Origin: a virus
Virus record (IMG/VR): IMGVR_UViG_3300045988_085915
Span: 1 to 31,151 of that record
Length of the DNA: 31,151 bases
Strand: one strand, 5' to 3'
Shown here: positions 1-31,151 of the stretch, piece after piece
Numbering within the stretch: the first letter of the stretch is position 1
Layout of the letters: every line of letters starts with the position of its first letter
Position numbers and translations under genes: made by a program
The notes under the pieces: generated by a model
The model's input: the letters and a program-made list of their open reading frames with translations, nothing else
What the model was told of the DNA's origin: nothing
The model's database searches: none

Positions 1-119
1 ACTATCAAACTAAAACTACTTCCATATTGAAAATTGAGCTGGGATTAATTCCCAGTTTAATTTTAACCTTTACTGTAACTTTTTTACTAATATTTTGTAG
101 TAAGATAAATAAAAAAAGT
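1..119. repeat. Terminal direct repeat, identical to 31033..31151. Circular-assembly overlap or short DTR; unit genome 31,032 bp.
   Basis: Positions 1-119 (actatcaaactaaaac...aaaaaaagt) match 31033-31151 base for base by direct comparison. Confidence 0.95.
33..64 (+). terminator. Intrinsic-terminator-like hairpin downstream of the + strand GIY-YIG gene on the circular map
   Basis: Core stem CTGGGA(39-44)/TCCCAG(50-55) with a 5-nt loop. It extends to 12 bp (33-61) using two G-U pairs on the + strand RNA, followed by TTTT. Confidence 0.55.
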
Positions 120-123
120 TACA
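74..123 (+). promoter_or_regulatory. 50-bp inverted-repeat-armed element, copy 1, 34 nt upstream of the helicase-like gene
   Basis: TGTAACTTTTTTA-N24-TAAAAAAAGTTACA with core ACTAATATTTTGTAGTAAG. Exactly 50 nt, as are the copies at 16360 and 25289. Confidence 0.6.
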
Positions 124-157
124 TATAAAATTTATTAACTTATTAAAAATTACTATT

Positions 158-1876
158 ATGAAAACTTATTTAAATAATTTAATCAATGAATTACCTACTA
201 ACTGCTTATTTGACAAAGGTAAAGTAGGATGTGGTGGAACTTCAATGGCTTTAGAGTGTGATAAGCCTTATGTTATATGTGTTCCATTTGTAAGTTTAGT
301 TGAGAATAAACTTGCTCAATATCCTAATGAAAGACGTAAAGAGCCTATTTTTGGAGTTTATCAAGGTGTTACTAAGACAGATATTGAAGCTTATATATCT
401 TCAGTTAAATGCCCTAAAATCATTGTTACTTATAATTCTCTTTATAAAGTAATAGAAGCGGTAAATCCTAAAGATTATAGCCTATTAATTGATGAATATC
501 ATATACTATTTAATCAATATAGTCTTAGAAGAGATGCAATTAAAGATGTATTAAAGACATATAGTCTATTTAAAGAATATACATTTATGACTGCAACTCC
601 ATTAGAAGATGAATTTGTTTTAGATGAATTGTCTAAACTGCCATTAGTAAGACAAGAATGGGATGATGTTATTGAGACTAAAGTTCAGACTGTTAAATGC
701 AAGAATGTAGAAGCTTCCACAATTAAGCTTATAAATGGATTTTTAAGTGGGAATGTTGAAGGTAATGCTTATATATTTGTTAACTCTGTTGACTTTATAA
801 AGAATCTTATTTTAAAGGCTAAACTTACAGCAGATAACACAAGAGTAGTATATTCTAAGAATAATAGAACTAAACTGCCAATTCAGAATTCTTCAGTAAA
901 TGATGAACCTAAGAAGATTAATTTGTTGACTTCTACTGTATTTGAAGGTTCTGATATTTATGATGAAAATGGAAGAATTATTGTAGTTAGTGATTCCTCT
1001 AAAGCTCAGACTCTTTTAGATATATCTACTTCAATTCAACAGATTGCTGGTAGAATTAGAAATAGTAAATATTTAAATTGGATTACTCATCTTTATTCAG
1101 CCACAAGATATGCAGAGATAGATTATGATACATTTAAAAATAATACATTAAAGAATATTGAAGAAACAAAGATTGCAGTTGAATCATATAATCAGCTTCC
1201 AGAAGTAGCTCGTAAGAAGATTACAGACTTTACAAGTGACACATATATTCAAATTAATGAGGATTATACCTTTGAATTTGACCCAAATATGGCTAAAGTA
1301 GATATATTCAATTTTAAGGTTGCAAGAGGTTTATACTCTGTAAGAGTTAATCTTACTAATGAATATCTAAAGAATGGCTTTATAAAGGTTGCTGAATGTG
1401 AAGATAAATCTATTAAGATAGACCTTGAAGCTCCTAGTAAGTCATTTCAGGAGCTTATTAAAGATGTAAGAGCTGAATGGGAAACTAAATTTAAAGTTGG
1501 AACTCCTATATTAAATGAAGCTCTAATTAAATATCCTTGGTTAAATGATGCAATTAATAAACTGGGATTTGAAAGAATGGCAACTTTGGGTTATTGCATT
1601 AAAGATATTAAAGAGGAGCTTGTTAAAATATCAGATAAAAATATGCCAAATAAGGTTGCCAAATTACTTACAAGAGATATTCAGAATGGTATGTTCTACA
1701 ATTTAGCTTTATTGAAGAATAAGATTGCTGATGTATATAAGACTTTAGGTATAAAGAAAACTGCAAAGGCAACAGATATTGAACACTATTTTGAAGTTAG
1801 AAAATCAACTAAAACTGAAAAGGATGTTAGAAGCAAAGGATACATTATTATTAGACCAAGATTCATATTTAAATAG
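158..1876 (+). CDS. SF2 helicase-like NTPase (572 aa); the only obvious replication-type gene
   Basis: Uninterrupted ORF ending in TAG. SF2 motifs by eye: GCGGTS (motif I-like, lacks the Lys), LLIDEYH (DExH), MTATP (III), TSTVFEGSDI (V), QQIAGRIRN (VI). All 4 Trp are TGG. Confidence 0.7.
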   Translation: MKTYLNNLINELPTNCLFDKGKVGCGGTSMALECDKPYVICVPFVSLVENKLAQYPNERRKEPIFGVYQGVTKTDIEAYISSVKCPKIIVTYNSLYKVIEAVNPKDYSLLIDEYHILFNQYSLRRDAIKDVLKTYSLFKEYTFMTATPLEDEFVLDELSKLPLVRQEWDDVIETKVQTVKCKNVEASTIKLINGFLSGNVEGNAYIFVNSVDFIKNLILKAKLTADNTRVVYSKNNRTKLPIQNSSVNDEPKKINLLTSTVFEGSDIYDENGRIIVVSDSSKAQTLLDISTSIQQIAGRIRNSKYLNWITHLYSATRYAEIDYDTFKNNTLKNIEETKIAVESYNQLPEVARKKITDFTSDTYIQINEDYTFEFDPNMAKVDIFNFKVARGLYSVRVNLTNEYLKNGFIKVAECEDKSIKIDLEAPSKSFQELIKDVRAEWETKFKVGTPILNEALIKYPWLNDAINKLGFERMATLGYCIKDIKEELVKISDKNMPNKVAKLLTRDIQNGMFYNLALLKNKIADVYKTLGIKKTAKATDIEHYFEVRKSTKTEKDVRSKGYIIIRPRFIFK

Positions 1877-1940
1877 AATTGCGGATATTAAAGAAACTCT
1901 TAAAAAGTCAGAAGATACTATTAAGGAGTTTGATAAGTGA

Positions 1941-2036
1941 ATGAATGAATTTAAAGAGAATTCTAAGAAATTAGGAGATATTATAGATAGAGTATTAGCA
2001 CAAAGAGATTTTACATTTATTTCAAAATTTGATTAA
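1941..2036 (+). CDS. Small hypothetical protein (31 aa). May extend upstream to ATG 1824 through an in-frame TGA at 1938-1940, giving 70 aa.
   Basis: ATG preceded by AAGGAG (1923-1928); TAA stop. The extended version would overlap the helicase gene by 53 nt. Confidence 0.3.
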   Translation: MNEFKENSKKLGDIIDRVLAQRDFTFISKFD

Positions 2037-2038
2037 TT

Positions 2039-2173
2039 ATGGATGATTTTTTATTTAAAAAGCTTGAAGAACTAGAATATAGAATAGTTCAATTAGAGAA
2101 CCAAAACAAAGGGTTAGTTTGGGAAGAAGTAGAAGAAAAACCAGAGATTCCTAACGCAACATATATTGACTAA
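2039..2173 (+). CDS. Small hypothetical protein (44 aa, acidic, coiled-coil-like)
   Basis: ATG..TAA ORF, MDDFLFKKLEELEYRIVQLENQNKG..., tightly packed after the previous ORF. Confidence 0.35.
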   Translation: MDDFLFKKLEELEYRIVQLENQNKGLVWEEVEEKPEIPNATYID

Positions 2174-2174
2174 T

Positions 2175-2315
2175 ATGAAATACCAAACCTATAAAGTATG
2201 TATAAATGGAGTGTATTATGTATATGTAATACCAGAAAATAGTAAATTCTTAGTAGATTTACAAACTGGAGAATTAATACCTAAAGATGAGAAATTATTT
2301 GAGATAATGGAATAA
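2175..2315 (+). CDS. Small hypothetical protein (46 aa)
   Basis: ATG..TAA ORF, MKYQTYKVCINGVYYVYVIPEN..., starting 2 nt after the previous stop. Last + strand ORF before the bidirectional hairpin. Confidence 0.35.
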   Translation: MKYQTYKVCINGVYYVYVIPENSKFLVDLQTGELIPKDEKLFEIME

Positions 2316-2319
2316 ATGA

Positions 2320-2347
2320 AAATAGGAGGGCATAAACCCTCCTATTT
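2320..2347. terminator. Bidirectional terminator hairpin between convergent + and - strand genes
   Basis: 11-bp stem AAATAGGAGGG / CCCTCCTATTT with a 6-nt loop. It lies between the stop at 2315 (+) and the stop at 2352 (-), with A/T runs on both sides. Confidence 0.7.
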
Positions 2348-2351
2348 CTGT

Positions 2352-2921
2352 TTAAGCGTATTTTCAAATGTATCCTTTAGATGTTTGCTTTAATCCACTA
2401 CATACTCTACTAATGGCTCCTCTATCAGTTCCTACTGCATTAGCCGCTTCAGTACAGCTTTCATATTCCTTAATAAAATTTCCCTCTAAATCATATTGTA
2501 AAACCTTTTTACATCTTTTCTTATTATGAATTTCATTACTAATCTTCCAAGGCAAACTATATAAATGTTTCTTACCTTTATTTGATTCTGATAGTTTCTT
2601 TCTTCATTCTGGAGAAAATTTTATTCCATAGTTGCCACCTTCACCTCCTGGCTTCAAGTTTAAACACATTGGATCTACTTCCCATTTATCTCCTATTAAT
2701 TCATACTCCTTTTTAGATAATTCATCTGAATCATTACAGAATGCAATTATTTCTTTTTTATATGCATTAGGAAATCTTTTATAGTAGTTCTTAATAATTT
2801 TACCAGAACCTTTATATGGATCTTTATATGGGTCTTTTCCTTTATAAATACGCTTACCAATGTAATATTTTCCTCTCAATGAGCCAGCAGTTAAATAAAT
2901 TTTATAACAATAGTAAAACAT
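2352..2921 (-). CDS. GIY-YIG homing endonuclease with NUMOD3-like and C-terminal IENR1/NUMOD1-like HTH (189 aa)
   Basis: N-terminus YCYKIY...GKYYIGKR (GIY..YIG). Two in-frame TGA (2604-2606, 2364-2366) join track ORFs 2604..2921 and 2364..2555. The second gives the typical GYIWKY C-terminal motif. TAA stop. Confidence 0.85.
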
Positions 2922-2923
2922 AA

Positions 2924-3376
2924 TTATATAATAGTAAATTTCTGTCGTCTTTGCATTCCGTCTTTATTCTTTAATCCCAAGTGTATTCAACTTGCTATAC
3001 CATTCTTAGGCTTTTCATATATCAACTGGTCTCAATTTAATTCTTCAATAGCTTCAGCAATCCAACTTTGGAATACTTTCATATTACCATTAATTGGAGA
3101 TATATCTGCTGCATACCCTGTTAAATGAGCAGAAGTTGAAGATCCTCCCACTGCTTTATTAAGCTCCTTATTCCTAAAACCAGAGGAAATCCTGATGCCT
3201 GCATTGCCAAGCTGATTGTCATCACAATACTTTGCCCATCTCTCTCTTATTGGGTCTAAAAGCTTCTCGACCAACTCTATCAGGTGCTCTGTTATACTCT
3301 CATCTGGAGTGTTATTTATATGCTTAATTGAAGCAGTATCAGATCTTGTTAATTCTTCGAGTGTGAAATACTTCAT
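2924..3376 (-). CDS. Endolysin, peptidase M15 family (D-Ala-D-Ala / L-Ala-D-Glu peptidase type), 150 aa
   Basis: FTLEEL..S.TA....INN.P, ISSGFRNKELNKAVGGSSTSAHLTGYAADI (SxHxxGxAxD). After TGA 3032-3034 it continues W-DQLIYE...AS-W(TGA 2987-2989)-IHLGL, matching the family's aromatic-DQLI and aromatic-(I/V)H motifs. TAA stop. Confidence 0.85.
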
Positions 3377-3534
3377 TATTTATATGAATTATGCAGTTTA
3401 TAAAGATAAATAAAATAGCACACTGCTCCAAATAACGTTAAACTAATAGTAATCCAAAAAGGAATTACTTTAATTAACAAAAATGCAATCATTAATAGTA
3501 CAACTACTATTACATATTTTAACCAATATTTCAT
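3376..3534 (-). CDS. Holin-like small membrane protein (52 aa, two hydrophobic segments)
   Basis: MKYWLKYVIVVVLLMIAFLLIKVIPFWITISLTLFGAVCYFIYLYKLHNSYK. Its TAA overlaps the endolysin ATG (TAATG). Below the ORF-track size cutoff. Confidence 0.6.
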   Translation of the reverse strand: MKYWLKYVIVVVLLMIAFLLIKVIPFWITISLTLFGAVCYFIYLYKLHNSYK

Positions 3535-3535
3535 A

Positions 3536-4192
3536 TTACATCTTATTTAAAATTATACTTATCTGTATTCCAGCTCTTCTTAGATGTACTCAAGTATCAT
3601 AAGGCATAGGTGTATCACAGAATGATAAACCTAAAATGCCAATATCTTTATCCTCAGTCTTTAAATAAAATACTGCTATTTCATTCACTCCGTTGGATTT
3701 AAATGCATAATATAATCTTGGATCATCTGTTTCTAAACTATCTATATTACCAAACCATCCATCATTCTTAGAAAACTCTATAATTGAAGTATAGTCAGAT
3801 AACAGGAAGTCTTTATAATGGCTACTTACAGATCTTATTCCTGGTTTTACTTCCTCTGCATTCATTACTCCATAAGTAAATGGAAGTCCTCCTAATCCAG
3901 TAGTTCCATTATGATATTCAATAACCCAAGCTCTATCAGCATTGGTACTTTGAAGCAATTCTTTAAGCTTATATTTAATCTTCAAAGTTGCTTCATTTCT
4001 TGCAATAGTTTTAGAATTGTGAGTTTGTTCAATATAGGTTACAACCTTATTATAAACAATAGAGGGATTAAGTGTAATAACCATTACATAGGATATAAAT
4101 ATTAATCCAATCCCTGCTTTAAATATCTTTAGTAATCCATATTTATCAACCCATTCTAATACTTTACCAAACCAATTTAATTTATTTTCCAT
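3536..4192 (-). CDS. Membrane-anchored protein of unknown function (218 aa), directly upstream of holin and endolysin
   Basis: Start MENKLNW... overlaps the upstream stop (TAATG). N-terminal TM segment AGIGLIFISYVMVITL. TGA at 3590-3592 extends the ORF by 17 aa to TAA at 3536. Confidence 0.6.
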
Positions 4193-4617
4193 TACATACT
4201 GTCTTGACATAAACCCAGTGTGTTGTCAACTTGGAAATCAGCTCTAACAAACACTCCGCAGGTAATATCTTTGAACTTTTGATAGAATGGAGTATAAATT
4301 AAAGGATAAGCTATTTCAACTTCTGGATATAGGTTATTAAAACGATTAATTATATTTTGCAGTGCAAGCATACCTGCTGACTGTTCCTCCAATTGGTTGT
4401 TATCAGTCTCATCCCATCTTGATACGAAGTATAGGTTTAAAGAGTAAGTAATAGTATCTTCATCTACACTAAAAGTATTAGGTGTTATATAGAACACATT
4501 ATACTCAATAGTTGGTAAGCTATTTAACTCATAAATATCTTTACTTCCTACAAAATTGATGTTTGGCTCTTCTAATGCACAAGCTTTTAAATTGCTAATT
4601 ATCTCATAGTAGGTCAT
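4192..4617 (-). CDS. Hypothetical virion protein, possibly head-tail joining (141 aa)
   Basis: Uninterrupted ORF packed between the adaptor-like gene and the membrane protein. The function is a positional guess only. Confidence 0.5.
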   Translation of the reverse strand: MTYYEIISNLKACALEEPNINFVGSKDIYELNSLPTIEYNVFYITPNTFSVDEDTITYSLNLYFVSRWDETDNNQLEEQSAGMLALQNIINRFNNLYPEVEIAYPLIYTPFYQKFKDITCGVFVRADFQVDNTLGLCQDSM

Positions 4618-4619
4618 AA

Positions 4620-5306
4620 TTACTTACTCTTTTTATTATTACTTGAAGGGAAATCATAAGCTCTTTGAAGAGGTCCCTCTCCAGGTTTAATGCTCCATCC
4701 CTTACCTCTTGCTCCACCAAGCCAAATATTGCAAGATGAGCTAGAATAAAGATTGGGAAACATATCCTTTAATGGCTTATATGTATAAAGCTCAGGGAAT
4801 TCATTATAATATGTAATTATAAAGTCCTGTAAACGAGTCTTAAAGAAATCCGCCTTATCTCTATAATACTTCTTAATTTGATTTACTTGACTTGCTTCAG
4901 CAGCAATATCTTTCTCATCATCAGTTCTCATAACTCCAAAATTACCAAGCTTATAAGATATAGGAATTACTATCTCGCTAAGTACTTGATAAAGTAAATA
5001 AGGCTGAACATAATAGTCTAATAGCTCTTTATATCTGTAGTTATCAGAATCATCAATAGAATCACTTGGAAGTGGCTCAGGAGGCTCTATTGGATGAACT
5101 GGGGTATGAGGATCAATCCAATTAATACATTTCTTTTGTAATGCTTCCAATAGCTTAGTACCAATAGTTGACTGAAGTTCTACATCTTGTGCCAACTTAA
5201 TTGCTGATTGAAGATACTTGCCAGAAACATTATTGTCTAAATTAGATTCAGATTTGATATAATCTTCACTAATTAGAAGTACATTTCTAAAATCCATTTG
5301 TTCCAT
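4620..5306 (-). CDS. Putative head-tail adaptor / connector-like protein (228 aa from ATG 5306)
   Basis: ORF immediately after the portal stop (5308). The N-terminal pattern LISEDYIKSESNLDNNVSGKYLQSAIKLAQDVELQSTIG resembles gp6-like connector N-termini. Assignment is weak. Confidence 0.5.
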   Translation of the reverse strand: MEQMDFRNVLLISEDYIKSESNLDNNVSGKYLQSAIKLAQDVELQSTIGTKLLEALQKKCINWIDPHTPVHPIEPPEPLPSDSIDDSDNYRYKELLDYYVQPYLLYQVLSEIVIPISYKLGNFGVMRTDDEKDIAAEASQVNQIKKYYRDKADFFKTRLQDFIITYYNEFPELYTYKPLKDMFPNLYSSSSCNIWLGGARGKGWSIKPGEGPLQRAYDFPSSNNKKSK

Positions 5307-5307
5307 A

Positions 5308-6390
5308 TTATTCAACTATTTTAGAATCAGCTGTATCTAAGCTAAATGGGGTAATTGTGATAGAATTCTTCATACCAAAGATTTTGTCAAATGTATCACA
5401 AATATCTTTTTGCATAGGTTTAATCATCGTTCTATTATATAGTTTAAATGATGAATTAAACTCTTGCTCATTAAATCCAGTAGAATCAGAGTTTATTCCA
5501 AATAAGTTAGGATTAGCTCTAAATGCGCAGAATATCTGTTCTCTTGTCCTATCAGATAAAGCACTATATTTCTCATCAAAATCATCAGAGTCTAAACGCT
5601 CAATAGTAGTCTTATTTGTTTCATCATCATTATATGAAATAAGAACTCTGCCAGCATTTTGAAATCCTGAGAATTTCTCATTAATATTCATCTCAATCTC
5701 TTCTTTAACTTCATCTGTAGGCTGTCCATTATTAAAGTTAATGATAAGATTGCCCATAAATCCATTATGAAGAGAATTTAGATGGAACTCATTAATATTC
5801 TTCTCAGTTTCGCAAGATAAGATAGCTGCACCATAAACAGGGACTGGATATACTTTTCTTGTTATATAGCCCTTATTATAAACAACGCTTGTAGGATTAT
5901 CGTCTGAATAATTAAATTTTGGATATTTGATAGCTTTAATAGACCAAGCAGACCAATCATCAGCATAATAGAATACTTCATTCTTTTCATCAGAACGAAT
6001 CTTCATAAAGTCAAGATGGTATATTTCTGAAACTCTACCTAACATATCTCTAATTATTTGTAAAGCATATCCTCCAAAAATCATCTTATCTTTAGATACT
6101 TTACGCATAATATCCATAATAGTTTCACCTTTCTTATTTACAGTTACTTCAAATCCTGGTGCATTACATATAACATCATTACCAACAATAAAGTCAGCAG
6201 TCCCATTAATGATAGATTGAAGAGTAGCTACATTTAAATATAAATCCCATAAATATACAGGATAGCGATTATCTTCACCCCAAGAAATATAGTCCTTACC
6301 TCTAACTTTACCTTCTACTGGCAATACGATGTTTGATACAATTACTGGATCAATTGCACTTAATTGTACTTTTGTTTTATTTTCGCTCAT
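5308..6390 (-). CDS. Portal protein (360 aa from MSENKTK)
   Basis: Size and motifs (YPVYLWDLY.NVATLQSIINGTADFIVGN, acidic C-terminal half) resemble small PBSX-type portals. No TGA; 4 TGG. Confidence 0.65.
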   Translation of the reverse strand: MSENKTKVQLSAIDPVIVSNIVLPVEGKVRGKDYISWGEDNRYPVYLWDLYLNVATLQSIINGTADFIVGNDVICNAPGFEVTVNKKGETIMDIMRKVSKDKMIFGGYALQIIRDMLGRVSEIYHLDFMKIRSDEKNEVFYYADDWSAWSIKAIKYPKFNYSDDNPTSVVYNKGYITRKVYPVPVYGAAILSCETEKNINEFHLNSLHNGFMGNLIINFNNGQPTDEVKEEIEMNINEKFSGFQNAGRVLISYNDDETNKTTIERLDSDDFDEKYSALSDRTREQIFCAFRANPNLFGINSDSTGFNEQEFNSSFKLYNRTMIKPMQKDICDTFDKIFGMKNSITITPFSLDTADSKIVE

Positions 6391-6769
6391 AAGCCGTATA
6401 TTTGTTTTGTTTATCGTATTGGTATTTATTATTCTGATAATCTCCAATTCTTATTAATCCTGTTCCCAATATAGGTATAGGTTTACCAGCAACTAATATC
6501 TGTGTTCCTGTAGTAAGAGTATTTTCATAAGTTACCAGAATAACTGGATTGCCATATAACTCTGATCTAAATGGATTGTTTACATCAACTATAACTTGAA
6601 ATTTATTTGGATTAGTAAATAAAATATATTGATATTCACCGTCTCTCATTCCTTCTTGAAGTGTAATATCAAACTTATAGTAGATATTCTCAGAATAATT
6701 CTGATTTTCAAGATTAAATGTATAAACTTCTTTAGTAGTTGTATTTTGCATTAATAAAGTATAATTCAT
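6377..6769 (-). CDS. Hypothetical protein (130 aa)
   Basis: Uninterrupted ORF, first gene after the terminator at 6847-6870; overlaps the portal start by 14 nt. Confidence 0.5.
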   Translation of the reverse strand: MNYTLLMQNTTTKEVYTFNLENQNYSENIYYKFDITLQEGMRDGEYQYILFTNPNKFQVIVDVNNPFRSELYGNPVILVTYENTLTTGTQILVAGKPIPILGTGLIRIGDYQNNKYQYDKQNKYTAYERK

Positions 6770-6846
6770 ATTTTACAGCAATTTACATTAGTTTTACATA
6801 TCTTTTTCTTAAAATATAAACTAATTTACTAATGTATTAAAATAAT

Positions 6847-6870
6847 TAAAGGAGACCTAAGCCTCCTTTA
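6847..6870 (-). terminator. Intrinsic terminator after the fiber/RBP array
   Basis: The - strand RNA UAAAGGAGG-CUUAGG-UCUCCUUUA forms a 9-bp stem (one G-U), followed by AUUAUUUUAAU. It lies 53 nt downstream of the stop at 6923. Confidence 0.65.
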
Positions 6871-6922
6871 ATGTCAAGTTTTTTACTCACTCAAAGTACT
6901 AAGAAAAAATAAAAACTGACAA

Positions 6923-7894
6923 TTAGTTTGAACTTGCTAAAGTTCAGTTTTTAGATGTGGCTAATGATTTCTGTTCCTCAGTAAGTGCATTATAAACGTT
7001 AGTATAAAAAGTTAAAGTTTTGGTATCCTTTCCAGTTAAATCACTAACATTTGTAATAATATCAGTTACTGATTGACTATTTAGTGCTCTAAAATTTGCT
7101 AAATTCATACTTTTATCAGCTCCTTCAACACCCCCAAAATAAGTAACAGTAGTATTAGCAAATGCACATATTGAAGTTTTATTTAGATCTTCTGTTAATG
7201 TGCAATTATTTAATTTAATTTTTCCTACTGTTGTAACACCCTCATTATATGAACTAAAGTAATAATATAAAGATAGTTGTCCATTAATAACTTCAATTTC
7301 AGGAACATTACTGCTAACAGAATAAAAGAAAAATTGTAAAGATGATACACCAGTATCAACTTCATTTATCACTTTTAAAGTAGTTGGTAAATTAGAAGCA
7401 TTAAAGAATGTTCTTGTTGCATAATTTCAACTAGAGGATAAGGTATTAATTAATTCTAAATTATTTAGTATGCCTTGAAATCCAGAAAATGTGTACGAAT
7501 TCCCAACACTAGTTCTTATATTATCAATATATATATTATATGTGTTTTGGAAGGCATATGATGCGTCATATACTTTAGACAGATCAATATGACTTGATAT
7601 ATCTATTGTAGATATGAAATTAGTCCCATCAAATCAATGATTTATATTATCTGGAAGAGAATATTCTATATTATTATATTGCTCTTGTGTCATACTAGAA
7701 TATGCAAATGTTAATCCATAATCATTTAAATTAACCTTTCCTCCACCACCTCCAGAAATCTGTCCTATCTTATCTGCATAGCTTCTAAAGGTATCGGAAT
7801 CTGATATAGCAACACCTTTAGCTACAATAGCATCTTTAATGGCACTCTTAGTACCTTCAAGATACGTTAATTTATCAGAAATTGTATTTGCCAT
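6923..7894 (-). CDS. Receptor-binding / tail-fiber protein with BspA-like (DUF285-type) leucine-rich repeats, paralog 3 (323 aa)
   Basis: Three in-frame TGA (7634-7636, 7427-7429, 6944-6946) join the track ORFs. N-terminus MANTISDKLTYLEGTKSAIKDAIVAKGV is a common fiber N-terminal motif. C-terminal LTEEQKSLATSKN-TGA aligns with KNW (TGG) in the two paralogs. Confidence 0.75.
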
Positions 7895-7895
7895 A

Positions 7896-8549
7896 TTAGA
7901 TTACTTCACCATTAATTGTATCAAGAGTAGTTGAAATATTACCAATCTGAGCTTGAATTGCTGAGATTTCTCCATCTAACTCTGTCATCTTTGTATTATA
8001 TGCATCTGTAGTTACATAGTTTGATAACTCACTTTTATCTGCTTTAAGTGCAACTTCATCTTTAGTAGCTAATCCAGATACATCAGGAATCTTATTCTCT
8101 ACAGCTGTAAGCTCTTCTTTAGTAGCAAAATCACTAGTATCAGGAATTTCTGCTTTAGTTGCATAATTACTTAAATCTACAGATAGTTGCAAACCTTCTC
8201 CATTTCTATGTAAAGATAGAGGTTGATTAGCTTGGAATACTTCCATCTTAGAAGTTTCTAACTCCTCAACTTCTCCTTTAAGATTAGTAATCTCAGTATT
8301 AATTGGAACAAGTTTAGCATCAATAGATTGATCTACTAAAGGAGGAACTTGATCTTCAATACTTTCTGTTACTTTAGTATTAATTAACTCTTCTGCTTTC
8401 TCCTCAGAAATGTAATTACCTTTAGGTTGGAATCTTTCATCTGCTTCAATCTTAGTATAAGAACCAACAGGAAGTTGTCCAGACTCGATACCACATTTCT
8501 TACTTACATAGAAAGTTTGTGTATTTTTAGTATTCTTAAGTATAATCAT
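7896..8549 (-). CDS. Coiled-coil tail fiber protein, short (217 aa)
   Basis: Heptad-rich repeats (SNYATKAEIPDTSDFATKEELTAVENKIPDVSGLATKDEV...) as in the 810-aa fiber. TAA stop. Confidence 0.65.
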   Translation of the reverse strand: MIILKNTKNTQTFYVSKKCGIESGQLPVGSYTKIEADERFQPKGNYISEEKAEELINTKVTESIEDQVPPLVDQSIDAKLVPINTEITNLKGEVEELETSKMEVFQANQPLSLHRNGEGLQLSVDLSNYATKAEIPDTSDFATKEELTAVENKIPDVSGLATKDEVALKADKSELSNYVTTDAYNTKMTELDGEISAIQAQIGNISTTLDTINGEVI

Positions 8550-8551
8550 AA

Positions 8552-8788
8552 TTATCTAACTTTTATTGATTCCTCATACTCTTTAGAAGCTTTAATAGCT
8601 AATTCTTTATATTCAGCATCCTTATCTAAAGAGACTTCTGATAGATGCTCTAAATCGCAACTTAAAGGACAGATACATTCAGTAAATGAATTATATGATT
8701 TAATATCCATTCCTTCTTTATAGTTAGTAAGTACATAACCTTCTTCTGGACTAACTACTTTATATTTTTCTTTAATTTCAATTTTCAT
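8552..8788 (-). CDS. Small conserved cassette protein, paralog of 12348..12569 (78 aa from MKIEIKEKY)
   Basis: Shares EGY..T.YKEG.DIK.Y.....CPL..D with the 73-aa paralog and occupies the same position between an LRR gene and a fiber gene. Confidence 0.6.
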   Translation of the reverse strand: MKIEIKEKYKVVSPEEGYVLTNYKEGMDIKSYNSFTECICPLSCDLEHLSEVSLDKDAEYKELAIKASKEYEESIKVR

Positions 8789-8790
8789 AA

Positions 8791-9912
8791 TTATGCAACT
8801 CGATTTATGCTCCAATTCTTTGAAGCGATTAATGATTTCTGTTCATCTGTAAGTTTATCATATGCAGTAGATTTAAAGGATATAGCAGAACCACTAAATA
8901 TACACTCACCAATAGATTCTGCTATAGTTTGTAATGAATCCGTAGATAAATTTGGAGATTGAGCAAAATATAGAAGACTAGCAGTTTTAAAACCTTCTCC
9001 CAATCCATTTAAAGCTCCTACAGTTACTAATTCTGGACAATTTGCAGCAAAACTAGTACAATCTGTAACAAGATGGCAATCTATTTCTGGTGTAGCTGTT
9101 AATCTACTACAAGTACTAAACATATAGCTTATATCTGTAATTCCAGTAAAGATAAAATTACTTGGAATAGTTGTTAGATATAATGCTCTATGAAACATAT
9201 GATTACAATCTCCTTTAAATGGAATATTAATCGTTATATTATCTATATTAGTAGCTCCATCAGCAGTTTCTGCAAATGCCCATTTTGGATCTACTAATAC
9301 AAGATTTTGAAAATTATTCATTACAGAGAAATCATTATTATCTATTTTTACTCCTATAAATAAATAATTTGCACTCACTTCTTTAGTAGTTGTAGGTATT
9401 TTAACATTAGATAAAGTGGCACTATGTATTGTTTGATTCCAAAATTGAGATTCACTAGCCCATCTTCCATATGCTTCATTAAGATTAGTAATCTCCTGGT
9501 TATTTAGATCAAAATGAGATGTTTTAAAAAACCCTCCTTTTCTACTTAAATCTCCACTATTTAACTTTACATCTGCATATGTTTGAGCAGAACCTATAAT
9601 ACTACAAAGAGGTACACCATCTATATTAAGGGCTAATTCACTTAAATCAGCAGTAAAACTAATTACTGTAGAAGTAAGGCCAGATCCTCTACCCATTCAA
9701 TCCCTTTGTATATCATTTATAGTTCCATCATAACTGCTAAATACATAACTACAAGGATCAACTATTGTAGTACCTTGAGGAACTGGATTAGCAACTGTAA
9801 CTATTTGTGGATTACAAGGATTGATAGGCCAGACTTTGGTACTGCCAACATAAATAGCAGTACCTTGTCTGTCACCTACATAAAATGTCTTTAAATCATC
9901 TCTAATATTCAT
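8791..9912 (-). CDS. Receptor-binding protein with BspA-like LRR, paralog 2 (373 aa)
   Basis: TGA at 9697-9699 joins track ORFs 9697..9912 and 8791..9696 in frame. C-terminus LTDEQKSLIASKNWSINRVA. Confidence 0.7.
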
Positions 9913-9913
9913 A

Positions 9914-12346
9914 TTATTCTACAATTAAATATTGTGTATTAGGATCTTTAGTAGATAATCTATCATACTCTGCTTGAGTTAGAACAGTAATAGTATTTAT
10001 TTGAGGTTGAGTTCCAGTTCCAGCTTCAATATAGTTTCCAGCAGGCTGAATACCTAAATCTGATAAACTCTTATTGCCAGATAACTCAACAGAATTAATC
10101 TGAGGTTTATTTGTTAACTGAGTATAGTCAGTAGTCCCTCCACCTCCAGATATTTCAAGATTACCTTCTCCTAAAATACTTTCACCATTAATAGTCTTTA
10201 TATTAGTACCAGAAACTAGTTGCTCTTGATAACTATGATAACTAGTATCTGCTGATACTCCAGTTGGAGTAATAGTAGTTTGAACTACAGTATGATTAGC
10301 TGTAGTACTTTCAAAATGGAAAGTAGCTTGAATATTTTCTCCTGAAACAAAACATACTTCTGGAGCTGCTATATCACCATAACCTAGAATATTTACATAA
10401 TAAAGCTCAAATGGTCTTTTATTAGCTATAGCATTCTTAACAGCAGCGAAATCTCCAGAAAGATGAGTAATGGAATTTATAAATAGAAATGGAATATTAG
10501 AACCACTTTTAATTTCTATATTACCTTCTCCAAGTAAAGACTGACTATTGATTGTTTTGATATTAGTTCCACTTACAAGCAAATCTTGCTTAGTAGCCAT
10601 CTCTTTATCAAGAGAATCAATCTTATCTCCATCTTCTTCTTGTTTTGTTTTAATAATTGATATATCTGAAGTATTAGTTGCTACTTGAGTAGATAAAGAT
10701 TCTACTACAGAAGAATCTGCTTTACCTGCAAGTTCTATTTTTGTTGCATAATCTCCTACAGGCTGTTTAGTAGCAAGCTGCTCATCAACATAAGTCTTAT
10801 CTGCTTTACCTGCTAAATCTCCAGAAACCTCTGTTTCAGTTACAAAGTTAGAATCATTAGTAAGCTCACTAACTTTAGTTGGAATATCACTCTTTAAAGC
10901 ATAATCTCCTTTATCTTGTTTTGCATCAATCTTACTTTGTAAAGAAGATCTTAGAGTCTCAATTTCCTCATTAACTGAATCGTTAGTTGCATAATCACCA
11001 ACTGGTTGGTATCCAGATAAATCTACAGATAACTGAGTCTTATCTCCATTAAAAGCTAATGGAGCTTGAGGAGCAAATACTCCTTGTTTTTCCTCAAGTT
11101 TGGCATCTACTTCTTCTTTAGTATATCCTTTATTAGTAAGATCAACCTCAGTAACTTTAACAGTCATATTACCATTATTTACTAAGATTGCATTAATAAC
11201 TACTAATACACCATTATCTTGGAAATAATAGCCATATAAATCAATAGTTTCTGGATGCTCAATAGTTGCAACAGGAATAACTATAATATCACCTTTATAT
11301 GTAATCTGGCAGAATAAATAGAAGTCCAGATTAGTTCTAATAAAGTCATAGATATGTTTCTGTCTTACAGGATCATTCTCATCTAAATTAAGTAAGAAAT
11401 GATTCTCAAAAGCAGAGATTACATTATCTATAATAGATATATTCTTTCCTGCTGTAAGCGTTTCCTGTTTTGAAGCTATCTCTTTATTAATAGCTGTATT
11501 TAAAGCATCAATTTCAGCTTTGGTATATTTATCTGCTAATTGTGCATATAGAGGACCATTAACAATACCAGCTTGGTTAGTCTCTGTATTATATATTGGA
11601 AGTTCAACTGCTTCTCCAGTTTGATTACCAAATACAGGAGCTAAAGTAACTTTAGATGGGACTGATTGAATATTAATGGCAGGTACGATTGAAGCTGCTC
11701 CAGATAATTCAGTTCCATTTAAAGATGGTTTGTTACGAATAGTATTATAATCTGCAGAAATAGTATTCTCTTCAATTACTATACCATCACCTTGGTTTAA
11801 TTTATTCTGTTTAGAATTTAATGCACTTTCAGTAGCTTCTTTTGTAAGATAATTATCTTCAACTCATTTTTCAGTAGCATATCCATCTAAGCTACTAATA
11901 AACCCACTATCATTAGTTAATTGTGAAGTTTTTGTTGGTATCTCAGATTTATCGGCTTTATTGGCAACTGCATCTGAAATTTCAGTTGTAACCTCTTCTT
12001 TAGTTGGATAATCAGCTAATCGTTCAGTTATCTGATTATCAATATTTTCAGCACTTGGAATAGTACTCTTTATTTGCTCTAACTCAGAATTAATAGTAAC
12101 AATATCTTCAGATGACGCTAATCCCAACTCTTCCGAAGTCATATTACCATTTAACTCAATACTATTGATCTCAGGTTTATCCTGAAGATCAAAATAGCTA
12201 TTAGTAGCTAACTGAGAACCATCCATAACCTTAACTTCATCATCCTTGTCAATAACAATAACTTTAGTCACATTTGACTTATCTATTGTTTCGACTTCAA
12301 GGATATTAAGATAAGGAAGAATTGTCTTTTCAGTTTCGTTTGCCAT
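9914..12346 (-). CDS. Long tail fiber protein (810 aa)
   Basis: TGA at 11864-11866. I translated 11168-11863 codon by codon and found no stop (and no Met), so track ORFs 11864..12346 and 9914..11167 are one gene. Repeated fiber motifs include (S/Q)LTNDS(G/N)F, LVSGTNIKTIN..S(L/I)LGEGN and NKP.IN..EL.GN. Confidence 0.8.
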
Positions 12347-12347
12347 A

Positions 12348-12569
12348 TTATTTATTTTTATAAGATTCCTCTTGTTCTTTTAAATATCTTTCATTTGTTT
12401 CTGCATCAATAACCCTATAAATAGATATATCAAAGGTTAAAGGGCAATATAAAATAGTTGATGCACTATACTCTTTAATATCATCACCTTCTTTATATGA
12501 GGTAATAAAATATCCTTCATCAGAGTATAACTTTATAAATATGCTAGTTTCAATATGTAAATGTTCCAT
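12348..12569 (-). CDS. Small conserved cassette protein, paralog of 8552..8788 (73 aa)
   Basis: Its ATG overlaps the stop of the upstream LRR gene (TAATG). Shares a motif with the 78-aa paralog. Confidence 0.6.
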   Translation of the reverse strand: MEHLHIETSIFIKLYSDEGYFITSYKEGDDIKEYSASTILYCPLTFDISIYRVIDAETNERYLKEQEESYKNK

Positions 12570-13522
12570 TATGCTAATATCCAGTTTTTATTAGTAGCTA
12601 TTGCTTTCTGTTCATCTGATAATTTTGCCAGATTGGTAGCTCCTAATGTTAAAGTTTTGCTATTCTCCCCTGTTAAATCAACTAATGCATTAATAACAGA
12701 CATTAAAGAATCAGTAGTAAGATTGGTACTTGCTGATAGATATAATCCTGCTCTAAGCTCACCGTTTACTGTAAGATTAGTAATTCCACCACATTTTGAA
12801 AATATAGGATTTATTGAACTTTCTTGAGATGTGTATGATGGAATGTTTAATGTTACATCTGTTAATCTAATGCAATCTCCAAACATATTAGTAGTAGTTA
12901 CTAATTTAGGAGCGTCTAAATTAAGTGTTTTCAGGCTATTATATCCAGGTAAGGTACCTCTGCTAAACATATTAGACCCATCTGTTAATTCAGGCATTGG
13001 AATAGTGAATGATGTTAAATCATCACATTCTGTAAACATATATCTGCCATCTTCTAATTTAGGCAATTGCATAGTGAACTCCTTAATTTTTGATCTTTGA
13101 CATTTATATCTTCCATCAACTAAATTTTCTCAACCTACAACATTTGCAGGAACAGACGTTCCAGTAAACCTATATAAATTAACTACAGCTTGCGTAATAT
13201 CATAAGTTGAAGAAGTTGGCACATTAATAGTAGCTTCAACTTTCTCCATAACATCATAATCTGGATCAGGTAAAATATCTATTAATCCATTAGATGTAAT
13301 TGTAATCTCTTTAGTAGCTTGTACTGTAGGAACAACAACATCAACAGATACATTTACTTTCGACATACCATCATAACCCTCATCTGGAGTTACAACGAAC
13401 TCAGCATTCTGAGTATATTCTACAGATTTCTCCTGTAATTTACATTCTTGAGCAGCTAAAGCTTCAATATCTCTTGAAGTTGTATTCTTTGCTACTTCTG
13501 GTGTTGTATATTTAATAGCCAT
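12569..13522 (-). CDS. Receptor-binding protein with BspA-like LRR, paralog 1 (317 aa)
   Basis: TGA at 13130-13132 joins ORFs 13130..13522 and 12569..13072; I translated the linker and found no stop. N-terminus has TPDEGYDGMSKVNV; C-terminus LSDEQKAIATNKNWILA. Confidence 0.75.
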
Positions 13523-13568
13523 TTTCTATAAAATATAAATAGTTAATTATCTGTCCATAAACAAAATA

Positions 13569-13596
13569 AGGGGCAAGTAAATTAATACTCGCCCCT
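13569..13596 (-). terminator. Hairpin terminator/attenuator after the tail tube gene
   Basis: AGGGGCAAGTA / TACTCGCCCCT stem with one mismatch and a 6-nt loop, followed on the - strand by UUAUUUUGUUUAU. Confidence 0.6.
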
Positions 13597-13606
13597 CTTT
13601 CTGTTA

Positions 13607-14131
13607 TTAAGCACCTACAACGCTTTGAATAGCTTCAGCACTCAACTCATAAGGATATGATTCAGAGTCAGTAGCTAAAGTCAGCGTATAAGCGTTCTGA
13701 TCACCTTTTGCAGTACCAGTAACACCCGTACCAGCGGAAGCGCTTACATAGTCATCTTTTCCTAAGAACCAGTATTTGCCATTAGAATCTTCTACAACAA
13801 CTACAAGTTGTCCAATAGAAAGAGCAGCAATCTCGATTCTTTTCTTAGTCTCCATCTTTGTAAATACAAGAGCAAGCTCATTACTTACATAGTTGGTTCC
13901 TGCAGTTTCGTCAACGTTCAATGTTGAGGTTAGAGAACCAGTACCTTTGCGGAATTGGTAATTATACCATTCAGCATCTGCTTCAAGAGTAATAGCTGAG
14001 ATTTGATTAGTCTCATCATCTACAGTTACACTCTTAACATTATCGTACTGAGTAATCCATACCTGTTTGATACCACCAAGCGAAGCTTCGCAATCCAGGG
14101 TAATACCAGCGATAGTTATTAAACAAGCCAT
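13607..14131 (-). CDS. Major tail (tube) protein (174 aa)
   Basis: Sits directly after the capsid gene. The pattern GGIKQVWI...W.NYQF.KGTGS...LALVF...IGQLVVVVEDSNGKYWFLG...TG...D.NAYTLTL resembles siphophage tube proteins. Higher GC than the surrounding sequence; only TGG Trp. Confidence 0.6.
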   Translation of the reverse strand: MACLITIAGITLDCEASLGGIKQVWITQYDNVKSVTVDDETNQISAITLEADAEWYNYQFRKGTGSLTSTLNVDETAGTNYVSNELALVFTKMETKKRIEIAALSIGQLVVVVEDSNGKYWFLGKDDYVSASAGTGVTGTAKGDQNAYTLTLATDSESYPYELSAEAIQSVVGA

Positions 14132-14169
14132 ATAATTTCAATCTTATTTAAAGTTAAACTCTATTGAAA

Positions 14170-15075
14170 TTAGGCTTTGGCACCAAGAACTACCTCATCA
14201 GGGAATGCAACCTGTACGCCAGCGTTAAATTCAATAGCTAATCTAAATTCGCGGAAATCTTGTGAATACCACAATTCAAACTTCTCTTCATCGTTCATCA
14301 TATCGCAACCATAGAAGAAGTTCTTATCTAACTGACCAGCAACAATCTTATCAGTTCCATTAAGACCATTAACAGCGATTACTTTAACCTGCGAACCAGG
14401 AAGCATAATCTCACCATTAAGATTCTCACCACTATAGTGGTAGTAGTTCTTAGCAACTAACTCCTGGATAAATTTACGGAAAGTATCACTGCCAACTAAG
14501 ATAGAAGCACCATCCAGAACCTTCTCAGGAATAGCGTTATAAACAGCCATAATGTCATCATAAGCAGATGCTCCAGTAATTTCTACATCAACAACCCCAT
14601 CAGCAGCACCAAGGATCTTTAACAGACCATCAAAATACTTCAGGTTATTTGTTTCAGAATCAGTATCACCCTGCCAAATAGCAGTCTCAATAGCAGCCTT
14701 AACATTCTCAACTACTGCATTTACGAAATCCTCTTCAAAAGGAAGCGTCTTCTGACCAGCAGCTACTCGTACTTGATACTGAGTCCAGTATTTAAGCATC
14801 TCTTTATCACAATATGCCATATTGATCTTAATATTACCAGTAGCCAGAATTCTCTGAGAAAGAGTCTGAGTTCCAGCTTCATCCCAACCACAAGCTAGGC
14901 CATCGCCAAACTGAATAGCAGTTGATAACAGGTTAAGAGCAGCACTAGTTTTGATGTCAGTTTGAAGATTGAACAACGAAGCACTCTTAGCCTTTAATAC
15001 AGCCTCTTTAATAAGAGGAAGACGTCTCTGCTCTACATAAGCAGTAAGACTAGTCATTACAGGACTATTTGCCAT
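14170..15075 (-). CDS. Major capsid protein (301 aa)
   Basis: Lies in the canonical protease-scaffold-capsid order. The size and sequence style fit small HK97-fold capsid proteins. GC-richer codon usage; 4 TGG, no TGA. Confidence 0.75.
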   Translation of the reverse strand: MANSPVMTSLTAYVEQRRLPLIKEAVLKAKSASLFNLQTDIKTSAALNLLSTAIQFGDGLACGWDEAGTQTLSQRILATGNIKINMAYCDKEMLKYWTQYQVRVAAGQKTLPFEEDFVNAVVENVKAAIETAIWQGDTDSETNNLKYFDGLLKILGAADGVVDVEITGASAYDDIMAVYNAIPEKVLDGASILVGSDTFRKFIQELVAKNYYHYSGENLNGEIMLPGSQVKVIAVNGLNGTDKIVAGQLDKNFFYGCDMMNDEEKFELWYSQDFREFRLAIEFNAGVQVAFPDEVVLGAKA

Positions 15076-15097
15076 AATTTTATAAATAATTTAATAA

Positions 15098-15700
15098 TTA
15101 ACCAATAAAGTTTTTAAGCTTTTTATCAATAACAGGATTACCAGTCATTATTGAAGCTTTGCCTTCTATCTGTTCCTCAGCTGAAAATGCAGCACTCATT
15201 TTGCTCATCTTTTCAACCGTCTTTTCTGTAGCTTCAGATTTACCCTCTAATTCAGCTACTTTCTTAACAAGCTTATCAACAATGTCATAAAGCTCATTAA
15301 TTTCGCGATGAATTGCATCAATTGCATCAGTTACAGTTTCTTTGTCACCATCAGTAGCTACTTCAGGATCAACTGGCTCTTCAGCAGTTTCTACCTTGCG
15401 TTTTCCACAAGCAGCATCAACTTCTGCTTTAGCTGCTTCTTCTGGATCAACCTCAGCTTTAGGATCAGTTACAGACTCTACTTTACCGTCTTTAACAACA
15501 ATCGTCTTTCCATCCTCAGTTACATACTCACCATCCTCAGCAGGTTTGTATTCTCCGTTCTCATCCTGAACATATACATCCATACCAGCGCGTAAGTCTT
15601 CATCTGAATCCCAAGTAAGTACTGCCTTATCAGTTTTAATATCACTGAACTTTGCAAGCATTTTAGCCAATTCAAGCTTGATTCTTGTGAATTTGCTCAT
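15098..15700 (-). CDS. Scaffolding protein (200 aa)
   Basis: Highly acidic, with Glu/Lys/Ala-rich coiled-coil segments; located between the protease and capsid genes. Confidence 0.65.
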   Translation of the reverse strand: MSKFTRIKLELAKMLAKFSDIKTDKAVLTWDSDEDLRAGMDVYVQDENGEYKPAEDGEYVTEDGKTIVVKDGKVESVTDPKAEVDPEEAAKAEVDAACGKRKVETAEEPVDPEVATDGDKETVTDAIDAIHREINELYDIVDKLVKKVAELEGKSEATEKTVEKMSKMSAAFSAEEQIEGKASIMTGNPVIDKKLKNFIG

Positions 15701-15713
15701 TTAATTAATAATT

Positions 15714-16307
15714 TTAATGTTTAACTCTTTTTATCTTCTTAATCATATTAAGGATCTCTTTTATTTCGTCATATTCATCAGACTTTCTCTCTAAAGTAAA
15801 TAAACCTTCAATTGAGAACCCTTTAAACTTACCAGCTTTAATTGCATCTCAAATAACTTGATTATCTACTTTATAAGTGGCAAATAAAGAACCATCAGGA
15901 ACATCCTGGAATTCAACTGGAGATATTCCTCTATTAATATCCTTTACATAGATTTCTTGTAGAGTAATTCCATTTAAATCAGAATCTTCTAAATGTTCAA
16001 TATTTACATCTGTAGTTCTCTTATCATACAGCATCTTCTCTGCCATTTTACGAAGAGTTTCCTTATCATACTGTATGTAGTATTCTCCGAGTTTCTCATC
16101 TCGTCTGAAAATTGGAGTATCACTTAACATTAAGCAAGATGTTACTAAATGCTTATCTTCATCCATCGAGAACTTCTGAGAATTACTAAAAGCAACCCAG
16201 TTAACTTGTGTAGCTGGTTTACTTGTTAAAGCAACATATTCTATTCCATCACAATCATCAGTAATCACTGCCTGAAATAATGGAAGATCATTATAAGTAA
16301 TTTCCAT
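15714..16307 (-). CDS. Prohead protease, XkdF-like (197 aa)
   Basis: N-terminus LFQAVITDDCDGIEYVALTSKPA. TGA at 15849-15851 continues into W-DAIKAGKFKGFSIEGLF, the family-typical G.SIEG motif. TAA at 15714. Confidence 0.6.
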
Positions 16308-16359
16308 TTTTATTAATATATAGCACTTTATAAATTTGTAATATTTTTAGAATATCTAA

Positions 16360-16409
16360 TGTAACCTTTTTACTCATATTTTGTAGTTAATAAGAATAAA
16401 AAAGTTACA
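16360..16409 (+). promoter_or_regulatory. 50-bp inverted-repeat-armed element, copy 2, 53 nt upstream of the - strand protease gene but with its core in + orientation
   Basis: TGTAACCTTTTTACTCATATTTTGTAGTTAATAAGAATAAAAAAGTTACA; 50 nt; lies in the intergenic gap between the tape measure stop (16420) and the protease start (16307). Confidence 0.55.
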
Positions 16410-16419
16410 CTAAATATTT

Positions 16420-19188
16420 TTAGAATGAAGCATTAGATTCAGTAACTGCTACCTTAGTTTGAGCTGAAGTAATGTCAGATTCAACAACATAACACTTAAC
16501 AGGTTCATTTAAAAGGTCAGTTTCTTTATCTCCAAGTAAGTTTCGAGTATATTCAACAGGAGCTGTATTTAAAGCAGCTGGTGCTGCCACTGCTGCAGAT
16601 GCTCCACTCACTCCACTTGCACCTGATTCATCTACTTCTCAAATCTTTTTAACATTTGCAATACCTGCAACTACTGCGGCTGCAGCTGCAGCAATACCTA
16701 AAGCAGGACCTACAATAGGAATTCCTGCCATAGCAGAGTATGCGCTATTTGCTGCTGAATAAGTGTCAATTAAAGCTTGTGCAGTAGCAAATCCTTTTCC
16801 AACTTTACTCTCTTCTCCCCAAATACTTGCCATACTTCCTGCAATGCTTGAAGCTACAGATAAAGTTCCCTGTAAAGCTTGCTGTCTTGCTTTTTGAAGA
16901 TTTTGATAAGCCTGAGTATTTGCCTGTTCATTAGCTAATTGAGCATCTGATAAGGCCATATTATTCTCAGTAAGAGTTCTTTGAATTTCCTCTTTTTGTT
17001 CAGCAGTTAATTGTTCATTCATTAATTGCTGATTTAATAAGGCATTCTCTTGCTCTATTCTACCTTGAGTTAATGAGAGTAAGTTGTTATTGTATTCAAT
17101 TTGAGCATTGTATTGATTCTCTAAGTCCTCTCTACTCTGATATGTAAATTTATAACCAGTCCCTTCATAATCTCCAGCCAATCCAAATGCTTTCGATATA
17201 CCTTGAGTATAAGTAGTCTGAAAGGTCTGCTCTCTTGGCTCTCTCAAATTACTTGTAGAAGATAAATCTCTAATCCTTTTTAATTCAGACTGTAGATCAT
17301 TCCAAGCTTTATCTGCATCTTCCTTACGCTTAGCTTCTTCATCAGCTCTAGCTTTATCTCTAATCTTTTTAAGCTCTTCCTGATGCCAAGCTTCTACCTC
17401 TTCAATTCCCCTATTATACTTAATAGCTAATGCTAATAGTCTAATATATTCATCTTCAAGTTCATCTACTGGGTCTTTATCCTCTAATCTCTTTTGAAGC
17501 CATTCATCAAATTCATTAATTACCTTCTTAGCTTCAGTAGTGTTCTTTGTAATAGTTGGAATATTAAAGAATCCACCATACTTTTTATTAGTATCTGCTA
17601 CATCCTCAAATAGCTTTCTAAGCCTTTTCTCAATGTCTTTATTTAAATCATCCAACTGTTTATAAGTATTCTCTTTATTTTGCTTTGTATACTCATAAAT
17701 TGTATTTGAATAATCTTTTCAGAACATTGCTGTAGCTTTAAAAGCCTGCCAAGCAGATGCCTCTCCAAAGCTTGTATCAGAAATTTGATTCTCCAGTTCA
17801 GTACGTTTGTTTAAATACTCCTCATAAAGTTTAATTGCAGCCTGTTCAATAGCTTGTGCTTTAGCTCTTGCTTCTAAGGCTTCTACATAATTGCCTGTAT
17901 TATTTACAAACGCATCTTCTGCAGTCTTTACATTAGTGATATTTAAACCAGTCTCTTTAATCTTATCGGAATATTGCTCTATAAACTTACGCTTAGCATC
18001 TGCAGAATCTCCAACCCTTTCGTAAGCTATTTGTAACTCTCTAAAGATAGCTATAGATTTAGAAGCAATCTGATTAGTAGTATCTGTAATAGACTTTCTA
18101 AATTCAGCAGCCTCCTTTTCAGCTGATTTTATTGAGGATATATACTCTATTATCTTATTAATAGCTACTCCAATAGCTGTAGCTAATGCAATTCATACAG
18201 TTACATTACCAATAGTTTTAAGTGCAGTTTTAACTTTACCTACTCCAGAAGCAGCTTGTTCTGAAGCTTCAGCCATTGCTTTCTGAGCCTCTGCTCCTTT
18301 TCGCAAAGTTGGAATGCCTTTTTCTACATTTTCCTTTAATTCATTAAGATCTACACCTAAACGTTTAGCAGCTTTCTGCATTCTCTCTGCTGGAGTTCCA
18401 GTCTCTTTTGCTGCTTCCTTTAAAAATTCAGCAACTGTAGTAAATGTAGGTTTTACTTCTTCAAAGGACTTTTTTGCAGTTTCTCCTAATTTACCTATAA
18501 TCGGAATCGTATTAGATACACTCTTATTAGTAGCAGATATTTCAGCAGGAGTGCCCATTACTCCTTGAATCATACCTCCTTTAAAATTAATATTGGTGCC
18601 TTCTAAATCCTTGACTACTTTAGAGATATTACCTAATTCAGTTCCAACATTACCAACAGATGTGCCAATGCCATTAAGCTTAGATGCATCAATCTGATTA
18701 AGATTTTTGGCAGCATTATTCAACCCTGTATTAAATGGAGAGATAAAATCAGTTAATTTCTTAAACCAATTACCTAAAGTAGGCAATTCTTCTAATAAAT
18801 CTTTTATACCTCCAATACCTTGTACTAATGCAATAGATGACTGTAACTTAACCATTACTTTAGTTAAATCTTCAGATTCTTTCCCAAATAAAGTAATGGC
18901 AGCTGTTGCAGCTCCATATCCACTGGCCAAACCAGTGGATATTTTAGCTACACTTTCAAACCTTTGAGCAGTAGTTCTTGAAGATCTTGCTATCTGCTCA
19001 TTAATTTTATTGAATTCTGATTGTCTCTTACCAAGTAATGAAAGAGTTTCATTATATTCCTTAGTACCAATCTCTAAATCATTCAGCGAATTAGTTAATG
19101 CATCAATATCTTTCTTTAAAGAGTTTATTGACTTATTACTTGACTTAGTATCAATACTAATAACCTTTTTAATTTCTGTTTGTGCCAT
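16420..19188 (-). CDS. Tape measure protein (922 aa)
   Basis: Three in-frame TGA (18193-18195, 17719-17721, 16639-16641) join four pieces. I translated 17656-18192 and 16612-16638 and found no stops. Long coiled coils plus Gly/Ala-rich hydrophobic segments (GIPIVGPALGIAAAAAAVVAGIA). Confidence 0.7.
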
Positions 19189-22100
19189 TAGATTGTAATA
19201 TTTTTAACAGTATCTTCTGTTAGTGTTAAATTCTCTGTATATTTAACTGTTCCTGTAGGTTCATCAGTCACTTCAAATTTAAACTGAACACCTTTTTGAG
19301 CATATATTCTATAATTTCCATTATCCTGCATATAAGCCACATTCAAGAAGTTATCGTTTTCTGTAAGTATCTGATTTACCCCAGTTGGTATAGTGCCACT
19401 TGGAGTTTCTAATTTGCCTGTAATAAGAACAGCTTTATTTGGGTCTGGAGTTTGAGTAAACATACATTTAGGACCATCTACGCCTCCTTGTTTATAAAGA
19501 CTAAAGTAGAAACTTCTTTGGTCATATTTAGTATTCTCATTATAAGTAACTGTTAATTCTGTTTCTCCAGGTTGCCCAGATTCAGGTGTAATGCTTACAA
19601 TTTCATTTGGACTATATCATCCTAATTCTCAAGGAATATTAGAAGTAACTGTAATCTTTTTAGTCCCAGCTTTATAATCTACAACTGGATCTGAATCATC
19701 AAATGATATATATTCACCTAGATTTTGAACTCCAGCTAAATAACTATTAATATTTTGAACTTTAATAAATTCACATCTAACTGTAGAATCTGAATTAATA
19801 TCATAAGCGTCAATCTTATTAAGTACCCAGTAAGAATCTTCAAAATAATAGAATTGTCTAAGTAAATCATACTTAACATCTAAATCATCCAATCTTACAA
19901 AGCAGGTAACTTTTTTAGTATTTACATCAAATTGATCATTATAAAATTCACTTCAGAATCTACTATAAATAGTACTTCCGATATTATAAGTTATATCATC
20001 AATATAAATCTCTTGTGGTAATCCAAAATCTCAAGAAGCAGTAACATTAGAGGACGAAACGGTATACCTTGTAAATTGAGGTAATACAGTTCTCTTTATA
20101 GCAATTTTATTCCCCCTAATATCTTTCTCACTTTTAGTAGATATATAACACATTTCCTGATCATTTAATATGTTCATTTCTGTAAGATCATCTGTAATTC
20201 AATATGTTACTTCATTTCCTTTTACATCAGTTAAAGGAACATTACCGTTAAAGAATACTAGGGATTGAGAGATATCCTCTAAAGATTCCTCATTACCATC
20301 AATTGAGAAAAATACATTTTTGGCAAATATATCATTACCTGCGATTTTATATCATTCTGTGGTTTTAGAGGGATCTATAAAATTAGCTCCGTATAACTCT
20401 TGATCTATAGTCTTAAGTTCAGTAGTGCTATTATTAAATAATGTATAGGTAATATTATCATTCATAAATGCAGGAACTACAAGGGAAGAAGAATTGTAAA
20501 AATTTCTAAAATATTTATTTCTCCATCTTGCAGAAACTATATTTTCATATATATTATCACTATACAGTTCAGTTGTTTCAGAATTAAAATTATAACCAGT
20601 ATTTAATCTTTGTTGACCATATAATATAGAATATTCCTTATTGTATTTTTTATAAAAATAAGTTTCTGGACCTTCAGAACTCATTCTATATCACTTCTTA
20701 TCAAATAATATTGGATTTACATTGAAATCTTTAGAATAATCTATTCTCTTACTCCAATCAGAGATTATATTCTTAAAGAAATTATTTCTAGTATATATTC
20801 TAATTGTTTTACTATCAATATCTTTTGTAAAATATAACCCAAATAGTTTTGCATAACTCAATAAGTAATCAGCAGGAGATTGTTCTGTTTTTAATAATAA
20901 TTTTTTAGTTAATAATGCATTACTTTGAAGTACCTCTGTAGAAGTAGTAATTTCAATGGGAGAAGTAAGATCTACTATAAGATCTCCTTTTGGAATAGCT
21001 TGGTAATCCTCTCCTCTTTCTATTACTTCACTTAATAATCCAGTAGGTCTAACACTATTTCCAGTAGATCATACAACATTAAGTTTAATTTTAATTTTAT
21101 TAATTGGAATTTTAAAATTTGTAATATTAATAACAAAATCATTAGTTAATGAAGAAGTATCATAAAATACATTATTTTGAAAATACCCAAAATGATTAAC
21201 CCCATTAGCTATAGGATTTGAGTAGGTTCCTGAATTTGTAAATCTATGTATTTCAGAAGTATAAATAGTATCATCTACTTCATTAGTAATTGTTAGCCAA
21301 ACATCAGCGTATCCTCTATATGCTGAATAAAAAGGAGGAGCAGAGGAGCTAAAATACCTTCTAAATCCAAAAAAATATCTATCCCCAACATTTCCTGCAG
21401 TTCGATTAAACTTTAACTTAAAATAAAAAGTTGTAGAAAGGCTTTTTCTAAATCCAGCCTCACTTAAATCAATTATTCCAGAATCGTAAACAATATCAGG
21501 TGATGCAATGGATAATTTTAAAGGACTTGATGTAGATTCTCCTTTATTTATACCTACCTGATAATTATATTTACTATCTTCTACTAAAAAGCCAGATTCT
21601 GTTACATCTTCTTCGTCACTTACTAGATTAGATAATAAAGGTAAAGCTACAAAGGATTTACTTCAATACGGATTATTTCAATTAAAAAATGAAGGATCAA
21701 ATACTACATCATATCCAGAATTCTCTTTTCTACAGATAGTTTCAATTAACTTACTCAATTTTAAAGCTGGCCTTTGCATATAACTTCTAAGATCTCTCAT
21801 CTCCCATTCTGTATATGCTCTATTTAATTTAGCTAATCCATACCCATTATAAGGTGTATATGTAACTCCTGAATCTGTCTTACTAGTAGGAAATATACTA
21901 TTTTCATTAGTATTTATTAAACAACTTTCATTATCAAAATCTTCATATAAACCATTATATGCTGGAATAAATGTCAAATAATCATATATTTGACTTCCTT
22001 CATTCGTTTTACTTCAGTCAAAACAAGTATTTACAAAATCTTTGTTAATATAAAAATTAAGTTCAGTATCAGCAGGAAGTGTATTTCCATCTTCATCAGT

Positions 22101-22544
22101 TACAAAGTATTGTAAATCAGCAAGAGTCCTAATAGTACCATCTTCTTTATATTTAAGACCATAAAAGAAATCTCCTAATCCTCCATATAAAGTAATATTA
22201 TAAGTAATAATAGCTTGTTTTATAGATATACTATTTAATTGCATATATCCAGATTCAACTAAATAGCCATTATTATAAATTCCAAAATCAACTCGTTTTG
22301 AAGGATCAAAATATACTCCAGAGAAATTACCTTCTTTTATATGGAGAAATCTATCTAACTTATAAATCTCTCCAAATATCTTATTATTATTTTTGGTACC
22401 AGGTATAGAAATCGTCTTACTAAACGAGTTCTTGACTATAGTGGGGTTTTGGAAATCCTCAACAGTATATGTCATAGGAAGACTAATTCCCTCACTACAG
22501 TCAACCTCTTTATTTGCAATAAATAATTTAATATTCTTTCTCAT
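19188..22544 (-). CDS. Large tail/baseplate protein (1118 aa) with C-terminal Ig/BACON-like domains
   Basis: All fragments (22014..22544, 21678..21977, 20352..20684, 19629..19892, 19188..19463) share one frame. I translated every gap and found only TGA (11 codons) and no TAA/TAG. Its TAA overlaps the tape measure ATG (TAATG). Confidence 0.8.
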
Positions 22545-22546
22545 AA

Positions 22547-24727
22547 TTATTTACGATAAGTATCTTGAGAAGCTTCTACATTAATTGTATAATAGAACTT
22601 GTTTTTACCTTGATTAGTATAAGTTTTATATTCACAATTTGTATCTGTAATCAATACTGGAGTGATAGTATTATCTTTAAGATTATGCAAATATACTTTG
22701 GTACTCTCAATTAGATTAAACATCTTAGAAGCTTGAATATCATTTAAATAACCAGTATAAAGAACCCAGCTTGAAGTTATAGTATTCAAATACTTATTTC
22801 TTGCAAACTCTTGTGATGTATTTAATACCTTACGAGTATATGTTTCAGATTTAATCTCATCATTCTTTTTAACATTACCCTCAACAAGTAATGAATCTCA
22901 TCCACCTGCTGAATTAGTATAATATAACACATAATCTTTACCTGTAGTATCTATATCATATCTAATCTGTCTATCACTAATATTTCCACCTTCTACAAAT
23001 CCTACTATTAAATAGCTTCCACAAGGCCATAATTTATTACTTAAATCTTCTGTATATGTATATCCATTAATTCCAGAATTTAAACTAATATCCATAGCAG
23101 ATTGTACTCCATCTATATAAAAGAATCTATTAATAACTCCAGTTCCAGTTGGTAGAATTCAACTTGATACTAAATACTGCCTTGGATCAACTAAACCAGT
23201 AATAGGATCACTTAACATAGTGCCTTTAGTTAGATCTCTATCTTTATAACTCCAGTCATTGAAGAAAGTAATTGGTTTTTCATTTCCACTAGATGTTATC
23301 AAAGTAAATGGTTTCAAATATTCTGGAGATATTATAGTTTTAGAAGTATTAAATATAATACCGTTAGATAGATAATTTTCAGCTACATTATTTAATAGAA
23401 ACTCTACTCTATCTGTTTCAGGATATTTATAAGCCTTGCCAGCATAAACCATTTCTCCTGCATAATCTAGATGATATTCAATAAAATCAGAACTGATAAT
23501 TTCTTCCCAAACATAATCTTTCCAAATAGGAGATATATCAGATTTAACAGATTGTGTAATATTAATAGATAAATTAATAATACTTGAACTATTCTTTATA
23601 ACAGATACTCCAATAGTTGCTTGTCTAGAAGATAAACCTGAATTTTCTGCAATGTTCAAACTAATAGTTGCTACACCTTGAGGATTCACAGAGAACTTCT
23701 GACCACTAATCCAACCTACAGGAATACTAAATACAACATCATCTAAGTTATTTGAGCCTGTACCAATTATATTTAATGTAGATGCAGTTCAACTTACTTC
23801 ATAATTAGTATTAGGAATCACTAAAGATGTTGCAGCTTGTTTAATTGGAACTGTAGCTTCAAGAGTATAACCTCCAGAAGTTGTTGCAGTAACCATTGCA
23901 CTAAACTCTAAATTATTAGTAGTTTTATTCTCTGGAACAGTTAATACAAAATAGTTATCAACAATATCCTTTTTAATATTACTAGCTTGAGGGCAGGTAA
24001 CATTAAATGAGGTAATTGTTTCTTCTGCTTTAGTTGTACTTAAATGGAATTCTTCAGTAACAAAAGCAGATGCTCCATAAGTTCCAGATGAAGGAGTTAC
24101 TATTAGCTTTAAATCTTCTGGAGTATTACTTTTTTCAATTTTAAAGCCGTAACTATAACTAATAAATTTATTAGTATCATAATAAGCTCCTAATTGAATA
24201 GTTCCAATTAAATCTGTATTTCATTGAGTATTAGCTCTTACTGTGAATTTAAACTTAATAGAGCAAGAATCCCATTCTAATACCTCAACACTCACTAAAG
24301 CAGTAGCATTTACTACATCACAAGTTCATTTAATAATATCTGCTCTATTTAATATATATTCAACAGTATAGGTACCTCCAGTATTGGGCACTGTTATACT
24401 GCCATTTGCAGGATAATATCCAGGAGCTTGACTATGAAGATAAACTGGCATAGTATCTTCTAATTGAACAGTAGTCAGTCCTTTTGGGTATAATCTAAAT
24501 ATTGTAGAAGAGTCTGTTGTAATAGTTGAGGGATTTGTAAAGTTAATAGTACAACCACTTGTACTTGCATTAGAAATAGTAACATCTAATGGACCCTCTT
24601 CTGAATAGTCATCTCCTCATAGCCAATAATCATATACTCCTGTAAGACCTCATCCTGGATTTTCCCATTTAACAGGATATGTTCCTGTACTTCTTGGTAT
24701 TCCTAATTTACTTGGTATAAATGTCAT
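22547..24727 (-). CDS. Tail structural protein (726 aa): N-terminal Ig/BACON-like repeats plus a C-terminal distal-tail-like domain
   Basis: ATG at 24727. I translated 24727 to 23630 and 22900 to 22787 directly; the intervening stretches are track ORFs in the same frame. There are 7 in-frame TGA. Fragments 23159..23689, 22898..23095 and 22547..22789 share the frame. TAA stop 2 nt before the next ATG. Confidence 0.75.
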
Positions 24728-24729
24728 TT

Positions 24730-25218
24730 TTAAAAGTCTTTAAATAAATAATAATCTACTTGTCCTTGTAAGTCTTTAGTTATAGCATCATCAAGAAGTT
24801 CCATATAGTTGTTCTCTATATATTCTATAGTATTAGCAAGTGGATATTTTCCTTGAGTTCCTTGAAGATGTATCTTTCTTCCAATTAAATATGCAAGTTG
24901 ATCTACAGTAGGTAACTTGCCATTATAAGGTCTTGGAATTACTGGCTTAGTTTTAATCCAACTCTTTATATCAGATAATGGAGGAAATTTACCAGCAGCT
25001 CTGCCTTCTTCAACATATTCTCAATAATCTAATAAGCTAAAATTAACCTCATATTCTCCATCTTGAGTCTCAACTATATAGTTTAAACTATTACCTAATG
25101 CTCCAGTGTCATCAGATCTGGTTTTAACTAATTCCTGTCTATAAAGAGAAATTATAAGATCTCCTCACTTCCTTAATAGCTCACTTAAATTTGAGAACTT
25201 TAATTCTTGAATATTCAT
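24730..25218 (-). CDS. Virion morphogenesis / tail completion-like protein (162 aa); first gene of the tail operon
   Basis: Absent from the ORF track because of two in-frame TGA (LRK-W-GD, LDY-W-EY). The YWEYVEEGRAAGKFPP..IKSWIKTK pattern is reminiscent of HK97 gp10-like proteins, but this is weak. Confidence 0.55.
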
Positions 25219-25258
25219 TTTTGTTAAAATATATTATTTTATATATTAGTAGCTAATG

Positions 25259-25285
25259 AAAATAGGGAGGTTTACTCCCTATTTT
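25259..25285. terminator. GC-rich hairpin in the leader between element copy 3 and the tail operon start
   Basis: 11-bp perfect stem AAAATAGGGAG / CTCCCTATTTT with a 5-nt loop; 3 nt from the 50-bp element and 41 nt from the ATG at 25218. Confidence 0.55.
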
Positions 25286-25288
25286 ATA

Positions 25289-25338
25289 TGTAACTTTTTT
25301 ATATTATCTTAGTACCAAATATGAGTAAAAAGGTTACA
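25289..25338 (-). promoter_or_regulatory. 50-bp inverted-repeat-armed element, copy 3 (core in - orientation), upstream of the tail operon
   Basis: Its reverse complement, TGTAACCTTTTTACTCATATTTGGTACTAAGATAATATAAAAAAGTTACA, aligns with copies 1 and 2 over its whole 50 nt. Confidence 0.6.
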
Positions 25339-25482
25339 GTTAATGTTTTCTTTTTCATTCTTCAATCTGTCTATTTTCTTCATTAGCTTTATCTATAACA
25401 TAGCATATAAGATTCAGGAACTCTTTAATCTGCATATCATATATCTGATGCCAATTAAATCTGGTAACTTCACTTACCTTAT

Positions 25483-26124
25483 CTATTCAGATAATTCAGC
25501 TTCATTTTTGAGTAAAAGGATTAATCGTCTCGTCTGTATTAAGCTCTTCAGAAGTTTCCTCCTTTCCAGTTTGTCCCTTGTTTTCCTTAGTCTCTTCTTC
25601 ATCTCCCTTTCCGAAGAGTGTAGGGTACTCAGCGTTGATACTTGCAATAAGTTTACAAAAAAAAACATTATGTCTGAAAATATATCTATTGTTAGATGAG
25701 TATTTAAGAATTCTGCCTCATCAATAGGGTCATAATCTTCTCCATACTTCTTTCCATTAGGTAGCAAGAAACAAGCTGCTAGATTAGGCATAAAATCATC
25801 ATACTGCTTATAAAAATTCTGAAAGTCAATATATTGACTGGCCGTCATCTTATTAACATTAAAAAAGACTTTATATTCTTTATTACCAATATTATAAGTA
25901 GTTTCTGGAGTTTTTGGCTTATAGGGGGTCTCTATAAATTTAAGATTATTTATAAACTCTTGTAGCTTGTTTACTTCCATATTAGTTATATCTTCTATAG
26001 GTATATCACTAAGTACAGATACCATAGCTAAATTCATATCTAATTCATTTTCCCAGTCTTTTCGTATTATCTCAAACAGTCTTTTATAATGAGATAAATT
26101 CATTTCATTCCAAGATTTTATCAT
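25483..26124 (-). CDS. Hypothetical protein (213 aa) downstream of TerL
   Basis: Uninterrupted ORF ending in TAG, with a basic C-terminal tail (KKRLRKTRDKLERRK). No confident family assignment. Confidence 0.55.
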   Translation of the reverse strand: MIKSWNEMNLSHYKRLFEIIRKDWENELDMNLAMVSVLSDIPIEDITNMEVNKLQEFINNLKFIETPYKPKTPETTYNIGNKEYKVFFNVNKMTASQYIDFQNFYKQYDDFMPNLAACFLLPNGKKYGEDYDPIDEAEFLNTHLTIDIFSDIMFFFVNLLQVSTLSTLHSSEREMKKRLRKTRDKLERRKLLKSLIQTRRLILLLKNEAELSE

Positions 26125-26125
26125 A

Positions 26126-27409
26126 CTATTTAAATTTAATATTATAATGTCCTTTAGTTGTATTTAATGAGTCATAGGCTAGCATTAATGAAATTACTGT
26201 ATCATCATTAAATCCAGATGGAGCATTATAACTAACATTTCCAGTTTTTGGATTATATGAAGCTTCATATAGTCTTAACTCATTTAAAAGTTTATCATCT
26301 TTTAATAATCCTATCTTTTCATTCTCCAAAGCAGCTTGAAGCTTATTTACAATAGCTGCTTTAGACTTATTAGTAGTTAAAAACTTAACTATCCGTAATT
26401 TAGGATTCCTTTTTACAAGAATATCATAAAACACTGAACCTATTGAGTTTTGTTCAACTTGAACTATCTTTATAAATCCCTGATACTCAGTAAATATATT
26501 TGTCAGTAAATCAACTTGTTCTGTTGGAGTTTTGTCGTTAAAATACTTTATAAAGACCATCTGCCCATTTTCATTTAAAGCTGTAATACAAGTATAGTCT
26601 TTACCAGAACCAGTAGCCCAGTCAACTCCAATATAGAGATTATGATATTCAGGTTTTTTATCAATTATACAGTTAGCTATATTATTAAATAGGCAACCAT
26701 CATCATCTGCAAACTCTCCAAGATATTCAGTTCTAAATTTATTTTTGGAGGTTGTAAGGCGATACATTTCAAGTTTATCCTCACTTAACAGCATAGAAGT
26801 ATCTTCTAATGCTCAATCAAAGGATTGATAATATTTACTAAAATTACCATCAAAGCCTTTTTTAAAGCATTCATAAAAGAATCCTTCTCTAAACCTTGGA
26901 GTACTAATTATAAGTATTGGAGCATTCCATACATCAGCGATAGGTGTTAAAATTTCGTATACTTCATCTGATATATAAGCTGCTTCGTCAATTACTAATA
27001 TTCCACTAACTGTAAATCCTCGTAATGAATCTTTTTGCTCAGCAGATTTAAATAGTATTTCACTCCCATTAGTAAATTCAATCTCAAGCAAAGATTCATT
27101 CTTTTTCTTAATAATATCTGTGCCATCTAATGCCTTTACTAACTCTTTAAATATCTTTCTGGAGTTAGTAAGAGTTGGTTCAACAATACAGCTAATACTT
27201 CCAGGATAGTTAATTGAAAATCGTAATAGTTCATTTTCTGCCATAAAGGATTTACCACATTGTCTCTTTGCTTTTACAGTAAATATTTTTCCAGACCTAT
27301 AAGAGTGCTCTAAAGCAGTATGTACCTTTAATTGATAGATAAATGGGCTATATCCTTTATATATTTTTGTCATTGTTAATTGGATCTCCAAATTTAAACT
27401 GGACTTCAT
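26126..27409 (-). CDS. terL: Terminase large subunit (427 aa; alternative start ATG 27373 gives 415 aa)
   Basis: Walker A-like KRQCGKSF and Walker B-like ILVIDEAAY; nuclease half with GVDWATGSGKDYT and FNDDTV. An in-frame TGA at 26813-26815 joins track ORFs 26813..27409 and 26126..26794. Confidence 0.85.
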
Positions 27410-27809
27410 TATTCTGAATAGCTACAATAGTCTCAGGTTGATTTAATCCAAACATACTATTTATAGTCTTAATAATCTCATTTGCAGCTCTAATATCTCC
27501 CTTACTAATAGCAGTATCCAGTAATGATTCCAATCTTGATAATTGTATATGTCTAAGATTTTTTATAAGGTTATCATTCTTTTCAGCAATTATCTTATAA
27601 GCTTCTCCAATATATCTTGCAGCCGTTGATTGGCTTACATTATATTTACTTTGAAGTTCTTCACTTACTTTATTCCTTGACCATCCTTTGTTAAATAACC
27701 TTGCAGCATAAAGATATTTAGTCTTTACTTCGTCTATTTGATTCTCTTTTACCTCTTCCTTTCTTGGCCTCCCTGTTTTCTTCGGCAGTTCCTGATTCTT
27801 TACTTTCAT
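27357..27809 (-). CDS. terS: Terminase small subunit-like protein (150 aa)
   Basis: Basic N-terminus, HTH-like WSRNKVSEELQSKYNVSQSTAARYI, and a coiled-coil middle; immediately upstream of and overlapping TerL. Confidence 0.55.
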   Translation of the reverse strand: MKVKNQELPKKTGRPRKEEVKENQIDEVKTKYLYAARLFNKGWSRNKVSEELQSKYNVSQSTAARYIGEAYKIIAEKNDNLIKNLRHIQLSRLESLLDTAISKGDIRAANEIIKTINSMFGLNQPETIVAIQNNEVQFKFGDPINNDKNI

Positions 27810-28053
27810 TTTCCTTTAGTTTTTCTTGATATTCAAAATAGATTGGGGCAATCCTCTTTATAAGATTAAGTATACAAGTAGCACAAGCTACGCTCATTCT
27901 ATATTCTTGTTCAATTAAACATTCATAAATCTCTTTAAGCTTAATTACATCCTGCTTTTGTACATTTCTGCAATAATTAGACTTAGTTGCAGTTACAAAT
28001 CTATCTTCAAATCCTCTTAAATATTTAAACTGCTCTTCTGTTAATTGTTTCAT
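27718..28053 (-). CDS. Hypothetical protein (111 aa)
   Basis: ORF from ATG 28053 (MKQLTEEQFKYL). Its C-terminal 30 aa overlap the TerS start in another frame. Confidence 0.45.
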   Translation of the reverse strand: MKQLTEEQFKYLRGFEDRFVTATKSNYCRNVQKQDVIKLKEIYECLIEQEYRMSVACATCILNLIKRIAPIYFEYQEKLKENESKESGTAEENREAKKGRGKRESNRRSKD

Positions 28054-28142
28054 AATTAGCACTTTTTAGTATAAGTAAATATAGAAATTAACTTTCCATT
28101 CTTGTAGTGATAAATAACTTCTGTTTCCATAAAATATAATTT

Positions 28143-28472
28143 TTAATCAATAAGTTTGTATATAACATCTATCAGCTTAGTAGATGCATCTTTTAATAAT
28201 ATCATAATATCTTTAATAATTGGAGTCATAAATGCTAATAGTGCAATATATCCAACCATTAAAATTGAAAATTGACTTGTAATAAGAATATATATTAATC
28301 CAATTCACCAAGTCATACATAAACTGCAATCTAAAGGTTTTAGTCTTCAATCTTCTTTATAAGGCATACCTTTAAATAGTCTTTTTCAAATACTATGTTT
28401 AAAACTATCCAAAGCCCCAGATAAATCAATTATAAAGACTATTATTACTGCTATTATAAATAATTCTAACAT
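28143..28472 (-). CDS. Small integral membrane protein with a CxxC motif (109 aa)
   Basis: Invisible to the ORF track because of three in-frame TGA. Hydrophobic N-terminus, KPLDCSLCMTW-W(TGA)-IGLIYIL, second TM segment. TAA stop. Confidence 0.5.
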
Positions 28473-28711
28473 AATCTCTCTCTTATTTGTTTAATAAATC
28501 TTTGAATTGTAGTATGACTAATTCCCAATATTTTTCCCACTTCTCTATAACTGTGATATTCAGCATATAATATGATTACTGTCTTATCTGCCTTATTAAG
28601 CTCAAGTCATTTTGGATATATACTTAATAGTCTATCATCCATATTTGTAAACATACTATAGTCTATTTCATACTCAGTAAGTAAATCGTCAATATTAATC
28701 TTCCGTTTCAT
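28466..28711 (-). CDS. Sigma-70 region-4-like HTH protein (81 aa); C-terminal half of a split ECF-like sigma factor
   Basis: LELNKADKTVIILYAEYHSYREVGKILGISHTTIQRFIKQIRERL matches the region 4.2 pattern. One in-frame TGA; TAG stop. Confidence 0.6.
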
Positions 28712-29003
28712 TTAATCAATCCTCCAATTCGTCATTTTGTTGTTCAAGTGGTTCTTTAACAATCTCATAATATTTCTTATAGGTATAGTAATATCTACTT
28801 GTTTTACTAAACCAATAATTCTTAAATAATCTTGTAATCCAAAATTTCAATTCATTTTTGCTATCAAGCTGATTTAATTTTGGATTTGAATACTCTAGTA
28901 TTTCTACAAAAATCATTTGAACACAGTCATCATCTGCACCAAATTTTTGCTTAAGTTCCATAATAAATGGATAGTACTTTTCTACAATTTCGTTATTACT
29001 CAT
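28695..29003 (-). CDS. Sigma-70 region-2-like protein (102 aa); N-terminal half of a split ECF-like sigma factor
   Basis: IVEKYYPFIMELKQKFGADDDCVQMIFVEILEY...LKFWITRLFKNYWFSKTSR follows the ECF region 2.1-2.4 pattern. The TGA at 28716-28718 adds 7 aa before TAA. Confidence 0.55.
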
Positions 29004-29490
29004 ATGTTCACATATATCCTCCTGCTGTTTTTCGCTGCCCTTTAAGAACCTTTACAATATTTCTAGATTGTATATTTAGTTCTCTCTCAGCATCTATTGC
29101 TGAATCCCATCTTTTAATAACTATTCCATTTAGTAATTGCAGTATTGGTTTCTTATGACTATATCCAGCTCGCAGATTATGAGTTCCATAATTATTATTA
29201 TAATTATAAGTACACCATTCTAAATTACTTACATTATTATTTGATTTATTTTCATCCTTATGATTTATACAAGGATAGTTATTCGGATTAGATATAAAAG
29301 TTTCAGCTACTAATCTATGTATATAACACTTCTTTTTCAAATTTTTATTATATAATGTTACTGTAAAGTACCCATTAGTTTTTACTTGAGGTTTTAACCT
29401 CTTTGGAACTGATGCTCTTAAACTTCATATTGAGCCATCAGTTCCAATTTGGTAGTTTTCAAAATTAAGTATTCTTTTATAGGCTATCAT
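28996..29490 (-). CDS. HNH homing endonuclease with NUMOD4 N-terminus and IENR1-like C-terminus (164 aa)
   Basis: FENYQIGTDGSI-W(TGA)-S (NUMOD4), YIHRLVAETF..NHKDENKSNNNVSNLEW (HNH_3), and GGYM-W(TGA 29008-29010)-TYE at the end. Confidence 0.85.
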
Positions 29491-29914
29491 TTGCTATATA
29501 ATTACTAAATTCTGTATTTACATCTATCTTAATGGCTTTCTTTAAAGACAACTCTGTTTTTAATGAATAGCCATAAGTTCCTCCAAAATCTGTTGTAGAA
29601 CAACCATATTTCATAGAATCCTTTATAAAGGCTTGTTTTATATCTTTAAATATATATACTCCATCATCAAATATTATTACTAATATAGAATTATTTCTTG
29701 ATAGCATATCAAATTTATCCCTGTTTATAATTGTAGTTGGATATTTATCTGATTTAAATCTTCTCCTTTTAACTTCAATTATATAGTCTATATTATTCCA
29801 AGTAAATGTTCCATCATATCTGGAATAATCGTCTTTACATCATTCTATTTCTATATTATATTTATCTTTAAATAGATTCTTTATAAAGACTAAACTTCTT
29901 ATATCTGTTTTCAT
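29477..29914 (-). CDS. PD-(D/E)xK-like nuclease candidate (145 aa)
   Basis: ATG 29914 overlaps the upstream stop (TAATG). One in-frame TGA (EIE-W-CKDD). D...IDYIIEVKRR resembles a D-(D/E)xK core. Confidence 0.45.
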
Positions 29915-30153
29915 TATCTTACATTATGAATTTTTAAGGTTACATCACAATACTGTTCATATAATTCAGATACTTCTGAACTTCCAGGATTATACCACAT
30001 TACAGAGTCTAATTTATGCTGAAGTTCTGCCTGTTCTAATCTAAGCTCAAATGTTTTAGTTTGGTAGTCTCCATAAGCATTATATACTCTAATACCAGCT
30101 ATAATAAAGCTAAGTACTAATAATCCAGCTAATATTTTATTTATCTTTTTCAT
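29914..30153 (-). CDS. Small membrane-anchored protein (79 aa from MKKINKIL)
   Basis: N-terminal hydrophobic anchor ILAGLLVLSFIIAGI. The track ORF extends further upstream, but the ATG at 30153 is the likely start. Confidence 0.45.
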   Translation of the reverse strand: MKKINKILAGLLVLSFIIAGIRVYNAYGDYQTKTFELRLEQAELQHKLDSVMWYNPGSSEVSELYEQYCDVTLKIHNVR

Positions 30154-30164
30154 AATTAAATATA

Positions 30165-30344
30165 TTAGAAAGAAATACCTAAACCAAAAAACCAAGAGGA
30201 TTTCTTTACCTTTTCATTGGTTTCAATCTCCTTTAATGCCTCATTACATAATTCTTGAGCTTTCTCAATAGAACCATCTTCAGTAATCTTACCATCTAAT
30301 ATATCAAGAAAATATTCAAGTGCTTCAATTTGTTTAGTTTTCAT
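30165..30344 (-). CDS. Small hypothetical protein (59 aa); first gene of the long - strand array
   Basis: ATG..TAA ORF MKTKQIEALEYFLDILDGK..., just below the track cutoff, directly downstream of the divergent promoter region. Confidence 0.4.
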   Translation of the reverse strand: MKTKQIEALEYFLDILDGKITEDGSIEKAQELCNEALKEIETNEKVKKSSWFFGLGISF

Positions 30345-30384
30345 AATTTATAAAGTTTAATTGTTAATATTATGTCTTACTTTC

Positions 30385-30404
30385 ATAGTACAAATATACA
30401 ACAA
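30385..30404 (-). promoter_or_regulatory. Promoter-like 20-mer TTGTTGTATATTTGTACTAT (- strand) upstream of the - strand array
   Basis: Exact 20-nt match to the + strand copy at 31018-31037. It contains TATATTTG, which fits the Bacteroidota -7 consensus TAnnTTTG; 40 nt upstream of the ATG at 30344. Confidence 0.5.
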
Positions 30405-30442
30405 AAAATTCATATTTCCAAATATTTTTTCATTTATTTTTC

Positions 30443-30473
30443 TTGCATAATTAAAAAATTATTCATATATTTG
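30443..30473 (+). promoter_or_regulatory. Promoter-like site for the + strand GIY-YIG gene
   Basis: TTGCAT, 17 nt, TATATT. The same bases read TATATTTG (30466-30473), 20 nt before the ATG at 30494. Confidence 0.5.
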
Positions 30474-30493
30474 CAATATGAAAATAATAAACT

Positions 30494-30982
30494 ATGAAAG
30501 GGTATATTTATAAAATAACGAATACAATAAATAATAAGTGTTATATTGGTCAAACTAGAACTAATATTAACAAAAGATGAAATAAACATAAGTTTGTAAG
30601 TACAGATCCAAGTAATAAAGCCTATAATTATCCATTATATAATGCTTTTAGAAAATACGGAATAGATAATTTTAAATGAGAAATATTAGAGGAATTAGAT
30701 GATAATTTAGACGATTTAATTATAAAGCTAAATAATCTTGAAATATATTATATATCTAAATATAATTCCCTAAATAATGGATATAATCAAAATAAAGGCG
30801 GAAATATAGTAGTTCAAACTTTAGAAAATAAATATAATGTATCTAAGGGAAAGAGACAATACTTAGGCTCTTTTGATAGATGTTTTGAAATCTACTATAT
30901 GGAACCATCGGCATTAGATTTATATGAATCAGATAAACTACTAAGTTTTAGTGAGTTAGAATTTTGACCAAAAATTTATTAA
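30494..30982 (+). CDS. GIY-YIG homing endonuclease (162 aa)
   Basis: GYIYKITNTINNKCYIGQT (GIY..YIG), NKR-W(TGA)-NKHK, NFK-W(TGA)-EILEE and EF-W(TGA)-PKIY. Missing from the ORF track because of these three TGA. TAA stop. Confidence 0.85.
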
Positions 30983-31017
30983 AAATAATGCTTAAATTAT
31001 TTGGAGATTGAGAAAAA

Positions 31018-31037
31018 TTGTTGTATATTTGTACTAT
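31018..31037 (+). promoter_or_regulatory. Promoter-like 20-mer TTGTTGTATATTTGTACTAT (+ strand), pointing toward the helicase module across the circular junction
   Basis: Exact inverted copy of 30385-30404; lies 36 nt after the GIY-YIG stop and upstream of the 33-64 hairpin. Confidence 0.45.
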
Positions 31038-31151
31038 CAAACTAAAACTACTTCCATATTGAAAATTGAGCTGGGATTAATTCCCAGTTTAATTTTAACC
31101 TTTACTGTAACTTTTTTACTAATATTTTGTAGTAAGATAAATAAAAAAAGT
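31033..31151. repeat. Second copy of the 119-bp terminal repeat
   Basis: Identical to 1-119. It includes a truncated duplicate of the hairpin and of 50-bp element copy 1, so these are the same locus, not extra copies. Confidence 0.95.

Follow-up and report, generated by a model that had tools for sequence, protein, structure and literature searches.

A complete human-gut phage genome from a low-GC clade in which TGA is read as a tryptophan codon

Introduction

Many reading frames in the DNA analyzed here (IMG/VR record IMGVR_UViG_3300045988_085915, 31,151 bp, hereafter the window) are interrupted by TGA, which raises the question of whether TGA acts as a stop codon in this phage and, if not, which amino acid it specifies and what reads it. 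Recoding of TGA to Trp in gut phages is already known and the present phage is a further case; both it and about 100 sampled stretches of its relatives are without the suppressor tRNA that is usually invoked for such recoding.

Results and Discussion

Genome organization and gene content

The window is the complete genome of a human-gut tailed dsDNA phage with a GC content of 30.1%. Completeness follows from its identical ends, since positions 1-119 are an exact copy of 31033-31151, so that the genome consists of a unit of 31,032 bp and a direct terminal repeat of 119 bp. Our gene map of the window comprises 39 genes (34 larger, main genes and 5 small ones) and covers 95.8% of it. With TGA read as sense, 93.5% of the window lies in stop-to-stop ORFs of 100 aa or more, compared to 78.8% under the standard code and 79.2% when TAG is read as sense. 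The map is not gap-free as initially proposed: 17 of 36 same-strand junctions span at most 4 nt, but gaps of 84-264 nt persist, which hold terminator hairpins (2319-2348, minus strand, between convergent plus- and minus-strand transcription units, and 13568-13597, also minus strand) and a repeated element. This intergenic repeat of about 60 nt, present at 25281-25347, 65-131, 31097-31151 and 16351-16409 and partially at 6880-6915, is probably a regulatory site of the phage that is separate from the recoding itself.

On the plus strand, an early gene (158-1876) encodes a superfamily-2 helicase of 572 aa with no TGA and four TGG, whose AlphaFold model (pLDDT 82) matched RecQ, DEAD-box and HSV UL9 helicases in Foldseek. 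Three small ORFs downstream (1824-2036, with TGA at 1938-1940; 2039-2173; 2166-2315) are putative genes, and stretches homologous to them are present in 31-33 recoded loci. A GIY-YIG homing endonuclease (30494-30982; Pfam GIY-YIG E=6e-9; TGA at 30578, 30677 and 30965) is also encoded on this strand.

All other genes lie on the minus strand, beginning with a NUMOD1 homing-endonuclease-like protein of 189 aa (2352-2921; Pfam NUMOD1 E=3e-10; TGA at 2604-2606 and 2364-2366). The lysis cassette consists of an M15 peptidase, the endolysin, of 150 aa (2924-3376; Pfam Peptidase_M15_3 E=2.5e-13; TGA at 3032-3034 and 2987-2989), which matches the D-Ala-D-Ala carboxypeptidase 1LBU in the PDB (E=6e-4), and a largely hydrophobic, holin-like protein of 52 aa without TGA (3376-3534), whose gene shares a TAATG overlap with the endolysin gene. 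A 224-aa protein with a hydrophobic N-terminal stretch (3536-4210; TGA at 3590-3592) gave a single weak PHROG hit as its only family match. The adjoining head-assembly block (4192-6769), entirely free of TGA, encodes a 141-aa protein, a DUF6712 protein (228 aa; Pfam E=8.5e-14), the portal (360 aa; Phage_portal E=1e-15) and a 130-aa protein. The fibre block (6923-13522) contains three paralogs (6923-7894, 8791-9912 and 12569-13522, with three, one and one TGA, respectively), an 810-aa fibre protein (9914-12346, one TGA), a 217-aa coiled-coil protein and two genes of about 75 aa. A second TGA-free block (13607-15700) encodes a 174-aa protein, a candidate tail tube by its position, the major capsid protein (14170-15075), whose cluster members carry the NCBI name 'Major capsid protein', and a scaffold-like protein (15098-15700).

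Further along the same strand lie genes for an XkdF-type prohead protease (15714-16307; Pfam Peptidase_S78_2 E=6e-9; TGA at 15849-15851), a 922-aa protein that length, position and composition suggest to be tape-measure-like (16420-19188; TGA at 18193, 17719 and 16639), a tail protein of 1118 aa with 11 TGA (19188-22544), which has full-length homologs and a weak viral BACON match, a second tail protein of 726 aa with seven TGA (22547-24727), and a neck/tail-completion-like protein of 162 aa (24730-25218; weak match to PHROG 5; TGA at 25165-25167 and 25021-25023). A region at 25483-27409 encodes a 213-aa protein without TGA and the large terminase (26126-27409; Pfam Terminase_6N and Terminase_6C; TGA at 26813-26815). 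The leftward early operon (27357-30344) encodes, in order of transcription, proteins of 59 aa (no TGA), 79 aa (none) and 145 aa (one), an HNH protein (28996-29490, two), a 102-aa protein (one), an 81-aa HTH/sigma-region-4 protein (one), a 109-aa hydrophobic protein (three) and proteins of 111 and 150 aa (none in either).

TGA is a sense codon

In this phage genome TGA is read as sense, and UAA and UAG are the sole terminators. The 10,002 codons of the 39 genes contain 48 TGA, in line with the approximate number given in the initial annotation, and neither TAA nor TAG, while the two off-frames of the same genes contain 726 and 1,027 TAA and TAG codons; the chance of a frame of 1118 codons free of both is about 8e-34. 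The intervals that had been translated earlier across the gaps between ORF fragments proved, in the gene frame, to contain only TGA or no stop at all, and the TAATG overlaps at 3376, 4192, 12569, 19188 and 29914 were all found again. Most of those intervals end one base short of an in-frame TGA. Genes indeed end in TAA or TAG only (30 TAA and four TAG among the 34 larger genes, TAA in the five small ones). Clade-wide, the first stop after the gene end was TGA in 1 of 847 cases, compared to 29 of 119 in standard-code relatives. TGA occurs in 20 of the 39 genes (51%), including tail, tape-measure, fibre, lysis, terminase, protease, homing-endonuclease and early-operon genes.

If the TGAs were instead genuine stops in fragmented or pseudogenised genes, assembly errors, selenocysteine codons or sites of occasional readthrough, the shortened products reported by public code-11 pipelines, such as M15 peptidases of 114 and 129 aa that end at the two TGAs of the endolysin gene, could be taken at face value. 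Essential tail genes would then, however, fall into up to 12 pieces. Relatives have TGA at these same positions in about 100 stretches assembled independently of one another, and no TGA interrupts the alignment with homologs; for the 1118-aa protein, more than 900 homologs can be aligned over the full length, and some of these derive from contigs in the standard code, where no TGA is encountered in the translation. The 48 sites, located in W columns, do not fit selenocysteine either. Together with the lack of in-frame TAA or TAG, these results effectively refute the reading as genuine stops, to which we assign next to no probability.

TGA is almost certainly tryptophan

Alignments with relatives indicate that TGA almost certainly specifies Trp. 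The 34 main genes have 47 TGA sites, where relatives most often carry TGG (748) or TGA (687), followed by codons for Tyr (195) and Phe (91); the 15 codons most often aligned there include none for Gly. In 49 loci without in-frame TGA, the residues at these sites were W (353), Y (116), L (54), F (46) and G (14), and several columns are invariably W (47/47, 44/44 and 31/31). Among standard-code relatives, all 44 have W at the protease site, 39 of 45 at site 66 of the neck/tail-completion-like protein and 14 of 22 at the terminase site; the site in the GYI-W-KY context of the NUMOD1 gene is likewise W. The HNH, GIY-YIG and M15 contexts that had been quoted in favor of Trp over Gly are all present in the translations. 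The argument from a shared C-terminal KNW motif among the fibre paralogs stands in part, as AAA AAC TGG in 12569-13522 corresponds to AAA AAC TGA at 6944-6946, but the paralog at 8791-9912 has AAG AAT TGG.

These data also bear on whether TGA could encode Gly (code 25) in a phage of an Absconditabacteria or Gracilibacteria bacterium, an idea favored by the occurrence of such hosts in human and rumen microbiomes and by the use of the host's code by their phages. Of the 766 cells that standard-code relatives contribute at the TGA sites of the window, Gly occupies only 14 and W 353, and TGA interchanges with TGG rather than GGN. The W columns and this interchange effectively refute the Gly reading, whose chance we regard as vanishingly small. 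The published code-25 phages (Liu et al. 2023, PMC10746230) resemble the present phage in having in-frame TGA in many genes and, as we count it, a host-supplied decoder, but differ in the amino acid and in the proportion of genes with TGA (about 90% vs. about 51%).

TGA use differs among genes

That the whole genome is in code 4 holds as a reading rule, but the helicase, portal, capsid, scaffold and tube genes of the window have no TGA, and throughout the clade they have almost none. The 34 main genes contain 47 TGA and 68 TGG, so that TGA makes up 41% of Trp codons, compared to 65-88% A-ending codons in other A/G codon pairs. In a grouping picked after the data were seen, the head and helicase genes have 0 TGA and 21 TGG, and the other genes 47 of each (Fisher p = 4e-6). 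Across the clade, the first genes downstream of the two early promoters contain hardly any TGA, with two TGA vs. 115 TGG in 35 distinct helicase sequences. The clade-wide TGA/TGG counts are 3/129 for the 174-aa protein, 2/188 for the major capsid protein and 0/35 for the scaffold-like protein, and the TGA fraction in the head-assembly block is 0.00-0.06. TGA is thus a second-class codon, and its decoding seems costly or delayed. C follows TGA in 5% of cases and TGG in 12%; with C not enriched after TGA, nothing suggests that a leaky termination context has been selected for.

The recoded clade and its probable host

All TGA-using genomes form a single low-GC clade in a neighbor-joining tree, and this clade lies within a family of standard-code phages. 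For the tail gene, sampled relatives with at least 47% identity have 2-11 in-frame TGA and a GC content of 27-36% (mostly about 30%), and those with at most 43% identity have none. The sister lineage includes standard-code prophages in Alistipes (Bacteroidales). Two of these (L002 and L003, from independent assemblies) adjoin Alistipes genes, among them one for a PPIase identical to WP_087404663.1 ('MULTISPECIES [Alistipes]'), and GC content changes from about 60% in the host to about 27% in the prophage at the junction. More distant relatives were found within Bacteroidales MAGs. No host flank was found in the recoded clade, in which all contigs are phage-only or concatemers.

Motifs of the form TTTG-N19-21-TAnnTTTG are located upstream of both early units. 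The plus-strand promoter (31000-31031), upstream of the helicase gene, fits the Bacteroidota-type consensus TTTG-N20-TAnnTTTG; 19 of 20 relatives retain its motif with a differing spacer sequence, and the promoter pairs with 30374-30404 as a 31-nt inverted repeat. A promoter of the same type on the minus strand (30391-30422) precedes the leftward early operon and is retained by 19 of 23 relatives. Only 4 of the 34 main genes are preceded by Shine-Dalgarno-like motifs; in relatives the proportion is about 10%. Because the sister prophages reside in Alistipes, the promoters are of Bacteroidota type and Shine-Dalgarno motifs are nearly absent, the host is probably a Bacteroidales bacterium, and if so, it rather likely uses the standard code. 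The clade is common in human-gut assemblies, in clusters of 118-389 member sequences.

Low GC, TGA as Trp, few Shine-Dalgarno sites and a dispensable phage tRNA would also suit a wall-less host from the Mycoplasmatales, the classical code-4 group. However, the M15 peptidoglycan peptidase, with its two TGA, beside a holin-like gene points to a walled host, and the Alistipes-integrated sister lineage, the conserved promoter motifs and weak matches of tail and fibre proteins to viral BACON and BspA-type LRR domains also make a Mycoplasmatales host very improbable. Phages of Mycoplasma and Spiroplasma, to which code 4 is native through the host, share TGA as Trp and need no phage tRNA, but the present phage differs from them in its peptidoglycan endolysin, Bacteroidota-type promoters and sister lineage in Alistipes, and in having TGA as a minority Trp codon despite 30% GC.

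The source of the decoder

No tRNA was detected in the window, either with ARAGORN, including relaxed settings, or with Rfam at E<=10, and none in 102 loci of relatives, 96 of them TGA-using, in which locus pairs jointly span at least seven further whole genomes. Scans against Pfam, PHROGs and NCBIfam, covering the proteins other than the tape-measure, the 810-aa fibre and several products below 80 aa, found no release factor, Trp-tRNA synthetase or other translation-related domain. With none of these found in the phage, the UGA-reading agent would have to come from the infected cell. Code 4 therefore stands as a reading rule without implying the supplier, given a phage without tRNA and Bacteroidales not known to use this code. 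We put at roughly 85% the probability that this is a complete gut phage of one low-GC clade in which UGA is Trp and the decoder comes from the host, preferably a standard-code Bacteroidales bacterium. In such a cell, UGA termination would be weakened and a tRNA-Trp would read UGA.

Some observations speak against this preferred model. TGA occurs in leftward early-operon genes, and no terminator-like site was found inside the operon or between these genes and the host-type promoter, which is awkward for a model in which the code of a standard-code cell is switched only once the early genes have been expressed. The late capsid genes avoid TGA, and TGA is not followed by an excess of C. A host that itself uses code 4, with no RF2 and a UGA-reading tRNA-Trp, in an unrecognised Bacteroidales-like lineage to which the phage has simply adapted as mycoplasma phages have, would account for the lack of tRNA in the window and in all 96 TGA-using loci, for the presence of TGA in all functional modules, the early operon among them, for its virtual absence as a terminator and for the lack of a readthrough-favoring context. 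Homologs of most early-operon genes (the stretch running from the 102-aa gene to the terminase) also occur in relatives with the standard code, so that none of those genes looks like a clade-specific recoding factor. We nevertheless consider a code-4 host unlikely. Two genome-wide surveys place code-4 bacteria outside Bacteroidota, only in Bacillota, Pseudomonadota, Verrucomicrobiota, Actinomycetota and Patescibacteriota, and a host so abundant in the human gut should already be in genome catalogues. Moreover, at 30% GC TGA makes up a minority of Trp codons and reaches about half of the genes, compared to an average of 90% of genes in phages of recoded hosts, and the helicase and first early genes avoid it across the clade. 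At codon 25 of the 145-aa early gene, 27 relatives have TGA and two have TGG.

Comparison with known recoded systems

Bacterial code-4 lineages, which include Mycoplasmatales, Hodgkinia, Zinderia, Nasuia, Stammera, Eggerthellaceae genera (Parks et al. 2026) and the Patescibacteriota family JAKLIH01, share the reassignment, low GC and the disuse of TGA stops. However, they are cellular, none belongs to Bacteroidota, and they are defined by prfB loss and usually a tRNA-Trp(UCA), criteria that are inapplicable to a phage. The closest systems are gut phages with TGA-to-Trp or TAG-to-Gln recoding (Ivanova et al. 2014; crAss-like phages, Yutin et al. 2021; Lak, Agate, Jade, Garnet and Topaz, Borges et al.), which share low GC, a stop codon that serves as sense in roughly half of the genes and is unused as terminator, standard-code relatives and a probable Bacteroidales host. 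Borges et al. (bioRxiv 10.1101/2021.08.26.457843) report that 26-71% of genes are recoded in recoded gut phages of standard-code hosts and that a suppressor tRNA could be detected in just 35% of the genomes with TGA recoding. Their Garnet clade, which includes a Prevotella prophage, has genomes of about 34 kb, a size close to that of the present phage. The present genome differs from these phages in that no suppressor tRNA, release factor or Trp-tRNA synthetase was found in it. It also reverses the published pattern, in which the recoded codon is enriched in late genes: here, early-operon genes use TGA, while the capsid genes, which are late, and the portal and scaffold genes avoid it.

Genome organization and gene content

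The first and last 119 bases of the 31,151-base window are identical; it is therefore a complete phage genome bounded by a direct terminal repeat, with a unit of 31,032 bp, and its GC content is 30.1%. It carries genes for a large terminase, a portal, an XkdF-type prohead protease and a major capsid protein, for a tape-measure-like protein, two very large tail proteins and a block of fibre paralogs, for a lysis pair in which an M15 peptidoglycan peptidase (2924-3376) adjoins a holin-like gene, and for an HTH/sigma-region-4 protein and three homing endonucleases. Megablast of the window against GenBank phages gave no close match, and hundreds of relatives were found in human-gut assemblies. The early proteins that are TGA-free or lack an assigned function yielded nothing useful in searches of Pfam, PHROGs, NCBIfam and PDB sequences; among them only the 572-aa protein (158-1876), likewise without a match in these four collections, was resolved via structure prediction, a confident model (pLDDT 82) placing it as a predicted helicase in superfamily 2. 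The chromosome of Hymenobacter sp. J193 (Bacteroidota) encodes a homolog of this protein with 45% identity.

TGA is a sense codon for Trp

When TGA is read as sense, 39 genes occupy 95.8% of the DNA, and the 10,002 codons in their frames include 48 TGA and neither TAA nor TAG, compared with 726 and 1,027 TAA plus TAG codons when these genes are read in their two alternative frames. Reading TAG as sense left ORF coverage unchanged (79.2% versus 78.8%). The initial annotation had proposed genome-wide use of TGA as a sense codon with all genes ending in TAA or TAG, and both statements hold, the latter for 39 of 39 genes. On re-translation, the intervals that it had described as interrupted by TGA only, its five TAATG gene overlaps and the motif contexts that it quoted around TGA were all recovered. 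Its spelling of the C-terminal KNW motif of the fibre paralogs, AAA AAC TGG in two copies and AAA AAC TGA in the third, was right except for the paralog at 8791, which has AAG AAT TGG. Furthermore, TGA is the first stop codon after the gene end in only 1 of 847 cases in the recoded clade, i.e., the low-GC TGA-using relatives including the window, versus 29 of 119 in relatives that use the standard code.

Homologous proteins continue past the TGA positions. A search with the 1118-aa tail protein (19188-22544), in which X was placed at the 11 TGA positions, retrieved over 900 homologs, including many of full length, with alignments that run across all 11 sites; in 120 homologs the commonest residues at these sites were W or other aromatics and never G. 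Because some of the homolog proteins had themselves been called under code 4 (TGA as Trp), we turned to the DNA of 92 related loci, where the codons opposite the TGAs of the window were TGG (748), TGA (687), Tyr codons (195) and Phe codons (91), demonstrating an interchange of TGA and TGG between relatives. In the 49 loci without any in-frame TGA the opposite residue was W in 353 cases, Y in 116, L in 54, F in 46 and G in 14, and invariant W columns were found in the tail protein (47/47), the protease (44/44) and a 109-aa protein (31/31). The preference for Trp over Gly in the initial annotation is thus borne out by the homolog alignments. The PDB alignment of the M15 peptidase ends before both of its TGA sites and was of no use for such column checks. 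With Gly in only 14 of 766 aligned cells at window TGA sites in standard-code loci, code 25 (TGA as Gly) is ruled out for practical purposes, and the same applies to pseudogenes, sequencing error and selenocysteine, given the homologs spanning the TGAs and the conserved W columns. We regard it as settled that UGA is read as Trp by ribosomes in the infected cell.

A single recoded clade within a standard-code family

All sampled relatives with at least 47% identity in the tail gene contain 2-11 in-frame TGAs in this gene and have a GC content of 27-36%, mostly about 30%, while none of the relatives with 43% identity or less has an in-frame TGA there, whatever its GC content. In a neighbour-joining tree the TGA users all fall into a single clade inside a standard-code family, and the sister group of this clade consists of low-GC standard-code phages, including the prophage loci L002 and L003. 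The closest free-living standard-code relative (L047, 10001-12802; 27% GC) has a Trp-poor tail protein with 5 W in 934 residues, compared with about 15-25 in others, in which conserved W is replaced by F or Y; this loss of Trp may be another way of responding to AT pressure on TGG.

Gene-selective use of TGA

Only 41% of the Trp codons are TGA, compared with 65-88% A-ending codons in other A/G codon pairs. In the clade, TGA/TGG counts, which are phylogenetically non-independent, were 2/188 for the capsid, 3/129 for the tube candidate, 0/35 for the scaffold and 2/74 for the portal gene, and counts over distinct sequences were 2/115 for the helicase and 0/21 for the 79-aa early gene (29914-30153). 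TGA accounts for 30-97% of the Trp codons in the tail, tape-measure, terminase, lysis and several early-operon genes of the clade, and its use is higher in a rumen subclade (54% of Trp codons). In the window itself the head and helicase group contains 0 TGA and 21 TGG, versus 47 TGA and 47 TGG elsewhere (Fisher p = 4e-6, with the grouping made post hoc). The TGA-free head genes could have been recent imports from standard-code phages. However, this is not supported, because the nearest standard-code loci share a mean identity of only about 40% with the window, and their capsid proteins reach at most about 67% over the full length.

Also free of TGA are the helicase gene and the first two genes of the leftward early operon (27357-30344, minus strand), i.e., 30165-30344 (59 aa) and 29914-30153, so that the first gene behind each host-type promoter lacks it. 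The early genes at 27718-28053 and 27357-27809 are likewise without TGA. The third gene of this operon carries a nearly fixed TGA at codon 25 (27 TGA, 2 TGG), and no terminator-like site was found between the operon start and this gene. Tail and lysis genes use TGA, as do later genes of the early operon, and the capsid, portal and scaffold genes avoid it although capsid genes are late. The base after TGA shows no enrichment of the readthrough-favouring C, which is rather depleted. The gene-specific avoidance shows that the reassigned TGA is not equivalent to TGG, which constrains models of how such reassignments spread.

Search for a phage-encoded decoder

No credible tRNA was detected in the window with ARAGORN under default and relaxed settings, and Rfam gave no tRNA-like match at E<=10. 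The low-scoring matches of relaxed ARAGORN all lay in coding regions and were judged spurious; they included a mitochondrial-type 'tRNA' with anticodon TCA in the gene at 3536-4210. Likewise, none of 102 loci from relatives, 96 of them TGA-using, contained a tRNA gene, pairs of these loci together covering at least seven further complete genomes; a UGA-reading tRNA (tRNA-Trp UCA or equivalent) was thus found neither in the window nor in the sampled relatives. Among the window's proteins other than the tape-measure protein, the 810-aa fibre and several products of less than 80 aa, searches of Pfam, PHROGs and NCBIfam revealed no release-factor, synthetase or other translation domain. No clade-specific gene resembled recoding machinery. 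In the early operon, homologs in standard-code relatives were found for most genes but not for those encoding the 59-, 79- and 145-aa proteins, and the gene for the last of these contains a TGA itself.

Probable host and decoding of UGA

Evidence on the host comes from L002 and L003, which show the same prophage-host junction in two independent assemblies. A flanking PPIase has the same sequence as a protein named 'MULTISPECIES [Alistipes]', a flanking PurT belongs to a cluster including A. onderdonkii, and the GC content changes at the junction from about 60% to about 27%. Within L003 1-8000, prophage DNA of 22-34% GC directly adjoins Alistipes DNA of 59-64% with a boundary near position 2400, an unusually large gap between phage and host. 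More distant relatives occur mostly in Bacteroidales metagenome-assembled genomes (MAGs). In this AT-rich DNA, Shine-Dalgarno-like motifs precede only 4 of 34 window genes and about 10% in relatives, and the sequence TTTG-N20-TAnnTTTG lies upstream of both divergent early units and is kept in 19 of 20 and 19 of 23 relatives even where the spacer differs. Sigma-70-type promoter-like sites were not enriched. Together with weak viral-BACON and BspA-type LRR matches in window proteins, the putative promoters and the scarcity of Shine-Dalgarno sites, both of them indirect evidence, fit a Bacteroidota host. A phage of Mycoplasmatales, wall-less hosts with code 4, is disfavoured because the window encodes an M15 endolysin (itself with two TGAs) and a holin-like protein, and because the sister lineage is integrated in Alistipes.

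We therefore favour, with a probability of about 0.6-0.65, a standard-code Bacteroidales host in which UGA is decoded by some additional route. Besides the Alistipes sister prophages, the promoters and the few Shine-Dalgarno sites, this reading draws on the TGA-free first early genes and on the 51% of window genes that bear TGA, a value within the 26-71% of recoded genes in phages of standard-code hosts versus about 90% in phages of recoded hosts. In addition, a suppressor tRNA is detectable in only 35% of TGA-recoded phage genomes (Borges et al., bioRxiv 10.1101/2021.08.26.457843). The main rival, a host that natively uses code 4, would account more simply for the missing tRNA and for the TGAs in early genes. 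However, it would require an abundant gut lineage missed by two recent genome-wide surveys, neither of which shows any code-4 Bacteroidota, and we consider it unlikely.

If the host uses the standard code, the clade might decode UGA as Trp independently of any phage tRNA, by an undescribed route operating for a 31-kb phage in standard-code Bacteroidales, a proposal that we hold to be doubtful but that would, if true, imply that up to 11 UGAs in one gene are read through efficiently without a phage-encoded tRNA. A small early protein could neutralise RF2 and thereby allow the host tRNA-Trp(CCA) to read UGA; alternatively, the host tRNA-Trp could be modified or edited, or another resident element could provide a suppressor. 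The first early genes (30165-30344 and 29914-30153), which are TGA-free and clade-specific, would be candidates, as would other early proteins with no assigned function.

Relation to known recoded phages

Stop-codon-recoded phages have been described previously (Ivanova et al., 2014; Yutin et al., 2021; Borges et al., bioRxiv 10.1101/2021.08.26.457843), and the window is a further case of a known phenomenon in its less common form, TGA recoding (6 of 1,899 terminal-repeat vOTUs in Dutch cohorts). Like the recoded phages of Borges et al., the clade has a low GC content (27-36%) and standard-code relatives, although the nearest of these share a mean identity of only about 40%. As for phage code-change machinery, no suppressor tRNA was found here, nor any release-factor or synthetase domain in the proteins scanned. 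The temporal pattern matches the published late-gene pattern only partly, since tail and lysis genes use TGA in a similar manner whereas capsid avoidance and early-operon use differ.

What the present case adds is the demonstrated Trp identity, a single-clade origin next to Alistipes prophages and tRNA-free, gene-selective TGA use in a minimal genome. How a stop codon is read as sense without a findable suppressor tRNA is a question left by the surveys, and the clade offers a compact case in which it is testable, with only about 40 genes, no tRNA, a clean and conserved split between TGA-free and TGA-using genes, a probable host genus that is culturable (Alistipes or related Bacteroidales) and standard-code sister prophages for comparison. 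The result also bears on annotation, as annotation under code 11 (the standard code) is wrong for the window and many gut relatives and leaves essential tail genes in up to 12 pieces. Some public gene calls translate the window contig under code 4 and others cut its proteins at TGAs; the 150-aa M15 peptidase, for instance, exists in 114-, 127- and 129-aa versions under the name 'putative chitinase', and standard-code truncation at TGA codons 115 and 130 gives exactly 114 and 129 aa.

Additional features

The homing endonucleases are of the NUMOD1 type (2352-2921), HNH (28996-29490) and GIY-YIG (30494-30982), and their genes use TGA heavily. In L001 (9529-10008 and 16412-17014), a relative with 96% identity, genes of the HNH and GIY-YIG types occupy other sites, between the two big tail genes and between protease and scaffold, so these genes are mobile within the clade.

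The three fibre-like paralogs at 6923-7894, 8791-9912 and 12569-13522 have in common the C-terminal tail ..EQK..A.(S/N)KNW and a weak match to BspA-type LRR. Paralogous genes of about 75 aa (8552-8788 and 12348-12569) precede two of the three, which suggests duplicated fibre-plus-accessory cassettes. Mosaicism is strong between the window and the related locus L029: identity is 95-100% for the terminase and the proteins of the early operon, 73% for the helicase, and only 60-68% for both large tail proteins and for those of 162 and 213 aa.

A 148.6-kb IMG/VR 'viral genome' (IMGVR_UViG_3300045988_175865) was considered as a host contig and rejected, as walking upstream gave a head-to-tail repeat of about 29.85 kb (L189 3423-5498 matching L029 21363-23438, both related loci). 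It is a concatemer of about five copies of a relative and provides no host information; a 175.8-kb human-gut ENA contig (L116) is probably of the same kind.

Finally, a repeat of about 60 nt with symmetric ends (GTAACnTTTTT ... AAAAAnGTTAC) occurs at 65-131 (and 31097-31151), 16351-16409, 25281-25347 (inverted) and, partially, 6880-6915. All copies are intergenic and adjoin a terminator hairpin, one of them lies within the terminal repeat, and the element looks like a phage-specific promoter or operator.

Follow-up and report, generated by a model that had tools for sequence, protein, structure and literature searches.

A compact gut-associated phage with TGA recoded to tryptophan carries a predicted peptidoglycan-directed lysis cassette but no recognizable UGA decoder

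The window analysed here, a stretch of 31,151 nucleotides (IMG/VR record IMGVR_UViG_3300045988_085915), holds a complete, circularly assembled phage genome of 31,032 bp with a GC content of 30%. We observed that TGA in this phage is a sense codon for tryptophan, and not for glycine. The lysis cassette is an ordinary module of the Gram-negative type, comprising an M15 endolysin, a holin-like protein with two transmembrane segments and a candidate membrane-anchored partner. As no decoder is encoded by the phage, UGA is read by something in the infected cell, and the decoder of this tRNA-free phage must come from there. The most probable host is a Gram-negative bacterium of the Bacteroidota that itself uses the standard code. 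The phage is tailed and does not integrate, and it belongs to a large, uncultured and apparently gut-associated family whose genomes measure about 31 kb.

Results

Genome completeness and genetic code

Positions 1..119 of the window (no strand assigned) are a 100% direct repeat of 31033-31151, an assembly overlap which shows the genome to be complete and either circular or terminally redundant. The contig name (k119_120900) together with this 119-nt repeat identifies it as a MEGAHIT k=119 circular overlap. Since the genome is complete, the absence of a decoder elsewhere in it is meaningful. A near-identical contig was independently assembled from ERR1136696.

The share covered by ORFs of 100 aa or more increased from 61% under code 11 to 91% when TGA was read as sense, and the longest ORF was extended from 572 aa to 1118 aa. 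The same test for TAG recoding gave no gain in coverage. The 36 ORFs contain 47 in-frame TGA codons (in 24 of the 36 genes) versus 72 TGG codons. They end at 32 TAA and 4 TAG codons, although this tally says only that every ORF ends at TAA or TAG, the ORFs having been called with TGA as sense. When we examined the codons aligned to the TGAs of the window (about 1,000), we found TGA 610 times, TGG 272, TAT 49, TTY 27 and GGN once. A conserved tryptophan aligned with TGA in both the M15 lysin and the major capsid protein ('KY*TQY' vs 'KYWTQY'), and the TGA positions were conserved across dozens of genomes. The first-pass annotation, made from the sequence alone, had taken TGA to be recoded, and the gain in coverage and the excess of TGG over GGN at aligned codons establish this.

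The lysis cassette

The endolysin gene (2924..3376, minus strand) encodes a single-domain Peptidase_M15_3 zinc peptidase of 150 aa (PF08291, E=2.5e-13) and has two in-frame TGAs. Its profile also matches the M15 zinc carboxypeptidase 1LBU (E=1.7e-7), and residues H84, D91 and H132 are invariant in 17 sequences. It thus resembles known M15 endolysins and peptidases (Peptidase_M15_3, 1LBU) in the H-x6-D plus H zinc pattern, in the Pfam and PDB profile matches and in having a holin-like neighbour. It differs from them in that its nearest cellular homologues (50-53% identity) are components of Bacteroidales contractile-injection loci and not prophage lysins. The family match, the holin-like neighbour and the conservation in 26 relatives suggest that this protein cleaves peptidoglycan and causes lysis, with His132 as the probable third zinc ligand.

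The first in-frame TGA is codon 115 (3032..3034, minus strand), where the code-11 ORF ends at 114 aa. Aligned homologues have F, W or Y at this position, and the relatives have TGA in 7 cases and TTY in 19. The second is codon 130 (2987..2989, minus strand), two residues before the invariant His132; it is aligned to a nearly invariant tryptophan, and all 26 distinct relatives examined have TGA there. W47, on the other hand, is TGG in the same number (26/26), and at least one TGA is present in the endolysin of every one of the 26 relatives. As both TGAs precede H132, a product ended at either of them would be without that residue, and a full-length endolysin requires UGA to be read. Under code 11, annotation pipelines cut short the lysin and the tail genes of this phage.

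The stop of the next gene (3376..3534, minus strand) overlaps the endolysin start. It encodes a protein of 52 aa with two hydrophobic 19-mers (by hydropathy) and a charged C-terminus, KLHNSYK, which had no match in Pfam or PHROG. Being small, with two transmembrane segments and adjoining the endolysin, it is predicted to be holin-like. This gene had no TGA versus 15 TGG among 8 distinct relatives. Directly upstream of it, a gene at 3536..4210 (minus strand) encodes a 224-aa protein with an N-terminal membrane anchor (transmembrane segment at residues 25-43) which, from its position only, is a candidate third lysis component. Across the family this gene has 97 TGA versus 69 TGG codons; TGA is present in 97% of the relatives, and position 207 is TGA in 29 of 29.

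The first-pass annotation had described a holin-like protein and an M15 peptidase at 2924-3534, from which it concluded that the host has a wall. The intact M15 domain and the two-transmembrane protein agree with this description, and a true lysis module predicted to act on peptidoglycan speaks against a Mollicute host without a wall.

Search for a UGA decoder

ARAGORN detected 0 tRNA or tmRNA genes in the whole genome, and Rfam cmscan at E<=10 returned 7 junk matches, none of them a tRNA. We also ran ARAGORN in relaxed form (80-90% thresholds, intron mode and mitochondrial mode). At the 80% thresholds there were 13 matches, all within ORFs and none with the anticodon TCA. The sole 'tca' match, c[3758,3821], came from the mitochondrial mode. 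This armless 64-mer lies within a gene, its anticodon loop was not conserved in relatives at 74% identity, and it was rejected as a tRNA.

The non-coding gaps, which had previously been read as free of tRNA-like sequence, indeed have a GC content of only 15-27% each, and the non-coding DNA as a whole adds up to about 1.3 kb. Over 75 nt, GC never rises above 52%, and the windows with the highest values are within ORFs. The sole conserved intergenic element is an AT-rich palindrome of 50 nt. Pfam searches of 30 ORFs, along with the precomputed Pfam matches of the large tail ORFs, found no release factor or tryptophanyl-tRNA synthetase (TrpRS), consistent with the earlier reading. A UGA-decoding tRNA-Trp(UCA) is absent from the genome, although this trait defines code-4 cells and not necessarily code-4 phages. 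There were no tRNAs in about 120 related loci of the family, and two merged full-length relatives likewise had none.

No gene for an RF2-targeting or tRNA-modifying protein was identified in the genome. A cytidine deaminase, which might edit tRNA-Trp from C to U, was sought, and no deaminase motif was found. The TGA-free early protein of 572 aa (158..1876, plus strand) was considered as a translation factor; its AF2 model (pLDDT 87) instead has an SF2 helicase fold, with Foldseek matches to DEAD-box, BLM and HSV origin-binding helicases.

The phage family

We found 4,036 homologues of the major capsid protein (MCP), with one contig (in ERZ827031) at 529x coverage, and the identity of TerL within the clade goes down to 50%. 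Among GenBank phages there was no DNA or MCP match, and the TerL matches, to Thermus and haloarchaeal phages, did not go above 29% identity. The family ranges from relatives with the standard code and TGA stops (L122, L123, L170), through TGA-free or nearly TGA-free members, to heavily recoded ones. L115 is TGA-free. A clean standard-code sibling with which to compare gene presence and absence was sought, and none was found: the nearest relative, L109, already has 5 TGA versus 65 TGG codons in frame, with TGA at 0 of its 42 stops.

A recoded temperate relative, c557 (the merged loci of IMG/VR contig 3300032038_000557), shares a 28-nt att core with a standard-code relative and carries a GH108 lysin with a peptidoglycan-binding domain. 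Its first gene after a host-type promoter contains 7 TGAs, and almost no sizeable gene of c557 is TGA-free.

Host signals

The composite promoter TTTG-N20-TAnnTTTG had exactly 2 matches in the window, both intergenic and facing two divergent early units. The rightward early unit, which begins with the helicase, has the match TTTG-N20-TATATTTG at 31000..31031 (plus strand), and the leftward unit has its inverted-repeat partner at 30391..30422 (minus strand). These correspond to the primary promoter consensus of Bacteroidota, -33 TTTG plus -7 TAnnTTTG (sigma-ABfr-type; PMC7366714). The boxes were conserved in relatives, while the 20-nt spacer between them varied. By itself, TAnnTTTG was not enriched genome-wide (45 found vs 45.5 expected), so only the composite motif is informative; nor were E. 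coli-type sigma-70 sites enriched. A Shine-Dalgarno-like (SD) motif was present at between 2/31 and 5/36 of the starts, and with a background A fraction of 0.37, position -3 upstream of starts stood at 0.77 and positions -12 to -14 at 0.61-0.65. This agrees with Bacteroidota starts, which have no SD sequence and are rich in A at -3, -6 and -11 to -15. Of the hint towards Bacteroidota in the first-pass annotation, the SD-poor starts are thus retained and are now joined by the two composite promoters, while the count of bare TATATTTG motifs turned out to be uninformative.

The structural module was found in synteny in chromosomal contigs of Chitinophagaceae (as distant prophages) and in Bacteroidales, Bacteroidaceae and Flavobacteriaceae bins. 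The integrase type of c557 also points to Bacteroidota, as does an integrase 60% identical to it that lies next to a tRNA-Arg in a Bacteroidales-like contig rich in BACON and GH domains; the element there does not resemble the ~31-kb phage family. A search for a c557 lysogen through its integrase (JGI metagenomes and a protein collection) recovered only the phage contig itself and this second integrase. A TerL profile scan of GTDB genomes returned nothing, and the searches yielded no lysogen belonging to the close clade. A 148-kb IMG/VR contig (175865) that was evaluated as a lysogen with host flanks proved to be a concatemer of phage genomes.

Where TGA is tolerated

TGA is neutral in most genes of the family. 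Among tryptophan columns, 76% were polymorphic for TGA and TGG, in comparison to 60-64% for Lys, Glu and Gln columns. The large terminase (26126..27409, minus strand; Terminase_6N and Terminase_6C) has one in-frame TGA in the window and 51 TGA versus 56 TGG across the family. The tape-measure-like protein and two large tail proteins (16420..24727, minus strand) have 3, 11 and 7 in-frame TGAs, and family TGA/TGG counts of 84/125, 226/335 and 164/370. Most of the small early-region genes at 27718..29914 (minus strand), which include an HTH/sigma-r4-like protein and an HNH endonuclease, contain TGA as well (family TGA/TGG counts 68/50, 18/7, 15/39, 41/20 and 34/27). The portal protein is encoded at 5308..6447 (minus strand; Phage_portal, E=1.2e-15).

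A new observation is that, family-wide, the genes for the capsid, the scaffold, the tube-like protein, the helicase and the holin-like protein contain almost no TGA; within the window, Fisher's test gave p=8e-6. The head module (13607..16307, minus strand) encodes the protease (XkdF-like by Pfam match), scaffold, MCP and tube-like protein. Its family TGA/TGG counts, which include standard-code and TGA-free relatives where TGA cannot be sense, are 1/207 for the MCP, 1/104 for the tube-like gene, 0/28 for the scaffold and 9/82 for the protease. For the helicase gene, 24 distinct relatives together gave 1 TGA versus 109 TGG. Downstream of the leftward early promoter, the first two small genes (29914..30344, minus strand), encoding 59 aa and 93 aa, are both TGA-free; they are poorly conserved (3 and 15 distinct homologues), with TGA/TGG counts of 0/22 and 0/2, and are speculative candidates for carrying a pre-switch function. 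Overall, TGA makes up 40% of the tryptophan codons in the window, whereas comparable codon pairs have 60-70% A; for the abundant proteins the TGA share is about 0%. We also evaluated the base after TGA and saw no leaky-context bias (519 vs 617 distinct contexts, p=0.34), and hence no footprint of RF2 competition.

Discussion

How UGA may be read

The explanation that we tentatively prefer, although with less than even confidence, is that the host is a standard-code Bacteroidota member whose own tRNA-Trp(CCA) reads UGA, through a third-position C-A mismatch, once the competition from RF2 has been removed or swamped. UGA has its natural near-cognate reader in wild-type tRNA-Trp, and this would account for tryptophan being the new meaning of the codon. 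Near-cognate reading by tRNA-Trp(CCA) was among the options of the first-pass annotation, and it survives only with the added provision that RF2 is out of competition. RF1 would be enough for the phage's own TAA and TAG stops. Because mismatch decoding is slow, TGG would be kept in the most-translated genes (those for the capsid, the scaffold and the tube-like protein) as well as in the first of the early genes, while the remaining genes would drift between TGA and TGG.

The agent that removes RF2 would be a phage function, possibly a small TGA-free early protein or a factor delivered with the virion. The specific proposal that such a protein (from a TGA-free early ORF) or virion factor neutralises RF2 or alters the host tRNA-Trp, and so makes tRNA-Trp(CCA) the decoder, we regard as unlikely. 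Several results go against a mechanism of RF2 removal. The largest TGA-free early protein is the SF2 helicase, and the small TGA-free early ORFs are not conserved family-wide. The first gene of c557, with its 7 TGAs, suggests that decoding is available from the start of infection. There is no RF2-competition footprint in the base after TGA, and the 11 TGAs in one ORF demand a high efficiency per codon. If true, the proposal could account for the absence of suppressor tRNAs from most code-4 phages.

Next after the preferred explanation, yet still on the unlikely side, is a host that natively reads UGA as tryptophan, either as an uncatalogued walled code-4 lineage (without RF2 and with tRNA-Trp(UCA)) or by means of a chromosomal UGA-decoding tRNA-Trp. 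Such a host would fit the lack of a decoder in about 120 family loci, the occurrence of TGA in early and late genes alike (the first post-promoter gene of c557 included), the neutrality of TGA and TGG in most genes and the absence of a termination-context bias; the TGG preference in highly expressed genes could arise if tRNA(UCA) and tRNA(CCA) were present together. The catalogue of walled code-4 bacteria is also growing, with recent reports of code 4 from Eggerthellaceae of the gut and from MAGs of Patescibacteriota. The background given in the first-pass annotation (mainly Mollicutes and reduced endosymbionts) has become slightly dated in this respect.

However, the promoters, the SD-free A-rich starts, the lysin relatives, the integrase type and the prophage relatives all point to Bacteroidota, in which genome-wide code screens of hundreds of thousands of genomes have reported no code-4 lineage. 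A phage family this widespread and abundant, as judged from its MCP homologues and the 529x contig, should have a host that is already sequenced. The TGA share of tryptophan codons is below that of comparable A-ending codons and falls to nearly nothing in abundant proteins, and close relatives shun TGA or use it as a stop, the syntenic ones being standard-code or TGA-free. A native code-4 host in the Actinomycetota does not fit the single-domain lysin and the SD-free starts. We therefore do not favour the walled code-4 host that the first-pass annotation had listed first; a host with a native code 4 would be the first lineage of this sort whose expression signals resemble those of Bacteroidota.

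Quite improbable, in our estimate, is a suppressor tRNA(UCA) supplied in trans, with the phage depending on a helper element such as a plasmid, a prophage already resident in the cell or another recoded phage that infects it at the same time. The phage has no decoder itself, other gut phages carry Sup-TCA tRNAs (even one standard-code phage has been described with one by Borges et al.), and the TGA-free members L109 and L115 would fit a host population in which only some cells decode UGA. No co-occurring element was seen, however, and dependence on a second element at every productive infection seems fragile for a clade as diversified as this one (by its TerL identities). Recoded phages, moreover, make up just a few percent of those in the gut, with fewer still carrying Sup-TCA.

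It is more improbable still, and by a wide step, that the phage encodes a non-canonical decoder RNA, such as a split, permuted, armless or coding-overlapping tRNA, a possibility that was raised for recoded phages generally by Borges et al. (bioRxiv 10.1101/2021.08.26.457843). The armless 64-nt candidate from mitochondrial-mode ARAGORN could be cited for it, but that candidate is intragenic and has an unconserved loop. Nothing tRNA-like was found in Rfam at E<=10, and the sparse, GC-poor non-coding DNA has no GC-rich island, its sole conserved element being the palindrome. Armless tRNAs are not known to serve bacterial EF-Tu and ribosomes.

Lastly, a glycine reading of TGA (code 25, in a CPR host of the Gracilibacteria or Absconditabacteria type), for which one could point to the low GC and to code-25 phages known from human and animal microbiomes, and the notion that the in-frame TGAs are untranslated (pseudogenes or assembly error) are refuted by the aligned codons, by the tryptophans conserved at TGA in lysin and MCP, and by the independent contig and the TGA positions kept in dozens of genomes.

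Significance

The general question is how stop-recoding phages get their codon read in a standard-code host, and the suppressor-tRNA answer fails for 65-85% of the published TGA-to-Trp genomes. This family offers a small test bed, with 31 kb, about 40 genes, hundreds of natural variants and no tRNAs. It has recognisable host-type early promoters, genes that tolerate and genes that exclude TGA, and relatives that represent successive stages, from the standard code over TGA-free to recoded. If a host tRNA-Trp does decode UGA after RF2 is disabled, this would be a new kind of translation takeover by a phage and a tool for genetic-code engineering.

Comparison with known systems

Phages of Mycoplasma and Spiroplasma are similar in using TGA for tryptophan without a suppressor tRNA and in their low GC. 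They share the native code 4 of their hosts, however, and those hosts have no peptidoglycan, whereas this phage keeps an M15 endolysin with an intact zinc site, has no sequence relatives among GenBank phages and has Bacteroidota-type promoters. The conservation of the M15 lysin, the lack of a GenBank phage relative and the GH108 lysin of c557 do not fit a phage of a wall-less Mollicute.

The crAss-like and Lak phages that recode TAG to Gln are alike in having standard-code Bacteroidota hosts, a reassigned stop, a GC content that is low for the host, starts without an SD motif and recoding in late or lysis genes. They differ in the codon and the amino acid, in their size (100-600 kb) and in commonly carrying suppressor tRNAs, and sometimes RF2, while the phage described here has 31 kb and none of these.

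The closest parallel is with the code-4 gut phages described by Borges et al. and by Cook et al. 2024 (PMC11210395). These also use TGA for tryptophan, have no TGA stops, have a recoded endolysin and a predicted standard-code host of the Bacteroidetes type, and have close relatives that shed TGA stops or keep the standard code. The Garnet and Amethyst clades, at about 34 kb, are near in size to our phage. The Jade phages have an RF1 or TrpRS operon, which our phage does not. In the model of these authors, early and replication genes keep the standard code while structural and lysis genes are recoded. In this phage, by contrast, most of the small early-region genes are recoded, and no TGA occurs in the genes for the capsid, the scaffold, the tube-like protein and the holin-like protein. 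If recoding served as a lysis timer, recoded lysis genes would be expected, and these are seen in the endolysin and its 224-aa neighbour, with the holin-like gene TGA-free; standard early genes, recoded structural genes and a phage switch would also be expected, but 5 small early-region genes are recoded and no switch gene was found. A Sup-TCA tRNA was detectable in only 35% or 15% of the code-4 phages in the published sets, and our phage is similar to the other 65-85%. The puzzle of the tRNA-free code-4 phage is thus already published, and the 31,032-bp genome adds a compact case to it.

TGA encodes tryptophan in a complete phage genome

We observed that ORFs of at least 100 aa covered 61% of the window under the standard code and 91% when TGA was read as sense; recoding of TAG brought no change. 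The 36 ORFs called with TGA as sense contained 47 in-frame TGA and 72 TGG codons, and ended in TAA (32) or TAG (4). When we examined family-wide codon alignments, the codons opposite the TGAs of the window were TGA (610), TGG (272), TAT (49), TTY (27) and GGN (1). Code 25 (TGA as glycine) was rejected on the single GGN against 272 TGG. A TGA of the lysin gene aligned with a nearly invariant Trp, and three paralogous tail proteins had KNW, KNW and KN-TGA in their C-termini. The recoding claimed in the first-pass annotation was thus borne out, with tryptophan as its meaning.

Bases 1-119 of the window were identical to the last 119 on sequence comparison. As the source contig (ERZ27260728:k119_120900) came from a MEGAHIT k=119 assembly, this identity indicates a genome that closes into a circle of 31,032 bp. 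A second, near-identical contig was independently assembled from run ERR1136696, and dozens of 29-33 kb contigs carry the same gene set. The minus strand carries almost all of the genes, and a plus-strand block (158-2315) ends at a bidirectional terminator hairpin (2319-2348).

In-frame TGA was present in all three homing-endonuclease-type genes: a GIY-YIG gene (30494-30982, plus strand), a NUMOD1-domain gene (2352-2921, minus strand) whose GIY-YIG-like assignment rests on its N-terminus, and an HNH_3/NUMOD gene (28996-29490, minus strand). These selfish genes have therefore also adapted to the recoded state. Their homologues occupy other positions in relatives such as L109. Three tail-fibre-like paralogues (6923-7894, 8791-9912 and 12569-13522) share a C-terminal stretch of ~40 residues (...EEQKSL.TSKNW...) as well as LRR-like repeats of the BspA type. 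After two of these genes comes a small 'MEH...' ORF (8552-8815 and 12348-12569); the two ORFs are paralogues and look like fibre chaperones.

The lysin of the lysis cassette is itself recoded

The 150-aa product of 2924-3376 (minus strand) matched Peptidase_M15_3 in Pfam and, by profile, the M15 zinc carboxypeptidase 1LBU. H84, D91 and H132 were invariant in the homologue alignment. The adjoining gene (3376-3534, minus strand) encodes 52 aa that comprise two hydrophobic segments and end in a basic tail. It matched no Pfam or PHROG family, and we call it holin-like from its position and physico-chemical character. These results agree with the M15 peptidase and holin-like pair initially annotated. 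The product of the next gene (3536-4210, minus strand) is 224 aa long and has an anchor at its N-terminus.

The TGAs of the lysin are codons 115 and 130. Both precede His132, which we take to be the third zinc ligand, so that termination at either would give a product lacking this residue. Among 26 distinct lysin relatives (51-100% identity), W130 was always TGA and W47 always TGG. The lysin is a single domain with no wall-binding module, which is typical of phages of Gram-negative hosts. Its closest cellular relatives are 161-162-aa M15_3 proteins on Bacteroidales metagenome contigs (L003-L006, L140-L142), inside contractile injection system loci (sheath, tube, VgrG/PAAR, gp25); they are possibly a wall-remodelling component of these machines.

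TGA is avoided in a gene-specific manner

We observed that TGA use was strongly gene-specific, with the same pattern throughout the family, a feature that had escaped the first-pass annotation. The family TGA/TGG counts, which also cover relatives that keep the standard code or lack TGA (L109-L126) and in which it cannot be sense, were 1/207 for the major capsid protein, 1/104 for the tube-like protein, 0/28 for the scaffold, 1/109 for the early helicase, 0/15 for the holin-like gene and 0/22 for the gene at 29914-30195. In the same count, TGA was common in the terminase TerL (51/56), the lysin (36/46), the 224-aa neighbour of the holin-like gene (97/69), the tail proteins at 19188-22544 (226/335) and 22547-24727 (164/370), the early gene at 28143-28472 (68/50) and the HNH endonuclease at 28996-29490 (41/20). 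Within the window, the TGA share of Trp codons was 0.04 in the TGA-poor set and 0.49 in other genes (Fisher p=8e-6), and A-ending Lys, Glu and Gln codons made up 50-72% in both alike. There is selection against TGA in the proteins made in greatest abundance and in the first of the early genes.

Among recoded genomes, 76% of conserved Trp columns were TGA/TGG-polymorphic in TGA-using genes and 36% in the TGA-poor set. The former vary as often as Lys, Glu and Gln columns (60-64%); in most genes TGA thus behaves in effect as a synonym of TGG. The base 3' of TGA showed no bias relative to TGG (p=0.34). GC content is 33-39% in the head and tape-measure region (13000-19000) and 23-31% in the remaining genome. 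This region coincides with the TGA-poor genes, and its higher GC could stem from codon choice linked to expression or from a different ancestry of the module.

No decoder in the phage or its family

ARAGORN detected no tRNA in the window, Rfam (E<=10) no tRNA or tmRNA, and Pfam no release factor or aminoacyl-tRNA synthetase, as had been read by eye for tRNAs, release factors and Trp-tRNA synthetase. Relaxed ARAGORN gave low-quality matches within ORFs only, none with anticodon TCA. An armless 'tca' 64-mer, c[3758,3821], from mitochondrial mode was ruled out, having no conservation in relatives. The non-coding DNA of the window is scarce and 15-27% GC. The sole tRNA among 120 related loci (L007-L126) was a tRNA-Leu at the contig end of a distant standard-code relative, and two merged full-length relatives had no tRNA. 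The absence of a decoder was thus confirmed for the whole clade of the window.

Relatives with TerL identity of at least 50% were all TGA-recoded, and the next by capsid similarity were TGA-free or nearly so. One of these, the syntenic 30,128-bp IMGVR_UViG_3300029905_000019 (L109+L165), appears to represent codon capture at an intermediate, 'TGA-vacated' stage: L109 (67% MCP identity, 28% GC) has 5 in-frame TGA against 65 TGG, and none of its 42 stops is TGA. More distant relatives (L122, L123, L170) use TGA as stop. These stages, from standard code through TGA-free to recoded, follow the course described by Borges et al. (bioRxiv 10.1101/2021.08.26.457843) for phages on standard-code hosts, in which stops were purged first and the codon then came back as sense.

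The recoded temperate relative c557 (merged from loci L041+L107 of IMGVR_UViG_3300032038_000557; 66 TGA and 52 TGG Trp codons) and the standard-code phage L170 (47% GC, TerL ending in TGA) have an identical attP core of 28 nt, at ~14589-14760 and 11237-11264, respectively. This core resembles the 3' end of a tRNA (T-arm and acceptor). At its 3' end, the 148,631-bp record IMGVR_UViG_3300045988_175865 (L012/L067/L089) covers the 31-kb phage for more than a single unit length, with identity varying in a mosaic pattern. It does not look like a jumbo phage or lysogen; a concatemer of related genomes, or a chimera assembled from them, fits better.

Host signals point to Bacteroidota

No lysogen or cultured relative of the close clade was found in GenBank phages, GTDB genomes or metagenome collections, and hence the host had to be inferred. 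Five independent lines (promoters, starts, lysin relatives, structural module and a temperate relative) point to Bacteroidota. Using the Bacteroidota consensus (PMC7366714), we found exactly two composite sigma-ABfr promoters (TTTG-N19-21-TAnnTTTG) in the window, at 30391-30422 (minus) and 31000-31031 (plus), both intergenic and directed into the two divergent early units. Relatives keep both boxes, with a different 20-nt spacer sequence. Only 2-5 of 31-36 translation starts had a Shine-Dalgarno-like motif, and A was enriched at -3 (0.77) and -12 to -14 (0.61-0.65; background 0.37), the signature given for Bacteroidetes mRNAs (PMC7366714). The promoter pair and A-rich starts strengthen an early hint of such a host.

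The nearest cellular lysin homologues (50-53% identity) belong to contractile-injection loci with genes for Mfa-like fimbrillin and HU-HIG proteins on their flanks. Elements in GTDB genomes show synteny with the whole structural module (25483 gene to 4192 gene). Two of these matches are on contigs above 100 kb, both Chitinophagaceae; other elements were binned with Bacteroidaceae, Bacteroidales and Flavobacteriaceae, and the few elsewhere were just as SD-poor. The temperate c557 encodes a GH108 lysin and an integrase that combines the domains Arm-DNA-bind_5, SAM_5 and Phage_integrase; a 60% identical integrase adjoins tRNA-Arg on a contig rich in BACON and GH genes. Sample and record names suggested a gut habitat (human and animal gut, rumen).

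An AT-rich conserved element, roughly 50-65 nt long, occurs at 65-131, 16351-16409 and 25281-25347, upstream of the helicase gene, head module and tail module, with one copy inverted. Its sequence, TGTAAC-TTTTTT...AAAAAA-GTTACA, forms a palindromic frame around TTTTTACTnATATTTnGTAG. The element could act as a middle or late promoter or operator specific to the phage, perhaps served by the sigma-r4/HTH-like protein of 28466-28711. A GC-rich hairpin followed by a T-run (36-58, equal to 31068-31090) separates the helicase gene from the rightward early promoter. In relatives the stem is another complementary pair (GGCAGG...CCTGCC) with the T-run kept, suggesting a conserved attenuator or terminator in the helicase 5' leader.

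How UGA may be read

The analysis showed that the phage depends on reading of UGA as Trp to make its terminase, tail proteins, lysin and the majority of its small early-region proteins, and that it brings no tRNA and never needs RF2. We infer that the decoder sits in the infected cell. With modest confidence, we prefer a mechanism in which a putative phage function would first remove RF2 competition, and the host's own tRNA-Trp(CCA) would then read UGA, since the host signals indicate a phylum that uses the standard code, and Trp is exactly the residue that the natural near-cognate tRNA would place at UGA. If such decoding were slow, this would account for the avoidance of TGA in abundant proteins, and a need to act before the switch would account for the TGA-free first early genes.

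However, no candidate gene for RF2 removal was found in the phage genome; the largest of the early proteins free of TGA is an SF2 helicase. The small early ORFs without TGA lack conservation, and the gene that directly follows a host-type promoter in c557 has 7 TGAs. These observations, and the lack of a termination-context footprint in the base after TGA, keep alive a host that already reads UGA as Trp, which we consider possible though rather unlikely. The initial interpretation is supported in part: its host hint was right, but a walled code-4 host, its leading option, is not favoured, as the host lines lead to Bacteroidota. Genome-wide screens report code 4 only in Mycoplasmatales, a few endosymbionts and, as of 2026, three Eggerthellaceae gut genera and two Minisyncoccia lineages, and none in Bacteroidota. 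A helper tRNA acting in trans is more doubtful still.

Published code-4 gut phages have predicted standard-code Bacteroidetes or Firmicutes hosts, recoded lysis genes and mostly no detectable suppressor tRNA; Sup-TCA was carried by 35% in Borges et al. (bioRxiv 10.1101/2021.08.26.457843) and 15% in Cook et al. (PMC11210395). The window phage is thus another case of a known kind. It departs from the published picture of standard early and recoded late genes in its gene-specific TGA pattern, and its family has no cultured or GenBank relative. Although the phenomenon itself is not new, this phage is a clean, minimal and widespread system in which to study how UGA is decoded.

Follow-up and report, generated by a model that had tools for sequence, protein, structure and literature searches.

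A proposed modular adhesin locus in a tailed phage with code 4, read as a kit of fibrous stalks, leucine-rich-repeat heads and a small companion protein

The genome of a 31-kb tailed phage (IMG/VR record IMGVR_UViG_3300045988_085915), analysed here as a window of 31,151 nucleotides, contains a block of seven genes for three leucine-rich-repeat (LRR) proteins, two small proteins and two fibres. These genes are translationally packed within the late structural operon, with the capsid-protein and g174 genes on one side and the g130 and portal genes on the other. Is this block a local repetition of one cassette, as the original prediction had it, or is it put together from parts of wider distribution, and what would its products do?

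The coordinates and lengths predicted for the seven open reading frames hold (Table 1), provided that TGA is read as sense; with the bacterial code the seven frames are fragmented. All six internal stops in the block are TGA (one each in LRR_A, fibre_A and LRR_B, three in LRR_C) while all seven genes end in TAA. One of the LRR_C codons is aligned to the tryptophan of the common 'KNW' motif, and TGA codons of the window are partnered in related genomes by TGG 258 times and by TGA 249 times, the next most frequent partners being Tyr/Phe codons and not Gly. TGA is tryptophan in the genetic code of this phage (code 4). The recoding, a prerequisite of the seven gene calls, had gone unmentioned in the original prediction. 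Terminator-like hairpins bound the block, one of them at the place after LRR_C where a terminator had been expected.

Table 1. Features of the seven-gene block, with positions in the 31,151-nucleotide window.
Feature	Length	Coordinates	Strand	Remarks
Terminator-like hairpin, upstream boundary		13568..13597	-	12-bp stem, T-run; between g174 gene and LRR_A
LRR_A	317 aa	12569..13522	-	TGA=Trp codon 131 (nt 13132-13130)
small_A	73 aa	12348..12569	-	Start overlaps LRR_A stop by 1 nt
fibre_A	810 aa	9914..12346	-	TGA=Trp codon 161 (nt 11866-11864)
LRR_B	373 aa	8791..9912	-	TGA=Trp codon 72 (nt 9699-9697)
small_B	78 aa	8552..8788	-	Paralogue of small_A
fibre_B	217 aa	7896..8549	-	Coiled-coil-type matches only
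LRR_C	323 aa	6923..7894	-	TGA=Trp codons 87, 156, 317; no small gene 3'
Terminator-like hairpin, downstream boundary		6845..6872	-	After LRR_C

Profile comparison and allelic variants place the three LRR proteins in the BspA/DUF285/PARCEL leucine-rich-repeat family, as had been proposed, even though the copies in the window themselves stay below the Pfam thresholds: LRR_A matches LRR_5 with E 6e-4 and 20.1 bits, below the 27.7 cut-off, and LRR_B and LRR_C have no Pfam match. Among the 23 allele types at the three LRR positions in related phages, nine match Pfam LRR_5 (best 1e-15), five match DUF285 (best 4e-28) and four match the NCBIfam PARCEL repeat model. Profile-profile comparison with canonical DUF285 (hhalign, each protein with its own cluster) gave 99.9% for LRR_A (aa 155-317), 98.4% for LRR_B and 99.5% for LRR_C (aa 3-320). 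An AF2 model of a 93.6%-identical proxy of LRR_B is confident over aa 110-373 with a disordered N-terminus, and a Foldseek search with it returned no significant match (best E 0.14), the top entries being LRR proteins. The likeness reported among the three proteins is significant by pairwise BLASTP, with E 3e-11 for LRR_A and LRR_B (26% over 170 aa), 9e-10 for LRR_A and LRR_C (44% over the last 50 aa) and 2e-7 for LRR_B and LRR_C (24% over 209 aa).

The N-terminal modules of the three proteins are of three different kinds. LRR_A, to which the database protein P0033 is identical, begins with an anchor (aa 1-28); next come two stalk repeats of the Ig-like 'PD.GYDG' type (~aa 29-105), then a DUF285/BspA-type LRR region (aa 155-265) and finally a conserved cap at the C-terminus (aa 266-317, '..TNLAKLSDEQKAIATNKNWILA'). 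LRR_B begins with an adaptor, 'MNIRDDLKTFYVGDRQGTAIYVGSTKVWP' (aa 1-30), which is invariant across the lineage, followed by a variable body with recognisable LRR repeats and cap at aa 237-369. In LRR_C the first 52 residues, also invariant across the lineage, comprise an amphipathic segment, 'ISDKLTYLEGTKSAIKDAIVAKGV..YADKIGQI', and a GGGGG linker, and lead into a degenerate LRR body and the cap '..LTEEQKSLATSKNW'.

Fibre_A has a conserved N-terminus, a body with the fibre repeats 'TNDSGF', 'NKPxINSxEL' and 'GTNIKTING', and a C-terminal Pfam 'Phage tail tip domain' (aa 785-809, nt 9994-9920; PF24243, 5.4e-9), with '..NTQYLIVE' as its end. The N-terminal ~50 residues of fibre_B are conserved and its C-terminal coiled coil (aa ~139-217) ends in '..IGNISTTLDTINGEVI'. 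The likeness noticed earlier between the two fibres is significant by pairwise BLASTP (E 2e-5, 30% over 121 aa) but is of the repeat type only. At the fibre_B/LRR_C junction, the '..INGEVI' coiled-coil end goes with the amphipathic segment and Gly linker, and at the fibre_A/LRR_B junction the '..YLIVE' tip goes with a beta-type 'fYVG..aIYVGstkVW' segment, a pairing judged by eye in two lineages only. Conserved gene adjacency and this motif pairing are what suggests docking of the LRR adaptors on the stalk ends.

A fibrous stalk gene and, directly behind it, an LRR gene whose N-terminal adaptor matches occur in at least ten unrelated phage lineages, which span 27-54% GC and include myo- and sipho-type phages (matching junction motifs at loci L056, L058, L059, L061, L091/92, L093, L099, L101, L103/110/116, L106 and L038). 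The stalk may also be collagen-like in other phages. Locus L061 has the same four-gene order as the window, fibre('..LYIVKNK')-LRR-fibre('..LDAINGEVL')-LRR, with no PF24243 detection at its fibre end. Two natural fusions are consistent with a stalk carrying a head. In L027 the fibre_B anchor (aa 1-44) is joined directly to LRR_C, and in L048, a standard-code relative, an Ig-repeat and DUF285 module as in LRR_A is fused to two virion-gene homologues, those of the two genes after the portal gene (the DUF6712 protein and the g141 homologue).

Clustering at 70% identity divides the 70 unique LRR sequences of the lineage into 23 groups, of which about 11 belong to position A, 4 to B and 8 to C, whereas the capsid protein is at least 89% identical in most related genomes. 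Fibre_A, LRR_B, fibre_B and LRR_C each keep an almost unchanged N-terminus but exchange bodies and C-termini, and module DNA is 97-99% identical across backbones with a capsid-gene dS of 0.66. Six of the genes have dN/dS values of 0.07-0.33 within allele clusters; the value of ~1.0 for the seventh, LRR_C, comes from one pair only and is uninformative. Gene content differs among near-identical phages: small_B is absent from L006, which keeps fibre_B, and small_A from L031. This is the variation of a host-range-type locus, as had been anticipated. The block can be regarded as accessory since more distant relatives do not have it at all.

The similarity claimed for the two small proteins is significant (pairwise BLASTP E 3e-11, 53% over 32 aa) and at family level the alignment runs end to end. 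Small_A is predicted to fold into five beta-strands and a C-terminal helix (AF2, pLDDT 94.8). At 50% identity the family forms at least 334 clusters, and it has no match in Pfam, PHROG or PDB structures. The type of small protein tracks the upstream LRR body type (AMI 0.68-0.76) and not the downstream fibre N-terminus (AMI 0.0-0.32), although this co-variation could be mere linkage instead. When 3,288 ORFs of 50 foreign loci were searched with an iterated profile, only six matched, all six beside DUF285-cap genes; four of the five distant representatives sampled lie beside a DUF285-cap LRR gene, and in all 10 of the 11 outside occurrences examined adjoin such a gene. In other phages one small gene accompanies two to four LRR genes, and in L121 it lies between stalk and LRR gene instead of after the latter. 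What stands of the proposed dedicated chaperone or adaptor is its link to the LRR gene; service to the downstream fibre is not supported. Most likely the small protein is an assembly factor for the heads.

On balance, we favour a modular and hypervariable adhesin locus, built from a widely shared three-part kit and not by local triplication, as the explanation of the block. The first part would be a fibrous stalk (fibre_A, fibre_B; repeat-rich, coiled-coil) which is attached to the virion by its conserved N-terminus. The second would be a separately encoded DUF285/BspA/PARCEL-type LRR head with a very conserved C-terminal cap, which, by means of a short N-terminal adaptor specific to its position, docks on the stalk of the gene immediately upstream. 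The LRR_C adaptor would pair with the coiled-coil end of fibre_B and the beta-type adaptor of LRR_B with the tip of fibre_A, while LRR_A would bring its own short Ig-like stalk. The ~75-aa protein encoded beside the LRR gene would be the third part. Because adaptors and fibre N-termini are conserved and LRR bodies are not, recombination could replace a head and its small gene with assembly undisturbed. If so, many adhesion specificities could be carried on one chassis across the phage population. Beyond the observed gene structure, genetic code, homology, mosaic pattern and conserved gene adjacency, this explanation supposes that the products are incorporated into the virion, dock physically and bind receptors, and that the small protein has the role proposed for it.

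Since the block lies among head genes, its fibres could be tail, neck or head appendages. It is possible, though we doubt it, that the same proteins form whisker-like accessory fibres of neck, collar or head that aid reversible adhesion and are not tail-tip receptor-binding proteins, the primary ones being the 726-aa and 1118-aa proteins beside the tape-measure-like gene. The flanking capsid-protein/g174 and g130/portal genes, the coiled-coil and LRR pair between terminase and portal genes in L059/L060, the L048 fusions to post-portal homologues (DUF6712, g141) and the accessory nature of the block would suit such a placement. However, fibre_A ends in a tail tip domain, the L061 series is the last part of the tail module, with the lysis genes next, and the L056 series lies among myovirus tail genes. 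Moreover, no identity was found for DUF6712/g231, g141 and g174, and in mosaic phages gene position carries little weight.

The small protein could also be retained, and we regard as unlikely, but worth weighing, that it is not a chaperone but a stoichiometric partner of the head, a distal tip or plug on the conserved cap or on the LRR concave face which adds specificity or masks the binding site until release. Its compact, confidently predicted domain, the conservation of both small family and LRR cap over many lineages, purifying selection and the co-variation with the LRR body are compatible with such a role, against which stand the frequent single small gene for several LRR genes, the lack of one for LRR_C, its dispensability in L006 and L031 and the absence of a structural relative of known function.

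Comparative data largely refute the original prediction that an [LRR adhesin]-[small chaperone/adaptor]-[coiled-coil fibre] unit was duplicated in tandem, giving two full copies and a third LRR gene, with the small protein serving or linking the downstream fibre; we consider it improbable. The order LRR-small-fibre does occur twice, the paralogue similarities are significant and the LRR-small portion has support. However, the units share no repeat at the DNA level, and the LRR genes, with their three N-terminal modules, are no closer to one another than to those of unrelated phages; with the latter, the C-terminal half of LRR_A has 37-43% identity (E down to 3e-28), and is nearer to them than to either of its two neighbours LRR_B and LRR_C. 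The phasing is further contradicted by gene content, since 10 of 27 tabulated lineage genomes have fibre_A without LRR_A and small_A and small genes are absent from L006 and L031, by the co-variation described above, and by fibre-LRR pairs conserved in the unrelated lineages without an upstream LRR gene. Comparison of about 120 loci gives as the natural units LRR_A with small_A, a pair that is optional in the lineage (as is the LRR_A gene), fibre_A followed by LRR_B with small_B, and fibre_B followed by LRR_C.

That the LRR proteins stay outside the virion, as 'moron' surface proteins or effectors carried by the phage that resemble bacterial BspA or the DUF285 lipoproteins of Mycoplasma and alter the host surface or interfere with host processes, is very improbable: DUF285/PARCEL proteins are best known as horizontally spread bacterial surface proteins (PMC2996958) and some database homologues are named 'surface protein', but by inspection none of the three N-termini has a hydrophobic signal-peptide, lipobox-like or transmembrane segment, the genes are packed in a late structural operon of a phage in which no integrase was found, fibre genes always adjoin, and the L048 and L027 fusions are to structural-gene homologues.

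The best reading of the block is thus a plug-and-socket accessory adhesin kit, and no published description was found of the stalk/head/partner arrangement, which recurs in many unrelated phages. Phages with multiple receptor-binding proteins include CBA120 (TSP1-4), G7C (gp63.1/gp66), K1-5/SP6 with dual tailspikes and Klebsiella phage phiK64-1. Like the block, they have several adhesins per virion, short conserved N-terminal docking modules and distal parts exchanged by recombination that set the host range, as would be the case here. In contrast, the heads of the block are DUF285/BspA LRR solenoids and not trimeric beta-helix tailspikes, appear docked on the C-terminus of a coiled-coil or collagen-like stalk that has its own gene, and come with a dedicated small protein; there is no sequence homology. 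Fibres with downstream assembly proteins are known as T4 gp37/gp38, Mu S/U, P2 H/G and lambda Stf/Tfa, where, as in the block, a small gene directly beside the receptor-binding part travels with it in module exchange. The small protein here, having no Pfam or PHROG match, matches none of the known tail-fibre assembly families; it has no PDB structural match, its partner would be an LRR domain and not a trimeric fibre tip, and its gene is not obligatory for each head.

The BppU-BppL(-BppA) baseplate of the lactococcal phages TP901-1/Tuc2009 has a split design like the one proposed here, an arm protein with separately encoded receptor-binding proteins on its C-terminal end, but other folds and no homology, whereas the junction motifs of the block are common to many unrelated phages. 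T4 fibritin (wac) whiskers and phi29 head fibres are short trimeric coiled-coil accessory fibres, dispensable and encoded among head and neck genes as the block is; T4 fibritin ends in a foldon and not in a docked LRR head such as is proposed here. The LRR proteins share homologous repeats, highly variable hydrophilic faces and a patchy, horizontally spread distribution with BspA/DUF285/PARCEL surface proteins (PF13306, PF03382, TIGR02167), whose description as PARCEL did not discuss phages (PMC2996958). Unlike their bacterial counterparts, the phage LRR proteins are devoid of secretion or lipoprotein signals and carry phage-specific N-terminal adaptors together with the conserved C-terminal cap 'TNLAKLTDEEKAIATNKGWTL'.

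The window ends in an exact 119-bp direct repeat on both sides and therefore represents a complete genome of ~31.0 kb. The table lists a number of its genes, those from terminase to endolysin in their direction of transcription. No close cultured relative was found, the terminase being less than 30% identical to that of every GenBank phage. In the late operon, a block of seven genes bounded by terminator-like hairpins encodes three leucine-rich-repeat (LRR) heads, two partner proteins of ~75 aa (small) and two stalks (fibre), in the order LRR_A, small_A, fibre_A, LRR_B, small_B, fibre_B and LRR_C. The downstream hairpin agrees with the terminator that had been predicted after the third LRR gene.

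Features of the window and in-frame TGA codons of the block genes
Feature	Position	Strand	Remark
Terminal direct repeat	1-119 and 31033-31151		119 bp, exact
Terminase large subunit	26126-27409	minus
Two large proteins			726 and 1118 aa; after terminase
Tape-measure-like protein			922 aa; after the 726- and 1118-aa proteins
Prohead protease, scaffold protein			between tape-measure-like and capsid genes
Major capsid protein	14170-15075	minus
g174	13607-14131	minus	conserved 174-aa protein; directly after capsid gene
Terminator-like hairpin	13597-13568		upstream end of block
Seven-gene block	13522-6923	minus	between g174 and g130
LRR_A	13522-12569	minus	TGA at codon 131
fibre_A		minus	TGA at codon 161
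LRR_B		minus	TGA at codon 72
LRR_C		minus	TGA at codons 87, 156 and 317
Terminator-like hairpin	6872-6845		downstream end of block
g130			130-aa protein; between block and portal
Portal	5308-6447	minus
g231	4620-5315		DUF6712 protein; after portal
g141	4192-4617		after g231
Peptidase_M15_3 endolysin	2924-3376	minus
Homing-endonuclease-type gene	2352-2921	minus	free-standing
Homing-endonuclease-type gene	28996-29490	minus	free-standing
Homing-endonuclease-type gene	30494-30982	plus	free-standing

Gene order between 15714 and 27409 is unusual in that the genes for the 726-, 1118- and 922-aa proteins lie upstream of those for protease, scaffold and capsid; the 1118-aa protein contains 11 in-frame TGA codons and has a weak BACON_2 match. 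The portal gene stands far downstream of the capsid gene. Read from its first start (TTG at 6447), the portal frame overlaps the 130-aa gene by 71 nt (6377-6447) and, because the alignments of many homologues begin only at portal residues 14-20, the true start probably lies further downstream. PDB sequence matches, annotated PHROG families and literature were sought for g231, g141, g174 and g130 and none was found. The highly conserved g174, with a strong terminator-like hairpin 3' of its gene, has PHROG matches only to families without an assigned function, gave no convincing match to PDB sequences and may be a major tail or decoration protein. Since the window encodes an endolysin of the Peptidase_M15_3 type, its host has a cell wall. 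A genome scan returned mostly contigs of ~30 kb, the closer matches among them, that had been binned into MAGs of various taxa. Integrated copies in Bacteroidota genomes were limited to distant relatives of the capsid module (L076 and L080, 34-40% identity), one on a 325-kb contig of a Leeuwenhoekiella isolate and the other in an Agriterribacter MAG.

The seven genes of the original prediction are all open reading frames only if TGA is sense; under the bacterial code the region is fragmented, LRR_A, for instance, falling into pieces of 130 and 167 aa. Gene calls under the bacterial code were rejected because four of the seven block genes are split at TGA, and any gene caller applied to this lineage needs code 4. 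On direct translation, the internal stops of the block are all TGA and all seven genes terminate in TAA. Re-calling with TGA as sense resulted in an operon of closely packed genes on the minus strand (2352 to 30195), and the 34 genes of the window contain 47 in-frame TGA and 69 TGG codons with no TGA stop. In LRR_C, TGA occupies the W position of the KNW motif common to the LRR proteins. In related genomes the partners of the window TGA codons are TGG (258 times) and TGA (249 times), followed in frequency by Tyr/Phe codons and not by Gly. Code 25 (TGA = Gly) was rejected, as TGA pairs with TGG and aromatic codons and not with GGN. Since TGA stands at the W of the KNW motif and has TGG as its partner across related genomes, it is read as tryptophan (code 4) in this phage, in which in-frame TGA falls on conserved Trp positions and never serves as a stop. 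The apparently early genes also use TGA for Trp. No suppressor tRNA or any other tRNA, and no Rfam match, was found in the window; in code-4 phages already known, a suppressor tRNA was detectable in only ~35% of those surveyed (bioRxiv 10.1101/2021.08.26.457843).

The LRR proteins were compared with the BspA-type LRR (LRR_5, PF13306), DUF285 (PF03382) and PARCEL (TIGR02167) families, and none of the three exceeds the curated HMM cut-offs: LRR_A scores 20.1 bits against Pfam LRR_5 (cut-off 27.7, E 6e-4), while LRR_B and LRR_C gave no match to the family HMMs. An IMG/VR scan with the capsid protein yielded 55 related loci, in which the three LRR positions hold 70 unique sequences forming 23 clusters at 70% identity. 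The lineage is abundant, the LRR_B cluster having 986 members. At E ≤ 0.001, representatives of these alleles match LRR_5 (9 of 23, best 1e-15), DUF285 (5 of 23, best 4e-28) and TIGR02167, the NCBIfam PARCEL repeat (4 of 23). Comparison by hhalign of the cluster of each window protein with 21 canonical DUF285 proteins gave 99.9% for LRR_A (aa 155-317), 98.4% for LRR_B (aa 237-369) and 99.5% for LRR_C (aa 3-320), scores that are partly due to the conserved cap and N-terminal modules. The family profile also matched the solved BspA-like LRR structures 4fs7 (3e-25) and 4gt6 (4e-21). Tandem repeats of ~23-28 residues with the signature '..MF..C..L..' are present, four in LRR_A (YMFTEC, NMFSRG, NMFGDC, PIFSKC), where they are seen also in the DNA as a repeat family with spacing of 84 and 69 nt, and two or three in LRR_B (HMFHRA, YMFSTC); in LRR_C the motif is degenerate. 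For the curved beta-solenoid (LRR) fold, an AF2 model of an LRR_B proxy (93.6% identical) was examined; it is confident from aa 110 to 373, has a strand about every 23-25 residues and ends in a helical cap. The top PDB matches of this model by Foldseek are nearly all LRR proteins, at values that are not significant (best E 0.14, TM ~0.2). The profile and allele comparisons indicate that the LRR proteins are divergent members of the BspA/DUF285/PARCEL LRR superfamily. The LRR assignment predicted earlier was thus borne out by profile-profile comparison and by the allele variants, and the window copies themselves stay below the Pfam cut-offs.

The C-terminal motif noted in the original prediction is the lineage version of a near-universal ending, 'TNLAKL(T/S)(D/E)E(Q/E)KAIAT.K(N/G)W.L', which occurs in hundreds of database homologues with many different N-termini; across the 23 allele types, only the columns of K312 and W314 of LRR_A are invariant. 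The likenesses reported among the LRR proteins and between the small proteins are significant by pairwise BLASTP: LRR_A to LRR_B, E 3e-11 (26% over 170 aa); LRR_A to LRR_C, E 9e-10 (44% over the last 50 aa); LRR_B to LRR_C, E 2e-7 (24% over 209 aa); small_A to small_B, E 3e-11 (53% over 32 aa). That between the fibres reaches E 2e-5 (30% over 121 aa) and is of the repeat type only.

Several features of the block do not agree with a tandemly triplicated cassette as had been proposed. The N-terminal modules of the LRR proteins are of three different kinds, namely 'MAIKYTTPEVAKN..' followed by Ig-like 'PD.GYDG' repeats in LRR_A (about 2 to 10 of them among relatives), 'MNIRDDLKTFYVGDRQGTAIYVGSTKVWP' in LRR_B and 'MANTISDKLTYLEGTKSAIKDAIVAKGV..YADKIGQISGGGGG' in LRR_C. 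The LRR half of LRR_A is closer to LRR genes of unrelated phages (37-43% identity, E down to 3e-28) than to LRR_B or LRR_C. Recent tandem duplication was rejected because a search for long direct DNA repeats between the units found none. Together with the varying gene content of related genomes, these observations indicate that the block is not a local triplication.

Comparison with related genomes, suggested earlier as a check for cassette variation, revealed that gene content differs between genomes. All seven genes are kept in some (e.g. L007, L008, L021, L030), 10 of the 27 tabulated genomes begin at fibre_A without LRR_A and small_A, L006 is without small_B and L031 without small_A. Distant relatives (capsid protein 44-57% identical) pass from g174 through a g130-like gene to the portal, with no block. 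When the 27 genomes were clustered segment by segment, hardly any variation was seen at the N-termini of fibre_A, LRR_B, fibre_B and LRR_C, and it was the bodies and C-termini that were exchanged. Small proteins co-vary with the upstream LRR across the block (AMI 0.68-0.76): small_B has an AMI of 0.75 with the LRR_B body as compared to 0.0 and 0.45 with the N-terminus and body of the downstream fibre_B, and small_A one of 0.68 with the LRR_A body as compared to 0.23 and 0.32 with fibre_A. With a conserved N-terminal module, presumably for attachment, and a recombining distal part, in a late structural operon, the block has the arrangement of a phage receptor-binding or adhesin locus. Genomes with capsid genes as far apart as a dS of 0.66 share block modules of 97-99% DNA identity, which argues for recent exchange of modules. 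Inside allele clusters, dN/dS is 0.07-0.33 for six of the seven genes, a sign of purifying selection; the value for LRR_C (~1.0) comes from one pair only and is uninformative. Switching driven by a diversity-generating retroelement or an invertase was rejected, as no reverse transcriptase or recombinase was found among the proteins scanned.

In many relatives, 516 nt are inserted at the exact junction of fibre_B and LRR_C (L007:17124-17640; also L004, L009-L012, L020, L025, L028, L029, L035 and L047), which corresponds to 7894/7896 in the window. The insert codes for a homing endonuclease of the HNH/NUMOD4 type (Pfam HNH_3, 5.6e-8) and alters the end of fibre_B from '..INGEVI' to '..INGEIPNE'. 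The window has further genes of this type elsewhere (see table), their kinds being HNH_3/NUMOD4/I-HmuI-like, GIY-YIG and a NUMOD1-domain protein. One may speculate that homing endonucleases at module junctions promote the exchange of heads.

The arrangement recurs in unrelated phages, where an LRR gene with an LRR_C-like N-terminus stands immediately 3' of a gene for a fibrous stalk; the neighbourhoods of stalk and LRR gene and of LRR and small gene are conserved.

Stalk ends and the LRR genes that follow them in other phages
Locus	GC	Type	Junction
L056	54%	myovirus	'..LDEINGEVI*' then 'MGTTTAKLQAIADSKAAIKAAIARKGV'
L058	38%	prophage	'..LEVVLNGE*' then LRR
L059	31%	SPP1-type portal	'..LESVLNGN*' then LRR, between terminase and portal genes
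L093, L099, L101, L103/110/116, L106	27-44%	various	coiled-coil ends then LRR
L091/92	30%		collagen-like ends then LRR
L038		in-lineage relative	collagen and coiled coil '..NNTLTEING*' then LRR

The temperate siphovirus L061 (GC 34%) carries the whole fibre-LRR-fibre-LRR series, in which a fibre ending in '..GVLYIVKNK*' precedes an LRR protein with the N-terminus 'MNFNNVCQIKLGNDSEIELIKLGNSVIVY', and a second fibre ending in '..LDAINGEVL*' precedes one with 'MATADKLQKLLETKAAIRQAIVNKGV'. This is the order of fibre_A, LRR_B, fibre_B and LRR_C in the window; the beta-type junction (fibre_A to LRR_B) was seen in two lineages only. The LRR-small-fibre unit of the original prediction does not fit these arrangements, since fibre_A is kept without LRR_A and small_A, the small gene co-varies with its upstream LRR gene and the stalk to LRR order recurs. 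Gene content, the mosaic pattern and this recurrence point to {LRR_A, small_A}, {fibre_A, LRR_B, small_B} and {fibre_B, LRR_C} as the natural units.

Two fusions bear on how heads may be carried. At L027:16453-17475, on a single contig, residues 1-44 of fibre_B continue in frame into LRR_C at its residue 27, with a shared 'KG' at the joint, and the coiled-coil stalk and the LRR adaptor are lost; this is consistent with the fibre N-terminus being the anchor and the LRR the distal head. In the standard-code relative L048, whose capsid protein is 51% identical, an Ig-repeat and DUF285 module is joined to the C-termini of homologues of two genes that follow the portal, g231 (7199-8935; DUF6712, 3e-16, with DUF285, 2e-15) and g141 (8952-11384; g141-like N-terminus with DUF285 and LRR_5), a hint that proteins close to the head-tail junction can also present LRR heads.

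The small protein matched nothing in Pfam or PHROG. A word-indexed search returned 78 clusters, all of about 40-125 aa and mostly 70-90, on contigs of up to 48 kb. Exhaustive HMM search of 1.84 billion representatives returned at least 334 clusters (50% identity) at E ≤ 1e-3. Of these, 150 reached E ≤ 1e-10, and nearly all of the 150 listed are stand-alone proteins of 58-125 aa. AF2 predicts, with confidence (pLDDT 94.8), a compact fold made up of five strands with a helix at the C-terminus, for which no fold match was found in the PDB (best E 0.48) and only uncharacterised small phage proteins in BFVD (best TM 0.68, E 5e-3). Homology to Tfa/gp38-like chaperones was not seen in sequence or structure; the small gene does resemble them in adjoining and co-varying with the putative receptor-binding module (AMI 0.68-0.76). 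The first HMM found no match in L056-L058, and later loci did match. An iterated profile matched six of the 3,288 ORFs of 50 foreign loci (E ≤ 8e-15), all six adjoining a gene with the DUF285 cap, as do four of five distant representatives (L120, L121, L123, L124); in the remaining one (L122), the sequence upstream of the small gene is only 92 nt long and non-coding. The small gene hence adjoins a DUF285-cap LRR gene in 10 of 11 foreign occurrences. Many other foreign loci have an unassigned ORF of 58-102 aa right after the last LRR gene. One small gene often stands with two to four LRR genes (L101, L121, L123), and LRR_C of the window has none.

It seems most likely that the stalks attach to the virion through their conserved N-termini, that each LRR head uses its short adaptor to dock at the end of the stalk whose gene lies immediately upstream, and that the heads bind host-surface structures. 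The small protein might aid in folding or mounting the heads or be retained on them. The kit of stalk, LRR and small protein is spread over myo- and sipho-type phages of 27-54% GC, with standard code and code 4. We tentatively propose, giving it less than even credence, that stalk, DUF285-LRR capped head and small partner form a widespread, universal and as yet undescribed plug-and-socket adhesin system of tailed phages, in which a few conserved docking interfaces let heads pass between unrelated phages (GC 27-54%), with the small protein as a new class of head-assembly factor. On this reading, phages could be a vehicle by which PARCEL/DUF285 repeats reach bacteria and eukaryotic microbes, where their horizontal spread is puzzling. 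If the model of stalk, docked head and partner holds, phage DUF285/BspA proteins, often labelled only 'surface protein' or 'hypothetical', would gain a role. A simple rule (stalk end, matching LRR adaptor, small partner) would then help to interpret the host-range loci of uncultured gut and rumen phages, of which there are a great many, and a new small-protein family could be tested as an assembly factor. LRR scaffolds are already in use as designed binders, and sockets that stay conserved while their LRR heads are exchanged would be an attractive basis for the engineering of phage host range.

In the literature, we could not find described a DUF285/BspA LRR as a separately encoded phage fibre head, nor the two junction types, the conserved cap or the associated small-protein family, and a search of the available library for DUF285, BspA or LRR as phage receptor-binding proteins found nothing relevant. 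Code-4 phages are known, and both modular receptor-binding loci with conserved adaptors and small genes travelling with receptor-binding modules belong to classic phage biology.

Follow-up and report, generated by a model that had tools for sequence, protein, structure and literature searches.

We identify two small overlapping genes on the minus strand of a gut phage that probably encode a divergent ECF-type (group IV-like) phage sigma factor in two separately made polypeptides, with a sigma-2-like half as the first product (ORF1) and a sigma-4-like half as the second (ORF2). The DNA analyzed, hereafter the window, is 31,151 nt long and contains the following features:

28996..29490, minus strand: HNH homing-endonuclease gene, directly upstream of ORF1 and overlapping its start by 8 nt; blastn matches to HNH endonucleases
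28695..29003, minus strand: ORF1, 102 aa with TGA read as Trp; predicted divergent sigma-2-like protein, regions 2.1-2.4
28767..28937, minus strand: conserved core of ORF1 (approximately residues 23-79), DDDCVQMIFVEILEY...ELKFWITRLFKNYWFSKTSRYYYTYKKYY
within 28695..29003, minus strand: acidic C-terminal tail of ORF1, EPLEQQNDELEDWLNETED, following the sigma-2-like part
28716..28718, minus strand: in-frame TGA of ORF1, encoding Trp and not a stop; TGG in relatives L019-L024
28695-28711, minus strand: 17-nt overlap of ORF1 with ORF2, which is read in the +1 frame
28466..28711, minus strand: ORF2, 81 aa; predicted sigma-4 (region 4.1-4.2) helix-turn-helix preceded by a linker-like N-terminus
28472..28603, minus strand: sigma-4 helix-turn-helix (HTH) proper, ORF2 residues 37-80, LNKADKTVIILYAEYHSYREVGKILGISHTTIQRFIKQIRERL, as bounded by Sigma70_r4_2, Sigma70_r4 and TIGR02937
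28143..28472, minus strand: predicted multi-pass membrane protein of 109 aa with a CxxC motif, overlapping the end of ORF2 by 7 nt
74-123, 16360-16409 and 25289-25338: palindromic TGTAAC-N38-GTTACA sites

A complete phage genome in which TGA encodes tryptophan

As a 120-nt direct terminal repeat lies at the ends of the window (1-120 = 31032-31151), we take it to be a complete phage genome of ~31.0 kb. The phage reads TGA as Trp. ORF content rises from 8,719 aa under genetic code 11 to 12,333 aa under code 4, and code 4 yields unbroken structural genes, the longest of 1,118 aa. The in-frame codons of the window genes include 44 TGA versus 65 TGG, TGA serves as the stop codon of none of the 29 minus-strand genes examined, all of which end in TAA or TAG, and at 11 of 12 variable orthologous codons TGA and TGG are exchanged between the window and its relatives. 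No tRNA genes were found in the whole window. The Shine-Dalgarno motif is nearly absent from the genes of this phage, which have A/T-rich leaders, and neighbouring genes commonly overlap by 7-53 nt. No annotated close relative was found, as blastn of a 5-kb region against annotated phages matched the HNH endonuclease only, and PHROGs and Pfam gave nothing useful for the neighbouring genes, including no names for replication or regulatory genes. The phage is a very abundant gut phage of ~31 kb that uses code 4.

The ORF1 TAA (28695-28697) ends 17 nt downstream of the ORF2 ATG (28709-28711), and the two start codons are 292 nt apart, which places ORF2 in the +1 frame. These coordinates, the sequences, the 17-nt overlap, the frame and the junction, which reads GAT TGA TTA AAT G, agree in full with those given in an earlier sequence-only reading of the window. 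That reading had also pointed out that ORF1 would gain WLNETED if the TGA at the junction were Trp. This proved to be the case, because relatives L019-L024 carry TGG at the same codon and the genome uses code 4; ORF1 ends in ...EDWLNETED before its TAA, and the TGA was rejected as the ORF1 stop codon on the same two grounds. A TAA in the ORF2 frame directly precedes the ORF2 ATG in the window, and in every lineage examined this ATG falls within the overlap. A GGAGG preceding the ATG was considered as a dedicated ribosome-binding site and dropped, given the near absence of Shine-Dalgarno motifs from this phage; the GGAGG is not conserved and is missing in L025/L027.

ORF2 is a sigma-4-like protein

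ORF2 is interrupted by an in-frame TGA and exists only under code 4. Its translation passes the Pfam Sigma70_r4_2 cut-off marginally (26.4 bits versus 25.7, residues 37-80) and scores 22.3 bits against Sigma70_r4, below the cut-off of 24.1, while its match to TIGR02937 covers profile positions 117-161. HTH_50 (6e-8) outscores Sigma70_r4_2 on this protein, as does HTH_23. All 108 ORF2 homologues are 89 aa or shorter, most of them 81-89 aa with a few shorter fragments, and full-length sigma factors are absent from the set. The median dN/dS of 0.156 over 26 haplotypes indicates that ORF2 is under purifying selection. These profile comparisons establish ORF2 as sigma-4-like, and the region 4 HTH earlier assigned to 28466-28711 was thus recovered, with the Pfam threshold narrowly reached.

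ORF1 is a candidate for a very divergent sigma-2 half

The assignment of ORF1 is the weaker of the two. Pfam returned no match of any kind for ORF1, Sigma70_r2 and Sigma70_ECF included, nor was any precomputed for its homologues. NCBIfam matched ORF1 with ECF-type sigma models only, weakly and over the region-2 part, including TIGR02937 at E=8e-4 with 19 bits versus a cut-off of 42.9 (profile positions 4-104). Within the ORF1 family 13 of 23 members match TIGR02937, the best at 1.8e-5, and the remaining matches are also to ECF sigma factors. The conserved core contains invariant and nearly invariant alignment columns, and its motif recurs across the wider family as well as among the fused relatives described below. 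An AlphaFold2 (AF2) model of ORF1 contains four confident helices within residues 1-65. A Foldseek search of the PDB with this model alone gave nothing significant, the best sigma match having an E-value of about 10, and a sequence-profile search of the PDB with the ORF1 family alignments gave spurious matches only (Cdc13, internalin).

Database homologues of ORF1 are stand-alone proteins of ~90-102 aa, or ~90-125 aa in the wider family, the exceptions being a few short fragments and one 157-aa protein extended N-terminally by read-through from a degraded HNH gene. The median dN/dS of ORF1 is 0.167 over 26 haplotypes, again indicative of purifying selection. This family of ~100 aa is unannotated in Pfam and PHROG, and the sources searched give it no functional name, "hypothetical protein" being the most that they offer. 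The sub-threshold NCBIfam matches, together with the fused relatives, support the identification of ORF1 as a putative, very divergent sigma-2 half. Region 2 had been placed on ORF 28695-29003 from the sequence pattern, and the weak matches, all of them to ECF sigma models, are in keeping with that placement.

Single-chain relatives join the two halves

When ORF1 and ORF2 were fused artificially, the resulting sequence matched TIGR02937 over profile positions 4-161 of 165 (E=1.5e-10, 41 bits versus the cut-off of 42.9). A HMMER search with the ORF1 family profile returned 566 cluster representatives; among the top 150, ~130 are at most 133 aa long and 19 are fused proteins of 156-245 aa that match through their N-terminal part. 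The fused relatives consist of an ORF1-like N-terminal domain, an acidic linker and an ORF2-like C-terminal HTH. TIGR02937 matches 15 of the 20 long relatives (the 19 fused proteins and one with an N-terminal extension only), the best at 1.6e-11, and some of the fused relatives are named sigma24-family proteins by JGI.

We also modelled a natural fused relative, P0311, using AF2 (pLDDT 76). Foldseek comparison of this model with the PDB returned almost exclusively sigma factors, mostly ECF-type, in full-length collinear alignments with probabilities of 0.75-0.98; these included Bartonella RpoE, M. tuberculosis sigma-H, sigma-L and sigma-K, E. coli sigma-E, AlgU, SigW, CnrH and BldN. The E-values of these matches are weak (at least 0.04) and the TM-scores low, the latter because the inter-domain orientation differs. 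Comparison with viral predicted structures gave significant matches, with E-values down to 1e-5, to proteins annotated as sigma-70 region 2, sigma24 homologue or ECF sigma factor. A profile of the fused family gave weak matches to PDB sequences, to sigma-4-type HTHs only.

Fused and split forms occur in the same genomic setting. The fused protein of L039 (P0153) has the same synteny as the split forms, such as that of L037, including the same small membrane-protein gene downstream. In L042, a close relative of L040, the two reading frames have been joined by an 8-nt tandem duplication (GATGAATG followed directly by GATGAATG) that restores the frame and leaves the ORF2 Met internal. This interconversion between close relatives argues for joint action of the two parts, whether split or fused. 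The sizes of the proteins are consistent with an absence of regions 1.1 and 3. The presence of sigma-2 and sigma-4 on one polypeptide, a feature of the ECF family, does not extend to the window or to most relatives, where the halves lie in different frames. Taken together, the sequence comparisons and structural models support the view that this family represents a very divergent, ECF-like phage sigma factor with ORF1 and ORF2 as its putative sigma-2 and sigma-4 halves. The proposal of the sequence-only reading, an ECF-like sigma factor with regions 2 and 4 on two overlapping ORFs, is thereby supported by the ECF models, by the match of the artificial fusion and by the fused relatives.

The alternative that survives best is that the two proteins, though derived from a sigma factor, have ceased to function as one, with ORF2 serving as an ordinary HTH activator or repressor and ORF1 as a polymerase-binding modulator or as a gp55-like, sigma-2-only specificity factor that has no need of ORF2. 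The higher scores of ORF2 on HTH_50 and HTH_23, and the divergence of ORF1 beyond the reach of Pfam Sigma70_r2, are in line with such a change of function, and T4 gp55, a sigma-2-only protein, can direct promoter recognition (PMC2988020, PMC7892883). Two independent functions would not, however, account for why the genes are strictly adjacent and overlapping in each lineage, nor for their repeated fusion in the same synteny and the interconversion of split and fused forms between close relatives. We therefore regard a loss of joint sigma function as rather unlikely, and favour a sigma factor in two parts.

The two-frame layout is conserved across lineages and genetic codes

A scan of viral contigs identified 27 loci with 66-100% identity to ORF1, all 27 of which have the two-frame layout. 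Comparison of gene structure in related phages, which the sequence-only reading had put forward as a check, yielded the +1 two-ORF layout in 34 of 34 close loci, comprising 26 haplotypes from independent samples, with an overlap of 17 or 29 nt and dN/dS of ~0.16. In diverged lineages, where ORF1 identity drops to 28-55%, the overlap ranges from 8 to 59 nt and the second ORF is in the +1 frame in each. L028-L030 contain a sigma-2 ORF and a +1-frame HTH ORF with overlaps of 38, 50 and 59 nt, and in L037, a standard-code phage, ORF1 ends at a true TGA stop and the overlap is 50 nt. The integrative elements L040 and L041 use the standard code and encode DnaB and an integrase of Bacteroidota type; their junction, ATGAATGA, is a classic stop/start overlap that is also present in two Alistipes metagenome-assembled genomes (L043/44). 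The split layout has thus been kept across differing junction sequences and both genetic codes (L025-27, L028-30, L037, L040/41 and L043/44). A single ancient split offers the simplest account of the constant +1 frame.

The family as a whole comprises hundreds of clusters at 50% identity, drawn from gut phages of either code and from Alistipes integrative elements. A scan of GTDB genomes with the ORF1 family gave no loci, and one with the Alistipes-type relative gave three. The index of the contig collection lists the ORF2 sequence P0034, 99% identical to that of the window, in 873 blocks, the majority on contigs of 20-50 kb, and independent gene callers predict the pair of 102 aa and 81 aa.

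The halves are best explained as two translationally coupled polypeptides

Given the conserved ATG, the in-frame stop codon upstream of it and the missing frameshift signals, we infer that ORF1 and ORF2 are translated separately, and two separate, translationally coupled polypeptides are the best-supported and simplest reading of the locus. Among the three interpretations offered by the sequence-only reading, a genuine two-subunit sigma factor is consequently the one that fares best, with separate translation resting on these features of the junction.

The second interpretation was a frameshift-dependent fusion, in which a programmed +1 shift within the 17-nt overlap would yield a single-chain sigma factor of ~175 aa, the separate ORF2 product being minor or irrelevant. 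Overlaps of 8, 17, 29, 38, 50 and 59 nt are all 2 mod 3, such that ORF2 is +1 in each lineage, the fused relatives can be taken to show that a single chain is functional, and canonical ECF sigma factors cut at the linker are inactive (PMC7090010). The constant frame is nevertheless explained equally well by a single ancient split with in-frame indels, and the junction itself lacks what such a mechanism would call for. Comparison across lineages revealed no conserved slippery site, and the last sense codon before the stop varies by lineage (GAT, TAT, GAA, ATA). The features of a prfB-like programmed +1 frameshift, namely a conserved shift-prone P-site codon with a slow A-site codon, usually a stimulator, and a missing downstream start, were not found. 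No stable RNA structure was detected at the junction (z=0.02 versus shuffled controls), the TAA directly before the ORF2 ATG leaves only 17 nt for the shift in the window, and the ATG has been kept in each lineage although frameshifting needs none. We consider a programmed frameshift unlikely as the source of the active product, although a low level of frameshifting may occur at the junction.

The split is conserved and is not an assembly artefact, as 26 haplotypes share it, dN/dS is ~0.16 in both frames and differing junctions keep both the stop and the ATG. An assembly or sequencing indel, the third interpretation of the sequence-only reading, or the decay of a formerly intact sigma gene into a pseudogene is hardly credible: ORF1 database entries P0025-P0027 do contain internal frameshifts resembling assembly errors, but the layout is common to 34 loci from various samples and assemblers, selection acts on both frames, junction sequences vary by lineage with the stop and ATG kept in each, and P0034 recurs in 873 blocks of the contig collection.

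Neighbouring genes and palindromic elements

In L028, L029, L037 and L039, too, the gene for the 109-aa membrane protein comes after the sigma-4 ORF or its fused counterpart. It has no Pfam or PHROG family, and its product may be a functional partner of the sigma pair. The HNH gene upstream is I-HmuI_NUMOD-like/HNH_3 in relatives and missing from L031 and L033; it is a mobile insertion that lies outside the sigma system. A homing endonuclease, intron or intein was considered as the cause of the split and dropped, as the HNH genes flank the pair and interrupt nothing.

The palindrome TGTAAC-N38-GTTACA occurs at three intergenic sites in the window, versus 0.01 expected by chance, and is conserved in relatives. 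Its TGTAAC half resembles an ECF -35 element. The conserved upstream elements had been proposed as the likely targets of the sigma factor, a proposal that we could not confirm: the internal orientation of the palindromes agrees with that of the following gene at two sites but not at the third, one copy precedes a terminator-like hairpin, and no promoter motif, these elements included, could be assigned to the sigma pair.

A proposed role in redirecting host RNA polymerase

Sigma factors are normally single chains whose linker threads through the active-site cleft and RNA exit channel of RNA polymerase. By analogy with ECF holoenzyme structures, ORF1 (~12 kDa) would act as the sigma-2 module that binds the beta-prime clamp helices and recognizes and melts the -10 element, and ORF2 (~9.6 kDa) as the sigma-4 module that binds the beta flap and reads the -35 element with its HTH. 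The 17-nt overlap would position ribosomes finishing ORF1 for the start of ORF2, so that the two proteins would be made in a coupled manner and in roughly equal amounts before assembling on the host RNA polymerase core. There, the acidic tail of ORF1 and the N-terminal 35 residues of ORF2 could serve as two linker stumps in place of the covalent sigma-2/sigma-4 linker. Non-covalent function would need some compensating feature, given that ECF sigma factors split in the laboratory are inactive.

The assembled pair would then redirect host RNA polymerase to the middle or late promoters of the phage. Phage late-gene activators usually sit just upstream of terminase and structural genes. The pair occupies such a place near the head of a long minus-strand operon, in which the terminase gene (26126-27409) and the structural genes come next. 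By this analogy of position, a role at middle or late promoters is likely. RNA polymerase binding by ORF1 and ORF2, their domain roles, and the timing and targets of their activity are all inferred.

Extending the argument from the window to the family, we see an even balance for and against the broader proposal that this is a phage and mobile-element family of ECF-like sigma factors that is mostly obligately split, translationally coupled and held together non-covalently on host polymerase, with the fused forms being secondary, arising for example by an 8-nt duplication. If true, an obligately split family would represent a natural solution where laboratory-split canonical ECF sigma factors failed, and would open the function of the sigma-2/sigma-4 linker, which forms the sigma finger in the RNA exit path, to direct tests. 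Matched natural pairs of split and fused forms could reveal how far core binding, promoter opening and promoter escape depend on the linker. The unannotated ORF1 family of ~100 aa suggests that sigma factors have been overlooked in gut phage genomes, and the pair points to how an abundant ~31-kb code-4 gut phage may redirect host transcription. Naturally split sigma factors could further provide ready-made two-input transcriptional AND gates.

Comparison with known systems

Three canonical ECF sigma factors lost function in E. coli when divided at the linker (PMC7090010). Canonical single-chain ECF sigma factors, which include those of Cronobacter phage GAP52 and Agrobacterium phage Atu_ph04, share with the window family the order of sigma-2, acidic or disordered linker and sigma-4, at about 170-190 aa in total. 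They differ in being one polypeptide and in having a sigma-2 domain that Pfam detects, whereas the N-terminal domain of the window family escapes it.

SigO-RsoA (YvrI-YvrHa) of B. subtilis is cited in the ECF reclassification paper as the example of ECF-like factors whose sigma-2 and sigma-4 functions reside on different proteins, and resembles the window pair in deriving a natural sigma activity from two polypeptides encoded by neighbouring genes (PMC7826278). The SigO-RsoA system is cellular, whereas the window pair is phage-encoded. The break point also differs, since RsoA reportedly supplies a region-2.3-like segment only and SigO is said to keep region 4 and other parts, a description that goes back to MacLellan et al. 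2009. The window pair is instead divided by a clean cut in the sigma-2/sigma-4 linker and encoded by overlapping genes. Neither the SigO/RsoA nor the gp55/gp33 families appeared among the NCBIfam and Pfam matches of ORF1 and ORF2.

The gp55 and gp33 proteins of phage T4, which act with the sliding clamp gp45, have been called a split sigma factor (PMC13627669, PMC2988020, PMC7892883). The beta-prime coiled coil is bound by gp55, which reads a -10-like late promoter, and the beta flap by gp33. As in the window pair, sigma-2-like and sigma-4-like roles are borne by separate small phage proteins. However, ORF2 keeps a recognizable sigma-4 HTH, whereas gp33 is no such domain and reads no -35 element, and activation by gp55/gp33 needs a DNA-loaded clamp. 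Unlike gp55 and gp33, ORF1 and ORF2 are both homologous to a single-chain ECF-like protein of their relatives. MtvS1 and MtvS2 have been put forward as split sigma factors as a hypothesis only (PMC13627669).

GafA, the gene transfer agent activator, is encoded by one multi-domain gene in Rhodobacterales and split in Hyphomicrobiales (PMC9638019). It resembles the window pair as a sigma-like or polymerase-recruiting activator of a phage-like element that occupies one or two genes depending on the lineage. GafA belongs to a different protein family, interacts with the omega subunit and is not divided into sigma-2 and sigma-4. Within a literature coverage that is incomplete, no report of an ECF-like phage sigma factor encoded as separate sigma-2 and sigma-4 genes was found. 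A split sigma factor is known in kind, and the present analysis extends it from one locus to a large unannotated family.

Homing endonucleases and a predicted membrane-protein gene flank the proposed split sigma factor

Homing-endonuclease insertions flank the overlapping genes for the two sigma halves, ORF1 (sigma-2-like) and ORF2 (sigma-4 helix-turn-helix), in a pattern that differs from strain to strain. Relatives L031 and L033 lack the HNH gene that precedes ORF1. In other strains (L004, L006-L008, L013-L014, L019, L023-L024) an HNH-like gene lies directly 3' of ORF2. In strains with this downstream gene the ORF2 C-terminus reads ...HTTIARCISNIRNKICGRI, versus ...HTTIQRFIKQIRERLC, and the altered terminus beside an HNH-like gene suggests co-conversion of the end of the recognition helix. 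Mobile endonuclease genes (HNH, NUMOD, GIY-YIG, and T5orf172) are numerous for a 31-kb genome, both in the window and in the related loci L031-L036, and some genomes have them where others, nearly identical elsewhere, do not. Those in the window are:

2352-2921, mobile endonuclease gene
28996-29490, HNH gene, upstream of ORF1
30494-30982, mobile endonuclease gene

The sigma genes also have a neighbour that encodes a predicted membrane protein:

28143-28472 (-), predicted multi-pass membrane protein, 109 aa, with a conserved CxxC motif

This gene is invariably found 3' of the sigma genes: it comes after the sigma-4 ORF in the diverged split-sigma loci L028, L029, and L037, and after the fused sigma gene in L039. 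No Pfam or PHROG family was found for its product; candidate roles are anti-sigma factor, another kind of regulator, or holin-like protein.

A palindromic element recurs between genes

A palindromic 50-nt element of the form TGTAAC(T-rich)...(A-rich)GTTACA occurs in three intergenic copies, against 0.01 expected:

74-123, copy 1
16360-16409, copy 2
25289-25338, copy 3

The element is kept at homologous sites in relatives. Its asymmetric internal core has the same orientation as the downstream gene at two of the three sites and is reversed at the other, and a terminator-like hairpin follows copy 3. It may act in transcription, as promoter or operator, may form a hairpin in RNA, or may serve as a signal for replication or packaging. 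The genome has one large plus-strand gene:

158-1876 (+), sole large plus-strand gene, 572 aa

Neither Pfam nor PHROGs gave any match to its product, and the gene is presumably early or replication-related.

Genome ends, genetic code, and host

A direct terminal repeat of 120 nt (1-120 = 31032-31151) bounds the window, which is a complete phage genome of ~31,031 bp, circularly permuted or terminally redundant. The ~31-kb phage is also embedded in two larger contigs of 149-198 kb, L010 (IMGVR_UViG_3300045988_175865, 148.6 kb) and L032 (an ENA scaffold, 198 kb), which could represent prophage/host junctions or concatemer assemblies and offer a possible route to naming the host.

The phage uses code 4, with 44 in-frame TGA codons, and TGA and TGG are exchanged between the phage and its relatives at orthologous codons. 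None of the 29 minus-strand genes examined has TGA as its terminal stop. As this code-4 genome carries neither a suppressor tRNA nor a tRNA of any kind, lacks Shine-Dalgarno motifs at almost all of its genes, and has a GC content of 30%, its host probably reads TGA as Trp natively. Alistipes elements bearing close relatives of the sigma family use the standard code.
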